NCBI RefSeq assembly: GCF_001458695.1
Contig: NZ_LN885086.1
Span: forward strand, 2,190,001-2,222,000
Direction of reading: 5' to 3'
DNA from: Candidatus Nitrospira inopinata
Lineage (GTDB): Bacteria > Nitrospirota > Nitrospiria > Nitrospirales > Nitrospiraceae
Length of the DNA: 32,000 nucleotides
In this document: one piece after another, positions 1 to 32,000 of the stretch
How positions within the stretch are numbered: position 1 is the stretch's first letter
Layout: each line of letters begins with the position of its first letter
Translations under genes and position numbers: made by a program
The notes under the pieces: generated by a model
Seen by the model: only the letters and a program-made list of their open reading frames with translations
What the model was told of the DNA's origin: nothing
The model's database searches: none

Positions 1-2
1 TG

Positions 3-986
3 CAGCCGGCGGCGGATGTTTCTTCGGAGCCGGCTTCGTTCGACGAGGAACTGAAAACCGCCAAGGAGGTGTATCGGGCCGCCAAGGCCGTGATCCAAGG
101 CGCCATGCAGGACGTGCGGTTGGGGCGGGCGATCAACATGGAAGATGTCAATCGGGTCGTCTCGGACATGGCGGAAAGCGTCTTGCGTAATCTCGACGCC
201 TTGACCAGCCTGTCGCGACTCAAACGATTCGATGAATACACGTTCTATCATTCGGTCAACACGTCGTTGCTGGCGATGTCGTTGGGACGGGATCTCGGGT
301 TCACTAAGCACGAGCTCCATCAGATTGGCGTCGGGGCCCTGTTGCACGACATCGGCAAAACCAAGATTCCCAACGAGTTGCTCAATAAACCCGGCCGTTT
401 CGAACCGGACGAGATGGAACTGATGAAACAGCATGTGCTGCGCGGAGTTGAAGTCTTATCGAACACAACAGGGTTGGCCGAGGTGTACGCAAAGCCGGCC
501 CTTGAGCATCACGAGCGGGTCGATGGCTCAGGGTATCCGTTCGGCCGTTCAAAAGACGAACTCAGTCGGTTCGGCCTGATCGCGTCGATCGTGGACATTT
601 ACGACGCCATCACGAGCGATCGCTGCTATCACCGGGGCCGTCCGCCTCACGACGCGCTTCAGTATCTGTACCTGATCTCCATCAAGGGCCATCTCGACGC
701 CGAGTTGGTGCAACGATTCATTCGCGTCGTCGGGGTGTATCCGGTGGGGTCTCTGGTCGAATTGAACACAGGAGAAGTGGCGGTGGTGCGGCGCGTTCAC
801 CGAGACGCTCCGCTGGCTCCGCTCGTCATCATCGTGAAAAGCGCGAGCAACGTGCTGCTTTCCAAGCCGATCGAATGCGATCTTCGGGAGGAGACGAGGA
901 TTTCCGGACGGACCATCAGAACCGTCAAGGGGCCGCATGACGTGGGGGTCGATCCCGGCGTGTACCTTGACGAGGAGCCGATATGA
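3..986 (+). CDS. HD-GYP domain c-di-GMP phosphodiesterase (5'-partial, reading frame open to window edge)
   Basis: Track ORF 69..986. The same frame has no stop back to nt 3. The AAGGAGG at 63-69 abuts GTG-69, so that GTG is unlikely to be the real start. 'HDIGK' (HD codons 345-350) and 'HHERVDGSGYP' (GYP codons 531-539) are the defining HD-GYP signatures. Confidence 0.9.
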   Translation, partial: QPAADVSSEPASFDEELKTAKEVYRAAKAVIQGAMQDVRLGRAINMEDVNRVVSDMAESVLRNLDALTSLSRLKRFDEYTFYHSVNTSLLAMSLGRDLGFTKHELHQIGVGALLHDIGKTKIPNELLNKPGRFEPDEMELMKQHVLRGVEVLSNTTGLAEVYAKPALEHHERVDGSGYPFGRSKDELSRFGLIASIVDIYDAITSDRCYHRGRPPHDALQYLYLISIKGHLDAELVQRFIRVVGVYPVGSLVELNTGEVAVVRRVHRDAPLAPLVIIVKSASNVLLSKPIECDLREETRISGRTIRTVKGPHDVGVDPGVYLDEEPI

Positions 987-1705
987 ACAATGTATCGGGT
1001 ACCGTTCCTCCCTCGGCCTGTTTCTTGACCGTTGGTTTGCCCGTGAAGCTTTCCGTCGTCATGGAGGGGCGCAAGGTTGTGCATGGCAGCACATTGTTGG
1101 GGTGGAAAGAGGCTGCGTGGCTCATCTGCGAATGGCCCTCGCACCTAGACTGGGTTTCCGGCTTGGCGGAGCGCACGCCATGCACGCTGAGCTATCTGCG
1201 AGATGGAAAGCTTGTGGGATGTCGAACGGAAATTCGCGGGGCCGTCGCGACACCGGTGCCGCTGCTGTTCCTGGCCTACCCTCAGCAAGTCGAAGAAATG
1301 CATCTCCGGCAACATCCGCGTGTGTCGTCTAACGAGCCGGTCTTGTTAAGTCGAATCGGCACTTGGTCTGAGAAAGGTACGGGGATGACACAGGCCGATC
1401 ATGTCGGCGGTCTGGTGAAAGATCTTAGCATGGGAGGCTGTCGTCTCTCGCTGGAGCGGGTTCCCTCATGGATGAGGGCCGGCTCGTCGGTTCATCTGGA
1501 ATTTGAATTGCCGGGATTGGGGCATGTCACCAATTTGACGGGCATGGTCAAGAGCATCGACAAGGGAGAGGAGGGCAATCTGATCGGCGTCGAGTTCCAA
1601 TTCGACAAAATGGAATACATTGAATATCGGGGATGGGGCGGGTCGGTCAGACAGGCCATCTGGCGGTGGATACGTCAAAAGTCGGGAGAGCCCACTCTCT
1701 ATTGA
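983..1705 (+). CDS. YcgR-like PilZ-domain c-di-GMP receptor (putative flagellar brake)
   Basis: ATG 983 overlaps the HD-GYP stop (ATGA). Canonical PilZ motifs are present: RxxxR 'RQHPR' (1307-1321), then 33 aa later D-x-S-x-x-G 'DLSMGG' (1421-1438). A ~100-aa N-terminal domain ends in 'PLLFLAYPQQVEE' directly before RxxxR, as in the YcgR PilZN+PilZ architecture. Length 240 aa is similar to YcgR. Confidence 0.8.
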   Translation: MNNVSGTVPPSACFLTVGLPVKLSVVMEGRKVVHGSTLLGWKEAAWLICEWPSHLDWVSGLAERTPCTLSYLRDGKLVGCRTEIRGAVATPVPLLFLAYPQQVEEMHLRQHPRVSSNEPVLLSRIGTWSEKGTGMTQADHVGGLVKDLSMGGCRLSLERVPSWMRAGSSVHLEFELPGLGHVTNLTGMVKSIDKGEEGNLIGVEFQFDKMEYIEYRGWGGSVRQAIWRWIRQKSGEPTLY

Positions 1706-1814
1706 CCGGTCTTGTTCTCATCCTGCCCGGCGGATCCTTCCATCCCCGCCCGGCAAATTCTGCCACGGTGACCTTCGCGTGCCAAAAACACTCGGTTTTT
1801 ACGCAGAAAACCGC

Positions 1815-1830
1815 TGGCACGCAGTTTGAA
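1815..1830 (+). promoter_or_regulatory. sigma-54 (-24/-12) type promoter candidate upstream of the glycan operon
   Basis: TGGCACG-CAGT-TTGAA versus consensus TGGCACG-N4-TTGCW. The -24 element is perfect; the -12 element reads TTGA instead of TTGC. It lies in the only sizeable intergenic gap (1706-1853) before the 22-kb operon. The predicted start (~1840) would leave a very short leader containing the GAGGAGGG SD (1842-1849). Confidence 0.45.
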
Positions 1831-1853
1831 CCTCCCTTTGTGAGGAGGGCCTC

Positions 1854-2627
1854 GTGAAAGCCGTGATTCTGGCTGGAGGAGTCGGGTCTCGATTAAGCGA
1901 GGAAACCATCGGCCGTCCCAAGCCGATGGTGGAGATCGGCGGCAGGCCGATCCTCTGGCACATCATGAAGATCTATTCGGCCCATGGCATCAATGACTTC
2001 ATTATTTGCCTTGGCTACAAGGGTACCATGATTAAGGACTACTTCGTGAATTATTCCCTGTATCGCTCGGATATCACCATCGATGTGGCTCACAACAAGA
2101 TCGAGGTCCATCACAACCATGCCGAGCCGTGGCGTGTGACGCTGGTGGATACGGGCGAACACACGATGACGGGGGGGAGGCTCAAGCGGGTGGCGCGATA
2201 TGTCGAGGGAGAAGAGTGTTTCTGTTTTACGTACGGCGACGGGGTGGCGGATGTCGATCTGACCGCGGAGATCGCCTTTCATCGGTCGCATCGCAAATTG
2301 GCGACGGTCTGCGCGGTGTTGCCACCCGGTCGGTTCGGCGCATTGGAACTGACGCACGGGCGAGTGGTGAAGTTTACGGAAAAACCCATGGGCGACGGCG
2401 GCTTGATCAACGGCGGTTTTTTTATTCTGTCGCCGAAGGTGATCGACTTCGTGGAACAGGACTCGACGGTGTGGGAGGGCCAGCCACTATATCGGCTGGC
2501 AACGTCGGGGGAACTGATGGCGTTCGAACACCGGGGATTTTGGCACCCGATGGATACGATTCGAGACAAGAATCACCTGGAGGAACTCTGGCGATCGGGG
2601 CGGGCGCCATGGAAAGTGTGGGAGTAA
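1854..2627 (+). CDS. rfbF: glucose-1-phosphate cytidylyltransferase
   Basis: GTG start 4 nt after GAGGAGGG. The N-terminus 'KAVILAGGVGSRLSEETIGRPKPMVEIGGRPILWHIMKIYSAHGINDFIICLGYKG' is the characteristic RfbF/DdhA signature. 257 aa is the typical length. Confidence 0.93.
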   Translation: MKAVILAGGVGSRLSEETIGRPKPMVEIGGRPILWHIMKIYSAHGINDFIICLGYKGTMIKDYFVNYSLYRSDITIDVAHNKIEVHHNHAEPWRVTLVDTGEHTMTGGRLKRVARYVEGEECFCFTYGDGVADVDLTAEIAFHRSHRKLATVCAVLPPGRFGALELTHGRVVKFTEKPMGDGGLINGGFFILSPKVIDFVEQDSTVWEGQPLYRLATSGELMAFEHRGFWHPMDTIRDKNHLEELWRSGRAPWKVWE

Positions 2628-3688
2628 AGCTTCCCTCTGCCGAATTTTGGCGTGGCAAACGGGTGTTGGTCACCGGCCACACGGGGTTCAAGGGAAGCTG
2701 GCTGGCACAGTGGCTGTCGAGGTTAGGTGCGTCTGTCGCGGGTGTCGCATTGCCCCCTGCGACAGAACCCAACCTGTTTACCCTGGCCAGGATCGACAAA
2801 CTGCTCGACGGCTACTTTTGCGACATTCGGTCGTTCGATTCTCTGATTGGGATTATCAAGGCGGTGCAGCCTGAAATCGTCTTTCATCTGGCGGCCCAGC
2901 CGCTTGTGCGGGTGGGATATCGGATGCCGGTCGAAACCATTGAGACGAACGTGATGGGTACCACGTACCTGCTCGAAGCCTTGCGGACAGTAAAGTCTCT
3001 CCTGGTGGCGGTCTTGGCGACGACGGACAAGGTCTATCGGAATCGAGAACATTTGCGCTCCTTCCGGGAAGACGATCCGTTGGGGGGCGATGATCCCTAC
3101 AGTGCCAGCAAGGCGGCGATGGAGATGATTGTTGACAGTTATCGACGGTCATTCTTCGATGAGCGGGGTGTGGCGGTCGCGACGGTCAGAGCTGGCAATG
3201 TGATCGGTGGGGGGGATTGGTCAGCCGATCGGCTGATTCCGGATGCCATTCGGGCGTGGAGCAAGGGGGAGGTTTTGCGCGTCCGGCGCCCCGATGCGGT
3301 ACGGCCTTGGCAACATGTGCTGGAGCCTCTCTGCGGGTATCTTCGTTTGGCGGAATTGCTGTGGGATACACCTTGTCTTGCCGGTCCCTATAACTTTGGT
3401 CCCGACAGTCGGGCGACGGTCGCTGTTCGCGGCGTGGTGGAGTTGGCCCGTGCTGCTTATGGCGGAGGTGACGTTGCCTATGGAGATGGCCATGAAGGGT
3501 TGCATGAGGCAGGAGCGATCGCTTTGGAGTCGACCAAGGCGAAAAGCATCCTCGGGGTGGTTCCTCGGTGGGTGATCAAAACAGCGATAGAACGGACGAT
3601 GAGATGGTATCAACGGCAGGCTGCCGGCGAGGACGCGCGCCGGTTGTGCGAGGAAGATTTCGTCTCTTATGAGGAGCAACCCGCATGA
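2609..3688 (+). CDS. rfbG: CDP-glucose 4,6-dehydratase
   Basis: Internal ATG 2609 of track ORF 2129..3688; the upstream 160 codons overlap rfbF and look non-coding. '[15 protein letters not shown]' is a Rossmann motif and 'YSASKAA' is the catalytic YxxxK. 359 aa. Overlaps the rfbF end by 19 nt. Confidence 0.9.
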
Positions 3689-5025
3689 CGGCCGCCAACG
3701 TCGAAGTCTTGAAAGAAGAAATTCTGCGGTTGGTGGGACAGTACGCCGAGGAAGCCTTCAAAGACCATCCTTTTGTGCCAGATGGTTCCCCGGTTCCCGC
3801 GTCCGGCAAGGTGATTGGCGCGCCGGAATTGCAAAACGCGGTGGAGGCGGCGTTGGATGGTTGGCTCACGGCGGGACGGTTCAATGACCAATTTGAAGAT
3901 CGGCTGGCCACCGTCATGGGAGTGAAATACGCGCTCACGACCAACTCCGGCTCGTCGGCCAACCTGCTCGCCCTGTCTGCCTTGACGTCGCCGGAGTGGG
4001 GAGAACGGGCACTTCGGCCGGGAGACGAAATCATTACCGTGGCAACGGGATTTCCCACAACGGTCAATCCGATTCTTCTGCTTGGGGCTGTGCCGGTGTT
4101 TGTCGATGTGTCGGTGCCGACCTATAACGTTGATGTGGCCCAGTTGGAACAAGCGGTGTCGGAGAAAACCAAGGCGATCGTACTCGCCCACACGCTGGGG
4201 AATCCGTTCGATGTGGCGCGCGTCATGCGAGTCGCCCGCCAATATGGTTTGTGGGTGATCGAGGATTGTTGCGACGCGCTGGGATCCACCTATGAAGGGA
4301 AACCGGTGGGGACCTTTGGCGACATCGGCACGCTGAGCTTCTATCCGGCCCACCACATCACGACGGGCGAGGGCGGCGCCGTCGTGACAAACAACACAAA
4401 ACTCAAGCGGGTTCTGGAGTCGTTTCGGGACTGGGGACGTGATTGCTACTGTCCGCCGGGCCGGGATAATACCTGTGGACGTCGCTACTGCTGGCAACGG
4501 GGGGAACTGCCCAAGGGATATGATCACAAGTACATCTATACACATGCCGGCTATAACCTCAAGATGACCGATTTCCAGGCCGCGGTGGGCCTGGCGCAAT
4601 TGGAGCGACTGCCCGACTTCATCAAGATACGAAAGCGAAACTTCCATTATCTGAAAGAAGGATTGGCTGACCTGCAAGAGTGGCTCATGTTGCCGGAGGC
4701 CACGCCACGGTCCGATCCGTCTTGGTTCGGGTTTCCGATCATGCTCCGCCCCGGCGCCCCAATTACGAGGGTTGAGCTGCTGGAGTCGCTCGATCGTCAT
4801 CGGATTGGGAGTCGCCTTCTCTTCGGAGGGAACCTGACTCGTCAACCATACATGCGAGGGCGGCTCTTTCGCGTGCACGAAGAATTGAGTACGAGCGATT
4901 TGATTATGAACCAAGCGTTCTGGGTCGGCGTGTATCCTGGGCTCGATCGCGTCAAATTGGACTTTGTCATTGAAACCATCACGCGAACGGTGAAGGAGAA
5001 ACAGCGTTTATGCCTGGCTTGCTGA
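3685..5025 (+). CDS. rfbH: CDP-6-deoxy-L-threo-D-glycero-4-hexulose 3-dehydrase (E1; RfbH/DdhC/AscC type, PMP- and [2Fe-2S]-dependent)
   Basis: ATGA overlap with rfbG. DegT/DnrJ/EryC1 fold, with the Schiff-base Lys replaced by His ('[13 protein letters not shown]', first His codon 4351-4353). Cys196, Cys254, Cys256 and Cys264 give exactly the C-X57-C-X1-C-X7-C spacing reported for the E1 iron-sulfur site (Cys codons at 4270, 4444, 4450, 4474). Confidence 0.9.
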
Positions 5026-5609
5026 TAACCAAGCCCGATTCGGTCAAGCAATTGTTTACGGTGACGCCCTCGACCATTTCTGGCTGTGTCGAGCTGCGGC
5101 CACAGGTGCGGGAAGACCGGCGAGGGCGGTTCGTCAAGGTCTTCCATCGACACATGTTTGAGTTGTTGGGACTGTGTGCCGATTATGAGGAAGAATATTA
5201 CTCGGTCTCGCGGAGAGGCGTGATCCGGGGCTTGCATTTTCAGGTCCCTCCGATGGATCACGACAAGCTCATTTATTGTGTCAGCGGCCGCATTCAGGAT
5301 GCCGCTGTGGACCTTCGCTGCGGCTCGCCGACCTACGGGCGATACGCTCTGTTCGACGTATCGGCGGAAGAAGGAAACATGGTCTATGTCCCCCGCGGCC
5401 TCGCTCACGGGTTTTGTACGCTCAGTGAATCCGCGATCGTGGTCTATAAAGTCTCAAGCGTCTATTCAGCAGAGCATGATCGTGGCCTCTTGTGGAATTC
5501 GGCAGGGATTCCCTGGGCGATCGGTGACCCCCTCGTGTCGGACCGGGACTTAACCCATCCTCCGTTTGAGTCGTTCAGAAGTCCGTTCAGCTATGGAGCG
5601 GGCTCATGA
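5010..5609 (+). CDS. RmlC-like cupin sugar-nucleotide epimerase (candidate CDP-4-keto-3,6-dideoxyhexose 5- or 3,5-epimerase, AscE-like)
   Basis: ATG 5010 lies behind GAAGGAGAA and overlaps the rfbH end by 16 nt. 'RGLHFQ', '[19 protein letters not shown]' and '[18 protein letters not shown]' match the RmlC-family His/Lys/Tyr catalytic blocks. Confidence 0.8.
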
Positions 5610-6514
5610 GAATTCTGGTCACCGGCGCCACCGGCTTTCTTGGGTCGCATGTCGTGCCGGCGTTGCGGAAGCAAGGGCATGAAGTGGGCTGTGTCGCACG
5701 AACCGGCTCTCTCCTCAGCCACTCACACGAGGGCTGCTCCGTATGGCGAGTGGCGGACAACGGCCAAGGGCTCCACGCGGCCGTGCAAACGTTTCGACCG
5801 GAGGTTGTCGTCCATTTGGCCGCGCTCTATGTGTGCGAACATCGTGAAAAAGATATCAGTCCCCTGATCAGAGCGAACGTTGAGTTCGGCGCACATCTGC
5901 TCGACGCCATGGGAAAGGGGGGATGCGACGCGCTCGTCTATGCGGGTACGGCCTGGCAGCACTACCGGAATCAAAACTATTGCCCGGTCAATCTTTATGC
6001 CGCGACCAAACAGGCGTTTGTGACAATCGCCGACTACTATCGCGATGCCGATGGCCTGCGTCTCCTGGAACTCCATTTGTACGACAGTTACGGGCCGGAT
6101 GATCAAAGGCCGAAACTGCTCAACCGGTTGTTGGCCGTGGCGGAGACTGGCGAAGAGCTTGCGATGTCCCCCGGCACCCAACTGCTGCATTTGGTGCACG
6201 TCGATGATGTCAGCCGAGGTATCGCAATGGCCTGCGAGCAGGTGGTGTCCTTCAGGCCAGGAGAGCGGCGTGTCTATCGGCTTCCCTCGGAGAGGGCCGT
6301 GACGTTGCGGGAGCTGGTCGAGAAACTGAACGAGGCGGATCCCTTGCGCACCGTGAAGGTGCGGTGGGGAATGAGACCTTTTCGCCGACGCGAAATGTTG
6401 CGGCCGTGGGAAGGGGTGCCGGTTTTGCCGGGCTGGAAGGCAGCGGTTTCTTTGAAGGCGGGATTAGAGGCGATCTGCCGCCTTCGCCCCATCGGCAATC
6501 GGATTGGAGGGTAG
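5606..6514 (+). CDS. NAD(P)-dependent SDR epimerase/reductase (candidate CDP-4-keto-dideoxyhexose 4-reductase)
   Basis: ATGA overlap with the epimerase gene. 'ILVTGATGFLGSHV' is a GxxGxxG motif and 'YAATKQA' is YxxxK. 302 aa, a similar size to RfbS/RfbJ/AscF-type reductases. Confidence 0.8.
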   Translation: MRILVTGATGFLGSHVVPALRKQGHEVGCVARTGSLLSHSHEGCSVWRVADNGQGLHAAVQTFRPEVVVHLAALYVCEHREKDISPLIRANVEFGAHLLDAMGKGGCDALVYAGTAWQHYRNQNYCPVNLYAATKQAFVTIADYYRDADGLRLLELHLYDSYGPDDQRPKLLNRLLAVAETGEELAMSPGTQLLHLVHVDDVSRGIAMACEQVVSFRPGERRVYRLPSERAVTLRELVEKLNEADPLRTVKVRWGMRPFRRREMLRPWEGVPVLPGWKAAVSLKAGLEAICRLRPIGNRIGG

Positions 6515-6515
6515 A

Positions 6516-7556
6516 ATGTCCCTGCCGCTGGTCAGTCTCTGCATTCCCAATTACAACAATGAGCGATATCTGGACGTCTGCATCAGGAGCGCACTCTCTC
6601 AAACGTGGCCCCATGTCGAAGTTGTCCTTGTGGACGACTGTTCGACGGATGGCTCGTTCTCACTGGCCCGAAAATATGAGGAGCGGATTCGGCTGTTTCG
6701 CAATGAGAAAAATCTTGGACAGCCGGCGAACACCAATCGCTGCGTCGAGTTGGCGCGAGGAGAATTCGTGGCCATCGTGCACGGCGACGACTATCTCCTG
6801 CCGACCTTTGTAGAACGGTTGGCGCCGCTTCTGCAGCAGTACGAACGAGCCGCTCTCGCGATCGGTGAACGGTACGAGACCGACGAAACAGGCGTGCTAC
6901 GGAACGTGACGCCGTTTTACACAACCGATTGCCTGATTCCTGGAGAAAAACAGGCCAAAGTATTCATGTTCATGTCGTTTCCGCCTTGCCAGGTGTTGAT
7001 CAGACGAGCCGTTTACCGGAGCATCGGAGGGGCCGATCTCCGCCACGTGGTGAATCTGGACGGATTGCTGTGGTTCAAATGTGCGCTGGTCGGCGACATC
7101 GTCTATGTTCGTGAGCCCGTCGGTGTGTATCGAAAACACGGCGAAAGCACGACCGCCCGCTACAACAGACGCATCGATCACATGATCGAATATTACATGA
7201 CTTTATTGGCGATGCAGGAGGCGGGACGAGGCAGACCGTATTTGGAGCGATATTATGACGCGGCCGTCAAACGCGTGGGCGAGTTGACGGTTCGGTATTG
7301 TCGAGAGGTGTTTCGCGAAAAGAATTACGAGTTGGCCAAACGGTATCTTGCCTTGGCGACAGTGTTTGATCCCGCAATCAGCAAATCGAATCAGTGGCGG
7401 GCGCTGCACTATTGCCTTGAGAGCGAAGATCGCGACCCTCATGACCTGTATCGGCGGCTGATGGAGGGAGAGACTCAGCAGCGCATCACCAGTTATGAAC
7501 CGCCGGAGGGATTTCAAGCACTGAAAAGTCAACAAGCTGGAGGGGCGTCGTCATGA
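6516..7556 (+). CDS. family-2 glycosyltransferase
   Basis: ATG 6516 (the track starts at TTG 6504) lies 1 nt after the upstream stop and is preceded by GGAGG. 'VSLCIPNYNNERYLDVCIRSALSQTWPHVEVVLVDDCSTDGS' and 'HGDDY' (DxD-like) are typical of GT-A/GT2. Confidence 0.85.
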   Translation: MSLPLVSLCIPNYNNERYLDVCIRSALSQTWPHVEVVLVDDCSTDGSFSLARKYEERIRLFRNEKNLGQPANTNRCVELARGEFVAIVHGDDYLLPTFVERLAPLLQQYERAALAIGERYETDETGVLRNVTPFYTTDCLIPGEKQAKVFMFMSFPPCQVLIRRAVYRSIGGADLRHVVNLDGLLWFKCALVGDIVYVREPVGVYRKHGESTTARYNRRIDHMIEYYMTLLAMQEAGRGRPYLERYYDAAVKRVGELTVRYCREVFREKNYELAKRYLALATVFDPAISKSNQWRALHYCLESEDRDPHDLYRRLMEGETQQRITSYEPPEGFQALKSQQAGGASS

Positions 7557-8923
7557 ACGCCTGTGCTCTCCTGGTGAGAGATCGCAAACCGCTTGTTCCA
7601 TCAGTATTTGAACGAGCCATCGATCGTCGACAGAGGATCATTCTCTACGGGGCCGGCAAGATCGGACAACGGGTCGCGGCGGCTCTCAGGTGGTTCGGTC
7701 ATTCGCCGGCGTTCTTCTGGGATCGATGTGCCGATCTGTTGGGAAGCGAGCGCAATGGCATAGAGGTCTTGCTCCCCGATTTGTCGACGATGTCGCTCGA
7801 AGAACGAGCTGATTGCCTCGTCGTTGTCACCATTTTTTCAGAGAATGTCGCCGAGCGGATCAGACAAGAATTGCTTTGTGCGGGATACCCGAATGTCTTG
7901 TCCGACAAGACGACCATCGGCGGCCTGCTTGAAGCGGAATGTGTATCCCGTCTCCAAGCCGGCCGTTTCGAGTTCCAGCTCATGCGGTGTCATATCTGTC
8001 CGGTCGTCAGTGATGTGAGAAGCCGATGCGAGATCTTCGAACGTCATGTACGGGATTGCTTCGTCAGGGGCGTCGAAGCGCAGTTCGTTCCCGAAGTGGT
8101 CGTACCCTCGATGGGAGTTCTGATTTCCAATAAGTGCACGATGACATGCGAAGGCTGCAACCACCTCCGGGATCATTATGCACCGGACGATCATCGGGAT
8201 CTTGCTCCCGATCAGGTGATCGAGGATCTGAGGAAACTTCTTTCGGCGGTGGATCTGGTCAACAAACTTGTGCTGGTCGGCGGAGAGGCGTTGCTCCATC
8301 CGCGCGTCGAGGAGATCATCAATCAGCTCCTCCGGCTGCCCAAAGTAGGGATTCTCCAGATCATTACCAATGGAACGGTCGTGCCCAAAAGCCGCCGCGT
8401 GTTCGAACTGCTGGCGAGTCCTCGCGTCATCGTCGAGATCAGCGATTACGGCGATCATGTGCCGGAGCCCTTGCGGCCCAATGTCTCGCGGTTCATCGAG
8501 CACCTGGAGAATCATCGGATCCAGTATCGGCGGATTCGGACGTTGCAGTGGTTTGATTTCGGAGGATTTGAGGATCGAGGCTACACGGTAGAGGAAATTC
8601 GGCGTGTCTATCGCACCTGCTGTTTCCTGTCTCACGACCTTTTCGACGGCCGGTTGTACAAGTGCAGCAGAAGCGCTTATGGAACCGTGATCGGCAAGGT
8701 GCCGAACTATCCAGGTGACTACGTCGACATCCGAAGCCTGGATCGGCAGTCGCTGAGGATGCGTCTGATCGAGTTTCTATCGTTGGAATACGTGGAGGCG
8801 TGTCGTCACTGTAACGGAGCCTCCGCCGCGTTGACGATGGAAGCGGGCAGGCAGATCGTCGTCGTGAAAAGGGGGCATCTTCGCCGGGATGGTTCCGGGT
8901 TGGAAGCGGCCGCCGGCGTTTAG
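7553..8923 (+). CDS. radical SAM enzyme with N-terminal Rossmann-like module and Cys-rich (SPASM/twitch-like) C-terminus
   Basis: ATGA overlap with the GT2 gene. 'ILYGAGKIGQRV' is a nucleotide-binding-type N-domain (aa ~25-130). CX3CX2C motif 'CTMTCEGC' at 8135-8158. C-terminal cysteines occur in 'CCFLSHD..YKCSRS..CRHCNG'. Confidence 0.8.
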   Translation: MNACALLVRDRKPLVPSVFERAIDRRQRIILYGAGKIGQRVAAALRWFGHSPAFFWDRCADLLGSERNGIEVLLPDLSTMSLEERADCLVVVTIFSENVAERIRQELLCAGYPNVLSDKTTIGGLLEAECVSRLQAGRFEFQLMRCHICPVVSDVRSRCEIFERHVRDCFVRGVEAQFVPEVVVPSMGVLISNKCTMTCEGCNHLRDHYAPDDHRDLAPDQVIEDLRKLLSAVDLVNKLVLVGGEALLHPRVEEIINQLLRLPKVGILQIITNGTVVPKSRRVFELLASPRVIVEISDYGDHVPEPLRPNVSRFIEHLENHRIQYRRIRTLQWFDFGGFEDRGYTVEEIRRVYRTCCFLSHDLFDGRLYKCSRSAYGTVIGKVPNYPGDYVDIRSLDRQSLRMRLIEFLSLEYVEACRHCNGASAALTMEAGRQIVVVKRGHLRRDGSGLEAAAGV

Positions 8924-8948
8924 CCGCGCGTACGGAAAGGAGACCGTC

Positions 8949-9977
8949 ATGAAAGCGCAATTGAAACCCCGGATCAACCTCGACCATCGGACGCCGCTCC
9001 AGGACGTGATTCCACTTTCCACGCCGATGGTGCTGTTCGTCGATCCCGTCGATACATGCAATTTTCGTTGTACCTTTTGTCCGACGGGAGACCGAGAGCT
9101 GATCAAATCCACGGGTCGGTGGCAGGGGCGAATGTCGCTCGATTTGTTTAAAAAGATCATCGACGACCTGGCCGAATTCGAGCAGCCGATCAAAGTCCTG
9201 CGTCTGTACAAGGAAGGCGAGCCGCTCCTACACACGCAGTTCGCCGAGATGGTGTGGTATGCCAAGCGGAGCGGCCGCGTGGAATATATCGACACGACGA
9301 CCAATGGCTATTTGCTGAGTCCGGAGCGGGTGGGGCCGATTCTTGACGCCGGGATCGATCGCATCAACATTTCCGTTGACGGGATGTCGAGCGAACAATT
9401 TTGGCGGTTCACTAAAACCAGGGTCGATTTCGAGAAATACGTCGAGAACATCCGGCATCTCTATGAGCGCAAGGGATCCTGCGAGATCTGCATCAAAATT
9501 CCGGGCGACATCCTGTCCGATGACGACAAACAACGGTTCTTCGACACCTTCGGCGACTACGCGGACCGAATCTCAATCGAAAACTTCGCGCCCTGCTGGC
9601 CGGAATTCGACGTGGAAGCGCGCAGCGGCATCGCGATCACGGAGGGGATTTACGGCAACCCGATCAAGGAAGTGTCGGTCTGCCCCTATATTTTTTACTC
9701 CATGGCGGTGAATACCGACGGAACGGTCAGCCTTTGTTTTTTGGACTGGGCCCGCAAGCTCGTCATCGGAGACACACGTCTTCAATCTCTTAAGTCGATC
9801 TGGGACGGCGAGTCGATGCACCGGCATCGAGTCGCCCACTTGAAGGGACGGCGCAAGGACAATCCGACTTGCGCCGACTGCGGCCAGCTCAGCCACTGTC
9901 TGCCGGACGATATCGACGCGTACGCCGCCTCTTTGCTGACGAGAATTGAACGGCCACAAAAAACCGGGAGTCGCTGA
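8949..9977 (+). CDS. radical SAM / SPASM-domain enzyme
   Basis: ATG 8949 lies behind AAGGAG; the track start 8889 is an upstream extension. CX3CX2C motif 'CNFRCTFC' at 9057-9080. The C-terminal 'CPYIFYSMAVNTDGTVSLCFLDW ... CADCGQLSHC' is typical of a SPASM auxiliary-cluster region. Confidence 0.85.
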   Translation: MKAQLKPRINLDHRTPLQDVIPLSTPMVLFVDPVDTCNFRCTFCPTGDRELIKSTGRWQGRMSLDLFKKIIDDLAEFEQPIKVLRLYKEGEPLLHTQFAEMVWYAKRSGRVEYIDTTTNGYLLSPERVGPILDAGIDRINISVDGMSSEQFWRFTKTRVDFEKYVENIRHLYERKGSCEICIKIPGDILSDDDKQRFFDTFGDYADRISIENFAPCWPEFDVEARSGIAITEGIYGNPIKEVSVCPYIFYSMAVNTDGTVSLCFLDWARKLVIGDTRLQSLKSIWDGESMHRHRVAHLKGRRKDNPTCADCGQLSHCLPDDIDAYAASLLTRIERPQKTGSR

Positions 9978-11668
9978 TGTCAAGCACCGGACGAGAAGAA
10001 CGGATCCTGTTCATCATTCCACCCTATTTCAACGTGGACGACTACATGGGAGGCGATCGCGCGAACGTGTTGCCGTCGTTCACGATCCCATACGGCATTC
10101 TGTCTCTGGATGCCTATCTGAAGGCTCATTGCACGGTGCCGGTGACAGTCGACATTCTGGATTTGAATTTGTCGCTGCGCCAAGCCGTGGAGACGGGAAA
10201 CGTCTCGCGAATCCAGGCCGTGTTCGATGAACTGATCAGAGAGCGGGTTCAAATCGCTCGGCCCGTGATCATCGGAATTTCGGCGCTGTTTAACGTGTCG
10301 TTCCGATACATGGGACATATTTCCGCCGTGGCGAAAGCCGCCGCCCCCGGTGCGTTGATCGTCGCGGGTGGAGGGCTTCCGTCAGCCGGGTTTCGGCAAG
10401 TGTTGGAACATTGCCCGGCCATTGACGCGGTATGTCGGGGAGAAGGAGAGATCCCGTTGCGCGATCTGATCGAAGCCGGTGACCGAGCCGATCTGTTGGA
10501 GCGGCACCCTTCATGGATGACCAGAGGAGGAATTGCGGCGGGTAAAATTCCCGCCCATACGTTCGTCGAGAACCTCGATGACATTCCCATGCTCGATTAC
10601 GGCTTAGTCGATTTGGACGATTACAACTCCCGTTCTATCGACAAACGATACAGCGGCCAGCCGAAACGCGAGATGGCGATCCATACCTCACGGGGCTGTC
10701 CTTTTCTTTGCGTGTTTTGCGCGAACCCCTCGTTGCACGGGGCGGATGTGCGGGCCATGAGTGTGGCGCGCGTCGCCGCCGAGGTGCGTCGGATGAAAGA
10801 ACAGTGGGGCATGACCGTGTTGCTGATCGAGGACGACCACTTCTTTTTCGACAAAGCGCGGGCGAAGCAGGTCTTGCGTGAATTGATCGATCTCGGCGTG
10901 CGCGTGGAGTTTCCCAATGGAATCGCCGTCTATGCCATCGACGAGGAGGTGGCGAGCCTGTTCCAACAAGCCGGAGTGTCCACGGTGGCGTTGGCGGTCG
11001 AATCAGGATCCGACTACGTTCTTCATCGCATCATCAAGAAGCCGTTGAAGACCAGCCTCGTGAAAGGCAAGGTGGAACTCTTGCGAAAATACGGGGTGCA
11101 AAGCCACGTCTTCATCGTGCTGGGGCTGCCGGGAGAAATGGACGAGCACCGGCTGCAAACGCTCGATCTGCTGCTGGACGTCGGGTTCGACTGGGTGCAC
11201 GTCTTTTGCGCCGTGCCGATCTTGGGCAGCCGTCTCTACGACATCTGCGTGACCAACGGATACGTGGACACGGGAGATTTCCTTGATCACGTCAACACCA
11301 AATCGGTCATCCGGGCCCCCGGCGTCGATCCGGAAGCCGTTCAGGCGTTCGCCTATGAGATGAACCTGCTCGTCAACTTCGTCCACAACTACAACCTGAG
11401 GGTCGGACGATTCGAAACGGCGGCCAAGTACTTTGAGAACGTGACCGGCAAATATCCCGACCATGCGCTGGCCCATCATGCCCTCGCCAGGGCTTACGAG
11501 GGGCTCGGGCGAGAAGAGGAGGCGGACCGCTGTCGCCGTCGCTATCAAGACATCATCGAGCGGGATGAGTGGTGGAGGGAACGAGCGCGGAAATATGGTT
11601 TGTCGGACGGCGGAGTCTCGGCGGCGGTCCCGCTCGCCGGGAATCACCCTGCCCTCATAGAGTCATGA
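9977..11668 (+). CDS. cobalamin-binding-domain (class B) radical SAM enzyme with C-terminal TPR-like tail
   Basis: ATG shares its A with the upstream TGA (TGATG at 9975-9979). The N-terminal region ('ILFIIPPYF ... VIIGISALF ... IVAGGGLPS ... CRGEGE') is B12-binding-type. CX3CX2C motif 'CPFLCVFC' at 10697-10720. The C-terminal 'AKYFENVTGKYPDHALAHHALARAYEGLGREEEADRCRRRYQDI' is TPR-like. Confidence 0.85.
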   Translation: MSSTGREERILFIIPPYFNVDDYMGGDRANVLPSFTIPYGILSLDAYLKAHCTVPVTVDILDLNLSLRQAVETGNVSRIQAVFDELIRERVQIARPVIIGISALFNVSFRYMGHISAVAKAAAPGALIVAGGGLPSAGFRQVLEHCPAIDAVCRGEGEIPLRDLIEAGDRADLLERHPSWMTRGGIAAGKIPAHTFVENLDDIPMLDYGLVDLDDYNSRSIDKRYSGQPKREMAIHTSRGCPFLCVFCANPSLHGADVRAMSVARVAAEVRRMKEQWGMTVLLIEDDHFFFDKARAKQVLRELIDLGVRVEFPNGIAVYAIDEEVASLFQQAGVSTVALAVESGSDYVLHRIIKKPLKTSLVKGKVELLRKYGVQSHVFIVLGLPGEMDEHRLQTLDLLLDVGFDWVHVFCAVPILGSRLYDICVTNGYVDTGDFLDHVNTKSVIRAPGVDPEAVQAFAYEMNLLVNFVHNYNLRVGRFETAAKYFENVTGKYPDHALAHHALARAYEGLGREEEADRCRRRYQDIIERDEWWRERARKYGLSDGGVSAAVPLAGNHPALIES

Positions 11669-12951
11669 GAGTCTTGCACATCACTGCCCATCTTGGCGGC
11701 GGGGTTGGCAAGGTCTTGTCCGGCGTGGTCGCCGAATCGGCGCGACGCCGTGACGACACGCGCCATACCATTGCCTGTCTCGAGGTGCCGGAGAAGCGCA
11801 CGTTTCTCGACCGTGTCCTTTCATGGGGAGGAGAGGTGCTGATCGCTCCCTCGTTCGACCGCCTGGCCGAAGAGGTCGACCGCGCCGATATCGTGCAAGT
11901 GGAATGGTGGCACCATCCCACTGTCGCGGGATGGCTGTGTTCCGGCGTTCTGCCTTCCATGCGATTGCTCGTCTGGTGCCACGTGTCCGGGCTGTATCCT
12001 CCCGTTATTCCCCCCGAGTTTGTTTTGTCGGTTCATCGATTTCTTTTTACGTCGCCGTGCAGTTGGGAGCACCCGACCTTGGCGGCCTTGCGGCCCAGGC
12101 TCAAGGGGCGAGCGGAGGTGGTTTTTGGCTCAGGCGGGTTTGATGATCTGCCTCCTCCGCCGGAGCGGGTCTTTGAAACGTCGCTACAAGTAGGGTACGT
12201 CGGCTCCCTCAATTTCTCCAAACTTCATCCGCGCATTTTGGACTTTGTTCAGGCCGCCCGTCTGCCGAACTTTCGATTGGCTCTTGTTGGTGATCCGGTG
12301 ACGGGGCAGCAATTGATAGCCGAGGCGGCGATGATGGGGGTAAGAAACCGGCTTGACGTGCGGGGGTATCGCGAACAGGTTTCGGCGGAGTTAGTTGGGT
12401 TCGATGTTTTCGCCTATCTTCTCAACCCATTCCATTACGGCACAACGGAAAATGCGTTGCTTGAAGCGATGGCCATGGGAGTTGTGCCGATCGTACTCAA
12501 CAATCCAGCGGAGCGATGTGTGGTCTCGCACGGGGAAACCGGCGTGATTGTCAATGGTCCTTCTCAATTCGCCGATGCGCTGGACTGGCTGGCGGCTCAC
12601 CCCTTGGAACGAGCAAGGTTGTCGGCGAACGCCAGTCGTCTGGTGCGCCGGCGCTTTGCCATTGGTCGTACTGTTGCGGGATTGGAACATCATTATCAGC
12701 GGTTGTTCACCGAGCCAAAACGCTCCTTCGACTTTCGGCCGATCTTCGGAGAAGAACCGGCCGATTGGTTTCGGTCTTGCCAGGGAGATGAAGCCTGGAG
12801 GTTTCAGCAGAATGGCATGCTGCATGACGCCGCCAGGCGAGGGCCCGCGGTGCTCTACGAACGGACCAAGGGGTCCGTTTTTCACTACCATGCCGTCTAT
12901 CAGGCGGACGAACGGTTGGCTCGATGGGCGAAACAGCTCGATGCCGCATGA
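11665..12951 (+). CDS. GT-B fold glycosyltransferase (GT4/GT1-like)
   Basis: ATG 11665 overlaps the upstream stop (ATGA); the track start 11569 is an extension. 'MRVLHITAHLGGGVGKVL' is a typical N-terminus and 'GTTENALLEAMAMGVVPIV' is the E-x7-E donor-binding motif. Confidence 0.8.
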   Translation: MRVLHITAHLGGGVGKVLSGVVAESARRRDDTRHTIACLEVPEKRTFLDRVLSWGGEVLIAPSFDRLAEEVDRADIVQVEWWHHPTVAGWLCSGVLPSMRLLVWCHVSGLYPPVIPPEFVLSVHRFLFTSPCSWEHPTLAALRPRLKGRAEVVFGSGGFDDLPPPPERVFETSLQVGYVGSLNFSKLHPRILDFVQAARLPNFRLALVGDPVTGQQLIAEAAMMGVRNRLDVRGYREQVSAELVGFDVFAYLLNPFHYGTTENALLEAMAMGVVPIVLNNPAERCVVSHGETGVIVNGPSQFADALDWLAAHPLERARLSANASRLVRRRFAIGRTVAGLEHHYQRLFTEPKRSFDFRPIFGEEPADWFRSCQGDEAWRFQQNGMLHDAARRGPAVLYERTKGSVFHYHAVYQADERLARWAKQLDAA

Positions 12952-14117
12952 CATCGTTCCACTCGCTCCCGACCATCGCCATGGCGCGCGAACTTCTGTG
13001 GCAATTGACATCGTCCCGTTCCCCGGTCCGTCATCAGCCTGTCGATAAGCCGCTCATCCTGTATGGATCGGGGAAACTGGGCCGAATGGCGGGAGAACTG
13101 TTCAGGCGGCTCAATATTCCCATTGCCTATGCCGTGGATCGTGCTTGTCGCACAGGCGATCGGCTGCTCGACGACGTCCCCGTCATCCGACCAGAGGCCG
13201 CAGATCAGATCGATCGGGAAACCTGCCTGATCGCGGTCTGCATCGTCACCGCCCCCTATGAACCCATTCGAGACGAACTCGCGGCCATGGGGTGGCGGCA
13301 TATTTTTCCCGTCTATGATGTCTTGGATGCCTATCGCGATCGACTCCCCCTCGGCAACGGCTGGTTTGCGGGAGTCTTGAATGATGAAGACATCAATCAG
13401 ATCGACGAGGTTCTTGCAGGTTGGAGCGACGACTGGTCGCGAGCCGCCCACCTTCAGGTTTTGGCCTGGCGTTTGCACAGAATGGAATGGGAATTTGACC
13501 GGGCGCCGGTGTGTATCGAAGATCGATACTTCATTGAGCCTGTGCGGCTGGCGATGGGATTACGGGAGCGCTTTCTTGATGCAGGCGCCCACCATGGGAC
13601 GGTGATCGCCAAGTGGTTGGAACTGGTTCGTCATCAATGTGACAGCGTGATGGCCGTCGAGGCCGATCGCGATAATGTGGCGCACTTGCGAAGATGGGTG
13701 GCGACACTACCCCGCGCGATTCGGGAAACAATCATGATCAGGGATTGTGCGTTGGCAGAAGAAAGCGCCGAGAAACACTATCAGCAAGGGTGGGGATTTT
13801 CGTCACGCATTGACCCGCGTGCGGCCTGGCCTGTTCAAGCCTTTCGTCTTGATGATCTCGATTTCCCTCTGACTTTCGGGAAAATCCATTTGGAAGGCGG
13901 CGAACTCAATGCGCTCCGGGGAGGAACCGAGACGCTCCGCCGCTGTCGTCCCATTTTGGCGATCACGACCTATCACAACGCCGATGGATTGTGGCGCATT
14001 CCCCGATTCCTGATGGAGACGTTGCCGGATTATCGATTTCTCATGAGATTGCACGGGTGGTGCGGGACCGGCTCGGTCGTCTATGCCATTCCGAATGAAA
14101 GGAGGAGTGTGGCGTAA
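12948..14117 (+). CDS. FkbM-family SAM-dependent methyltransferase with N-terminal Rossmann-like module
   Basis: ATG 12948 overlaps the upstream stop (ATGA). The N-domain 'LILYGSGKLGRMAGELFRRL' is homologous to the N-domain of the 7553 radical SAM gene. FkbM-like blocks are 'FLDAGAHHGT' and 'KIHLEGGELNALRG'. Confidence 0.75.
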   Translation: MTSFHSLPTIAMARELLWQLTSSRSPVRHQPVDKPLILYGSGKLGRMAGELFRRLNIPIAYAVDRACRTGDRLLDDVPVIRPEAADQIDRETCLIAVCIVTAPYEPIRDELAAMGWRHIFPVYDVLDAYRDRLPLGNGWFAGVLNDEDINQIDEVLAGWSDDWSRAAHLQVLAWRLHRMEWEFDRAPVCIEDRYFIEPVRLAMGLRERFLDAGAHHGTVIAKWLELVRHQCDSVMAVEADRDNVAHLRRWVATLPRAIRETIMIRDCALAEESAEKHYQQGWGFSSRIDPRAAWPVQAFRLDDLDFPLTFGKIHLEGGELNALRGGTETLRRCRPILAITTYHNADGLWRIPRFLMETLPDYRFLMRLHGWCGTGSVVYAIPNERRSVA

Positions 14118-17100
14118 TGGGCTTGATCAATATTCTCCTCCCGACCATTCGGTTTTCCGCCATGGCCAAGGACATCATGGTCCAACTCTTCAGGGCAGGA
14201 GAAGAGAACCGCGACGTTCACGTCACCATCGCCGATGGGCAGGAGAATGAAGAAAAGAAGAGGTGGATCCTCGCGTCCGCCGATTTGCTGAGCAAAGACG
14301 GCCGGTTTGCCTACATCGGGTTACAGAACCCCACCGAACGGTTGTACCGAGCCGCGCAGATCGAATCGGAATGGGTTCTGCTGGTCGCGGACGACGACCT
14401 CTTCAGCATCAACTATTTGCGATGCGCTCTCGACGCCGTCCGAACGGCGGCGCCGGCCGTGACGGCGTTCGTGCCCCGCCTTTATCTTAGTTACTCGCCC
14501 AAGACGCACCTGCTGTATCGGCTGAAACCGATCAATGGACCCGACCAGCGCGAGAGACTCACGTCCCTCTTCACCCAAGGTCACAACGGTCTCTTGACCT
14601 TCGGAGTGATGCGGCGCCGTTTGTTTTGGGAGTGGATGGATTTTGTCAGAACGAAACCCATCTGGCCGTCCTATAGTGATCAATTGTTCGTCAGCTACCT
14701 GGCGATGAAGGGGTGGCTGCTGCCCATGGCCGAGGAGTGTGCCATTCTCAAGGACGATGGCGACTGGCATGATCCGCCCCAGGCGATCCGCAAGGACGCG
14801 CGCAGCTATCAAGAAGAGTTTTTGACATTGTTTCATGAGGTGTTTTGGACGGCCGACCTGTTTGCGTTTTTGCGAGAGCGTGGTTTGGAAGACGAGGCCG
14901 TTCCCGCGGTGATGGGCAGAGTCAGGACGCTATTGGGCAACGGTGCCGCGAGTTTCCCTCTTCGTCTGTCTGTCTTGGACATCAAGCCCAGCCCCCGTGT
15001 GCGGGAAGCAAAGGAGTTTGTTGAACAACTGGCTGCCGAGGCGAACACCATGCTCGCCAAATCTCTCCATGAGCAGATCCGGTTTCTTGAGGAGATAGTC
15101 GAGGTGAGCCGGTCGTTGGGCTGGCAGTCTGGCCCCGCTTCCGCCGTGCCCGAACAAGACGAGCATGGAGGGAAAACGACTCCTGTCAGTCCCTTCATCA
15201 GTTCGGGAACGGAGAGCGGCGCGAGAGAAGCCGATCCGACGGTGTCGGTGATCGTGCCGTGCTACGCCCAGGCCGATTTTCTGGCCGAAGCGATTGAAAG
15301 TGTCGTGACCCAAACCTTCAGTGACTGGGAATGTCTCATCGTCGATGACGGCAGTCCCGACCATACCGCCCAAGTCGCCCGTGATCTTATCGCTCGGTAT
15401 CCCGACAAGCGGATTCGATTGATCCGCAAGACGAACGGCGGACTGTCCGACGCGCGCAACGCGGGTATCCGGGAGGCCCGCGGGCGATACATTCTTCCCC
15501 TTGACGCCGACGATCGGTTGGATCCGCGCTATTTGGCGGAGACCGTGCCGATTCTGGAAAGAAATCCCGACATCGCCATCGTCTATGTTGATGAACGGAC
15601 CTTTGGAGAGACGGAGGGCGTTCATCGTAAAGGCGTTGTGACATTGGAGAGTCTTCTCGTCGGCAATGTCCATGACTACTGCTCGTTGTACCGTCGCTCG
15701 GTGTGGGAACGGGTGGGAGGTTACTCTCCGGCTATGTATCTGGGCGCCGAGGATTGGTGCTTTTGGATCGGCGCAGCCAAACTTGGGTTTCGATCCTACC
15801 ACGTCGGACAACCGCTATTCTGGTATCGCAGAAGGCGCGGCACGATGGTGGAGCGGGTCCAGGCGAATATGAACGTGATCAAGGCGCACATTGTGTTCCA
15901 TTATCCGGACTTGTTTATCGAGTCTGGCAAAGAGAAGGCGAGGCGCATTCTCTCGTCGCCGAGTGAAGCAGTCCGCGAGCAGTTGAAAAAAGCTCGTGCG
16001 CTTCATCCTGACAATGAGCTGTTGGAAGTGTTTTCGCGGTTCGTGCAGGGCGACGAGGAAAGCGGCAAGCCGACTGCACTTCGGGGAAATGGAACGTGGG
16101 CGAACGAACGGGAGGCAAGATGGGTCGAAGTCGCGACCTTTCTTGAGCAGATCCTTCGAGAGATTCGCCGGAACGATCCCAACCGGCCCTTGCGGATTCT
16201 CGACGTCGGTTGCGGTTCCGGTTGGCTGACCGATCGTGTCTCGATGTACGGATCTTGCGAGGGAGTGGATCCCGATCCCCTCGCGATCGCCGACGCTCGC
16301 CGGCAGTTCCCGCATCTTCGATTTGAAGCCTGTGAGGCAGGCCGGCTTCCTCCGAGCCTCAAGACCGCCTCTTACGACATCGTCCTCTGCTCGCGGATGC
16401 TGGAGGGGATTAGACAGGAGATGCGGGATGCCATCTGCAAACAACTGACCCGTCTGTTGAAGCCGAACGGCCATCTTATTTTAACGATGCGGCGCGGCGA
16501 GATATGGGAACAATGGAGCAAAGCTGGGCTTCCCTCTAACCAAGCAGAAACGTGGATGACGGAGGCACAAGTCTCGGAATTGGTGGCTGCCCATGGTTTC
16601 CGACCGATCCAAGTTGAGAGACTCTATGTCGAGATTCCAGAACGTCGGTATGTTCCCGCTCCAACTCCGGCTGATCTGAAATCGAGAGAGCTGATTCCGC
16701 TGGATCAAGTATGGGTCTGCCGGTTGGGCATGCCCGCAAGCCCGTCGACTGTTCTCGGGCAGCCGACGGTCTCCGTGATCGTACCGACCTGCAATAGACC
16801 GGACAGGCTGCGCGAAACGTTACAGAGCGTGCTGGCTCAGAGTTACCGGGACTTTGAAATCATCGTCGTCAATGATGGAAATGTCGATGTGAGCTCCGTG
16901 ATCGGCGCGCTCAATACCGACGACCGCATCACCCTCATCAAACACGATCGCAACCGCGGGCTTGCCGCCGCGCGCAACACCGGTATCAGGGTGGCCAGGG
17001 GAAAATACATTGCCTATCTGGACGACGACGACCGCTATTTGCCCGATCATTTGGAGACGTTGGTGACCGTGTTGGAGAAGGGGCAATGCAAAGCTGCGTA

Positions 17101-19156
17101 TAGCGATGCGTGGCGCGTCCATGAACAATACGAGGAAGGACGATACGTCGAAGTCGGTCGCGACGTGCCCTATTCGCAGGATTTCAGCTTTCCCCACTTG
17201 TTGGTGATGAATTACTTCCCTGTTCTCTGCGTCATGCACGAGCGGAGTTGCCTAGAGGAAGTAGGGTTTTTCGACGAATCGTTGTTCGCGCACGAAGACT
17301 GGGATCTCTGGATTCGTATGGCCGAAAAGTTCCCCTTTATCCATGTAAAAAAAGTCACGGCGGAATTTACGTGGAGAACGGACGGCAGCTCCATGACGAG
17401 CAGTACCCGACACACCTACTACAGGACCACGGACATCATCTATCAAAAGTACAGGCCTTTGGCCGAGCGATTCCCCGGTGTGCTGGCCGCGCAAGAATGG
17501 CAGTCGGCAGAGTTCAAGAAACAATTCCAATCCGATCGGTTCGTCTGTTCCATCATCATTCCGGTGCACAACGGGCTTGATTTGACCAAACAGTGTCTGA
17601 CCGCGCTGGCGTCCGCAACGACAGATGTGCGTTACGAGGTGATCCTCGTGGACAACGGTTCGACGGATGGAACGGCGGCGTTCCTGCAAACCCTCCGGGG
17701 CGATGTGCGAATCATCCGAAACGATGAGAATCTTGGGTTTGCCAAGGCGTGCAATCAGGGCGCCAAAGCGGCGCGGGGGAGGTATCTGGTTTTCTTGAAC
17801 AACGACACGGTTCCACAACCCAATTGGTTGAGCCCCTTGGTGCAAGAAGTGGAAGAACATCCCGAAGTCGGTATGGTTGGCAGTAAGCTCTTGTATCCTG
17901 ACGGCACTGTTCAACATGCGGGGGTGGTGTTCTCTCGGGATGGGGCGCCATATCACGTCTATCGAAGAGTATCGGCGGATTCGCCGGCCGTCGGCAAGCG
18001 GCGGGAGTTCCAGGTCGTTACTGCGGCGTGCTTGTTGATTCGTCGTGACCTGTTCGAGGCCGTCGGTGGATTCGATGAAGCATTCGTCAATGGTTTCGAG
18101 GACGTGGATCTCTGCCTCAAGGTGCGCAGGAGGGGGGCGCAGGTCGTGTACCAGCCGCGCAGCGCGCTGATCCATCTTGAAGGCCAGACCCTCGGCCGCA
18201 AGGCGGGAGAATCCGACAATGACCGTCTGTTGAGGGAACGGTGGAACAACCTTCTGTGGCTGGAAGATGAAGATCTCCACTATCACACTGACGGATACAA
18301 ATTGGTCGGAGATCTCTCTGGCGCGAACAGGGCGACGCGCGTTGTTCCTCTGACCGACGTGCATGACCGGGCTTGTTGGGCCCATGTCGCGGCGGCTCAG
18401 GCGGCCGCGCTCAAGAAAGATTGGGAAGCCGTCAGGCGCGAGATCCATCTGGTGGATGATTGGCCTAATGATCGCTTAGTCCTTTTATGGGGGGCCAAAG
18501 TCGCCGAGCGATTGAAAGACCCGGTGTGCCAGGTGCGGTTTCTGGCTCGGGCCGTGGAGCTGGGGGCCACATCGGATGAGCGCTTTAGCCTAGCTCGTTT
18601 GTTGCTCGAACAGGGGGATCTGGTCGGGACCGATCAGCAGCTTCGCGCTGCGCTGCGTTTGCAGACGGATCACCCCGAAGGTCTCTTCCTCCAGGGAGTC
18701 CTCTGCATGCAGCGAGAGCAGTATGGGGAGGCCGAGTCGTCGTTCGCTCGTGCGCTCAAAGCTGGCGCCAATCGCCGCAAATGTCTCATGGGCATGGGGA
18801 TGGCAGCCATGGGTCGGTCCTATCCACAAGGAGCGTGGGAGAAGTTTTGCGAGGTCCTGACGGATCATCCCGATGACCCAGAGGCGATCCATTGGCTGCT
18901 GCGCGCGGGCACGGCGCAGAACCGGTGGGAGGAATTGAGCCGTTACGTCAGGGCCTATGTGGAGCGCAATCCCGGCGACCTTGCGACGCGATTTGCGCTT
19001 ACCGGCGTGTTGCTCCGCGCCGACCGGATCGAAGAGGCGAGGAAAGAGCAGGAGGTGATCCGGGCGTTGGATCCGGCGTATGACGGTCTGGCCGAATTGG
19101 AGGAGGCGATCTCGAAGAAAGAGGCCATATTGGCCGTGGAAGCGACGGAGGGATAA
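14117..19156 (+). CDS. 1679-aa multidomain glycan assembly protein: GT2-like N-domain, GT2, class I SAM methyltransferase, GT2, GT2, C-terminal TPR repeats
   Basis: TAATG overlap with the FkbM gene. The GT2-like N-domain ('INILLPT', 'LLVADDDLF') spans ~14117-15170. GT2 #1 'VSVIVPCYAQADFLAEAIESVVTQTFSDWECLIVDDGSPD' begins ~15236. The methyltransferase 'ILDVGCGSGWLT' is at 16196. GT2 #2 'VSVIVPTCNRPDRLRETLQSVLAQSYRDFEIIVVNDG' starts at 16763. GT2 #3 'CSIIIPVHNGLDLTKQCL..VILVDNGSTDGT' starts at 17540. TPR-like repeats span ~18435-19153. Confidence 0.85.
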   Translation: MGLINILLPTIRFSAMAKDIMVQLFRAGEENRDVHVTIADGQENEEKKRWILASADLLSKDGRFAYIGLQNPTERLYRAAQIESEWVLLVADDDLFSINYLRCALDAVRTAAPAVTAFVPRLYLSYSPKTHLLYRLKPINGPDQRERLTSLFTQGHNGLLTFGVMRRRLFWEWMDFVRTKPIWPSYSDQLFVSYLAMKGWLLPMAEECAILKDDGDWHDPPQAIRKDARSYQEEFLTLFHEVFWTADLFAFLRERGLEDEAVPAVMGRVRTLLGNGAASFPLRLSVLDIKPSPRVREAKEFVEQLAAEANTMLAKSLHEQIRFLEEIVEVSRSLGWQSGPASAVPEQDEHGGKTTPVSPFISSGTESGAREADPTVSVIVPCYAQADFLAEAIESVVTQTFSDWECLIVDDGSPDHTAQVARDLIARYPDKRIRLIRKTNGGLSDARNAGIREARGRYILPLDADDRLDPRYLAETVPILERNPDIAIVYVDERTFGETEGVHRKGVVTLESLLVGNVHDYCSLYRRSVWERVGGYSPAMYLGAEDWCFWIGAAKLGFRSYHVGQPLFWYRRRRGTMVERVQANMNVIKAHIVFHYPDLFIESGKEKARRILSSPSEAVREQLKKARALHPDNELLEVFSRFVQGDEESGKPTALRGNGTWANEREARWVEVATFLEQILREIRRNDPNRPLRILDVGCGSGWLTDRVSMYGSCEGVDPDPLAIADARRQFPHLRFEACEAGRLPPSLKTASYDIVLCSRMLEGIRQEMRDAICKQLTRLLKPNGHLILTMRRGEIWEQWSKAGLPSNQAETWMTEAQVSELVAAHGFRPIQVERLYVEIPERRYVPAPTPADLKSRELIPLDQVWVCRLGMPASPSTVLGQPTVSVIVPTCNRPDRLRETLQSVLAQSYRDFEIIVVNDGNVDVSSVIGALNTDDRITLIKHDRNRGLAAARNTGIRVARGKYIAYLDDDDRYLPDHLETLVTVLEKGQCKAAYSDAWRVHEQYEEGRYVEVGRDVPYSQDFSFPHLLVMNYFPVLCVMHERSCLEEVGFFDESLFAHEDWDLWIRMAEKFPFIHVKKVTAEFTWRTDGSSMTSSTRHTYYRTTDIIYQKYRPLAERFPGVLAAQEWQSAEFKKQFQSDRFVCSIIIPVHNGLDLTKQCLTALASATTDVRYEVILVDNGSTDGTAAFLQTLRGDVRIIRNDENLGFAKACNQGAKAARGRYLVFLNNDTVPQPNWLSPLVQEVEEHPEVGMVGSKLLYPDGTVQHAGVVFSRDGAPYHVYRRVSADSPAVGKRREFQVVTAACLLIRRDLFEAVGGFDEAFVNGFEDVDLCLKVRRRGAQVVYQPRSALIHLEGQTLGRKAGESDNDRLLRERWNNLLWLEDEDLHYHTDGYKLVGDLSGANRATRVVPLTDVHDRACWAHVAAAQAAALKKDWEAVRREIHLVDDWPNDRLVLLWGAKVAERLKDPVCQVRFLARAVELGATSDERFSLARLLLEQGDLVGTDQQLRAALRLQTDHPEGLFLQGVLCMQREQYGEAESSFARALKAGANRRKCLMGMGMAAMGRSYPQGAWEKFCEVLTDHPDDPEAIHWLLRAGTAQNRWEELSRYVRAYVERNPGDLATRFALTGVLLRADRIEEARKEQEVIRALDPAYDGLAELEEAISKKEAILAVEATEG

Positions 19157-19163
19157 GGAAAAC

Positions 19164-20363
19164 ATGGCAAGGGCGCTGGTCGTTCAACTCGCCCGGCTCG
19201 GCGATCTGATCCAGACGATCCCGGCGATCATGGCGCTCAGGATGGCCCATCCGACCGATGGCCTCGATCTCCTGTGTCCGTCCTCCCTGGCGCCGATCGG
19301 GCGGCTGATACCGGGTGTTGACAGGGTTTTGGAATGGGATGGGTTCGTCTGGCACCGGTGGGCGGATGAAGCGTCGGTCGATTTTTTGCCGGCGCACCTT
19401 GAGCGGGCCACGAAACAGCTTGAGGCTCTGGCAACGCACCGGTATGGGACGGCCTATGTTCTGAACCATCATCGTCGGGCATTGTTGGCCGGTTCCTTGC
19501 TGGCTGACGAAGTGAGAGGACCGTTGCTCGACGGTCCTCTCGGGACCGCTCTGTCTCCCTGGGCTTCGTATGTGCGAGACGTCGCGCATACGGGGCATGG
19601 CTGCCGTGTGCATTTGGCCGATGCGCTCTGCGGGCTGTGCGGAGTCTCTCCTTCCGGGAACCCTCCGGCTCTGATCAACACGTCGCACCCGTTGCCGGCC
19701 GACTTGGAATCGCTCGGCAGTCACGGAGAGCCGTGGGTCGGGCTCATCGTCGGAGCCGGAGCGGTTGAACGGCTGGTGCCGATCGACGTTTGGAAACAAT
19801 TGGTCATCAGGTTTCTGGAGACGACCCCGTCCGGCCGCGTCATCCTGCTCGGCCGGGAGCGGGAGCGAGGGAGGCAGCTTCACGATCTCCTGCCGCCTTT
19901 GCTGCTTGGTCGAGTCTGGGATGTCACAGGCCGGATCTCGCTACATGACCTGGTTGCCGTCATGAGCCGCTGTCACCTTGTCGTCGGCGCTGATACGGGC
20001 CCGCTGCATCTGGCTGCCGCTGTCGGAGTCAGAGTGATCGGCTGGTACTTTGCGCGGGCTCGTGTGCATGAGACCGGCCCCTATGGCGTCGGCCATGTGG
20101 TGTGGCAAGCGGAGGATTCAAATGGGAAAGGCCACAGTGAGCGAACCGATGTCAGACCGCTTCAGTGGCCGATAGAGGAAACGGCTGGTCTTCTGACGCA
20201 GGGCCGGGAATTGGCAACCGCGCCCATGGTATCCGGCTGGTCAGTCTGGACCAGCCACTGCGACCGATGGGGCGCCTATTACACCAAGATGGGTGACCCA
20301 TCCATCTCCCCTCCGGAGCGTGAAGCACTGTGGAGCAAACTGTCGTCCTTGGTCTGCCGGTGA
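19164..20363 (+). CDS. family-9 (heptosyltransferase-like) GT-B glycosyltransferase
   Basis: ATG 19164 lies 7 nt after the upstream stop; the track start 19080 is an extension. 'ALVVQLARLGDLIQTIPAI' and 'LVVGADTGPLHLAAAVGVRVIG' are the two GT9 signature blocks. Confidence 0.8.
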   Translation: MARALVVQLARLGDLIQTIPAIMALRMAHPTDGLDLLCPSSLAPIGRLIPGVDRVLEWDGFVWHRWADEASVDFLPAHLERATKQLEALATHRYGTAYVLNHHRRALLAGSLLADEVRGPLLDGPLGTALSPWASYVRDVAHTGHGCRVHLADALCGLCGVSPSGNPPALINTSHPLPADLESLGSHGEPWVGLIVGAGAVERLVPIDVWKQLVIRFLETTPSGRVILLGRERERGRQLHDLLPPLLLGRVWDVTGRISLHDLVAVMSRCHLVVGADTGPLHLAAAVGVRVIGWYFARARVHETGPYGVGHVVWQAEDSNGKGHSERTDVRPLQWPIEETAGLLTQGRELATAPMVSGWSVWTSHCDRWGAYYTKMGDPSISPPEREALWSKLSSLVCR

Positions 20364-20374
20364 GTGAGGGACTT

Positions 20375-22192
20375 GTGAGCGTCTTGCGAGAAAATCTTGA
20401 ACGGCTTGCCAACACAGATCCGGCACTTGCGGACGCTGTGCGATCTTCATCAGGAGGTGTGCTCTCGCTCCTTCCATCGCGCGAGGGAACGGTCACGGCG
20501 AAATGCGGCGATCGATGGATTCACAGTTCGTACGATCCTCGTAAAGAAGCCCGCTCCTGGGCTGACGCGCAATTCAAAGACTGGAGAGATGAGGAAGTCG
20601 GTGTGGTGCTCGGTGTCGGGCTCTTGTATCACGTGGAGGCGTTGGCGTCGCTGAAGCAAGACGGCCGCAGGTTGGCGGTGCTTGTTCCGGATCCGTCCGT
20701 GCTCAAAGACGCGCTTGGCGCTCGTGCGCTTGGTCGCTGGCTCGAAGCCGTTGAGTGGATCTGGGGCCATCCGTCGGACATGGCGGACCGTTTGGCCGGC
20801 CTTGCGAGCCCCTTGCGGTTCATGACCTATGCGCCGGCAGCCGGCCTGCATGAAGCCGTTCACCGTGAGGTGGAGGCATCTTTGCGCCGGATGGTGGCGG
20901 CCCGGCAGGGGGGACAACTGCGGATCGCCGTCGTGGGTCCGATTTACGGCGGATCATTGCCGATCGGCCGCTATGTGACCTCGGCGCTGGAGTCGCTTGG
21001 GCATCGCGCGACCTGGATCGACCACAGTGTTCATCATGCAGGCTACCGGCGGTTCGATTCCTACCGCGACGTCCGCCATCGTCTAACGATGCAGAGCCGC
21101 TTCGCGGAGCTCTTGAGTTTGGATACGGTCGCTCGATTGGCCGAGGATCCGCCCGACCTGGTGCTTGCCGTCGCCCAGGCGCCGCTGACGGCCGGCGTGT
21201 TGGAGCACGTGCGGAAGAAGAAATTTCCCACCATCATGTGGTTCGTGGAAAATTATCGACATTTGACCTATTGGCGGCAACTGGCATCGAGCTATGACTA
21301 TTGGTTTGTGATTCAGCGGGGAGACTGTGTCGAAGCGCTGAGAAGGGCCGGCGCGCGGCAGGTGCACTATCTTCCTGTTGCGGCCGATGTGGACGTACAC
21401 GCGCCCTGTTCTCTCACCGACGCCGAACGAGCCGAATACGGCGCCGATGTCTCGTTCGTGGGGGCCGGTTACCGGAACCGACGTATGCTCTTGCCTCGCT
21501 GGTTGTCGCCCGAATGGACCTTCAAGCTGTGGGGAACCGAATGGGAAGGAGCGGCCGATCTGACTTCGGTGTTGCAGCGAGGCGGCGCCCGCATCGACAT
21601 CGAGACCTGCCGAAAGGTATTCAACGCCACCACCATCAATTTGAATCTCCATTCATACAACGGACCATCGTTGGACCCCCAGGCGGACTTTGTGAATCCA
21701 CGGACGTTCGAACTGGCTGCTTGTGGGGCGTTTCAATTGACCGACGAACGATCATTGTTGCCCGAGTTGTTTACTGACCAGGAAATTATTCGATTCCGAT
21801 CCGCTGATGAAGTGCCGCAGTTGATCCGCCGGTGGCTTCATGACGACCACAAAAGGAGGGAGGTGGCTGAGGCCGCACGGCGGCGAGTCCTGGCCCACCA
21901 TACCTATCGCCATCGGATGGAAGATCTATTGGGGGTGATCGGCCTTCGGCAGCCGAATCGAATCGGCGCCATCTTGCAAGGCGATCGCAATGCGGGGGCT
22001 CTGGCCGCTCGGCCCGAGACTCCGCCGGAGTTGGCGGCGCTCCTGGGTCGATTTCCCCCCAATCAGCGGGTCGAACTGAAGGATGTGGCTGACAACATTC
22101 GGGCCCGCGGCGCCGGCCGTCGCTTGGCTCGCGAGGAATTGCTCATTCTTTTGTTGGATAGTTACCGCTCGGAAACGAGGGATCTTGTCTGA
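20375..22192 (+). CDS. Maf-N-terminal-like domain fused to CgeB-type (DUF3880 / Glyco_trans_1_2-like) glycosyltransferase
   Basis: GTG 20375 lies 4 nt after GAGGG. Alternative in-frame starts are GTG 20360 (GTGA overlap with the GT9 stop) and GTG 20330. The N-terminus 'LRENLERLANTDPALADAV ... IHSSYDPRKEARSWA ... VVLGVGLLYH' resembles the N-terminal region of Maf flagellin glycosyltransferases. The C-terminus 'INLNLH..NPRTFELAACGAFQLTD..IIRFRSADEV..AARRRVLAHHTYRHRMEDLL' matches CgeB-type GT domains. Confidence 0.65.
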   Translation: MSVLRENLERLANTDPALADAVRSSSGGVLSLLPSREGTVTAKCGDRWIHSSYDPRKEARSWADAQFKDWRDEEVGVVLGVGLLYHVEALASLKQDGRRLAVLVPDPSVLKDALGARALGRWLEAVEWIWGHPSDMADRLAGLASPLRFMTYAPAAGLHEAVHREVEASLRRMVAARQGGQLRIAVVGPIYGGSLPIGRYVTSALESLGHRATWIDHSVHHAGYRRFDSYRDVRHRLTMQSRFAELLSLDTVARLAEDPPDLVLAVAQAPLTAGVLEHVRKKKFPTIMWFVENYRHLTYWRQLASSYDYWFVIQRGDCVEALRRAGARQVHYLPVAADVDVHAPCSLTDAERAEYGADVSFVGAGYRNRRMLLPRWLSPEWTFKLWGTEWEGAADLTSVLQRGGARIDIETCRKVFNATTINLNLHSYNGPSLDPQADFVNPRTFELAACGAFQLTDERSLLPELFTDQEIIRFRSADEVPQLIRRWLHDDHKRREVAEAARRRVLAHHTYRHRMEDLLGVIGLRQPNRIGAILQGDRNAGALAARPETPPELAALLGRFPPNQRVELKDVADNIRARGAGRRLAREELLILLLDSYRSETRDLV

Positions 22193-22265
22193 CGGTTCGT
22201 GAACGAGATGGGGGAAACGAGTGAATCGGGACGGCGTTTCAAACCGGACTGATGACACAGGGCGT

Positions 22266-23930
22266 ATGAGGCAAGTCCTGGTCGTGAATGTGACCAGGAT
22301 GGGCGACCTGGTGCAGATGGGGGCTCTGCTGGGCCGGCTGGCGCAAGAATGGCCTGGCTGTGCCGTCGATCTCGTGATCGATCGACGGTTCGCTTCCGTC
22401 GCTGCTCTGTTACCTGGTTTACGCGAGGTCGTCACCCATGACTTTCATGAGCTGATCGATGAGAGTCGAGCGGCCGTCAAAGATGTTGTCGCCCTGTATC
22501 GGGAGCTGGCGGAGTGGGTCCGTCCGTTGGTGGAGCGCCGGTATGACCGCATCATCAATCTCACGTTCAACCGGGCCAGCGCGCTCCTGGTCGGCGTCAT
22601 CGGGGCTCCCGACATCCGTGGGGCTCGAACCGCTTGGGATGGCGGCACGGTCATCGACAACCTCTGGATGGCCTATTTCGCGGATATGCACCATTTTCGT
22701 CGGATCAATCGGTTCAATCTGGTCGATCTCTACGCTTTGGGCGGGAGCGGGCCAGGTCCCTTCACGCCGCTTAAGCTGACGGTGGGAAGAGTGGATCAAG
22801 AATGGGCTCGCTGCGTCATCTCGGCCAACGGCCATGAGCGGATGGAGTGGATTGCAGTCCAAGCCGGCGCCAGCGACGTCATGAAGGCGTGGCGGCCCCA
22901 GCATTTTGGTCGCACGTTGGCGCTTCTGTCGAAACCATGGAGCGGGGGTTTTCTTTTTCTGGGGGCTGAGTCCGAACGAGGCGTCGTCTCGCAAGTGTTG
23001 CAAGCCTATCGAGAGGCAGGAGGACGGAACCCGGTCAGCAGCGAGGTGGGGAAGACGACCGTGGCCCAAGCCACGGCGTTGCTGGCTGCCTCTCGCCTGC
23101 TGCTGACGAATGATACGGGGCCCATGCACTTGGCCGTCGCGGTGGGGACTCCGGTCGTCGATCTCTCGGTCGGCCACGTCGATTTTTGGGAGACAGGTCC
23201 GTATGGGCCGGGCCATTGGGTGCTTCAGCCGGAGTTGGACTGTGCACCCTGTGGATTCGATCAAGTGTGCCCGCATCAAACCTGCAAGGATCAATTGCAG
23301 ACCGATCAAGTGACGGCGTTGTTGCTTCACGTCTTGGGTCGCGGACCATTTCCGTCCGACATTCGAGGGTTCCGTGTGTATCAATCCGATGTCGATGAAG
23401 ACGGCTTGGGAACATTCAGATGTTGCGCGGGGCAGGAGCCGCCCGATGTGGCCTGGCATGCTTCGTTTTGGCGGCGCTATTGGTATGAAACCTTCACAGG
23501 GGTCCAAAGTCGAATCCCTTCCACGGAGATTCCGCCGCCCGACGTCGATGAGGCTCGGTCGGTGATCGAGAGCCTGGCGCCGGCCGTCGAGCGGGCCTGC
23601 GCCGCAGCCGATGAAGTCGTGCGGGTGGCAACCCAACGATTCGTCGACGCCGAGAGGCTTCGGGCATTGCAGCGCGCGCTTTCCCGTGAACGGGAACGGC
23701 TCGTTGCGTTGGGCATGAGCACGATGGCCACAAGACCGATCACGACGGCGTTTGTCAGGGCCATTCAGAGCGACGATATGGAGGGCTTGGGGCAAATGGC
23801 GCGGCATCATGCGCGGGCGTATCAGCGGTGGAGGGCGCAGTTGGTTCATCTGGGTCAAGCGTTTGGGATTGGGAGACAGAAGGAGGCGAAGACGCCGCCG
23901 CCTCGATATGCGTCGACAGCCGTTCAATGA
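22266..23930 (+). CDS. family-9 (heptosyltransferase-like) glycosyltransferase with Cys-cluster insertion and ~200-aa helical C-terminal extension
   Basis: ATG 22266 gives the typical GT9 N-terminus 'MRQVLVVNVTRMGDLVQ'; GTG 22221 is the alternative start. 'LLLTNDTGPMHLAVAVGTPVVDL' is the second GT9 block. 'CAPCGFDQVCPHQTC' is a Cys4 cluster. The C-terminal ~200 aa are Ala/Arg-rich and look helical. Confidence 0.75.
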   Translation: MRQVLVVNVTRMGDLVQMGALLGRLAQEWPGCAVDLVIDRRFASVAALLPGLREVVTHDFHELIDESRAAVKDVVALYRELAEWVRPLVERRYDRIINLTFNRASALLVGVIGAPDIRGARTAWDGGTVIDNLWMAYFADMHHFRRINRFNLVDLYALGGSGPGPFTPLKLTVGRVDQEWARCVISANGHERMEWIAVQAGASDVMKAWRPQHFGRTLALLSKPWSGGFLFLGAESERGVVSQVLQAYREAGGRNPVSSEVGKTTVAQATALLAASRLLLTNDTGPMHLAVAVGTPVVDLSVGHVDFWETGPYGPGHWVLQPELDCAPCGFDQVCPHQTCKDQLQTDQVTALLLHVLGRGPFPSDIRGFRVYQSDVDEDGLGTFRCCAGQEPPDVAWHASFWRRYWYETFTGVQSRIPSTEIPPPDVDEARSVIESLAPAVERACAAADEVVRVATQRFVDAERLRALQRALSRERERLVALGMSTMATRPITTAFVRAIQSDDMEGLGQMARHHARAYQRWRAQLVHLGQAFGIGRQKEAKTPPPRYASTAVQ

Positions 23931-23934
23931 AGGG

Positions 23935-23979
23935 TGCAACTCGGAGAGATGCGACTCGGAGAAGTGCGACTCGGCGGGG
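23935..23979. repeat. three tandem 15-bp direct repeats (TGCRACTCGG core)
   Basis: TGCAACTCGGAGAGA (23935-23949), TGCGACTCGGAGAAG (23950-23964), TGCGACTCGGCGGGG (23965-23979). The array starts 5 nt after the GT9 stop and lies in the 159-nt gap before the next gene. Confidence 0.8.
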
Positions 23980-24089
23980 ATGACACGGTGGGAACGGCGC
24001 GAATGGTTGTCGGTAGGTTGTCTGAAGTCGACGATCCGCCACGCCGGAAGACGGGAGAGTCGTCAAAAGAGGTGGAAAGGAGAGCGACC

Positions 24090-24614
24090 ATGCGCGTGAA
24101 GCTCGATCAAGAGGAGTGGGAGTCTTTGGAACAGGCGACATTGGGCGAGGTATTGGCCGAAGTCAGCGACCGTGCCCACGCGCGATCGCGTCTGGTGACC
24201 GCGTTGCGGCTGGATCATCGGGAGATCACGGATCGGGACATCGACGCATCGTTGATGATGGAGCCGGCTTCCCGATACGGACGGCTTATCGCCGTGACCC
24301 AATCGGTTGAGGACATTGAACATGATGCCTGGATCGCCGCCGGACGCTACGCAAAACTGCTTCATGCGGAGGGACTGTCTCTGTTGGAAGCCTGGCGGGC
24401 CGGAACCTCTCGCGATCTAGCCATGAACGAATGGCTCGGCCAATTGGCCGATTATTTGGAATTTACCGAAGGACGCGATCGGCAATGTCCGGCTGATCGT
24501 CGGACCTCTCTCAGCTTCTGGGTTGAGGAGCTGTTGACGGCCAGAGATGGTGGTGACCTGATCCTGACGGCCGATCTCCTGGAATACGAAATCCTTCCGC
24601 GGTTGGCGGCATAG
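24090..24614 (+). CDS. hypothetical protein (174 aa) immediately upstream of fliC
   Basis: ATG 24090 lies behind AAGGAGAG; the track start 23934 would read through the tandem repeats. The product is acidic, looks soluble ('MRVKLDQEEWESLEQATLGEVLAEV...') and has no motif I recognise. Confidence 0.55.
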   Translation: MRVKLDQEEWESLEQATLGEVLAEVSDRAHARSRLVTALRLDHREITDRDIDASLMMEPASRYGRLIAVTQSVEDIEHDAWIAAGRYAKLLHAEGLSLLEAWRAGTSRDLAMNEWLGQLADYLEFTEGRDRQCPADRRTSLSFWVEELLTARDGGDLILTADLLEYEILPRLAA

Positions 24615-24698
24615 CCCTTCGCCCTTACCGGCGGTGGACTCTTCTGATGTTCATTCTTGCCCGTTGCCTTGTTCTGTTGGGTTTCCGTTCGCCGCTGC

Positions 24699-24725
24699 TT
24701 AAGTCCTGTGAAGTTTGACCGATAA
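24699..24725 (+). promoter_or_regulatory. sigma-28 (FliA) type promoter of fliC
   Basis: TTAAGTCC-N11-ACCGATAA versus consensus TAAAGTTT-N11-GCCGATAA: 5/8 and 7/8 matches with exact 11-nt spacing. It lies ~97 nt upstream of the fliC ATG. Confidence 0.55.
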
Positions 24726-24821
24726 CGTGGGCGATCAGCGAATGGCGCTGAGGATAAAACAAGCTTCTGCACGGACGCCGGAAGCGAGCGGAAACGTTTT
24801 AGCGGCAAGGAGGAGAAGGGT

Positions 24822-25649
24822 ATGGCTCTGATCGTCAACAACAATCCCGCGTCAATCGCGGCTCAGCGAAACCTGACGGTGAGTACCAATGCGTTACAGC
24901 GATCCGTCGAACGGCTATCGTCCGGTCTTCGGATCACCCGCGCGGCGGACGACGCCGCCGGTCTTGGATTGTCCGAGTCCTTGCGGGCGCAGATTCGCAG
25001 TATCAACCAGGCGACCCGTAACGCCTCGGACGGGATCAGTTTGACGCAAATCGCCGACGGCGCCGCTTCGGTCGTCGGCTCTCTGTTGGCGAGAATGCGG
25101 GAGTTGGCATCCCAGGCATCCAGCGGCACCGTCGGCTCGACGGAGCGGTCTTACATCGATCAAGAGTTCATTGCCCTGCGGTCTGAAATCGACCGGATCG
25201 CGCAAACCACCGAATTCAACGGTCAGGCCTTGACCAGCGGCTCCACCATCAGCTTCTCGATCGCGATCGGGTTTCGGAGCGGTACGGGCAACACCTTGTC
25301 GTTGGACTTGAACGACATCACGACAACGTCCTTAGGGCTCAGCAGTGTCAATGTGTCGACGTCCGGCAACGCCACGAGCGCCCTGGCAAACATTGACAAT
25401 GCCATCAGCGCGGTTGCGACCGCCCGAGCCGAGTACGGGTCCCTGCAAAACCGGCTGGAGGCCACGATTACAAACCTCCAAGTGACGAGCGAAAACCTGA
25501 CGGCTGCCGAATCCCGTATCCGCGATGCGGACATCGCCTACGAGACGTCGGTGTTTACCAAGAACCAGATTCTGGTTCAGACCGGCATCTCGGTTCTGGC
25601 GCAGGCAAACACGCTGCCGCAACAGGCTTTGGCCTTGTTGCAGCGGTAG
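24822..25649 (+). CDS. fliC: flagellin (short, 275 aa)
   Basis: Strong SD AAGGAGGAG. The N-terminal D0/D1 region 'MALIVNNNPASIAAQRNL...RLSSGLRITRAADDAAGL...' and the C-terminal 'GSLQNRLEATITNL...ILVQTGISVLAQANTLPQQALALLQR' are canonical flagellin blocks. Confidence 0.95.
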   Translation: MALIVNNNPASIAAQRNLTVSTNALQRSVERLSSGLRITRAADDAAGLGLSESLRAQIRSINQATRNASDGISLTQIADGAASVVGSLLARMRELASQASSGTVGSTERSYIDQEFIALRSEIDRIAQTTEFNGQALTSGSTISFSIAIGFRSGTGNTLSLDLNDITTTSLGLSSVNVSTSGNATSALANIDNAISAVATARAEYGSLQNRLEATITNLQVTSENLTAAESRIRDADIAYETSVFTKNQILVQTGISVLAQANTLPQQALALLQR

Positions 25650-25659
25650 GTGACAGAAG

Positions 25660-25698
25660 GGGCGGCCGCTCGTCGCGATAAACGCCGAGCGGCCGCCC
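25660..25698 (+). terminator. strong GC hairpin downstream of fliC (terminator/attenuator candidate)
   Basis: Perfect 13-bp inverted repeat GGGCGGCCGCTCG (25660-25672) / CGAGCGGCCGCCC (25686-25698) around a 13-nt loop, 11 nt after the fliC stop. There is no clear U-tract afterwards, so classical intrinsic termination is uncertain. Confidence 0.6.
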
Positions 25699-25726
25699 GT
25701 CGGCTGGATTTGGCAATGAGGTTGCC

Positions 25727-26122
25727 ATGATTACACAAGCTGTCGGCAAGGCGGATCTTTTGGCTCTGCTCCACAGAGAACCGCGTTCGGATCGCGCTTT
25801 GATGAAAGAGGCGGATTCGAGTCGAAAAACGACGCTTCCATCCCGTACCGAGACCGAGAATTTCTTTCATCGCATCGACGGCTGGCGTGGAGAGCTGAGC
25901 GTAGCGGTGCGGACCGTTGAGGACATGCTGAAATCGGCGGGTCTTCAGGTCAAGCTTCTTGTGGATGAGAAAACCGATCAGGTTGTGGTGAAGGTGATCA
26001 AAGAATCGGGCGAGGTGATTCGTCAATTCCCTCCCGAAGAGATTTTAGAGTTGGCGAGATATTTGTCCGAAGAGCGGATGGATCAGCCGGACAAAGGCGT
26101 CTTGCTGGAGGAGCGGGCCTGA
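25727..26122 (+). CDS. flaG: flagellar protein FlaG
   Basis: GAGG lies 5 nt upstream of the ATG. The C-terminal 'LLVDEKTDQVVVKVIKESGEVIRQFPPEEILELARYL' is the FlaG family signature. 131 aa. Positioned between fliC and fliD. Confidence 0.8.
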   Translation: MITQAVGKADLLALLHREPRSDRALMKEADSSRKTTLPSRTETENFFHRIDGWRGELSVAVRTVEDMLKSAGLQVKLLVDEKTDQVVVKVIKESGEVIRQFPPEEILELARYLSEERMDQPDKGVLLEERA

Positions 26123-26169
26123 GAAACCGGGCGTGCTATTCTTCTCGCGGCTTGTGAGGAAGGAGACGT

Positions 26170-27561
26170 ATGGCGACAATCAGTTTCGGCGGGCTCGGCA
26201 ACGGGGTCGATTTCGGCCCGGTCATCGACCAGTTGCTGAAGGTCGCCCGTTTGCCGATCGACCGGTTGGAAGAGAAGAAAGCCGCACTCAATTCAAAGAA
26301 CACCGACTACGCGACGTTGAGCACCAAGCTGGCCTCATTGCAAAGTGCGGCCGAGAAATTGAGACGAGCCGTCTCCTTCGACCAGTCATCCGCCGGCGTG
26401 TCCAATGAGACGGTTCTGACCGCCGCCGCGTCCTCTTCGGCGACGCAGGGCACCTATCAAATTCAGGTCACTAGGCTCGCGCAGTCTCATCAGGTCGTCA
26501 GCAAGGCGGCCAAGGCCGTCGCGACTATGACGACCGATATCGTGTCCGGCAGTTCCGCGACCTTTACATTCCGTGTAGGGTCAGGATCAAACCAAACCGT
26601 CACCCTCGGCGCCACGGCCACACTCGAAGACCTGAGGGATCAGATCAATGATCTGGGGGCCGGTGTTATCGCTTCCATCATCAATACAGGTTCGGATACG
26701 ACCCCGGCTTATCGGTTGATCCTCACATCCACCAGTACCGGCGCCGACAACGCGATCACGATCGTGACCGATCAGACCGATCTTGATTTGACCAATGGCA
26801 GCGGAACGGGAGGCACCGATACGTTGCAAGCGGCGCAAGACGCGGAAGTGGTTGTGGGATCGTTGTCGACCGTCACGCTCACGAGAAGCGGCAATGTGAT
26901 CACCGACGCAATTCCTGGCGTCACGCTCACGCTGAAAGAAACGGGAACCGCGCAAGTGAGCGTGGTTCGGGACGTCGGCGCCGTGAAAAACAACGTCAAA
27001 GCGCTGGCGACCGCCTATAACGACGTCGTCAAGTTTATCAATGAGCGAACCACATACGACGTGGTGACGAAAAAAGGGGGCAACTTCTTCAATGAACCGG
27101 CGGTACGGACCGTCCTGTCCCAGGTGCGAGGGGCCCTGTCCGCGACGGTACCGGGCGCGACCACCTACACCACGGTGGGCGAGATCGGCTTTAAGACGGA
27201 GCGCGACGGCACCATCACAGTTGACGAAGCCAAGCTTGGCTCGGCGCTCGCCGAGAACTACGCGGCGGTCAAGGCCCTGTTTATCAATCAAAGCGGGGTG
27301 ACGGGTGTCGCCCAGCTCATGGTTGACGCGGTGGACCGTCTCGACGACATCGAATTCGGATCGGTCACGCTCCGCAAACAGGGGCTGACGAATTCCATCA
27401 GCGACCTCGCCGAGGAGATCGCCAAAAGGGAAGATGCGCTGGCGCTGTACGAGGAACGGCTCAAACGGCAGTATGCGGCGTTGGACAGCCTCTTGCGGCA
27501 ATTGAGCAGCCAAGCGTCCTTTTTGACGGCGCGGGATAACGCGGCCAAGCAAATCCTCTAA
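26170..27561 (+). CDS. fliD: flagellar filament cap protein FliD (HAP2)
   Basis: SD GGAAGGAG. The N-terminus 'ISFGGLGNGVDFGPVIDQLLKVARLPIDRLEEKK' and the C-terminal 'YEERLKRQYAALDSLLRQLSSQASFL' are typical FliD termini. Confidence 0.9.
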   Translation: MATISFGGLGNGVDFGPVIDQLLKVARLPIDRLEEKKAALNSKNTDYATLSTKLASLQSAAEKLRRAVSFDQSSAGVSNETVLTAAASSSATQGTYQIQVTRLAQSHQVVSKAAKAVATMTTDIVSGSSATFTFRVGSGSNQTVTLGATATLEDLRDQINDLGAGVIASIINTGSDTTPAYRLILTSTSTGADNAITIVTDQTDLDLTNGSGTGGTDTLQAAQDAEVVVGSLSTVTLTRSGNVITDAIPGVTLTLKETGTAQVSVVRDVGAVKNNVKALATAYNDVVKFINERTTYDVVTKKGGNFFNEPAVRTVLSQVRGALSATVPGATTYTTVGEIGFKTERDGTITVDEAKLGSALAENYAAVKALFINQSGVTGVAQLMVDAVDRLDDIEFGSVTLRKQGLTNSISDLAEEIAKREDALALYEERLKRQYAALDSLLRQLSSQASFLTARDNAAKQIL

Positions 27562-27576
27562 CGTGGAGATCGAGTC

Positions 27577-27972
27577 ATGATCGCGCAATGTGCGAATCGG
27601 TACCGCCAGACGCAGGTGATGACGTCGTCGCGCGTGCAGATCGTGGTCTTGCTGTACGACGCGGCCATTCAATCGATCGAATTGGCCCGCCAAGCGATCG
27701 AAACAGGCAATATAGCCGACAAGGGACGGTTTCTGGGGCGCGCCATCTCGATCGTCGGTGAGCTCGATTGCGCGCTCGATTACGAGCGGGGCGGGGAGAT
27801 CGCGAGTCTGCTGCATCGGCTCTACGAGTACGTGTTGTCCGAACTGATCGAAGCGAATGTCCGGAACGAGGGGCGCAGGCTGGAAGGGGCGCTTCGTTGT
27901 CTGAACGTTCTCCGCGAGGGATGGAGAGGGGCGGCGGTCCAGGAGCATGCCCCGCTCGCACTGACGAGGTAA
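27577..27972 (+). CDS. fliS: flagellin-specific export chaperone FliS
   Basis: SD GGAGA. 'YRQTQVMTSSRVQIVVLLYDAAIQSIELAR...GELDCALDYERGGEIASLLHRLYEYVLSELIEAN' matches the FliS family throughout. 131 aa. Confidence 0.92.
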   Translation: MIAQCANRYRQTQVMTSSRVQIVVLLYDAAIQSIELARQAIETGNIADKGRFLGRAISIVGELDCALDYERGGEIASLLHRLYEYVLSELIEANVRNEGRRLEGALRCLNVLREGWRGAAVQEHAPLALTR

Positions 27973-27977
27973 TCGTC

Positions 27978-28289
27978 ATGCAAGAGTGGACGACGCTCGA
28001 ACGCCTGACGGAGGCTGCCTATACGGCCGCTCTGAAAGGAGAGTGGAATGTAGTGGAAGCCTGTTATCGTGAGCGGGAAGCGGTGTTGCAAGAAGCCGAA
28101 ATATCCGACGCTGTGCGTGAGAGGCTTCTGGCGCTCGACCAAGAGGTGGCGGAGCGGGCCGGAACAGCCAAGGCCGGCGTCGCGGGCTTGCTGCAGGATG
28201 TGGGTTCGCGGCGCAAGCGCTTGGAGCATCTGAGACAACGGATGGGCGGATCGCCAGAACCTTCGCCTCTCATCGACAGACAAGGGTGA
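27978..28289 (+). CDS. FliT-like flagellar chaperone (putative)
   Basis: ATG 27978 lies behind GAGG, 5 nt after the fliS stop; the track start 27768 overlaps fliS. 103 aa and helical. 'ALKGEWNVVEACYREREAVLQ' resembles the 'AQRGEWDLLLQQEVSYLQ' block of enterobacterial FliT. The position after fliS matches fliDST order. Similarity is weak and based on recollection only. Confidence 0.45.
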   Translation: MQEWTTLERLTEAAYTAALKGEWNVVEACYREREAVLQEAEISDAVRERLLALDQEVAERAGTAKAGVAGLLQDVGSRRKRLEHLRQRMGGSPEPSPLIDRQG

Positions 28290-29077
28290 TTATGCGGTTG
28301 CGAACAGAAAGAGCGGCCCCTCTCTCCCTCGTTCGGTCCGGGAACGGCGCCCCACGGGAAATAGTCGCACGGGAAATGGTCGAAGGAGCGGGACAAGCCG
28401 TCATAGGTCGGGCTGGCGACGAATCGGCTGCGATCGGGGAGATCGGGTTTCGAGAGCGGCGAAGCGCAAAAATCATTGCCGGCGGAACAGCGCTCGCCTT
28501 GGTTGAGGCCGGTCTTGCTCCATCAAACTGTGCCATGGAAACGAAGGATCCGCTTACCGGTCTGCTGGATCGACGGACCTTCGAGACGCTCCTCCATCGG
28601 AGGCTCAAAATGTGGCTGCGACATGGGGTTCCATCCTGTTTGCTGGTGCTGGATCTCGACTACTTCAAGATTGTGAATGAACAGCTTGGCTGGAATGCTG
28701 GAGATGAGTTGCTCCGCCAGGTGGCTGATCTTATCAAAAAGAACGTTCGCGAAGCCGATTCCGTTTCGAGGTACGGAGGCGGGTCGTTCGCCGTCTTGTT
28801 GCCGGAGGCCGATCTTCCGCATGGTGTGGGAACGGCGGAACGTTTGCGGGACGAGATGGAACGGCACGCCTTTGTGTTGGGGCAAGGACAGGCGCGCATG
28901 ACAGCCAGCATCGGCGTGACGTCGCTGGGGCGCGCCGCGATCGAGTCGATCGGGCGGTGGATGGCGGCGGCCGACGCCGCGCTGGATCAGGCGAAGTCCC
29001 GCGGACGCAATCGCGTCGTCATCTCCGAATCGTCTCCTTTCGTGCCGGCGCAAGCCGCCCTTTGTCTGGCGGCTTGA
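28286..29077 (+). CDS. degenerate GGDEF-domain protein (GGGSF A-site, intact RxxD I-site); probable c-di-GMP-binding effector rather than cyclase
   Basis: GTG 28286 overlaps the FliT-like stop (GTGA); ATG 28292 is the alternative start. GGDEF-fold blocks are 'DPLTGLLDRRTF', 'LVLDLDYFKIVNEQLGWNAGDELL' and 'MTASIGV'. The A-site reads 'RYGGGSFAVLL' (GGGSF codons 28775-28789). 'READ' (28748-28759) sits at the canonical I-site offset. Confidence 0.85.
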   Translation: MIMRLRTERAAPLSLVRSGNGAPREIVAREMVEGAGQAVIGRAGDESAAIGEIGFRERRSAKIIAGGTALALVEAGLAPSNCAMETKDPLTGLLDRRTFETLLHRRLKMWLRHGVPSCLLVLDLDYFKIVNEQLGWNAGDELLRQVADLIKKNVREADSVSRYGGGSFAVLLPEADLPHGVGTAERLRDEMERHAFVLGQGQARMTASIGVTSLGRAAIESIGRWMAAADAALDQAKSRGRNRVVISESSPFVPAQAALCLAA

Positions 29078-29085
29078 GGAAAAAG

Positions 29086-29709
29086 ATGATGGAAAGGGCG
29101 GGAGCAACCGCGGTCGATCGACAGGTCGTGCGAATGCCGGCGTCGGAAGACCGGCGTGAGTGGATTCGTATCGAAGACAAGCTGTTACTCGAATACCGAT
29201 TGGAGGGCGGGCACGATAAAACGCCTGCCTCCGGCCGCGAAACGGTGACCGACGAAATGATCGCGGCCGCGGTCGAGAAACCGACGACTGAACTTCTGGC
29301 CAGGTCCGGTGACGTGTTGGCGCAGGCGGCGTTGGTCCCGTGGATCATGAAAGTGGACTGGCTGCTGGAAGTCATACTGAAAACGCTGGCGAAATCGTCT
29401 CCCGGTTGCATGGAGTTGGCGACAGTGACGGATGTCAACATCAGCGGGGGGGGAATCGGATTTGTCGCGTCGCAACGGTTTAACGCAGGCGATCGATTGG
29501 CGCTGAGGGTCATTTTGCCGCCGTTCACGCCGATTCAAGTGGCGGCCAAGGTGATCCGGTCGTCGCCGGATCCGCAAGGGCGGGGATTCGTCCTTGCCGC
29601 CGAGTTCATCGATCTTGGCGCGGATGAGCAGGACTACCTGATCCGTTACGTTCTTCAGACGCAGGCGGAGCGGCTTCGGACGAGGAGAAAAGACGAACAA
29701 GCGTCGTGA
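29086..29709 (+). CDS. PilZ-domain protein with long insertion between the two c-di-GMP-binding motifs
   Basis: ATG 29086 lies 5 nt after GAGGA; the track start 28957 overlaps the GGDEF gene. RxxxR 'RREWIR' is at 29152-29169. [D/N]xSxxG 'NISGGG' is at 29437-29454, 89 residues after the RxxxR motif versus ~20-30 in canonical PilZ. The C-terminal beta-barrel-like part is 'GDRLALRVILPP..VAAKVIRS..GFVLAAEFIDL'. Confidence 0.7.
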   Translation: MMERAGATAVDRQVVRMPASEDRREWIRIEDKLLLEYRLEGGHDKTPASGRETVTDEMIAAAVEKPTTELLARSGDVLAQAALVPWIMKVDWLLEVILKTLAKSSPGCMELATVTDVNISGGGIGFVASQRFNAGDRLALRVILPPFTPIQVAAKVIRSSPDPQGRGFVLAAEFIDLGADEQDYLIRYVLQTQAERLRTRRKDEQAS

Positions 29710-29828
29710 GAGCGATGTCGTTTTTCCTATTCTCTGGCCGTGAGGACGCCGGCGACGCAAGGCCCGCGCTTGCGAGAACACGGGACGCCGAATCCAAAGA
29801 CCTTTGACTGAACGGGAGTGGTGAAGCG

Positions 29829-30857
29829 ATGAGCACGGCCGAACTCGTCACCGAAGTGGATATCAAGGATATCATCGGCAGCATCGAGCGTCAGATAGAG
29901 GACCACCGCCTCGTGAACGCCAGGATCACGAGCGAGATCACCATCCTGTCCTTGAACGCTTCGATCGAGGCGGCGCGGGCCGGCGACGCCGGCCGGGGTT
30001 TCGCCGTGGTCGCCACCGAAGTCAAGAACCTGGCGGCACAGGCCGCGGAAGCGTCGAAAGAGCTCGGGAAAATCCGGGCGGAGACGAGCGAGTTGGACCG
30101 GCGATTCACGGAAAAGGAATGCGACCGTCTTTCGGAAAAGGCGCAAACTCTTGTGCAGTTGATCGTAAGGAATTTGTATGAACGGACCGCGGACGTTCGC
30201 TGGTGGGCGACGGATGAGGCGCTGGTGCAGGCGTTGGAAACGGGAACCCAAACCGCCCTCGCCCGAGCGGGACAGCGGATGGCCCTGATCAACCGATTTT
30301 ACAGCGTGTATCTCAACCTCGTGCTCGTCGGCGCCGACGGCAAGATCGTGGCCTGTTCCCAGCCGGATAAATATCCCAAACTGATCGGAGGCAACGCGTC
30401 CGGGCTGTCCTGGTTCCGGAAGGCGATGGCGACGACGAGCGGCGACCAGTACGCCGTGGACGATATTTGTAACGACCCGCTGCATCAGAACAAAATGGTC
30501 GCCGTGTACGCAGCGGCCGTCCGCAAGGAGGGACGAGTGGACGGGAAAGTCATCGGAGCGCTCGGGGTCGTCTTCGACTGGGAGAGTCAGTCGAAGACCA
30601 TCGTTCGAAAAGAGGCGTCCTTTTCCGAATCTTCGTGGAAGCGGACACGGGTGATGCTGCTTGACAAAGACATGCGCGTGATCGCCGCCTCGGATGATCA
30701 GGGACTGCTCCAACCGTTCGCGCTCGACCATCAGGGGAAAGAGCGAGGGTACTACGTCAATGACGATCATGAAGTGACGGCGTACGCCAAAACGATCGGA
30801 TACCAAGAATACGACGGGCTCGGCTGGTACGGGGTCATCGTCAGGAAGCTGCAGTAA
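29829..30857 (+). CDS. soluble MCP-like protein: short methyl-accepting signalling hairpin tip fused to a C-terminal Cache/PAS-like sensor domain
   Basis: '[40 protein letters not shown]' is the highly conserved MCP hairpin-tip motif, located at aa ~38-77. Only ~115 aa of coiled coil are present in total. The remaining ~225 aa ('[14 protein letters not shown] ... [14 protein letters not shown] ... [12 protein letters not shown] ... GWYGVIV') look like a Cache/PAS-type fold. I saw no hydrophobic TM segment. Confidence 0.7.
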
Positions 30858-30904
30858 ATGAACAGGAACAAACGGGTCTCAAGAAACGGTCGGCGGGCGT
30901 ACGC

Positions 30905-30932
30905 TCAAGTTTTTTCTCGGCTTGGCCGATAT
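30905..30932 (+). promoter_or_regulatory. sigma-28 (FliA) type promoter
   Basis: TCAAGTTT-N12-GCCGATAT versus TAAAGTTT-N11-GCCGATAA: 7/8 and 7/8 matches, with a spacer one nt longer. It lies in the gap after the MCP-like gene. It overlaps the track's TTG 30922 start, which argues for a downstream start of the HTH gene. Confidence 0.6.
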
Positions 30933-30960
30933 CGCTCACACCATGAATGAAGCGGGATCA

Positions 30961-31173
30961 ATGAACGGGGAACGGCAGGCGGTCGGCGTGTCCGAGGCGA
31001 ACGGCGAGATCTTGACCGTGATGGATGTGGCTCGTTTTCTTCGGGTGCCAAAATCGACGGTGTACAAGCTCGCCCGAGTCGGCGAATTGCCGGCTTCAAA
31101 AATCGGAAAGCACTGGCGCTTTCTCCGGCGCGACATCCATGAATGGCTCCGTGCCCGGTCTCAGCAAAACTAG
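30961..31173 (+). CDS. small excisionase-family (HTH_17/MerR-like) DNA-binding protein
   Basis: 'LTVMDVARFLRVPKSTVYKLARVGELPASKIGKHWRFLRRDIHEWL' matches the excisionase-type HTH family. The start is ambiguous: ATG 30961, ATG 30943, or the track's TTG 30922, which lies inside the predicted promoter. Confidence 0.7.
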   Translation: MNGERQAVGVSEANGEILTVMDVARFLRVPKSTVYKLARVGELPASKIGKHWRFLRRDIHEWLRARSQQN

Positions 31174-31223
31174 CGGCCATCGTTTTGTCGCGTCTTTCCC
31201 TCCTCGCGGTCGCGCGTCACCCT

Positions 31224-31251
31224 CATGTTCGATCATGAAGCCGCCGATAAA
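31224..31251 (+). promoter_or_regulatory. second sigma-28-like promoter upstream of cheY
   Basis: TCATGTTC-N12-GCCGATAA: the -10 element is a perfect 8/8 match, the -35 element is 5/8. It lies in the 208-nt gap between the HTH gene and cheY, ~130 nt before the cheY ATG. Confidence 0.45.
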
Positions 31252-31381
31252 CAAAAGCGCGCAACATCGGATTAAGCAAGGTTCAAGGAAACTGCGGTGT
31301 TCGCAAGCGCGTGCGCGATGAGACAGGTTGTCGGTGCCGCTTGTGCTGCCGCATCTGGGACGGCTTTATGGAGGAGGCGAT

Positions 31382-31762
31382 ATGCCGGCTGATCTGACGA
31401 TGAAAGTGCTCGTCGTCGACGATATGGCGACGATGAGAAGGATCGTGAAGAACGTCCTGAAACAGCTTGGATTCAGTCGCGTGGAAGAAGCGGAAAACGG
31501 CGCGGAAGCCCTGCAAAAACTGCGGGCGGAGACCTATGGTCTTGTCGTGTCCGATTGGAACATGCCCGTCATGACGGGCATCGACATGCTGCGGGCGATC
31601 CGGTCCGATGAAAAGCTGAAATCGATTCCCGTGTTGATGGTGACGGCCGAGGCTCAGCAAGGCAATCTCATCGAAGCGATTCAAGCGGGGGTCAGCAATT
31701 ACATCGTCAAACCGTTTACCGCGGAAACGATGCAGGAGAAGCTGGGAAAAATTTTCAAGTAG
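31382..31762 (+). CDS. cheY: chemotaxis response regulator CheY
   Basis: ATG 31382 lies behind GGAGGAGG; the track start 31328 is an extension. '[15 protein letters not shown]', '[16 protein letters not shown]' (phospho-Asp in DWNMP) and 'YIVKPFT' are classical CheY blocks. 126 aa. Confidence 0.93.
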
Positions 31763-31818
31763 CGCGCCGCGCGGGACTTTGCGCATCAGCTTTGCGCGGA
31801 AAGAAAGCCGAGCCTTCC

Positions 31819-32000
31819 ATGGAAACGGACGTCGAACGGAGATTGGGCACTCTGTATGGAGAGATCGGGGCGTTGGCGCGGTTCGTCGAGAACGCGATGA
31901 GAACCGTTTCGGAAGTCGGCCGCCCCCTGGTGGAGAGCGGCGCGGAGCTTCCGACCGTCACGTCTCACCTGACCGATCTGAGCAAGATGACGGAGACGGG
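31819..32000 (+). CDS. cheZ: CheZ-like phosphatase (3'-partial, runs off the window)
   Basis: Not in the ORF track because it has no stop within the window. ATG 31819 opens a stop-free frame to nt 32000. 'LGTLYGEIGALARFVENAMRTVSEVG...AELPTVTSHLTDLSKMTETG' parallels E. coli CheZ 'IGSLTRMLRDSLRELG...[21 protein letters not shown]'. Its position directly after cheY fits. Only 60 codons are visible and the SD is weak. Confidence 0.5.
   Translation, partial: METDVERRLGTLYGEIGALARFVENAMRTVSEVGRPLVESGAELPTVTSHLTDLSKMTET

What the first reader, a model, noticed from the sequence alone, without database searches (positions are those of the whole stretch)
1854..23930. 22-kb membrane-protein-free glycan operon between a c-di-GMP brake module and fliC: candidate flagellin glycosylation island built on a CDP-3,6-dideoxyhexose
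Sixteen co-directional genes are chained by stop/start overlaps: ATGA at 3685, 5606, 7553, 11665 and 12948, TGATG at 9975, TAATG at 14115. The other gaps are 1-73 nt, so this looks like one translationally coupled unit. It combines a CDP-sugar pathway, three radical-SAM enzymes, at least two methyltransferase modules and about eight or nine glycosyltransferase modules (one GT2, three or four in the giant protein, one GT4, two GT9, one CgeB-like). By eye, no product has a transmembrane-like hydrophobic stretch. There is no Wzx/Wzy/Wzz, ABC exporter, WbaP/WecA-type initiating transferase or ligase, and these are the hallmarks of undecaprenyl-linked polysaccharide assembly. The block ends 890 nt upstream of a flagellin whose short variable region is Ser/Thr-rich. 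One of its genes carries a Maf-like N-domain. The flagellin glycosylation systems I know use nonulosonic acids (Campylobacter, Helicobacter, Aeromonas, Caulobacter) or dTDP-sugars (Pseudomonas). 3,6-dideoxyhexoses are classically O-antigen sugars of Salmonella and Yersinia. A CDP-dideoxyhexose-based, radical-SAM-tailored flagellin glycan would, to my knowledge, be undescribed.
Basis: partly seen in the sequence, partly recalled or inferred. Interest (0 to 1): 0.82.

Follow-up and report, generated by a model that had tools for sequence, protein, structure and literature searches.

The report
Nitrospira flagellin glycosylation island
This block of 15 membrane-free sugar-building genes in a Nitrospira genome is most likely a cluster that decorates the flagellar filament protein with sugars; it pairs a strain-specific rare-sugar pathway with a conserved set of uncharacterised transferases that always sits next to the flagellin gene.

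Summary
The interval has 15 co-directional genes, not 16, and all seven stop/start overlaps are at the stated coordinates. It encodes RfbF/RfbG/RfbH, three radical-SAM enzymes, two methyltransferase modules and eight glycosyltransferase modules, with no membrane protein. The "890-nt gap" before fliC holds an overlooked conserved 174-aa gene.

The organism is a Nitrospira. In 67 of 67 Nitrospira-family loci with enough downstream sequence, the order multi-GT2/TPR protein, GT9, Maf-N::GT-B protein, long GT9, small ORF, fliC-(flaG)-fliD-fliS is invariant. The genes upstream of that core vary between species (B12-radical-SAM, ThDP enzymes, DegT, NeuB and others). That pattern is typical of a flagellin glycosylation island.

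The 605-aa "CgeB-like" protein belongs to a family whose N-domain matches the Maf N-terminal domain. Its catalytic part is a GT-B fold, not the Maf sialyltransferase-like domain. The same protein, long GT9 and DUF8042 set occurs in other phyla, usually beside flagellar genes.

The claimed novelty of a CDP-dideoxyhexose flagellin glycan is weakened, because similar islands were predicted in Clostridium (2026) and Enterobacterales (2016). The uncharacterised transferase core is the more novel part.

The parts
1752..1829 (+). Putative regulatory region of the island: palindrome GGCAAATTCTGCC (1752-1764), then a sigma54-type -24/-12 element TGGCACGCAGTTTGA (1815-1829), 25 nt before the rfbF start
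   Evidence: Sequence. This is the only strict TGGCA[CT]-N5-TTG[CA] match on either strand of the window. A -24/-12-like motif lies in the intergenic region after ycgR in 15/17 Nitrospira loci (background 0.046 per 330 nt). A GGCA-N5-7-TGCC-like palindrome lies 63-100 nt upstream of it in 13/17 (background 0.11). Function is inferred.
1854..2627 (+). rfbF, glucose-1-phosphate cytidylyltransferase (257 aa)
   Evidence: TIGR02623, 452.6 bits (cut-off 300.25)
2609..3688 (+). rfbG, CDP-glucose 4,6-dehydratase (359 aa)
   Evidence: TIGR02622, 439 bits (cut-off 278.45). Start taken from gene calls on identical contigs.
3685..5025 (+). rfbH / E1, CDP-6-deoxy-L-threo-D-glycero-4-hexulose 3-dehydrase (446 aa)
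   Evidence: NF011936, 715.6 bits (cut-off 423). PDB 3bcx/3bb8, E about 1e-186. His replaces the PLP lysine (SFYPAHH, 218-224). Cys196-x57-Cys254-x1-Cys256-x7-Cys264 is present.
5010..5609 (+). RmlC-fold sugar epimerase (199 aa), probably a 5-epimerase of the CDP-4-keto-3,6-dideoxyhexose
   Evidence: PF00908, 179.6 bits. Best solved relative is 5buv 'putative epimerase', E 1.8e-42, ahead of the dTDP RmlC enzymes. Substrate is inferred.
5606..6514 (+). SDR-family NAD(P)-dependent sugar reductase/epimerase (302 aa), probably the 4-ketoreductase
   Evidence: PF01370, 115.5 bits. No equivalog-level match.
6516..7556 (+). GT2 glycosyltransferase (346 aa)
   Evidence: PF00535, 102.6 bits
7553..8923 (+). 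Radical-SAM protein (456 aa) with a Rossmann-like N-domain shared with the FkbM protein
   Evidence: PF04055, 37.3 bits (cut-off 29.5). CTMTCEGC motif. N-domain similarity to 12948-14117, E 5e-5.
8949..9977 (+). Radical-SAM/SPASM protein (342 aa; an alternative start at 8889 gives 362 aa)
   Evidence: PF04055 75 bits and PF13186 49.7 bits. Weak PDB similarity to MoaA, BtrN and BlsE.
9977..11668 (+). B12-binding radical-SAM protein with a C-terminal TPR (563 aa)
   Evidence: PF02310 and PF04055. Best solved relative is AprD4 (6fd2), E 1.8e-16.
11665..12951 (+). GT4-type (Glycos_transf_1) glycosyltransferase (428 aa)
   Evidence: PF13692 and PF00534
12948..14117 (+). FkbM-family methyltransferase (389 aa)
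   Evidence: PF05050, 34.7 bits (cut-off 22.7); TIGR01444
14117..19156 (+). 1679-aa multidomain protein: unassigned N-region (1-370), GT2, class I methyltransferase, GT2, GT2, C-terminal TPR. The C-terminal ~800 aa (from 16757) is the first member of the conserved core.
   Evidence: Pfam: three GT2 stretches, a methyltransferase at 679-832 and TPR at 1492-1552. The N-region has no family. The C-terminal part is conserved at 43-85% protein identity across Nitrospira loci, while the N-terminal part is not.
19164..20363 (+). GT9a, family-9 glycosyltransferase (399 aa), core
   Evidence: PF01075, 58.9 bits. Conserved in position in every Nitrospira-family locus that reaches it.
20375..22192 (+). 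Maf-N::GT-B glycosyltransferase (605 aa), core. Residues 1-176 form a Maf-N-like alpha/beta domain, 183 to about 510 a GT-B fold (DUF3880 + Glyco_trans_1_2, 'CgeB-like'), and the C-terminus is helical.
   Evidence: PF13524 128.7 bits and PF12996 55.9 bits. Of 22 family N-domains, 21 match PF20157 Maf_flag10_N (best E 1.8e-12); this window's copy is the one that does not. The N-domain profile hits Maf structure 5mu5 at E 5.2e-5. PF20157 is precomputed on most relatives. AF2 pLDDT is 91.5. Foldseek top hits are GT4-type GT-B enzymes.
22266..23930 (+). GT9b, long family-9 glycosyltransferase (554 aa) with an invariant Cys-x2-Cys-x5-Cys-x-His-x2-Cys knuckle and a ~200-aa helical C-extension, core
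   Evidence: PF01075, 60 bits. An identical 554-aa product is on record. C326, C329, C335, H337 and C340 are invariant in 41 orthologues. AF2 pLDDT is 79.5. Foldseek top hits are WaaF, 3tov and WaaC.
24090..24614 (+).
   Evidence: Called as a 174-181-aa gene in the same position in relatives. Identity is 43-94%, with an invariant C-terminal ADLLEYEILPRL. hhalign to DUF8042 proteins in the same position in other phyla gives probability 73%, E 3.1e-5, over the C-terminal 32 columns only.
24699..24725 (+). Sigma28 (FliA)-type promoter of fliC: TTAAGTCCTGTGAAGTTTGACCGATAA
   Evidence: Only strict match in the window on either strand. A relaxed motif is present upstream of fliC in 68/68 loci.
24822..25649 (+). 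fliC, 275-aa flagellin lacking outer domains; the Ser/Thr-rich central segment 138-190 is the presumed acceptor
   Evidence: PF00669 and PF00700. Identity across Nitrospira is 81-99%. Ser/Thr is 40% against 19% elsewhere, p=0.003.
25727..27972 (+). flaG (25727-26122), fliD (26170-27561), fliS (27577-27972)
   Evidence: NCBIfam FlaG, FliD and FliS

Best explanation
This is the flagellin glycosylation island of a Nitrospira species. It has two parts.

(1) A conserved transferase core sits next to fliC. It comprises the C-terminal GT2+TPR part of the 1679-aa protein, GT9a, a 605-aa Maf-N::GT-B protein, the long GT9b with a Cys/His knuckle, and a 174-aa DUF8042-like protein.

(2) A lineage-specific sugar module is inserted between ycgR and the core.

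Proposed chemistry (inferred). RfbF and RfbG make CDP-4-keto-6-deoxyglucose. RfbH (E1) removes the 3-OH, with a reductase encoded elsewhere. The RmlC-fold epimerase and the SDR reductase then finish a CDP-3,6-dideoxyhexose, probably an L-series, ascarylose-type sugar. The three radical-SAM enzymes, the FkbM methyltransferase and the class I methyltransferase tailor the sugar or the glycan, for example by C- or O-methylation.

Proposed transfer (inferred). All products are soluble. The glycan would therefore be assembled in the cytoplasm from nucleotide sugars directly onto Ser/Thr of the flagellin's central segment, before FliS-assisted export. The Maf-N::GT-B protein is my best candidate for the flagellin-directed enzyme, by analogy with FlmG (substrate-binding N-domain plus GT-B). 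The GT9, GT2 and GT4 modules would extend the chain.

Proposed regulation (inferred). A sigma54-type promoter with an upstream palindrome would drive the island. fliC has its own sigma28-type promoter.

Shown: gene content, synteny, domain homology and motifs. Inferred: the acceptor, the sugar identity, the order of transfers and the regulation.
For: - Organism: relatives are named Nitrospira.
- Synteny: in 67/67 Nitrospira-family loci with at least 3.6 kb downstream, fliC lies 2.3-3.3 kb after the Maf-N::GT-B gene. The order giant-C, GT9a, Maf-N::GT-B, GT9b, small ORF, fliC is invariant.
- Variable module: the upstream 10 kb or less holds 68 protein families among 58 loci, 31 of them in a single locus. 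They include four B12-radical-SAM families, ThDP enzymes, DegT, SDRs, CmcI O-methyltransferase, GNAT and, in two species, NeuB. One locus has ycgR directly followed by the core.
- No membrane proteins or export genes in the window or 10 kb upstream.
- Maf N-domain homology: 21/22 family members hit PF20157, and the profile hits 5mu5 at E 5.2e-5.
- Outside Nitrospira: 6/6 contexts keep Maf-N::GT-B followed by a long GT9, 5/6 add DUF8042, and 4/6 lie beside MotAB, PilZ or flagellin genes. One of these also has a true Maf (PF01973+TPR) in the cluster.
- Rfb pathway.
- Ser/Thr-rich flagellin centre.
- Promoters.
- Modular precedent: FlmG, PMC7591256.
Against: - There is no direct evidence that Nitrospira flagellin is glycosylated. 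No paper on it was found in the searched library.
- No known flagellin transferase domain is present: no PF01973, and no FlmG/GmaR-type match was tested positive.
- The window's own protein does not reach the Maf_flag10_N model by itself.
- The function of the Maf N-domain is itself unknown (PMC11339370).
- Two of six non-Nitrospira contexts have no flagellar gene within 10 kb.
- The E3 reductase required by E1 is absent from the window.
- GT9 enzymes and RfbFGH are classically LPS enzymes.
- The sigma54 -12 element is TTGA rather than the consensus TTGC.
Confidence: 0.78

Rival explanations
1. An LPS O-antigen/core or exopolysaccharide locus that only happens to lie beside fliC. The CDP-dideoxyhexose and GT9 enzymes would serve the outer membrane, and the missing flippase, polymerase or exporter would be encoded elsewhere.
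For: RfbF/G/H are the classical O-antigen dideoxyhexose enzymes, and GT9 proteins match LPS heptosyltransferase models weakly. A phosphoglucomutase gene lies 8 kb upstream, on the other strand.
Against: There is no initiating phosphoglycosyl transferase, Wzx/Wzy/Wzz, ABC exporter or ligase, and no membrane protein at all, in 22 kb plus 10 kb upstream. Linkage to fliC is invariant in 67/67 loci across 55-82% protein identity, while the sugar genes are swapped. The GT9 scores (59-64 bits) are far below the LPS heptosyltransferase cut-offs of 135-185 bits. A core member carries a Maf N-domain.
Confidence: 0.07
2. A cytoplasmic protein-glycosylation system whose acceptor is not the flagellin. The acceptor could be another flagellar or surface protein (hook, cap, stator-associated or secreted protein), or a broader set of proteins.
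For: In other phyla the Maf-N::GT-B, GT9 and DUF8042 set more often abuts MotAB/PilZ than flagellin, and two contexts have no flagellar genes nearby. GT9-family enzymes can glycosylate proteins, as TibC does (PMC4358343).
Against: In Nitrospira the set always directly precedes fliC. The flagellin centre is Ser/Thr-rich and conserved. One non-Nitrospira cluster lies directly after flagellin-flaG-fliD-fliS-fliT. TibC was not among sequence or fold matches of GT9b.
Confidence: 0.1
3. Synthesis of a soluble cytoplasmic product, such as a methylated oligo- or polysaccharide or a glycosylated small molecule, with no protein acceptor.
For: The block has many glycosyltransferases and methyltransferases and no membrane step. 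The best fold match of the 605-aa protein is a methylmannose-polysaccharide mannosyltransferase. Radical-SAM and B12 enzymes are typical of natural-product tailoring.
Against: This does not explain the invariant flagellin linkage, the Maf N-domain, the TPR modules, the sigma54 and sigma28 promoter arrangement, or the NeuB and true-Maf genes in equivalent clusters. The fold match is generic GT4 similarity (TM 0.4-0.6, 12-16% identity).
Confidence: 0.05

Closest known systems
Flagellin glycosylation islands (Campylobacter, Pseudomonas aeruginosa a-type, Aeromonas, Geobacillus, Clostridium, Enterobacterales)
   Same: It lies beside fliC. It combines nucleotide-sugar biosynthesis with soluble glycosyltransferases and methyltransferases, has no export genes, and its content varies between related genomes (PMC4875605, PMC5109656, PMC13317340).
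   Different: It has no Maf (PF01973), FlmG, GmaR or Fgt-type enzyme. The conserved transferases are two GT9 proteins, a Maf-N::GT-B chimera, a multi-GT2/TPR giant and a DUF8042-like protein. It carries three radical-SAM enzymes. The host is a nitrite-oxidising Nitrospira, for which no such island is described in the searched literature.
Maf (motility accessory factor) flagellin nonulosonic-acid transferases, e.g. Magnetospirillum Maf (PDB 5mu5), C. jejuni Maf and CbMaf
   Same: The N-terminal alpha/beta domain of the 605-aa family is homologous to the Maf N-terminal domain (PF20157 in 21/22 members; 5mu5 at E 5.2e-5). It has a flagellar genomic context.
   Different: The catalytic MAF_flag10/MptE-like domain is absent. 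It is replaced by a GT4-like GT-B fold. There are no CMP-nonulosonate genes in this window.
FlmG of Caulobacter crescentus (TPR N-domain + GT-B C-domain; PMC7591256)
   Same: It has about the same size (596 against 605 aa) and the same modular logic: a non-catalytic N-domain followed by a GT-B transferase, encoded with flagellin genes and acting in the cytoplasm.
   Different: The N-domain here is Maf-N-like, not TPR. Homology to FlmG was not tested. The donor sugar is presumably not pseudaminic acid.
CDP-3,6-dideoxyhexose (Rfb/Ddh/Asc) pathways of Salmonella and Yersinia O-antigens
   Same: RfbF, RfbG and RfbH/E1 match at equivalog level with intact E1 motifs. An RmlC-fold epimerase plus an SDR reductase recalls the AscE/AscF arrangement for ascarylose (the AscE/AscF comparison is from my own knowledge).
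   Different: There is no E3 (AscD/RfbI) reductase in the island. There is no Und-P machinery. The pathway is coupled to radical-SAM enzymes and lies in a flagellar locus.
Predicted CDP-paratose / 3,6-dideoxyhexose flagellar islands of Clostridium butyricum, C. sporogenes and C. thermosuccinogenes (PMC13317340), and CDP-4-keto-6-deoxyglucose islands of Erwinia/Pantoea (PMC4875605)
   Same: A CDP-deoxyhexose pathway is encoded inside a flagellin glycosylation island. These cases, like this one, are predictions from sequence.
   Different: The terminal enzymes differ (RfbS there; epimerase plus reductase here). The transferases differ (GT2/TPR or Maf there). The phylum differs, and those islands have no radical-SAM trio.
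BAHT protein heptosyltransferases (TibC/AAH; PMC4358343)
   Same: Both have the GT9 fold and a four-ligand Cys cluster inserted late in the C-lobe.
   Different: The Cys spacing differs (C-x2-C-x5-C-x4-C, with an invariant His, against C-x2-C-x15-C-x11-C). TibC is not among the sequence or top-50 fold matches. The knuckle is modelled at low confidence.

Membership tests
Flagellin glycosylation island | Located next to the flagellin gene, with linkage conserved in relatives | tested here: met
   fliC follows the core in 67/67 Nitrospira-family loci with enough downstream sequence, always in the same order.
Flagellin glycosylation island | Nucleotide-sugar biosynthesis plus soluble transferases, with no lipid-carrier or export machinery | tested here: met
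   Pfam/NCBIfam assignments. No transmembrane-like segment. No exporter in the 10 kb upstream.
Flagellin glycosylation island | Gene content variable between related strains or species | tested here: met
   68 families, 31 of them in a single locus, in the upstream 10 kb or less of 58 loci. The modules differ.
Flagellin glycosylation island | Contains an experimentally established type of flagellin glycosyltransferase (Maf, FlmG, GmaR, FgtA/Fgt1) | tested here: not met
   No PF01973 hit. Only the Maf N-domain is shared.
Flagellin glycosylation island | Flagellin carries an O-linked glycan that depends on the island | not testable with these tools
   Needs mass spectrometry and mutants.
Maf glycosyltransferases | Maf N-terminal domain (PF20157) | tested here: met
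   21 of 22 family N-domains hit PF20157 (best E 1.8e-12), and the profile hits 5mu5 at E 5.2e-5. The window's copy alone gives no hit, so membership rests on family homology (35-57% identity to the other members of the family alignment).
Maf glycosyltransferases | Central MAF_flag10 / MptE-like catalytic domain (PF01973) | tested here: not met
   No Pfam hit. The model shows a GT-B fold that matches GT4 enzymes.
Maf glycosyltransferases | CMP-nonulosonic acid donor | not testable with these tools
   No NeuB/PseI-type gene in the window. NeuB is present at the equivalent place in L032 and L023.
CDP-3,6-dideoxyhexose pathway | Glucose-1-phosphate cytidylyltransferase and CDP-glucose 4,6-dehydratase | tested here: met
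   TIGR02623 at 452.6 bits and TIGR02622 at 439 bits, both above cut-off.
CDP-3,6-dideoxyhexose pathway | E1 3-dehydrase, with His in place of the PLP lysine and a [2Fe-2S] Cys motif | tested here: met
   NF011936 at 715.6 bits. 3bcx at E 9.6e-187. SFYPAHH and C-x57-C-x1-C-x7-C are present. The motif definition is from my own knowledge.
CDP-3,6-dideoxyhexose pathway | E3 (AscD/RfbI/DdhD) flavin/[2Fe-2S] reductase | tested here: not met
   No such protein among the products of the window or in the 10 kb upstream. It could be encoded elsewhere in the genome.
CDP-3,6-dideoxyhexose pathway | Terminal enzymes that fix the sugar's identity (RfbS/RfbE, RfbJ or AscE/AscF) | tested here: inconclusive
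   An RmlC-fold epimerase (best hit 5buv) and a generic SDR are present. There is no equivalog-level match, so ascarylose-type is an inference.
BAHT (TibC/AAH) protein heptosyltransferases | GT9 catalytic fold with iron finger, beta-hairpin thumb and N-terminal beta-barrel | tested here: inconclusive
   The GT9 fold is met. A Cys4/His cluster is present but with different spacing (PMC4358343). TibC is not retrieved by sequence or among the top 50 fold hits.
Und-P-linked polysaccharide (Wzx/Wzy or ABC) loci | Initiating phosphoglycosyl transferase, flippase/polymerase or ABC exporter, chain-length regulator, ligase | tested here: not met
   None in the window or 10 kb upstream.

The most novel reading that the evidence does not exclude
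The set of Maf-N::GT-B protein, long Cys-knuckle GT9 and DUF8042 protein is an unrecognised flagellin (or flagellar) glycosyltransferase machine. It spans several phyla: Nitrospirota, Nitrospinota, Latescibacterota and Dissulfurispiraceae. In it the enigmatic Maf N-domain acts as a portable flagellin- or export-apparatus-targeting module, attached to a non-sialyltransferase catalytic domain. In this Nitrospira the machine would build a methylated oligosaccharide containing a radical-SAM-tailored CDP-derived 3,6-dideoxyhexose. That would be a flagellin glycan chemistry not yet shown experimentally in any organism.
Probability: 0.4. Interest if true: 0.72.

Novelty: new variant of a known kind. 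Interest (0 to 1): 0.55.

Why it matters
Nitrospira are the main nitrite oxidisers, and include complete ammonia oxidisers, in soils, wastewater plants and drinking-water systems. Their motility and surface biology are almost unstudied.

If the island works as proposed, three things follow:
- Flagellin glycosylation would be shown to be a universal, conserved trait of a whole environmental genus, with a species-variable glycan. That suggests diversifying pressure, for example from phages or grazers.
- There would be a third architectural solution for flagellin O-glycosyltransferases besides Maf and FlmG. This would give the Maf N-terminal domain, whose role is unknown, a testable function.
- A CDP-3,6-dideoxyhexose pathway would be linked to three radical-SAM enzymes, a possible source of new deoxysugar-tailoring chemistry.

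If flagellin turns out to be unmodified, the block is an unusual membrane-free glycan operon of unknown product.

Tried and rejected
- Direct Pfam and PDB sequence searches of the window's 605-aa protein for a Maf domain gave nothing. Only a family profile and scans of the other members showed the Maf N-domain.
- The Foldseek search of the whole model was dominated by the GT-B part. It could not test the N-domain separately.
- I considered that GT9b is a TibC-like protein heptosyltransferase because of its invariant Cys cluster. Sequence and fold searches did not retrieve TibC, and the knuckle is poorly modelled. I left this as unsupported.
- A fourth glycosyltransferase module in residues 1-370 of the giant protein has no Pfam support even at E up to 10.
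- The terminator scan of 19000-28400 found no more sites than shuffles do (8 against 7.7). It says nothing about operon ends.
- The composition profile shows no GC break at the island borders, so there is no compositional sign of recent transfer.
- The orf174/DUF8042 relation rests on only 32 aligned columns. I treat it as a lead.
- Long antisense ORFs, such as 22419-23939 on the minus strand, lie wholly within well-supported plus-strand genes in 58% GC DNA. I did not pursue them.
- The phage, plasmid and E. coli collections were not searched, because they are irrelevant to a Nitrospira chromosome.

Full report
**Observation**

The window has a continuous run of plus-strand genes from 1854 to 23930. 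ATGA lies at 3685, 5606, 7553, 11665 and 12948, TGATG at 9975 and TAATG at 14115. The remaining junctions are short overlaps or gaps of 1-73 nt, using starts from gene calls on identical public contigs.

I count 15 genes in the interval, not 16. Pfam and NCBIfam assign them as follows:

| Coordinates | Assignment | Support |
|---|---|---|
| 1854-2627 | RfbF | TIGR02623, 452.6 bits |
| 2609-3688 | RfbG | TIGR02622, 439 bits |
| 3685-5025 | RfbH | NF011936, 715.6 bits |
| 5010-5609 | RmlC-fold epimerase | Pfam |
| 5606-6514 | SDR reductase | Pfam |
| 6516-7556 | GT2 | Pfam |
| 7553-8923 | radical-SAM | Pfam |
| 8949-9977 | radical-SAM/SPASM | Pfam |
| 9977-11668 | B12-radical-SAM with TPR | Pfam |
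| 11665-12951 | GT4 | Pfam |
| 12948-14117 | FkbM methyltransferase | Pfam, NCBIfam |
| 14117-19156 | 1679-aa protein: three GT2 domains, a class I methyltransferase, C-terminal TPR | Pfam |
| 19164-20363 | GT9a | Pfam |
| 20375-22192 | 605-aa DUF3880 + Glyco_trans_1_2 ("CgeB-like") protein | Pfam |
| 22266-23930 | GT9b | Pfam |

The three Rfb scores are all above the curated cut-offs. A 19-residue Kyte-Doolittle scan finds no transmembrane-like segment. The three windows that reach 1.75-1.77 lie inside Rossmann-type strands.

The 890 nt before fliC is not empty. A 174-aa gene at 24090-24614 is called in the same place in relatives and is conserved at 43-94% identity.

**Source and surroundings**

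Homologues of the 605-aa protein and of GT9b are named Nitrospira sp.. Contigs carrying the window's own PilZ protein extend the view 10 kb to the left. They hold two HD-GYP genes, a hybrid histidine kinase, an ammonium transporter, phosphoglucomutase (opposite strand) and lipoyl synthase. No flippase, polymerase, ABC exporter or initiating transferase is present.

To the right lie fliC, flaG, fliD, fliS, a FliT-like ORF, a GGDEF protein, a PilZ protein, a soluble MCP-like protein and CheY.

**Comparative anatomy**

A scan of one genome per species returned 80 loci, all named Nitrospira or Nitrospiraceae apart from a few labelled "uncultured bacterium" or "Nitrosospira".

- In all 67 loci with at least 3.6 kb downstream, fliC lies 2.3-3.3 kb after the 605-aa gene.
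- The order giant-protein C-terminus, GT9a, 605-aa protein, GT9b, small ORF, fliC, (flaG), fliD, fliS never changes. Protein identities to the window range from 55-82% for the 605-aa protein and 66-98% for flagellin.
- Orthologues of the B12-radical-SAM, FkbM and giant N-terminal region occur in only two to three close relatives. GT4 orthologues also occur in four further loci (L017-L020).

Clustering of all ORFs in the 10 kb or less upstream of GT9a gave 68 families among 58 loci, 31 of them in one locus only. Representatives include four different B12-radical-SAM families, ThDP enzymes, DegT enzymes, several SDRs, a CmcI-type O-methyltransferase, GNAT acetyltransferases, CgeB+methyltransferase fusions and, in two species, NeuB.

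In 16 loci the YcgR-type PilZ gene is again the left border, 4.6-8.8 kb from the 605-aa gene. In one locus it is followed directly by the giant gene.

The structure is therefore a conserved transferase core abutting fliC, plus a replaceable sugar module between ycgR and the core. This is the known signature of flagellin glycosylation islands (PMC4875605, PMC5109656, PMC13317340).

**The 605-aa protein**

On its own it matches only PF13524 and PF12996. It has no PDB sequence match.

A search of 1.84 billion representatives found 246 clusters at E up to 1e-30, many of them full-length at 30-41% identity. Several results then point to a Maf-type N-domain:

- The N-terminal 180 residues of 22 members were scanned individually, and 21 matched PF20157, "Glycosyltransferase Maf N-terminal domain" (best E 1.8e-12). 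The window's copy was the exception.
- A profile of that region hit the Magnetospirillum Maf structure 5mu5 at E 5.2e-5.
- PF20157 is also precomputed on most relatives from Latescibacterota, Nitrospirota, Dissulfurispiraceae and Nitrospinota.

The AlphaFold model (pLDDT 91.5) shows three parts: an alpha/beta N-domain (1-176), a complete GT-B fold (183 to about 510) and a helical tail. Foldseek matches GT4-type GT-B enzymes. The Maf catalytic domain (PF01973) is absent, so the protein is not a Maf.

The role of the Maf N-domain is unknown (PMC11339370). The architecture parallels FlmG, in which a TPR N-domain binds flagellins and a GT-B domain transfers the sugar (PMC7591256).

**The partners**

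GT9b has the GT9 fold (WaaF, 3tov and WaaC are the top Foldseek hits). It also has a helical extension of about 200 aa and an invariant C326/C329/C335/H337/C340 cluster. TibC-type protein heptosyltransferases have an iron finger at a similar place (PMC4358343). However, the spacing differs and TibC was not retrieved, so I do not claim that relationship.

Outside Nitrospira I examined six contexts:

- All six keep the 605-aa-type gene followed at once by a long GT9 of 554-599 aa.
- Five of six add a DUF8042 protein.
- Four of six continue into response regulator, PilZ and MotAB genes. One of these (L093) also follows flagellin-flaG-fliD-fliS-fliT, and another (L095) also contains a true Maf (PF01973+TPR).

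The Nitrospira 174-aa protein aligns with DUF8042 only over its C-terminal 32 columns (hhalign probability 73%, E 3.1e-5).

**The sugar module**

RfbH is 1e-186 from the Yersinia pseudotuberculosis E1 structures. It has His in place of the PLP lysine and a C-x57-C-x1-C-x7-C motif. The epimerase is closest to 5buv, ahead of the dTDP RmlC enzymes.

With C3 deoxygenated, an RmlC-fold enzyme can act only at C5. I therefore infer an L-series 3,6-dideoxyhexose of ascarylose type after 4-reduction by the SDR. This is inference. The E3 reductase that E1 needs is not in the window or in the 10 kb upstream of it.

The B12-radical-SAM enzyme is nearest to AprD4, which acts on an aminoglycoside sugar. The SPASM enzyme is weakly similar to MoaA, BtrN and BlsE. 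Sugar tailoring is therefore plausible but unspecified.

**Regulation (inferred)**

The only strict sigma54-type -24/-12 match in the window, TGGCACGCAGTTTGA, lies at 1815-1829 and ends 25 nt before the rfbF start. A palindrome, GGCAAATTCTGCC, lies 63 nt upstream of it. Equivalent motifs follow ycgR in 15/17 and 13/17 loci, against backgrounds of 0.046 and 0.11 per 330 nt.

A sigma28-type element, TTAAGT-N13-ACCGATAA, lies 97 nt before fliC. It is the only strict match in the window, and a relaxed form is found upstream of fliC in 68/68 loci.

**Acceptor**

The flagellin has only the conserved helical domains and a short central segment. Residues 138-190 are 40% Ser/Thr against 19% elsewhere (p=0.003), and the segment is conserved across the genus.

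**Literature**

No paper in the library links Nitrospira with flagellin glycosylation, CgeB-like proteins with flagellin, or mentions PF20157 or DUF8042.

CDP-paratose/3,6-dideoxyhexose genes were predicted in Clostridium flagellar islands in 2026 (PMC13317340). CDP-4-keto-6-deoxyglucose genes were predicted in enterobacterial ones in 2016 (PMC4875605). Both are predictions without chemistry.

**Verdict**

The block is most likely a flagellin glycosylation island (confidence about 0.78). The rival readings are LPS/EPS synthesis (0.07), a non-flagellin protein acceptor (0.10) and a soluble product (0.05).

It is a new variant of a known kind. The location and overall logic are ordinary. The conserved transferase set and the radical-SAM-rich CDP-dideoxyhexose module are not described. 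The decisive test is mass spectrometry of Nitrospira flagellin.

Noticed in passing
It has an invariant C-terminal ADLLEYEILPRL. It is weakly related (32 columns, E 3.1e-5) to the DUF8042 proteins that follow the long GT9 in other phyla.
   Followed up: partly
window 1752-1829: A sigma54-type -24/-12 element with an upstream GGCA-N5-TGCC palindrome lies between ycgR and rfbF. Both motifs recur after ycgR in most Nitrospira loci, whatever the first island gene is. This suggests control by an enhancer-binding protein, as in flagellar regulons.
   Followed up: partly
window 69-1705 and 28286-29709: The flagellin/glycosylation locus is bracketed by c-di-GMP modules on both sides: HD-GYP plus YcgR-type PilZ on the left, GGDEF plus PilZ on the right. 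A second, divergent HD-GYP gene lies just outside the window (L006).
   Followed up: no
window 29829-30857: A soluble 342-aa protein has an MCP signalling segment at its N-terminus and a dCache-like domain at its C-terminus. This is the reverse of the usual order, and it has no transmembrane segment.
   Followed up: no
window 7553-8080 and 12948-13550: The first radical-SAM protein and the FkbM methyltransferase share a Rossmann-like N-domain of about 90 residues (LYGxGKxG..., 27% identity, E 5e-5). It has no Pfam family, apart from a weak NeuD/PglB/VioB-type NCBIfam match for the radical-SAM copy.
   Followed up: partly
window 23241-23285 (GT9b residues 326-340): A Cys-x2-Cys-x5-Cys-x-His-x2-Cys cluster is invariant in 41 Nitrospira orthologues. 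It may be a metal knuckle, at a position reminiscent of the TibC iron finger. It is modelled at low confidence.
   Followed up: partly
L032 1273-3855 and L023 1293-3855: Two other Nitrospira species carry NeuB, a GNAT and a CmcI-type O-methyltransferase directly upstream of the same transferase core. Some members of the genus may therefore use a nonulosonic acid.
   Followed up: partly
L001 1671-3509; L039, L075 and others: Several Nitrospira islands pair a ThDP-dependent enzyme with a B12-radical-SAM enzyme. From my own knowledge this recalls YerE-type branched-chain deoxysugar synthesis. It was not tested.
   Followed up: no
L095 3981-6002: A non-Nitrospira cluster has a canonical Maf (PF01973 + TPR) and sulfotransferase/TPR proteins together with the Maf-N::GT-B, GT9 and DUF8042 set, upstream of PilZ and MotAB.
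   Followed up: no
window 27969-28289: An ORF of about 106 aa after fliS is only faintly FliT-like (Pfam E 0.22). It occupies the fliT position and is called as a gene in relatives.
   Followed up: partly
window 14117-15226: The first 370 residues of the 1679-aa protein match no Pfam family, and this part is not conserved in more distant Nitrospira.
   Followed up: partly
L006 1251-2891 (about 8 kb upstream of the window start): A phosphoglucomutase/phosphomannomutase gene lies on the opposite strand. It could supply glucose-1-phosphate for RfbF, or its position could be coincidental.
   Followed up: no

Follow-up and report, generated by a model that had tools for sequence, protein, structure and literature searches.

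The locus

The window, a 32,000-nt stretch of the Candidatus Nitrospira inopinata genome (contig NZ_LN885086.1, positions 2,190,001 to 2,222,000), carries three neighbouring radical SAM genes on the forward strand, here called rSAM1 (456 aa), rSAM2 (342 aa) and rSAM3 (563 aa). They lie downstream of CDP-3,6-dideoxyhexose pathway genes, among glycosyltransferases and upstream of flagellin:

1854..2627, +: glucose-1-phosphate cytidylyltransferase, first CDP-sugar step (TIGR02623 equivalog, 452.6 bits against a cut-off of 300)
2633..3688, +: CDP-glucose 4,6-dehydratase; start approximate, the ORF being open in frame from 2129 (TIGR02622 equivalog, 439 bits against 278)
3685..5025, +: RfbH/E1-type CDP-4-keto-6-deoxyglucose 3-dehydrase, C3 deoxygenation (NF011936 RfbH equivalog, 715.6 against 423); translation with a C-x-C-x7-C motif
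5010..5609, +: RmlC-like NDP-4-ketosugar epimerase (PF00908, 179.6 bits; TIGR01221, 156.6 against a cut-off of 155.75)
5606..6514, +: short-chain dehydrogenase/reductase, presumed 4-ketoreductase (PF01370, 115.5 bits)
6504..7556, +: GT2 glycosyltransferase, obligate rSAM1 partner (PF00535, 102.6 bits)
7553..8923, +: rSAM1, radical SAM enzyme with N-terminal mini-Rossmann domain, Cys4 linker and twitch domain (PF04055, 37.3 bits; invariant residues; AF2 model)
7634-7900, +: mini-Rossmann nucleotide-binding domain of rSAM1 (approximately residues 28-116)
7940-8029, +: Cys4 linker of rSAM1 (C130, C146, C149, C159; conserved)
8618-8812, +: twitch cysteines of rSAM1 (C357, C371, C417, C420)
8949..9977, +: rSAM2, radical SAM enzyme with BtrN-like twitch/partial SPASM domain (PF04055, 75.2 bits; PF13186, 49.9 bits)
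9681-9899, +: auxiliary cysteines of rSAM2 (C245, C263, C308, C311, C317)
9977..11668, +: rSAM3, class B radical SAM enzyme with B12-binding domain (PF02310, 54.6 bits; PF04055, 72.9 bits; TPR_19, 26 bits)
10070-10468, +: B12 domain of rSAM3 (PF02310, residues 32-164)
11351-11575, +: TPR-like C-terminal domain of rSAM3 (residues 459-533)
11665..12951, +: GT4-type glycosyltransferase, conserved rSAM2 partner (PF13692, PF00534)
12924..14117, +: FkbM-family methyltransferase with an rSAM1-type N-terminal mini-Rossmann domain (PF05050, 34.7 bits)
14117..19156, +: giant transferase combining three GT2 domains with a class I methyltransferase domain and, at the C-terminus, a TPR-like region (PF00535 three times, 354 bits; Methyltransf_25; TPR_19 below threshold)
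24822..25649, +: flagellin, 275 aa (translation)

The translations carry the CX3CX2C motif exactly where the first-pass annotation had placed it (CTMTCEGC at 8135-8158 in rSAM1, CNFRCTFC at 9057-9080 in rSAM2 and CPFLCVFC at 10697-10720 in rSAM3), and all three proteins exceed the PF04055 cut-off of 29.5 bits. The proposed CDP-dideoxyhexose context is likewise upheld, the pathway genes scoring above the TIGR02623, TIGR02622 and NF011936 equivalog cut-offs. The flagellin gene is followed by FlaG-like, FliD and FliS genes, and flagellin is the likely glycan acceptor in this organism.

ATGA overlaps join GT2 to rSAM1 and rSAM3 to GT4. The gap between rSAM1 and rSAM2 is 25 nt (8924-8948), as annotated, but the junction of rSAM2 and rSAM3, given as a gap of 0 nt, is a 1-nt overlap (TGATG). 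There is an alternative in-frame ATG for rSAM2 at 8889; we place the start at 8949 because a Shine-Dalgarno sequence, GGAAAGGAGA, lies 7 nt upstream and all homologues begin MKA....

Relatives and cluster ligands of the three enzymes

The closest match to the rSAM1 model (AF2, pLDDT 91) is SpeY, a twitch radical SAM sugar dehydrogenase. It ranks first in the fold comparison (E 3e-13, TMt 0.70) and again in the profile comparison (E 2.9e-19), where the four twitch cysteines all align residue by residue. The same four positions are invariant in 43 homologues, and the C-terminus is a four-cysteine twitch domain; no Pfam or NCBIfam SPASM profile matches it. For rSAM2, PF13186 (SPASM) is well above its cut-off of 21.5 bits, and C245, C263, C308 and C311 are invariant in 22 homologues. 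Its best PDB profile match is BtrN (E 2.4e-13), to whose cysteines C263 and the C308/C311 pair align residue by residue, while C245, just upstream of the printed alignment, matches by spacing only. The Cys-rich C-termini that had been ascribed to the first two genes are real, conserved and alignable to SPASM/twitch ligands (4/4 positions in rSAM1, 3/4 in rSAM2), but the term twitch-like suits them better than canonical seven-cysteine SPASM. The structure comparison also bears out the suggested sugar-acting precedents BtrN and DesII: the fold matches of rSAM2 are BtrN, then DesII and BlsE, all of which act on carbohydrates.

The N-terminal domain of rSAM1 is homologous to that of the FkbM enzyme (BLASTP of the two domains, E 7e-07). 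In distant relatives it matches PglD_N and Methyltransf_14, and the VioB N-domain and FkbM 2py6 are further matches in the fold comparison; these are all domains fused to NDP-sugar-modifying enzymes. The rSAM1 domain also bears the GxGxxG...D fingerprint in its classical form, and NAD-binding Rossmann domains (Rex, TrkA, 3nkl) are among its matches; it could bind NAD(P) instead of a CDP-sugar.

rSAM3 was correctly described as a class B enzyme with a TPR-like tail: PF02310 lies above its cut-off of 32.1 bits and TPR_19 (residues 477-517) above its cut-off of 25, and the PDB profile matches comprise AprD4, MgmA, TokK, CysS and a consensus TPR. The tail had been read as a hint of flagellin docking. 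However, every member of the family has this tail, and many of its polar residues are invariant. It persists in a polysaccharide locus of Hoeflea that has no flagellin in its vicinity, and so provides no evidence for such docking.

Modules in related loci

Wherever an rSAM1 homologue of at least 40% identity occurs in related loci it is accompanied by GT2, and in four cases the two are fused (P0024, P0026, P0027 and P0078). In 59 of 82 loci, ranging from Nitrospira to an archaeon, the gene directly after rSAM2 is GT4, and in 71 GT4 is no more than 2.5 kb away; the FkbM gene is found in 60 of 84 loci. Methylotuvimicrobium buryatense carries GT2-rSAM1-rSAM2. The commonest gene order is cytidylyltransferase, 4,6-dehydratase, epimerase, either E1 or a C-methyltransferase, reductase, rSAM2 and GT4. 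Specifically, a homologue of the reductase in the window (tblastn, at least 50% coverage) lies upstream of rSAM2 on the same strand in 33 of the 82 loci, within about 300 nt in 14 and within 2.5 kb in 29. The trio thus does not form the single functional unit that had been supposed, but three separable modules: GT2 with rSAM1, rSAM2 with GT4 (and FkbM), and an optional rSAM3.

At loci L002, L011, L013 and L045, flagellin homologues are found no more than 10 kb from the cassette. The cassette is found in Pedobacter, Chlorobium, a CPR bacterium with Wzm/Wzt export and Methanospirillum; it also occurs in non-flagellar polysaccharide loci and is not specific to flagella.

Proposed chemistry and its alternatives

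On balance we favour the reading that the trio are glycan-tailoring radical SAM enzymes, in three modules, within a Nitrospira flagellin-glycosylation island built around a CDP-3,6-dideoxyhexose. Most likely, the two twitch enzymes carry out radical oxidation or epimerisation and rSAM3 C-methylates. The domain identities, the conservation of cluster ligands, the pathway context, the synteny and the lack of a peptide gene are shown directly; we infer the substrates (a CDP-sugar or the transferred glycan), the position attacked and the reaction outcomes. In the first module, the mini-Rossmann domain of rSAM1 would hold the nucleotide of the CDP-sugar while the radical SAM cluster cleaves SAM; the 5'-deoxyadenosyl radical would abstract a hydrogen from a ring carbon, probably a carbinol one (C2 or C4), and the SpeY-like four-cysteine cluster would accept the electron. 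This would yield a CDP-ketosugar (-2 Da) or, should the hydrogen be given back, an epimer; being labile, the product may pass directly to the co-translated or fused GT2. In the second, the BtrN-like rSAM2 would carry out an analogous oxidation or epimerisation after the 4-ketoreductase step and supply GT4, with the FkbM enzyme O-methylating. In the third, the cobalamin-dependent rSAM3 may methylate an unactivated sugar carbon (+14 Da), with the conserved TPR-like domain closing over the substrate.

Several observations count against this reading. None of the three families passes an NCBIfam equivalog cut-off, and a literature search found no biochemical or genetic data for any of them. The rSAM1 N-domain could be an NAD(P)-binding one, and BtrN has no counterpart of four additional conserved rSAM2 cysteines (C178, C181, C216, C317). 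Nitrospira is also an aerobe in general, and a surface glycan is an unusual target for oxygen-labile radical SAM chemistry.

A possible but rather unlikely alternative keeps the sugar substrates and changes the reactions: rSAM1 and rSAM2 would catalyse radical dehydration, deamination or epimerisation (like DesII, AprD4 or NeoN), and rSAM3 would be a class B enzyme that does not methylate but dehydrates (AprD4-type) or contracts a ring (HpnJ-type). The additional rSAM2 cysteines could then be hydrogen-atom donors, as in radical epimerases, and both EpeE and, in second place, DesII are among the rSAM2 fold matches. However, the cysteine patterns of rSAM1 and rSAM2 fit an auxiliary cluster with full ligation, of the kind found in the dehydrogenases BtrN and SpeY, and the 3,6-dideoxy or 3-C-methyl sugar predicted from gene order and pathway would lack the C3/C4 vicinal diol for DesII- or AprD4-type elimination. 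For rSAM3, the best PDB match is AprD4 (E 9e-24), a non-methylating diol dehydratase, which also counts against the favoured reading, and the scores for HpnJ (112 bits) and BchE (117 bits) are near those for methylases. Yet the AprD4 match is limited to the radical SAM core (230-431), whereas the methylase TokK aligns over residues 90-399, cobalamin domain included, and among NCBIfam models a B12 methyltransferase family scores best (NF038361, 159 bits, far short of its cut-off of 575).

It is improbable that the twitch enzymes modify protein instead, with rSAM2 maturing GT4, as anSME does for sulfatases, or flagellin residues being altered before or after glycosylation. Across phyla, rSAM2 and GT4 keep extremely close together, the fold matches of both rSAM1 and rSAM2 include anSME, and MgmA, the second-best PDB match of rSAM3, methylates protein glutamine. 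Moreover, the best NCBIfam matches of the rSAM2 core are protein or cofactor maturases (tungsten-enzyme maturase TIGR04317 and putative metalloenzyme maturase TIGR04311), a further point against the favoured reading. Against protein substrates, both the sequence and the fold comparisons are headed by enzymes that act on small-molecule sugars (BtrN, DesII, BlsE, SpeY), and rSAM1 shares its nucleotide-binding domain with a sugar methyltransferase. In addition, rSAM2 also directly follows the sugar reductase in the commonest gene order, its tree partly tracks sugar type (E1 or C-methyltransferase) across taxa, and rSAM3 occurs without GT4 or flagellin.

The first-pass annotation had reported no precursor-peptide gene, and this is confirmed: no free-standing small ORF exists in 6504-14117, where all other ORFs of at least 20 aa are nested within the large genes in another frame or on the other strand, and no small ORF family recurs at the 253 junctions flanking the three families in 84 related loci, where the median gap is -1 nt. 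Searches with Pfam and NCBIfam profiles found no RRE/PqqD domain. Although SPASM/twitch enzymes are best known from RiPP pathways, and SkfB-, SuiB- and CteB-type maturases appear lower in the fold match lists of rSAM1 and rSAM2, the idea that the trio mature a RiPP, with its precursor gene overlooked here or located elsewhere, is largely refuted and scarcely credible, the neighbours being sugar-nucleotide enzymes, glycosyltransferases and methyltransferases with no peptidase or RiPP transporter. Together with the tight synteny with CDP-hexose genes and glycosyltransferases across phyla, this supports the earlier preference for a carbohydrate over a peptide substrate, most likely an unusual CDP-linked deoxysugar. 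The trio belongs to widespread, uncharacterised glycan cassettes.

The radical SAM trio and its setting

The three radical SAM genes lie within a single, closely packed array of + strand genes that runs from nt 1854 to about nt 24600 of the window, in the order CDP-sugar genes, GT2, radical SAM trio, GT4, FkbM methyltransferase and then a very large protein of 1679 aa.

Features of the array (+ strand, window coordinates)
1854-6514, upstream of the trio: glucose-1-phosphate cytidylyltransferase (Ep), TIGR02623, 453 bits, above the equivalog cut-off
1854-6514, upstream of the trio: CDP-glucose 4,6-dehydratase (Eod), TIGR02622, 439 bits, above the equivalog cut-off
1854-6514, upstream of the trio: RfbH/E1 3-dehydrase, NF011936, 716 bits, above the equivalog cut-off
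1854-6514, upstream of the trio: RmlC-like epimerase, then SDR reductase
6504-7556: GT2, flanking the trio
7553-8923: rSAM1, 456 aa
8949-9977: rSAM2, 342 aa, with a Shine-Dalgarno sequence before 8949 and an MKA start common to homologues
9977-11668: rSAM3, 563 aa
11665-12951: GT4, flanking the trio
12924-14117: FkbM methyltransferase
Downstream of FkbM: 1679-aa protein; three GT2 domains, one methyltransferase domain, TPR-like end
19167-23930: two GT9-like (heptosyltransferase-family) proteins flanking a 620-aa DUF3880 + Glyco_trans_1_2 (CgeB-like) protein

Translation agrees exactly with the CX3CX2C motifs of the first-pass annotation at 8135-8158, 9057-9080 and 10697-10720, and the motif is invariant in the alignments of all three families. 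Radical SAM membership is likewise confirmed by PF04055, which scores 37.3 (rSAM1), 75.2 (rSAM2) and 72.9 bits (rSAM3) against a threshold of 29.5. The gap of 25 nt between rSAM1 and rSAM2 stands, but the junction of rSAM2 and rSAM3, first given as 0 nt, is a 1-nt overlap. ATGA overlaps join the trio to the flanking GT2 and GT4 genes. A promoter and terminator scan of nt 1500-20000 found no sites in excess of shuffled sequence, so the operon structure is read from the gene packing. The closest protein matches of the window are Nitrospira MAG proteins, 96-98% identical. A recent paralogous origin of rSAM1 and rSAM2 is ruled out, since their profile-profile match is confined to the radical SAM core (E 2e-07).

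The array is a flagellin-glycosylation island. Flagellin, FlaG-like, FliD and FliS genes follow its end at about nt 24600, and Mariprofundus has the same island arrangement. The GT9/CgeB-like set directly upstream of the flagellin genes is unusual; the ORF at 23934-24614 (226 aa) gave no family match. With Ep, Eod, E1, an epimerase and an SDR reductase, the window resembles the asc/rfb/ddh pathways, as for ascarylose, but differs from the classical CDP-3,6-dideoxyhexose pathways in that three radical SAM enzymes and the FkbM methyltransferase are added and E3 (the DdhD/AscD reductase) is missing. No E3-like gene of the 2Fe-2S ferredoxin-FNR type occurs in the window or recurs in the related loci from other genomes (numbered L001, L002 and so on). 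Because E1 is present without E3, the electron donor for C3 deoxygenation would be unlinked or unconventional, and an unlinked reductase may serve in place of E3. The E1-bearing loci L001, L003 and L005-L020 also have E1 without a recurrent E3 neighbour.

Signalling genes of the c-di-GMP and chemotaxis type bracket the island at 69-1705 and 28286-31762. Upstream are an HD-GYP/HDIG protein and a 240-aa ORF without family match (983-1705), both kept beside the cassette in other Nitrospira loci. Downstream lie ORFs that by eye suggest CheY, an MCP-like protein and a GGDEF protein, the last in overlap with a possible PilZ-like ORF.

Auxiliary-cluster domains of rSAM1 and rSAM2

A SPASM domain is defined here by seven cysteines, CX9-15GX4C...CX2CX5CX3C...C, holding two auxiliary [4Fe-4S] clusters, and a twitch domain by four, a beta-hairpin pair and a CX2C, holding one. 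The Cys-rich ends of rSAM1 and rSAM2 had been taken for SPASM or twitch regions, and the full SPASM pattern is found in neither. PF13186 matches rSAM2 (49.9 vs 21.5 bits), which shows CX12GX4C and CX2CX5C without the X3C or the last Cys, whereas rSAM1 has a partial, twitch-like CX8GX4C and CX2C and no SPASM match. As judged from the sequences, both C-termini are partial, twitch-like versions of SPASM. The proposed alignment with twitch ligands held for four of four cysteines in rSAM1 (C357, C371, C417 and C420, against those of SpeY) and for three of four in rSAM2 (C263, C308 and C311, residue by residue against BtrN); the fourth, C245, lies just upstream of the printed BtrN alignment and agrees by spacing only. 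BtrN residues 169/187/232/235 are what we take to be the counterparts of rSAM2 C245/C263/C308/C311.

The top PDB match of the rSAM2 family profile is BtrN (E 2.4e-13), the twitch dehydrogenase of 2-deoxy-scyllo-inosamine in butirosin synthesis, with core and twitch domain both matched. An AlphaFold model of rSAM2 (pLDDT 82) ranks the same enzyme first (PDB 4M7S/4M7T; fold E 1.4e-13, TMt 0.73), followed by DesII and BlsE (E about 1e-12 to 2e-13, 15-16% identity), and only then by anSME, MoaA and RiPP maturases. The comparison thus places rSAM2 nearer to carbohydrate-acting enzymes than to anSME, as the sugar-acting role first proposed for the trio would have it. The substrate of BtrN is carbohydrate-like. 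rSAM2 itself lies in CDP-hexose/GT4 surface-glycan cassettes rather than an aminoglycoside cluster. Identity to BtrN is only 16-18%, and rSAM2 is longer by ~90 aa. Its N-terminus is extended by 30 conserved residues, and four further cysteines are conserved as well. Besides the CX3CX2C triad, C178, C216, C245, C263, C308 and C311 are invariant in the family and C181 and C317 almost so; C178, C181, C216 and C317 have no counterparts in BtrN. DesII acts on TDP-4-amino-4,6-dideoxyglucose and BlsE on cytosylglucuronate. The use of an NDP-6-deoxyhexose by a radical SAM enzyme has its precedent in DesII. DesII is not known to have a twitch auxiliary cluster, and the window contains no aminotransferase for a 4-amino sugar of the DesII type.

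For rSAM1 the best PDB match is SpeY, the twitch dehydrogenase of spectinomycin synthesis, whose substrate is a 6-deoxysugar moiety. In a search with the rSAM1 family profile, SpeY comes up at E 2.9e-19 and all four twitch cysteines align, and the three top fold matches of the AlphaFold model built from the family alignment (pLDDT 91) are SpeY entries (7WZV, 7WZX and 7X0B, 'Twitch Radical SAM Dehydrogenase'; E 3e-13, TMt 0.70). The likeness, at 22% identity, covers the radical SAM core and twitch domain; only rSAM1 has a further N-terminal part of ~180 residues, and unlike SpeY it is paired or fused with GT2. Across the 43 aligned sequences of the family, G33xG35, D57, the radical SAM Cys triad, a GGE motif and C357/C371/C417/C420 are invariant. 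Between the N-domain and the core lies an additional Cys4 set that the first-pass annotation overlooked (nt 7940-8029; C130, C146, C149 and C159, C-X15-C-X2-C-X9-C). It is kept in 36-37 of the 37 closer members, is missing from distant family members and from SpeY, and may bind zinc or a third Fe-S cluster.

The N-terminal ~100 residues of rSAM1 form a four-stranded mini-Rossmann domain, whose G33xG35 and D57 make up a dinucleotide-type fingerprint. The same domain begins the FkbM protein, whose gene is the fourth after rSAM1 (BLASTP E 7e-07; window 7553-7960 vs 12924-13400). In distant members this region matches PglD_N and the C-terminal domain of NDP-hexose C-methyltransferases, and Foldseek also matches the N-domain of the model to the VioB N-domain, in a structure with TDP-sugar bound, and to an FkbM structure. 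It looks like a portable module for binding nucleotides or nucleotide sugars, with PglD_N, NeuD_N and the C-methyltransferase C-terminal domain among its relatives, and it occurs in combination with a radical SAM core, an O-methyltransferase, N-acetyltransferases and C-methyltransferases. Because an NDP-sugar substrate is common to these enzymes, we infer that in rSAM1 it would bind the nucleotide of the CDP-sugar. It could instead bind NAD(P), as the family profile also matches NAD-binding Rossmann domains. An exhaustive search (E < 1e-30) returned 134 representatives of 50% clusters; the N-domain is present in some of them, while many consist of a core the size of SpeY, and the rSAM1 architecture is therefore recurrent.

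The class B enzyme and the nature of the substrate

The class B assignment of rSAM3 is upheld by PF02310 over residues 32-164 (54.6 vs 32.1 bits) and PF04055 over residues 237-399, that is by an N-terminal B12-binding domain and radical SAM core, as in TokK, CysS and MgmA. PDB profile searches match AprD4 and MgmA over the core, TokK through the cobalamin domain (residues 90-399) and CysS; the best match for the core is AprD4, a non-methylase. All NCBIfam class B families fall far under their cut-offs: the best is NF038361, a P-methyltransferase (159 vs 575 bits), followed by BchE, HpnJ and PhpK, with KedN5 and HpnR also far below. Thus rSAM3 stands outside every curated family of class B methylases, and differs from them further in a highly conserved, family-specific C-terminal domain.

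This domain of ~100 residues is helical and TPR-like: TPR_19 matches it weakly but above threshold, and residues 468-522 match consensus TPR proteins in the PDB profile search. The idea that such a tail docks the enzyme to flagellin does not survive comparison. A homologue from Hoeflea marina keeps the tail in a pyruvyltransferase/GT25 polysaccharide locus without flagellin or rSAM2, and we therefore regard the tail as a family feature and not a flagellin-docking device. Many of its polar residues are invariant (25 homologues, 57-85% identical), and, by analogy with other class B enzymes, the tail probably contributes to the substrate pocket.

The absence of a precursor-peptide gene is borne out. 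The region 6504-14117 contains no free ORF of at least 20 aa, and the 253 junctions flanking the three families in 84 loci (median gap -1 nt) show no recurrent small-ORF family; the few junction gaps of at least 150 nt in the related loci hold genes overlooked by a crude ORF caller. With these scans empty and no RRE/PqqD-like domain matched in family scans of the trio, a role as RiPP maturases is rejected. In methanotroph loci the 4,6-dehydratase and E1 are separated by a conserved ORF of 70 aa (L001 5939-6151, L003 5680-5895). It was rejected as a peptide substrate. Taken with a ~90-aa N-terminal extension called as part of E1 (the two at L001 5939-6400, L003 5680-6150), it resembles an inserted MazE/MazF-type toxin-antitoxin pair (PemK-like, 'GDICVLPFPFTD'), and it is missing from the window.

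Modules, related loci and proposed chemistry

A scan for rSAM2 with one genome per species gave 239 relatives, and 80 of these plus four other loci were analyzed (n = 84).

Genes found alongside rSAM2
GT4 homologue: 77/84 loci
FkbM with N-domain: 60/84 loci
RmlC-like epimerase: 60/84 loci
4,6-dehydratase: 57/84 loci
Cytidylyltransferase: 55/84 loci
rSAM3: 35/84 loci
E1: 26/84 loci
GT2: 24/84 loci
rSAM1: 18/84 loci

De novo clustering of the loci brought out two more methyltransferases, a CmcI-like O-methyltransferase in 34 loci and a TylC3-like NDP-hexose C-methyltransferase in 22, and the most frequent gene order is CytT-4,6DH-Epi-(C-MT or E1)-Red-rSAM2-GT4-FkbM-(CmcI). In 59 of 82 loci GT4 is the next gene 3' of rSAM2; a limit of 2.5 kb raises the count to 71. 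For rSAM1 the partner is GT2, present every time among homologues at least 40% identical and fused to rSAM1 (GT2::rSAM1) in four database proteins. One metagenomic locus has all three radical SAM genes in another order: rSAM2-GT4-FkbM, then GT2::rSAM1, then rSAM3. This reordering and the tie of rSAM1 to GT2 show that the trio consists of three modules.

Hosts of the cassette include Beta-, Gamma-, Alpha-, Delta- and Zetaproteobacteria, Planctomycetota, Chloroflexota, Fibrobacterota, Pedobacter, Chlorobium and Methanospirillum purgamenti, as well as a CPR bacterium in which it lies within a Wzm/Wzt polysaccharide locus. Mariprofundus, Nitrogeniibacter, Dechloromonas and one betaproteobacterial MAG have flagellin no more than 10 kb away (L011, L013 and L045 among the loci), and in Dechloromonas sp. 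ARDL1 (L013) the cassette adjoins fliC, fliD and fliS. With polysaccharide loci elsewhere, the flagellar association is thus recurrent but non-exclusive. The M. purgamenti chromosome (L051, 10001-11002 and neighbours) has two rSAM2 copies, a GT4 and two FkbM genes. Its rSAM2 is 64% identical to that of Nitrospira, and presence of the module in an archaeal methanogen implies horizontal transfer between domains. The neighbour-joining tree of rSAM2 is arranged partly by C3 chemistry (E1 vs C-methyltransferase) rather than by taxonomy, which fits a cassette that moves as a unit and an rSAM2 that recognizes the sugar. Conservation of rSAM2 is unusually high: its homologues, with 2,416 matches (clusters at 90% identity), share 58-80% identity across phyla.

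Two further features recur among the loci. Two or three rSAM2 paralogues share a cassette in L044, L022, L026, L050, L054, L064 and L079, which suggests a division of labour among the paralogues, by position or by sugar. Beside the cassette stand large TPR + GT41 (OGT-like) proteins in L002 (15960-20156), L029, L040, L045, L063, L066 and L076, and in Mariprofundus such a protein directly adjoins flagellin; these may be protein O-glycosyltransferases that attach the first sugar.

A fully Cys-ligated auxiliary cluster, common to BtrN and SpeY, favours dehydrogenation for rSAM1 and rSAM2: hydrogen would be abstracted from a carbinol carbon, the auxiliary cluster would carry out a one-electron oxidation, and a ketosugar would form. 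By this analogy, the favoured role is oxidation of a carbohydrate-like secondary alcohol, and the CDP-sugar/glycosyltransferase context supports a carbohydrate; epimerization and elimination are the alternatives. The target of rSAM2 is probably C2, C4 or C5, as C3 is CH2 after E1 or tertiary after C-methylation and in either case has no carbinol hydrogen. NDP-ketosugars are labile, which would explain why twitch enzymes are locked to, or fused with, a glycosyltransferase. For rSAM3, methylation of an unactivated sugar carbon is the most likely reaction. Class B methylation has sugar or CMP-linked precedents in GenK, GenD1 and Fom3. Fom3 methylates a cytidylylated substrate, and thus offers a precedent for a CDP-linked substrate of rSAM3. 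The alternative is chemistry like that of AprD4 or HpnJ. In the hopanoid pair HpnI/HpnJ, a B12 radical SAM enzyme remodels the sugar once the glycosyltransferase has transferred it, a precedent for pairing the two enzyme types; HpnJ is the third-best NCBIfam match of rSAM3, but at 112 bits is far below its cut-off of 577.6, and no hopanoid genes surround rSAM3 in the window.

The rSAM2-GT4 pair spans Nitrospira, Proteobacteria, Bacteroidota, Chloroflexota, CPR bacteria and a methanogenic archaeon at 58-80% identity. One could read it as an obligate two-component system without precedent, in which GT4 is activated post-translationally or a transient radical-derived sugar donor is handed straight to GT4. 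We consider this improbable, and maturation of GT4 itself by rSAM2 is less likely than action on the sugar; if the two-component reading were true, it would mean radical-SAM-dependent glycosyl transfer and a surface sugar new to chemistry.

Searches of the accessible literature found nothing on the rSAM1, rSAM2 and rSAM3 families; two seemingly relevant papers deal with other, unrelated radical SAM genes, and a 2026 review of B12 radical SAM enzymes makes no mention of sugars, CDP or flagella. The kinds of enzyme, twitch dehydrogenases and class B enzymes, are already known. As far as that literature shows, what is new is their core role in widespread surface-glycan cassettes, the combination of nucleotide-binding domain, Cys4 set and twitch domain with its GT2 fusion, and the pairing of rSAM2 with GT4. 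Radical SAM chemistry on sugars is so far known almost exclusively from antibiotic pathways (BtrN, DesII, SpeY, GenK, AprD4). In the present case enzymes related to these form the core of cassettes for cell-surface glycans. They are strongly conserved and have spread by horizontal transfer between bacterial phyla and to an archaeon, and the cassettes are very widespread (>2,400 clusters at 90% identity for rSAM2 alone). We see in this a solid lead to new sugar chemistry and not a categorical surprise, and rSAM2 with GT4 is a clear pairing open to test in genetically tractable hosts such as Methylotuvimicrobium buryatense, whose strain 5GB1 (L003) carries GT2-rSAM1 and rSAM2. If CDP-6-deoxy and 3,6-dideoxy hexoses are indeed oxidized, epimerized and C-methylated by these enzymes, then many environmental bacteria would carry undescribed sugars on their flagella, O-antigens or capsules, perhaps keto sugars with C-alkyl branches and many methyl groups.

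Follow-up and report, generated by a model that had tools for sequence, protein, structure and literature searches.

The 1679-residue protein encoded in a 32,000-nucleotide stretch of the Candidatus Nitrospira inopinata genome (hereafter, the window) is probably a glycan-assembly enzyme that is soluble, works in the cytoplasm in several steps, and belongs to a flagellin glycosylation island (probability about 0.68). In related loci, the island immediately precedes the flagellin gene; therefore, the enzyme most likely attaches a complex glycan to the flagellar filament protein. An unstudied “glycosyltransferase” of this organism (P0001) has the identical sequence, and a literature search found no paper on flagellin glycosylation in Nitrospira. 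Flagellin glycosylation islands, flagellin transferases combining GT2 and TPR domains (GmaR), and fusions of two glycosyltransferases (GTs) with a methyltransferase (WsaE and A064R) are already known kinds.

Domain architecture of the 1679-residue protein

The ORF starts with ATG and is uninterrupted (Table 1), as a sequence-only reading of this stretch had called it. Its ATG shares nucleotides with the TAA of the preceding FkbM gene, an overlap that suggests translational coupling of the pair. In the Pfam scan, PF00535 (Glycos_transf_2) scored 354 bits over three stretches. Different GT2-type Pfam models give the best stretches of the three GT2 modules, which start at residues 377, 886, and 1144, where that reading had placed its GT2 signatures (nt ~15236, 16763, and 17540). 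Methyltransf_25 scored 52.3 bits over residues 694–785, revealing a class I methyltransferase, and the motif noticed earlier near nt 16205 is VGCGSG at residues 697–702.

No Pfam family matched the N-domain at the thresholds applied, and no PDB sequence did either; the NCBIfam scan took the whole 1679-residue protein as its only query. The AlphaFold2 model of the domain (pLDDT 89.8, pTM 0.88) matches the GT-A/GT2 enzymes TarP, RmlT, WrtF, TarS, and GtrB in Foldseek (E ~1e-8, probability 1.0), and D92-D93-D94 is invariant in 13 homologues, consistent with the GT2-like N-domain carrying a DDD motif that had been suspected. The closest solved structures to GT2 module 3 are polypeptide O-GalNAc-transferases (E 4e-12, ~21% identity). 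Such a resemblance is widespread among GT2 enzymes, and here it is only a lead.

The C-terminal repeats, described beforehand as TPR-like, are genuine TPRs. When scanned alone, the tail exceeded the Pfam cut-offs for TPR_19 (31.9 bits; cut-off 25) and TPR_14 (26.8 bits; cut-off 23.5), and its family profile matched consensus TPR proteins (E 1.7e-20) and the OGT TPR domain (E 1.7e-8). In the AlphaFold2 model, residues ~1415–1679 form about 14 antiparallel helices with pLDDT >90. The conserved motifs of the tail are RKCLMGMGMA, PDDxEAIHW, and RFAL(A/T)GV. On the combined evidence of the Pfam modules, the N-domain model, and the TPR tail, the protein is composed of four GT-A modules, one methyltransferase, and one TPR tail, and the domain map drawn from the letters was correct as a whole.

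Table 1. Positions of the features in the window (all on the + strand).
Feature	Residues	Nucleotides	Description and basis
Sugar-nucleotide block		1854..6514	glucose-1-P cytidylyltransferase, CDP-glucose 4,6-dehydratase, RfbH-type 3-dehydrase, RmlC-like epimerase, reductase
Tailoring/transfer block		6504..14117	GT2 (350 aa), three radical SAM enzymes, GT4, FkbM methyltransferase
Shine-Dalgarno		14100..14105	AGGAGG, 11 nt upstream of ATG 14117
Whole ORF	1–1679	14117..19156
N-domain	1–346	14117..15154	divergent GT-A fold, then helical bundle; AlphaFold2/Foldseek
DDD of N-domain	92–94	14390–14398	invariant
Linker	347–368	15155..15220	low complexity; pLDDT <50 at model end
GT2 module 1	369–640	15221..16036	motif VDDGSPD; Pfam
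DxD of module 1		15500–15520	LDADDRL
ED motif of module 1		15743–15757
Class I SAM methyltransferase	~655–850	16079..16666	Pfam
VGCGSG	697–702	16205–16222
GT2 module 2	875–1130	16739..17506	Pfam
DxD of module 2		17018–17038	LDDDDRY
GT2 module 3	1138–1395	17528..18301	Pfam
Motif of module 3		17795–17815	LNNDTVP
TPR solenoid		18302..19153	~14 helices; Pfam, family profile, AlphaFold2
Invariant downstream cassette		19165..24614	GT9-like, DUF3880/CgeB-like GT, second GT9-like, 226-aa protein
Sigma-28-like promoter		24700–24725	TAAG-N14-ACCGATAA
fliC		24822–25649	flagellin, 275 aa
fliC, flaG, fliD, fliS		24822..27972

The gene island and its linkage to fliC

The gene belongs to an island of ~23 kb that encodes soluble enzymes and precedes fliC-flaG-fliD-fliS, and the genes from nt 1854 to 27972 are all co-oriented and tightly packed or overlapping. 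Judged by the matches to RfbF (452 bits; cut-off 300), RfbG (437 bits; cut-off 278), and RfbH (716 bits; cut-off 423), the sugar-nucleotide block is a CDP-3,6-dideoxyhexose pathway. The island encodes five GTs besides the 1679-residue protein. The last of its three radical SAM enzymes is B12-binding and has a C-terminal TPR. In the downstream cassette, the first GT9-like gene probably starts at ATG 19165, and the 226-residue protein belongs to no known family. In the flagellin, 35% of residues 136–195 are Ser or Thr.

A convincing transmembrane segment is missing from all 28 ORFs in the window (maximum Kyte-Doolittle 19-residue mean ≤1.77). Therefore, exporters of the ABC or Wzx type are absent from the window, as are a priming phosphoglycosyltransferase, a ligase, and an oligosaccharyltransferase, in agreement with the earlier remark that no exporter is present. 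The flanks of related loci likewise contain no exporter, priming transferase, ligase, or membrane protein.

Are the orthologues always linked to fliC, as the sequence-only reading had asked? A genome scan with the tail profile yielded 132 relatives. We examined the top 80 loci, with each species represented once; almost all carry the name Nitrospira, Nitrospiraceae, or Nitrospirota, and the cultured N. moscoviensis is among them. In all 65 of the Nitrospira species loci with at least 6.5 kb of downstream sequence, fliC lies 5166–6036 nt downstream of the TPR-tailed gene on the same strand, and the Nitrospira gene order is constant: [..GT2_3-TPR]-GT9-CgeB-like-GT9-unknown-fliC-flaG-fliD-fliS. 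Distant multi-GT2 giants adjoin flagellin or flagellar genes in Geobacteraceae, Burkholderiales, Methylomirabilota, and Verrucomicrobiae, while no flagellin lies within 10 kb of the gene in the Brocadia relative. Gene linkage alone is insufficient to name the acceptor.

The N-terminal modules vary between Nitrospira lineages, and the constant part is the last GT2 module with the TPR tail, which occurs in every complete ORF of the Nitrospira loci (1040–2477 residues). The arrangement MT-GT2_2-GT2_3-TPR was found in 37 ORFs and the full architecture in only 4, while in 13 GT2_3-TPR alone is recognisable.

A proposed assembly route and its closest parallels

How would the enzyme build the glycan? 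The neighbouring genes would supply activated sugars, among them CDP-3,6-dideoxyhexose, which would then probably be further C- or O-methylated. Each of the four GT-A modules would add one sugar to an O-linked chain growing on Ser/Thr residues in the short Ser/Thr-rich central region of flagellin, and the embedded methyltransferase would O-methylate one of the sugars, in the manner of WsaE and A064R. Invariably joined to GT2 module 3, the TPR solenoid would be the adaptor that holds the enzyme on a protein partner, most likely flagellin itself, while the N-terminal modules would be exchangeable cassettes that fix the lineage-specific part of the glycan. Assembly would precede flagellin export via the flagellar type III system. 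The flagellin-docking glycan assembly line proposed earlier thus agrees with the domain map, the lack of an exporter, and the fliC linkage; its description as “processive” is unsupported, as four different modules suggest one-sugar additions in sequence.

Docking of the tail onto flagellin is plausible, by analogy with GmaR and FlmG and from the invariant GT2_3-TPR core. GmaR of Listeria monocytogenes is a flagellin O-GlcNAc transferase and anti-repressor, whose TPR is, in the depositors' proposal, the part that recognises flagellin (PMC9638930). Like the 1679-residue protein, it has a GT-A/GT2-type domain directly followed by TPRs, and it acts on flagellin in the cytoplasm. It matches GT2 module 1 weakly (E 9e-4) and is absent from the best 60 PDB matches of the tail profile. 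GmaR differs in having one GT domain, a single GlcNAc, and an extra anti-repressor domain, which the 1679-residue protein, with its four GT-A modules and methyltransferase, lacks. FlmG of Caulobacter and Brevundimonas binds flagellin through its TPR and transfers the sugar with another domain (PMC7591256; bioRxiv 2022.03.25.485807). The analogy with FlmG, also drawn before, holds for the functional logic (two parts, acting in the cytoplasm before export) but not for the architecture: FlmG has an N-terminal TPR and a GT-B catalytic domain that transfers a single sugar from a nonulosonic acid donor (Pse or Leg), whereas our protein has GT-A folds, a C-terminal TPR, and an island with a CDP-deoxyhexose pathway.

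The Pseudomonas islands (P. syringae Fgt1/Fgt2/VioT; OrfN; P. aeruginosa FgtA/PA1091) likewise have GT genes immediately upstream of fliC, and their glycans are deoxyhexose oligosaccharides with a methylated sugar. Their flagellin is similarly short, with glycosylated Ser residues in its central part; the 282-residue P. syringae flagellin carries glycans on six Ser at 143–201 (PMC3927599). The transferases are large or fused (VioT, 1173 residues; PA1091, a GT2 fused to a phosphotransferase). In Pseudomonas, the activities are instead spread over several proteins, with a separate methyltransferase, VioM, and the portions of the sources used here do not mention a TPR. In chlorovirus PBCV-1, A064R and A111/114R carry two or three GT modules in single polypeptides that extend a protein-linked glycan (PMC7826918), with a methyltransferase alongside the GT modules in A064R. 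These proteins are viral and act on an N-linked glycan of a capsid protein, the portion used does not mention a TPR, and their homology to the 1679-residue protein stops at the fold class.

Competing explanations

Less probable, although the most serious competitor, is the possibility that the enzyme elongates or tailors the flagellin glycan without ever recognising flagellin, after an invariant neighbour has started the chain on Ser/Thr. The island's other GTs could contact flagellin, above all the two invariant GT9-like proteins, possible analogues of cytoplasmic protein heptosyltransferases or of the FlmG GT-B domain; the CgeB-like GT is another candidate starter. Consistent with this, both GT9-like proteins, the CgeB-like GT, and the 226-residue protein are as invariant as GT2_3-TPR in the Nitrospira loci, and the GT9-like and CgeB-like proteins could be the tail's partners. 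The tail would then bind the starter enzymes or form an intramolecular scaffold, producing a multi-enzyme complex. The TPR of the B12-binding radical SAM enzyme points the same way, and TPRs here may therefore mediate enzyme–enzyme assembly. In addition, separate giant TPR proteins adjoin flagellin in Burkholderiales and Geobacteraceae, and the GmaR TPR also makes intramolecular contacts. However, the GT-A-then-TPR layout matches that of GmaR, a proven flagellin O-GlcNAc transferase, and module 3 is closest to enzymes that glycosylate peptides. Methylomirabilota encode GT2+TPR proteins of 569 and 643 residues, the latter directly upstream of flagellin, and in the GT9-like proteins neither a TPR nor another recognisable protein-binding domain was found.

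It is improbable that the protein is a polymerase-terminator of a lipid-linked surface polysaccharide (O-antigen, EPS, or S-layer glycan) with export and priming genes elsewhere in the genome, on the model of WsaE, WbdA/WbdD, or Klebsiella O7 ORF6. RfbF/G/H are classically O-antigen genes, and the JGI label of one orthologue is “O-antigen biosynthesis protein”. The combination of several GT2 modules with a methyltransferase follows a logic shared with WsaE and Klebsiella O7 ORF6. WsaE of the Geobacillus stearothermophilus S-layer glycan is, similarly, a soluble, trifunctional protein, with a methyltransferase that caps the chain and two rhamnosyltransferase domains (PMC2943079), but its chain is lipid-linked and depends on Wzm/Wzt for export and on an oligosaccharyltransferase for transfer, and these partners are absent from the window. 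In the ABC-transporter-dependent O-antigen systems WbdA/WbdD, WbbB, and Klebsiella O7 ORF6, a protein may likewise hold one or several of the GT and methyltransferase modules, in varying combinations (PMC11231755). Their defining features, namely a coiled-coil ruler, association with the membrane, and export by Wzm/Wzt, are all absent for our protein in the window and the models. Its inter-domain linkers (at most ~25 residues; longest modelled helix ~21 residues) leave no space for a terminator's ruler. Neither Wzx/Wzy nor any membrane protein occurs in the 32 kb, and the strict placement upstream of fliC also argues against such a role.

Glycosylation of another protein (the FliD cap, hook-associated proteins, or pilins), with the fliC linkage reflecting motility co-regulation only, is very unlikely: the linkage is indeed with the late-gene block fliC-flaG-fliD-fliS rather than fliC alone, but all comparable islands have flagellin as their documented target, and this flagellin carries the expected exposed Ser/Thr-rich segment.

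Domain architecture of the 1679-residue protein

The large gene upstream of fliC is a single unbroken ORF, and its 1679-aa product combines a methyltransferase and a TPR solenoid with four GT-A modules. An AGGAGG sequence precedes its ATG, which overlaps the TAA of the gene upstream. The product is 100% identical to a Candidatus Nitrospira inopinata protein annotated merely as "glycosyltransferase", and full-length orthologues with 57-89% identity are present in other Nitrospira.

The Pfam model PF00535 matches the protein over three stretches with a total of 354 bits (cut-off, 23.3). The starts of GT2 modules 1, 2 and 3, taken as those of the best stretches drawn from different GT2-type Pfam models, agree with the places at which the sequence-only reading had located three GT2 modules. 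The DxD-type (metal/nucleotide) and downstream acidic ED motifs are, respectively, DADD and AED in module 1, DDDD and HED in module 2, and an NND variant and FED in module 3. The stretch between modules 1 and 2 matches Methyltransf_25 (52.3 bits; cut-off, 27), and its VGCGSG loop has the GxGxG pattern of the class I SAM-dependent methyltransferases, as expected from the methyltransferase claimed at this position. The embedded methyltransferase probably acts on a sugar, by O-methylation.

The first 346 residues, hereafter called the "N-domain", have no match in Pfam at the thresholds used and no sequence match in the PDB. Therefore, the class of this domain is recognised through structure prediction only. 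The AlphaFold2 model, built with 13 homologues (pLDDT 89.8, pTM 0.88), has a GT-A fold followed by a helical bundle, and its best Foldseek matches are TarP, RmlT, WrtF, TarS and GtrB (E ~1e-8, probability 1.0). The D92-D93-D94 residues are invariant among the aligned homologues; the GT2-like N-terminal domain with a DDD motif, noticed before any search, is thus upheld by the model. The N-domain represents a rare GT-A family without a Pfam model: it has 86 cluster representatives among 1.84 billion proteins, which are mostly stand-alone proteins of ~340-370 aa, and one of these stand-alone relatives is surrounded by sugar-modifying genes.

The TPR matches of the C-terminal tail are below threshold when the whole protein is scanned with Pfam, while the isolated tail passes the cut-offs (TPR_19, 31.9 versus 25; TPR_14, 26.8 versus 23.5). 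A profile of the tail family matches consensus TPR proteins (E 1.7e-20) and the TPR domain of O-GlcNAc transferase (1.7e-8) in the PDB. In the AlphaFold2 model of aa 1138-1679 (12 sequences, pLDDT 85.2), the GT-A domain is directly followed by ~14 antiparallel helices with pLDDT >90. These three lines of evidence agree on the TPR-like C-terminal repeats that had been suspected, and they extend over ~265 aa. The models of both module 3 and the N-domain match GT-A enzymes with a Foldseek probability of 1.0, and the closest solved structures to module 3, in sequence and in predicted fold, are the polypeptide O-GalNAc-transferases. This likeness would be compatible with a peptide acceptor and is not diagnostic; we did not count it toward peptide specificity, because many GT2 enzymes match these well-represented structures.

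Gene content of the island and its conservation

All of the genes from 1854 to 27972 are closely packed on the + strand. The glycosyltransferase and sugar-synthesis genes are contiguous with fliC, which is the arrangement of a flagellin glycosylation island, in the window as well as in 65 of 65 Nitrospira loci and in four other lineages.

Features of the window (nucleotide positions of the window, or residues of the 1679-aa protein)
Feature	Position	Strand	Remark
HD-GYP-like HD_5 and YcgR-like PilZNR-PilZ proteins	69-1705		Upstream flank
Glucose-1-phosphate cytidylyltransferase, CDP-glucose 4,6-dehydratase, RfbH-type 3-dehydrase, RmlC-like epimerase, reductase (in order)	1854-6514	+	Sugar block; first three above NCBIfam equivalog cut-offs
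Listed dehydratase ORF (519 aa)	2129-3688	+	True start probably near 2640
GT2 (350 aa), three radical SAM enzymes, GT4, FkbM methyltransferase (in order)		+	Between sugar block and 1679-aa protein
B12-binding radical SAM methyltransferase-like enzyme	9977-11668	+	C-terminal TPR
AGGAGG	14100-14105	+	
1679-aa protein	14117-19156	+	
GT2 module 1	aa ~377-526	+	Pfam GT2; start 377
Methyltransferase	aa 694-785	+	Methyltransf_25
VGCGSG loop	aa 697-702 (nt 16205-16222)	+	
GT2 module 2	aa ~886-1094	+	Pfam GT2; start 886
GT2 module 3	aa ~1144-1359	+	Pfam GT2; start 1144
GT9-like, DUF3880/CgeB-like GT, second GT9-like (in order)	19165-23930	+	
226-aa protein	23934-24614	+	Without family
Sigma-28 (FliA)-type promoter-like site	24700-24725		TAAG-N14-ACCGATAA
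Flagellin (275 aa), FlaG, FliD, FliS (in order)		+	End of block
GGDEF protein and PilZ protein	28286-29709		Downstream of fliS
ORF with MCP signalling-domain fragment	29829-30857		

What kind of sugar does the island supply? The combination of RfbF, RfbG and RfbH with an epimerase and a reductase in a flagellar island suggests a CDP-3,6-dideoxyhexose (ascarylose-like) pathway; no E3 reductase (RfbI/AscD-type) was recognised within the window. The listed dehydratase ORF overlaps the cytidylyltransferase gene. The last of the three radical SAM enzymes carries a C-terminal TPR (TPR_19, TPR_16), and L090, a related locus, retains it. Such a domain is unusual for a radical SAM enzyme that tailors sugars, and hints that several enzymes of the island are recruited to one common partner.

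None of the 28 ORFs of the window contains a convincing hydrophobic, transmembrane-like segment. Therefore, the 32 kb hold no exporter, flippase, priming transferase, ligase or oligosaccharyltransferase, and the earlier remark that no exporter is present stands. The island thus encodes soluble enzymes with no lipid carrier, export or ligase machinery within 32 kb, again as in a flagellin glycosylation island. The flagellin belongs to the short type; Ser and Thr account for 35% of its central 60 residues (aa ~136-195).

The genes between the 1679-aa protein and fliC form an invariant cassette, in which two GT9-like (heptosyltransferase-like, GT-B) proteins surround a DUF3880/Glyco_trans_1_2 (CgeB-like) protein. 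The GT9-like enzymes adjoining flagellin could be protein O-glycosyltransferases; sequence searches of the PDB with the GT9-like and CgeB-like proteins returned LPS heptosyltransferases alone, or no match. The 226-aa protein directly 5′ of fliC has no Pfam or NCBIfam match. It occupies the same position in nearly all Nitrospira loci of sufficient length, with 33-82% identity, and one relative has a weak DUF8042 match.

We scanned the TPR-tail profile against one genome per species and obtained 132 relatives. Among the best 80 of the 132 loci, almost all are titled Nitrospira, Nitrospiraceae or Nitrospirota, including the cultured N. moscoviensis NSP M-1 (CP011801). All 65 loci that reach at least 6.5 kb downstream have the flagellin gene 5166-6036 nt away in that direction, on the same strand, and the order in Nitrospira is invariant: module 3-TPR, GT9-like, CgeB-like, GT9-like, the protein without family, fliC, flaG, fliD and fliS. 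The tail-bearing ORFs encode 1040-2477 aa; module 3 and the TPR tail are present in all of them, and the N-terminal remainder is variable. The arrangement methyltransferase-module 2-module 3-TPR is found in 37 ORFs, the full architecture of the window in only four, and 13 share recognisably only module 3 and the TPR tail with the query, while some others possess GT4-type domains.

Less probably, this constant tail has a partner other than flagellin itself: it may dock onto the GT9-like or CgeB-like proteins next door, which are just as invariant, with one of them starting the chain on flagellin. The additional TPR, carried by the radical SAM enzyme, fits a complex-forming role of this kind, as do separate giant TPR proteins in other phyla. 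A target protein other than flagellin is much less probable still. Across the loci, no clear coupling between the tail and FliC is visible in their identities to the query, and all of the island proteins share one phylogeny; for these reasons, mirror-tree and co-variation analyses of the tail versus FliC were dropped.

Distant multi-GT2 giants, which share modules at ~45-55% identity, also occur in flagellar loci. The giant in Geobacteraceae lies beside flagellin, FlaF and FlbT, that in Burkholderiales beside a 1180-aa TPR protein, flagellin and FliD, and that in Verrucomicrobiae immediately after flgK, fliW and csrA. In Methylomirabilota, there are GT2+TPR proteins with lengths of 569 and 643 aa, and the larger lies immediately 5′ of flagellin. 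Flagellar context was found at four of the five informative distant loci (one further contig was too short to judge), but no flagellin lies within 10 kb of the Brocadia relative. The fliC linkage thus holds at all 65 Nitrospira loci with enough downstream sequence, and among distant relatives the association is frequent, not universal. At the Geobacteraceae, Burkholderiales and Methylomirabilota loci (L004, L086, L087), the flagellin neighbours include TPR proteins of 1180 to >2300 aa or the 569-643-aa GT2+TPR proteins, in addition to the multi-GT2 giants.

The fused N-domain coincides with the upstream block of CDP-dideoxyhexose, radical SAM, GT4 and FkbM genes at all four informative loci (the window and the related loci L001, L090 and L091). 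Two other loci (L002, L005) lack the N-domain and possess other sugar genes (GHMP kinase, transketolase, TPP enzyme) in place of the CDP-dideoxyhexose block. The N-domain may be the transferase for the sugar of this block, and the small sample points to a cassette-wise exchange of transferase modules with their own sugar pathways.

Comparison with known systems and proposed function

The TPR domain of FlmG, the flagellin glycosyltransferase to which the protein had been likened, binds flagellin (PMC7591256). In FlmG, the TPR is N-terminal and the C-terminal catalytic domain is GT-B (PMC7591256), whereas here the TPR is C-terminal and the catalytic modules are GT-A. FlmG is associated with Pse/Leg (nonulosonic acid) biosynthesis, in contrast to the RfbF/G/H CDP-hexose pathway here, and nothing in the island comes near the cut-offs of the PseC and LegC models. 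Membership of the FlmG family is ruled out by the differences in fold and domain order.

In GmaR, the flagellin O-GlcNAc transferase of Listeria, the TPR is proposed to recognise flagellin (PMC9638930). GmaR and the module 3-TPR unit share the same order, with a GT-A/GT2 domain directly followed by TPR. However, the only GmaR match is to module 1 (E 9e-4), and GmaR is not among the best 60 PDB matches of the tail profile. GmaR also possesses a C-terminal anti-repressor domain, whereas the tail is wholly TPR-like. Orthology with GmaR is ruled out, as there is neither significant tail homology nor an anti-repressor domain.

Polypeptides combining several GT modules with a methyltransferase, as in WbdA-WbdD, WbbB, WsaE and O7 ORF6, resemble the protein in module content only. 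ABC-transporter-dependent systems are defined by an exporter, a priming enzyme and a coiled-coil ruler (PMC11231755). The Wzm/Wzt exporter and the priming enzyme are absent from the window and the related loci examined, and there is no extended coiled-coil ruler, as the linkers between the domains are at most ~25 aa (domain tiling) and the modelled helices at most 21 aa (AlphaFold2). A lipid-linked polymerase-terminator of the WbdA/WbdD-WsaE style would suit the combination of modules and the rfb-type sugar genes, but is rejected together with the whole ABC-transporter-dependent O-antigen class, since all three defining components are missing from the window and the strict fliC linkage would be unexplained.

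The best-supported reading of the domain content, solubility, island context and invariant fliC linkage in Nitrospira is that the protein is a cytoplasmic assembly enzyme for a flagellin O-glycan, and from these we infer its acceptor, sugars, step order and TPR partner. Each of the GT-A modules, all four of them different, would contribute one sugar to the chain, and the embedded methyltransferase would modify one of these sugars. In P. syringae, separate enzymes build a trisaccharide that contains a 2-O-methylated sugar and decorates six serines in the central part of flagellin (PMC3927599). Fused enzymes for both glycosyl transfer and methylation are represented by WsaE (PMC2943079) and by the chlorovirus A064R (PMC7826918). 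By analogy, the protein would work most like a GmaR-type GT2-TPR flagellin transferase fused to WsaE/A064R-type GT-GT-MT elongation modules, within a Pseudomonas-type flagellar glycosylation island.

A broader proposal, to which we give roughly a one-in-five chance, is that these proteins are glycan assembly lines: the GT and methyltransferase modules combined in a single polypeptide would dictate the flagellin oligosaccharide, and the constant C-terminal GT2-TPR unit would anchor the enzyme on flagellin, so that a single encounter suffices to build the complete chain. Exchange by recombination of N-terminal modules and matching sugar cassettes, such as the N-domain and the CDP-dideoxyhexose block, would then diversify the filament surface between Nitrospira lineages, for example versus phage or grazers, and the same principle would apply in several other phyla.

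Detailed studies of flagellin glycosylation have dealt mostly with pathogens and a handful of model organisms, and comammox and canonical Nitrospira are key nitrification organisms in soils and water treatment; we found no paper on flagellin glycosylation in Nitrospira or other nitrifiers. If the proposal is true, Nitrospira filaments are coated with a complex, methylated, deoxy-sugar glycan that is lineage-specific via module swapping, with relevance to motility, to how cells aggregate and behave in biofilms, and to their recognition by phage or predators. The family, with its constant GT2-TPR core and shuffled N-terminal modules in about 80 species, is a natural series for studying substrate recognition by a cytoplasmic protein O-glycosyltransferase and the ordering of steps in multi-module glycosyltransferases. 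The single gene is of moderate interest, and of more if the picture of a module-shuffling, anchored assembly line holds.

Promoter-like sites and flanking genes

The sigma-28-type promoter-like site is located ~95 nt upstream of the fliC start, and no CCGATAA-like core was found upstream of the glycosylation genes. The scan for sigma-70 promoters and terminators over 12000-26200 gave results at chance level; therefore, operon boundaries were not drawn from it.

Genes related to c-di-GMP bracket the island on both sides, and such flanks recur in related loci. Beyond the downstream pair, the last ORF listed has an N-terminal MCP signalling-domain fragment and a C-terminal, sub-threshold dCache-like region, with no transmembrane segment. 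This order is the reverse of that usual in chemoreceptors, and the ORF may represent a fragment or a frame called in error.

Follow-up and report, generated by a model that had tools for sequence, protein, structure and literature searches.

A tPilZ protein and a catalytically degenerate GGDEF protein encoded in the late flagellar operon of Candidatus Nitrospira inopinata

The window analyzed here, a stretch of 32,000 nucleotides from Candidatus Nitrospira inopinata (contig NZ_LN885086.1, positions 2,190,001 to 2,222,000), contains the tail of a late flagellar operon with the gene order fliC-flaG-fliD-fliS-fliT-like-ggdef-tpilZ. All features described below are on the forward strand, and their positions are those of the window. 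This operon recurs in 7 assembly loci and 30 species genomes, and fliS is found 5' of the tPilZ gene in those Nitrospiraceae loci in which the 1.5-kb flank reaches that far. A large flagellin glycosylation island is located upstream in the same window, and cheYZ-motAB lie just 3' of the tPilZ gene. The identity of the flagellin export chaperone gene fliS (27577 to 27972) is solid (Pfam FliS, E 3.8e-35). The following gene of 103 codons (27978 to 28289), which had been named FliT-like in the original prediction, was assigned by its position and size: the encoded protein matches Pfam FliT below the threshold (E 0.25), 5 of 7 orthologues match this profile with a best E value of 0.15 over profile positions 4 to 80 of 85, orthologues carry the precomputed annotation "FliT (weak)," and a PDB sequence search with the protein gave no FliT match. 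Position and size fit FliT, and with the profile matches remaining sub-threshold, we have kept the name "FliT-like" for this gene, whose dN/dS value is 0.06 to 0.16. A search with the sigma-28 consensus pattern gave 0 matches, and the sole result of a sigma-70 and terminator scan was a single weak hairpin that resembles a terminator and has a T-run where the tPilZ gene ends (29701 to 29728), a consensus match that is not evidence of function. Positions 983 to 1705 of the window encode another PilZ protein, which is YcgR-like and has a PilZNR-PilZ architecture. Genome-wide, 3 GGDEF domains (2 of them in canonical REC-GGDEF proteins), 0 EAL domains, 7 HD-GYP-type domains, and 19 PilZ domains were counted. 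The locus was not described in the papers found in a literature search on c-di-GMP, PilZ proteins, and flagella of Nitrospira.

The gene behind the FliT-like gene had been predicted to start on the stop codon of the latter, that is, at the GTG at 28286, which overlaps the TGA at 28287 to 28289. The open reading frame from 28286 to 29077 contains a Pfam GGDEF domain spanning amino acids 87 to 243. However, the true start is probably the ATG at 28292, to judge from the arrangement TGAnnATG in 5/5 close orthologues, with CTGA replacing GTGA in two; this ATG is situated two bases past the fliT-like stop and is preceded by AAGGG five bases before it. Since TGAnnATG is conserved, the predicted tight coupling within a conserved operon stands, while the start on the stop codon itself does not. 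An internal ATG at 28535 (METKD) was rejected as a start because this codon is ATA in two close orthologues; it is also contradicted by the upstream frame, which is open in 5/5 orthologues with in-frame indels, and by the conservation of the ATG after the fliT stop. From the conserved ATG, the gene (28292 to 29077) encodes a 261-amino-acid protein with clear matches to the GGDEF models of Pfam (E 1.8e-35) and TIGRFAM (TIGR00254, E 1.4e-42).

The A-site of this protein reads GGGSF (28775 to 28789) and aligns with the GGEEF of the c-di-GMP-bound cyclase 3IGN, and the usual GHxxGD block is replaced by GWNAGD (28688 to 28705). The His position of this block is occupied by W, H, Y, or R inside the GGGSF clade and by H in every other clade. 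Five residues before the A-site, an RxxD I-site motif (READ; 28748 to 28759) aligns with the RQSD of 3IGN, and the stretch from READ to GGGSF matches "RQSDSAGRYGGEEF" of 3IGN column for column. Counted from the ATG at 28292, the I-site residues are R153-E-A-D156 and R184 (within "AERLR"), with no indels relative to 3IGN; R184 is the equivalent of PleD R390, the third I-site arginine. The GGDEF domain is modeled by AF2 with a pLDDT of 96 to 98 and superposes on the I-site-liganded 3IGN structure with an rmsd of 1.1 Å and a TM score of 0.95. Much of what had been predicted for this gene is thereby borne out, namely, a GGDEF fold with GGGSF and GWNAGD motifs encoded behind fliS and the FliT-like gene, an RxxD at the PleD-type offset, and a sequence that argues against cyclase activity. 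Because it has neither of the acidic A-site residues of active cyclases, the protein, as judged from its sequence, cannot be a cyclase, and the annotation "GGDEF domain-containing protein" does not denote one here. That it is still a weak diguanylate cyclase seems to us extremely improbable: the remaining half of the active site is intact, and there are active proteins with noncanonical A-sites, AGDEF being a reported example (PMC3974145), but the equivalents of Glu370 and Glu371 are G and S, those of K332 and His340 drift within the GGGSF clade, and a dimerization or sensor module is missing.

The ancestry of the GGGSF gene and its dispensability in many Nitrospiraceae had both been overlooked in the original prediction. 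In other Nitrospira, a REC-GAF-GGDEF cyclase of approximately 500 amino acids with a GGEEF A-site is encoded at the same position, as exemplified by the 502-amino-acid REC(weak)-GAF-GGEEF protein of N. moscoviensis. The orthologues form a graded series from GGEEF via GGEAF (372 amino acids) to GGGSF (approximately 260 amino acids), and the GGGSF clade is nested within the GGEAF grade in the tree, with support values of 100/100. A second dead lineage with an RGNTF A-site exists independently of GGGSF. The stem branches are long, at 0.45 to 0.5 substitutions per site. Where orthologues elsewhere have REC-GAF or GAF domains, the GGGSF protein has no sensor or dimerization module; instead, alignment, AF2 modeling, and dN/dS values point to a disordered remnant of a lost GAF domain, about 81 residues long (28292 to 28534), or 83 when counted from the GTG. 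This remnant aligns to the last approximately 40 GAF residues of the GGEAF and GGEEF orthologues, its residues 1 to 80 have AF2 pLDDT values of 38 to 54 and no secondary structure, and its frame stays open through in-frame 21-nucleotide indels. On the alignment and the tree, a complete REC-GAF-GGDEF cyclase gene has decayed into the GGGSF gene.

Given such decay, the GGGSF gene could be a relic without a signaling role of its own, heading for the loss seen in most Nitrospiraceae, so that only the tPilZ protein matters, but we consider this unlikely. The stepwise shortening from 502 to 372 to approximately 260 amino acids is consistent with a relic, as are a nearly neutral N-terminal remnant (dN/dS of 0.39 to 0.79) with an atypical codon-position GC content (72/59/57) and a dN/dS value that lies above those of the neighbors fliS, fliT, and pilZ. 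The domain, however, evolves under constraint, with dN/dS values of 0.18 to 0.32 in the GGGSF clade over dS values of up to approximately 1 and of 0.13 to 0.16 in the independent RGNTF clade, as low as those of the GGEEF enzymes, and the confidence of AF2 in its fold is very high. The reading frame is maintained by in-frame indels, and 9/9 ligand-contacting residues (the equivalents of D327, N335, D344, R359, D362, R366, R390, K442, and R446) are kept, though about half of the positions have changed. A further point in favor of a relic is that the gene is absent between fliT and tPilZ in 18/30 Nitrospiraceae loci and is therefore dispensable for the pathway. Moreover, the R and D of the I-site, retained in 18/19 loci, are lost in one, L006; in this GGGAF orthologue (L006/P0009), both I-site arginines are replaced (by Q and H), yet the domain is constrained (dN/dS of 0.235 versus its sister), and hence the conserved role may not depend on the I-site. 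The possibility that the whole gene is a pseudogene was rejected for the domain on the basis of dN/dS and is still plausible for the N-terminal 80 residues. With the I-site and GTP-contacting residues both preserved under this constraint, the dead GGDEF domains likely serve a noncatalytic nucleotide-binding role.

Several proteins with a GGDEF fold, a noncatalytic A-site, and an RxxD motif five residues upstream have been described, including PssE from Listeria, SgmT from Myxococcus, PelD, PopA, and CdgA. PssE binds c-di-GMP at 0.79 µM, and SgmT binds c-di-GMP via its degenerate GGDEF domain. Like pssE, the GGGSF gene has an accessory place in the tail of the operon that it would serve. Unlike these degenerate I-site receptors, the GGGSF protein has no fused output or membrane domain and is essentially reduced to the GGDEF domain plus a disordered tail, its GTP-contacting residues are intact, its immediate active-type cyclase ancestors can be identified at the same locus, and one orthologue of its group has no I-site arginines. 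The intact residues raise the question of whether the domain works via the half active site, either as a GTP sensor, as in the case of the GEDEF domain of Caulobacter PdeA, or in a nonproductive heterodimer damping the two REC-GGDEF cyclases, which are the only other GGDEF proteins of the genome. The equivalents of D327, N335, D344, R366, K442, and R446 are indeed present in every degenerate orthologue and are thus kept more strictly than the I-site. Nevertheless, we regard this mode of action as very unlikely: the dimerizing stalk helix before the DxLT motif is interrupted by Pro and Gly and modeled as disordered, a GTP signal would find no fused output domain to act on, and the metal-binding Glu is gone. 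Loss of this Glu weakens Mg-GTP binding.

The operon's final gene (29086 to 29709) encodes a PilZ protein in which, as predicted, 89 residues with a helical insert separate the RxxxR motif from the NxSxxG motif. The former (29155 to 29169) comprises R24-EWI-R28, with R23 before it, and R24, E25, W26, and R28 do not vary among 52 Nitrospira homologues; the latter, of the [D/N]hSxxG type, reads NISGGG (N118 to G123; 29437 to 29454), with S120, G122, and G123 being invariant and N118 being found in at least 90% of the homologues. The insert (residues 40 to 112; 29203 to 29421) forms two helices in the AF2 model (residues 56 to 79 and 84 to 109), and K65, P66, P85, W86, K89, and D91 within it are invariant in the same 52 homologues. 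The Pfam PilZ model (E 2.1e-11) aligns to amino acids 113 to 191 only, at profile positions 25 to 102, and among the 19 PilZ domains of this genome, no other matches from profile position 24 onward. In the AF2 model, β1 is followed by a pair of long helices, strands β2 to β6, and a C-terminal helix (strands at residues 29 to 39, 113 to 119, 123 to 128, 137 to 144, 148 to 161, and 168 to 175; helix at residues 179 to 206), and the barrel has pLDDT values of 84 to 93. In a Foldseek search with the full-length model, the top matches were 3PH1 and 3RQA, structures of the tetrameric PilZ protein XCC6012 from Xanthomonas campestris (E values of 6e-7 to 7e-6 over 176 to 183 columns, with modest TM scores of 0.44 to 0.55). 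What had been taken for an atypical "split PilZ" is therefore the described architecture of the tPilZ proteins, a tetramer-forming PilZ class with an insert of about 60 amino acids that forms two helices between β1 and β2 and for which Nitrospirae have already been listed.

Several further features are shared with this class, represented by XCC6012, PA2989 from Pseudomonas aeruginosa, and the Pfam model PF16823: the protein is a stand-alone protein of about 200 amino acids with one copy per genome, its two long helices separate β1 from β2 in a barrel of six strands that is followed by a basic C-terminal helix, and helix α3 contains a K-h-D motif and a hydrophobic heptad (I87/V90/L94/I97/L101). 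The definition of the class includes an interlocking motif, [DENH]x[KR]h[DEN], whose use as a criterion is argued against in the FlgX paper. The corresponding sequence here is I87-M88-K89-V90-D91, in which K89 and D91 do not vary and V90 hardly does. Its last three residues match [KR]h[DEN], and it differs from the class in its first position, which is hydrophobic. A second difference is that the protein is missed by the Pfam HMM: PF16823 had no match in this genome at an E value of 10, nor was it found by hmmscan at an E value of 1, and membership in the class therefore rests on fold and topology. Members of the family have reportedly diverged too far for homology searches, and a PDB profile search with the tPilZ alignment found only MotI (5VX6, E 1.5e-7), via the C-terminal barrel, and missed XCC6012, so that the link to XCC6012 was made by the fold search alone. 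In contrast to XCC6012, which is without c-di-GMP motifs, the Nitrospira tPilZ has kept them, and in this respect, as well as in the distance of about 90 residues from RxxxR to the second motif, it resembles the group of PA2989, a motif-bearing tPilZ that binds c-di-GMP. With both motifs present, the Nitrospira protein can be expected to bind c-di-GMP, and its fold suggests that it may form tetramers. A location in a flagellar operon with an adjoining cyclase gene is not described for this family in the tPilZ literature that was found.

Across Nitrospiraceae genomes, the tPilZ gene and fliS occur together in 60 genomes, tPilZ alone in 5, fliS alone in 1, and neither in 55; in 5/5 of the genomes with tPilZ alone, the gene is near a contig end. 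The gene is single copy in 65/65 positive genomes, and its linkage to fliS persists in genomes without the GGDEF gene. The tPilZ gene is a fixed, single-copy member of the Nitrospiraceae flagellar gene set.

The only characterized flagellar tPilZ is FlgX from Campylobacter jejuni, which binds the stator protein MotA and stabilizes the stator ring. The Nitrospira protein shares with it the tPilZ fold, membership in a flagellar gene set, and an Arg-rich C-terminal helix (RLRTRRK in Nitrospira; Arg residues of this helix are essential in FlgX). In contrast, FlgX has no c-di-GMP motifs and does not bind nucleotide, whereas the Nitrospira tPilZ keeps both motifs, and the neighborhoods differ, being ubiA-flgX-flgW in Campylobacter and fliS-fliT-(ggdef)-tpilZ in Nitrospira. 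The flagellar brake and clutch proteins YcgR and MotI (YpfA) are similar in that a PilZ protein with c-di-GMP motifs is encoded with late flagellar genes, and among PDB entries, the stator clutch MotI matches the sequence of the C-terminal barrel best; unlike these proteins, the tPilZ has no PilZN-type N-terminal domain but instead the two-helix insert. These comparisons bear on the original model, in which the two proteins, as c-di-GMP receptors, target FliS, the FliT-like protein, FliD, or glycosylation enzymes, so that control falls on the export, capping, or glycosylation of flagellin and not on the motor. The two genes do lie directly behind fliD-fliS-fliT-like wherever the flank is visible, TGAnnATG couples the fliT-like gene tightly with the GGDEF gene, and the glycosylation island is located upstream. 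All of this is gene order, however, and by that measure cheYZ-motAB are equally close on the downstream side. The known flagellar PilZ effectors YcgR, MotI, and FlgZ, together with FlgX, have the stator or rotor as their target, the nearest solved relative in sequence is MotI, and the linkage of tPilZ to fliS outlasts the loss of the GGDEF gene. An export-level partner for the two proteins may exist, but control at that level instead of at the motor appears improbable to us.

Building on the domain identities, descent, A-site loss, selection, and synteny described above, we think it probable, if far from certain, that this flagellar operon encodes a c-di-GMP-responsive tPilZ protein acting on the motor and, next to it, a nucleotide-binding accessory protein derived from a dead cyclase. 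In such a pathway, the tPilZ protein would bind c-di-GMP and, by analogy with FlgX, YcgR, and MotI, would act on the motor, with the MotA stator as its most probable target. The ancestral REC-GAF-GGDEF cyclase at the same position presumably fed c-di-GMP locally to the tPilZ protein. In this lineage, with the loss of the sensor domains, the dimerizing stalk, and both catalytic acids, no c-di-GMP would be made by the GGGSF protein, which would survive, most likely, as a noncatalytic nucleotide-binding accessory of the same pathway with c-di-GMP at the I-site as its most probable ligand, and c-di-GMP would come from the two canonical REC-GGDEF cyclases of the genome. More speculatively, and with only a small chance of being right in our view, the tPilZ protein could be an FlgX-like scaffold switchable by c-di-GMP, a tetramer under each MotA pentamer whose hold on the stator is altered by the nucleotide. 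The GGDEF protein, active or dead depending on the lineage, would dock on it to supply c-di-GMP privately or, when dead, to set the threshold locally as an I-site buffer or adaptor.

Motility control matters to nitrifier biofilms in water treatment. No direct application follows yet from the findings on the tPilZ and GGGSF proteins, and both proteins belong to known kinds, but their annotations can be corrected, the GGDEF protein not being a cyclase and the PilZ protein being a tPilZ. Whether tPilZ proteins have a connection with flagellar motors beyond the Campylobacterota is a question raised in the FlgX study, which also called the function of motif-bearing tPilZ proteins unknown. In the Nitrospiraceae, the flagellar operon of essentially every flagellated genome sampled encodes a tPilZ whose c-di-GMP motifs are intact. 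If the scaffold proposed above is real, a local signaling module would have been turned repeatedly from a "maker" into a "reader" of c-di-GMP. The adjoining cyclase gene is of the active type, dead in two ways, or absent, and this ready comparative series can address whether a stator-associated tPilZ is regulated by c-di-GMP and what becomes of a dedicated cyclase once it is silenced.

The complete 3.3-Mb Nitrospira genome carries, at 24822-29709 of the window, a co-directional gene string that runs from the flagellin gene (24822-25649) through flaG (25727-26122), fliD (26170-27561), fliS (27577-27972) and a gene for a FliT-like protein of 103 aa (27978-28289) to a GGDEF-domain gene (28286/28292-29077) and a PilZ gene (29086-29709). 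As the original prediction described, the GGDEF-domain protein has GGGSF (28775-28789) as its A-site, GWNAGD in place of GHxxGD and, five residues before GGGSF, an RxxD motif (READ; 28748-28759), which pairs gap-free with 'RQSDSAGRYGGEEF' in 3IGN, a cyclase domain with c-di-GMP bound. Its description as a degenerate cyclase that has an I-site and is expressed together with the filament chaperone genes holds as well, and the tight coupling, conserved in close orthologues, makes co-expression with fliS and fliT a well-supported prediction. The fliD, fliS and fliT-like genes lie shortly upstream of the PilZ gene wherever the 1.5-kb flank reaches (30/30 loci examined), and in close relatives cheY-cheZ-motA-motB follow 2-3 kb or less downstream. 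In N. moscoviensis, a 69-aa gene of the DVU0524 family ("FlgM-associated"; L005:4176-4385; E 5.6e-7) lies between the fliT-like and GGDEF genes; the window lacks such a gene, its GGDEF gene coming straight after the fliT-like one. A 226-aa open reading frame (23934-24614) adjoins the flagellin gene upstream and had no match in Pfam and NCBIfam; a 174-aa gene is called there in orthologous loci. Past the PilZ gene, a 342-aa soluble protein (29829-30857) has a methyl-accepting chemotaxis protein (MCP) hairpin-tip segment N-terminal to a dCache-like module, the MCP signalling domain being matched only at profile positions 33-95 of 172; most Nitrospiraceae have an opposite-strand ParA/MinD-like gene at this position.

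The predicted overlap of GTG 28286 with the TGA of the preceding gene is present in the sequence. Since this GTG occurs in only three of five close orthologues, TGAnnATG (the ATG lying two bases past the fliT-like stop) occurs in all five, and the internal Met84 codon is ATA in two, the start codon is most likely ATG 28292, which has AAGGG five bases 5' of it. Residues 1 to ~80 align with the end (~40 residues) of the GAF domain in longer orthologues and are predicted by AlphaFold2 to be disordered. This segment evolves almost neutrally (dN/dS 0.39-0.79) and has a codon-position GC of 72/59/57 versus the usual 67/46/70; its frame is open in 5/5 close orthologues, with two indels of 21 nt each.

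At the equivalent position, N. moscoviensis encodes a 502-aa protein of REC(weak)-GAF-GGDEF architecture whose motifs read GGEEF and RDVD. Among 30 species loci, GGEEF proteins of about 450-500 aa are found at seven, proteins of about 375-395 aa with RGNTF or KGNTF at four, all from the window's own genus, and GGGSF at the window's locus; at 18, no GGDEF gene lies between fliT and the PilZ gene. Metagenome-assembled close relatives supply intermediates, namely 372-aa GGEAF proteins with a partial GAF domain and 254-263-aa GGGSF or GGGAF proteins. In a maximum-likelihood tree of GGDEF domains, the GGGSF/GGGAF clade (100/100) is nested inside a GGEAF grade (100/100), whereas the RGNTF clade (100/100) branches elsewhere; each of the dead groups has a long stem (0.45-0.5 substitutions per site). 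The GGGSF gene thus descends from a cyclase gene that has decayed: the A-site was lost on one occasion or more, probably on two, and the protein was shortened in steps. In the second dead lineage (L012, L019, L021 and L023), RYRGNTF or RCKGNTF stands where RYGGEEF stood, and GAF and an RDSD I-site are kept.

Loss of catalytic residues has not released the gene from selection. The dN/dS of the GGDEF domain is 0.18-0.32 in the GGGSF clade (dS up to ~1.1), 0.13-0.16 in the RGNTF clade and 0.08-0.22 in GGEEF enzymes; values for fliS, the fliT-like gene and pilZ are 0.08-0.15, 0.06-0.16 and 0.11-0.19. The gene thus appears to be dead as an enzyme and alive as a gene. Its domain is modeled with a pLDDT of 96-98 over residues ~82-245 and superposes on 3IGN at 1.1 Å (TM 0.95). 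The equivalents, in columns checked against 3IGN, of the GTP contacts of PleD (D327, N335, D344, R366, K442 and R446) are kept in every degenerate orthologue; those of the primary I-site (R359, D362 and R390) are kept except in the GGGAF orthologue L006/P0009, with Q and H at the two arginines, and those of K332, H340, E370 and E371 are changed. Because the GTP contacts are thus under stricter conservation than the I-site, which one orthologue has lost, GTP binding and a purely protein-binding role remain alternatives to c-di-GMP reception. Nearly all GGDEF-family proteins here, active or dead, share a C-terminal tail, ...P(A/V)QAAxLC(L/V)AA-COOH (29033-29077 in the window), whose hydrophobic-Ala-Ala end presumably resembles ClpX-recognised degrons.

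The PilZ protein does have 89 residues between its RxxxR (R24-EWI-R28) and NxSxxG (N118-ISGGG) motifs, but the "atypical split PilZ" of the original prediction belongs, on its predicted fold, to the published tetramer-type class, tPilZ. That class is marked by a ~60-aa insert that folds into two helices between β1 and β2, by an interlocking K-h-D motif and by a stand-alone architecture with one copy per genome, and its occurrence in Nitrospirae is stated explicitly; a second survey points out that, owing to the insert, RxxxR and the second motif lie >90 residues apart. The window protein shares the helix insert, the stand-alone form and the single copy. Its AlphaFold2 model, built on 52 homologues (mean pLDDT 75; barrel 84-93), places β1 (29-39) before long helices (56-79 and 84-109), β2-β6 and a long basic C-terminal helix (179-206). 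The top Foldseek match in the PDB was tetrameric PilZ XCC6012 (3PH1/3RQA; E 6e-7), over the full length (176-183 columns) and with modest TM-scores; canonical PilZ domains matched the barrel only, and the Pfam tPilZ HMM did not detect the protein. K89-V-D91 and the heptad I87/V90/L94/I97/L101 are present, and the insert holds some of the most conserved residues (K65, P66, P85, W86, K89 and D91 invariant). Across 52 Nitrospira sequences the two c-di-GMP motifs show little or no variation, independent of whether a cyclase adjoins.

The tPilZ gene belongs to the Nitrospiraceae flagellar gene set. It is found in 65 of 121 species genomes, always as a single copy, and FliS in 61; 60 have both, 55 neither, one FliS without tPilZ, and five tPilZ without FliS, each match being near a contig end in a fragmented assembly. 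Region 28535-30900 is a recombination mosaic, as judged against L001 (GGEAF lineage) and L002 and L008 (GGGSF lineage): bases 28935-30900, which take in the GGDEF gene's 3' end as well as tPilZ and the MCP-Cache gene, are 88-98% identical to L001 and 73-89% to L002 and L008, and bases 28535-28935 reverse this pattern (64-67% and 74-84%). With one genome, identity is 96% for the tPilZ protein and only 56% for the GGDEF protein.

Three GGDEF domains were found in the genome, together with seven HD-GYP-type and 19 PilZ domains and no EAL domain. The other two GGDEF proteins have the canonical REC-GGDEF make-up, GGDEF and RxxD motifs included, so c-di-GMP would be available without the operon's own cyclase. 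An HD-GYP-type phosphodiesterase gene (69-986; HD_5, E 1.8e-25) shares 4 nt with a gene for a YcgR-like PilZNR+PilZ protein of 240 aa (983-1705). The latter is a putative second c-di-GMP effector, of the classical flagellar-brake type, paired with a degrading enzyme of its own and encoded 27 kb 5' of tPilZ.

Beyond the identities, descent, loss of catalytic residues, purifying selection and operon membership documented here, a mechanism can be proposed. The tPilZ protein probably binds c-di-GMP, as does PA2989, a tPilZ with the motifs (Kd 188 nM). It probably acts at the motor: no flagellar tPilZ other than FlgX has been characterised, and FlgX assembles into a tetramer beneath the MotA pentamer, where it makes the stator ring more stable; the nearest solved sequence relative of the barrel is the stator clutch MotI. 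The proposal that control lies at export and not at the motor had gene order as its sole support and is contrary to knowledge of the family. The GGGSF protein would most likely persist as a non-catalytic nucleotide-binding partner, PssE and SgmT being the best precedents for an I-site c-di-GMP receptor. Both proteins add to known protein kinds, and the value of the locus lies in its natural series of active, dead and absent cyclases adjoining a motif-bearing flagellar tPilZ.
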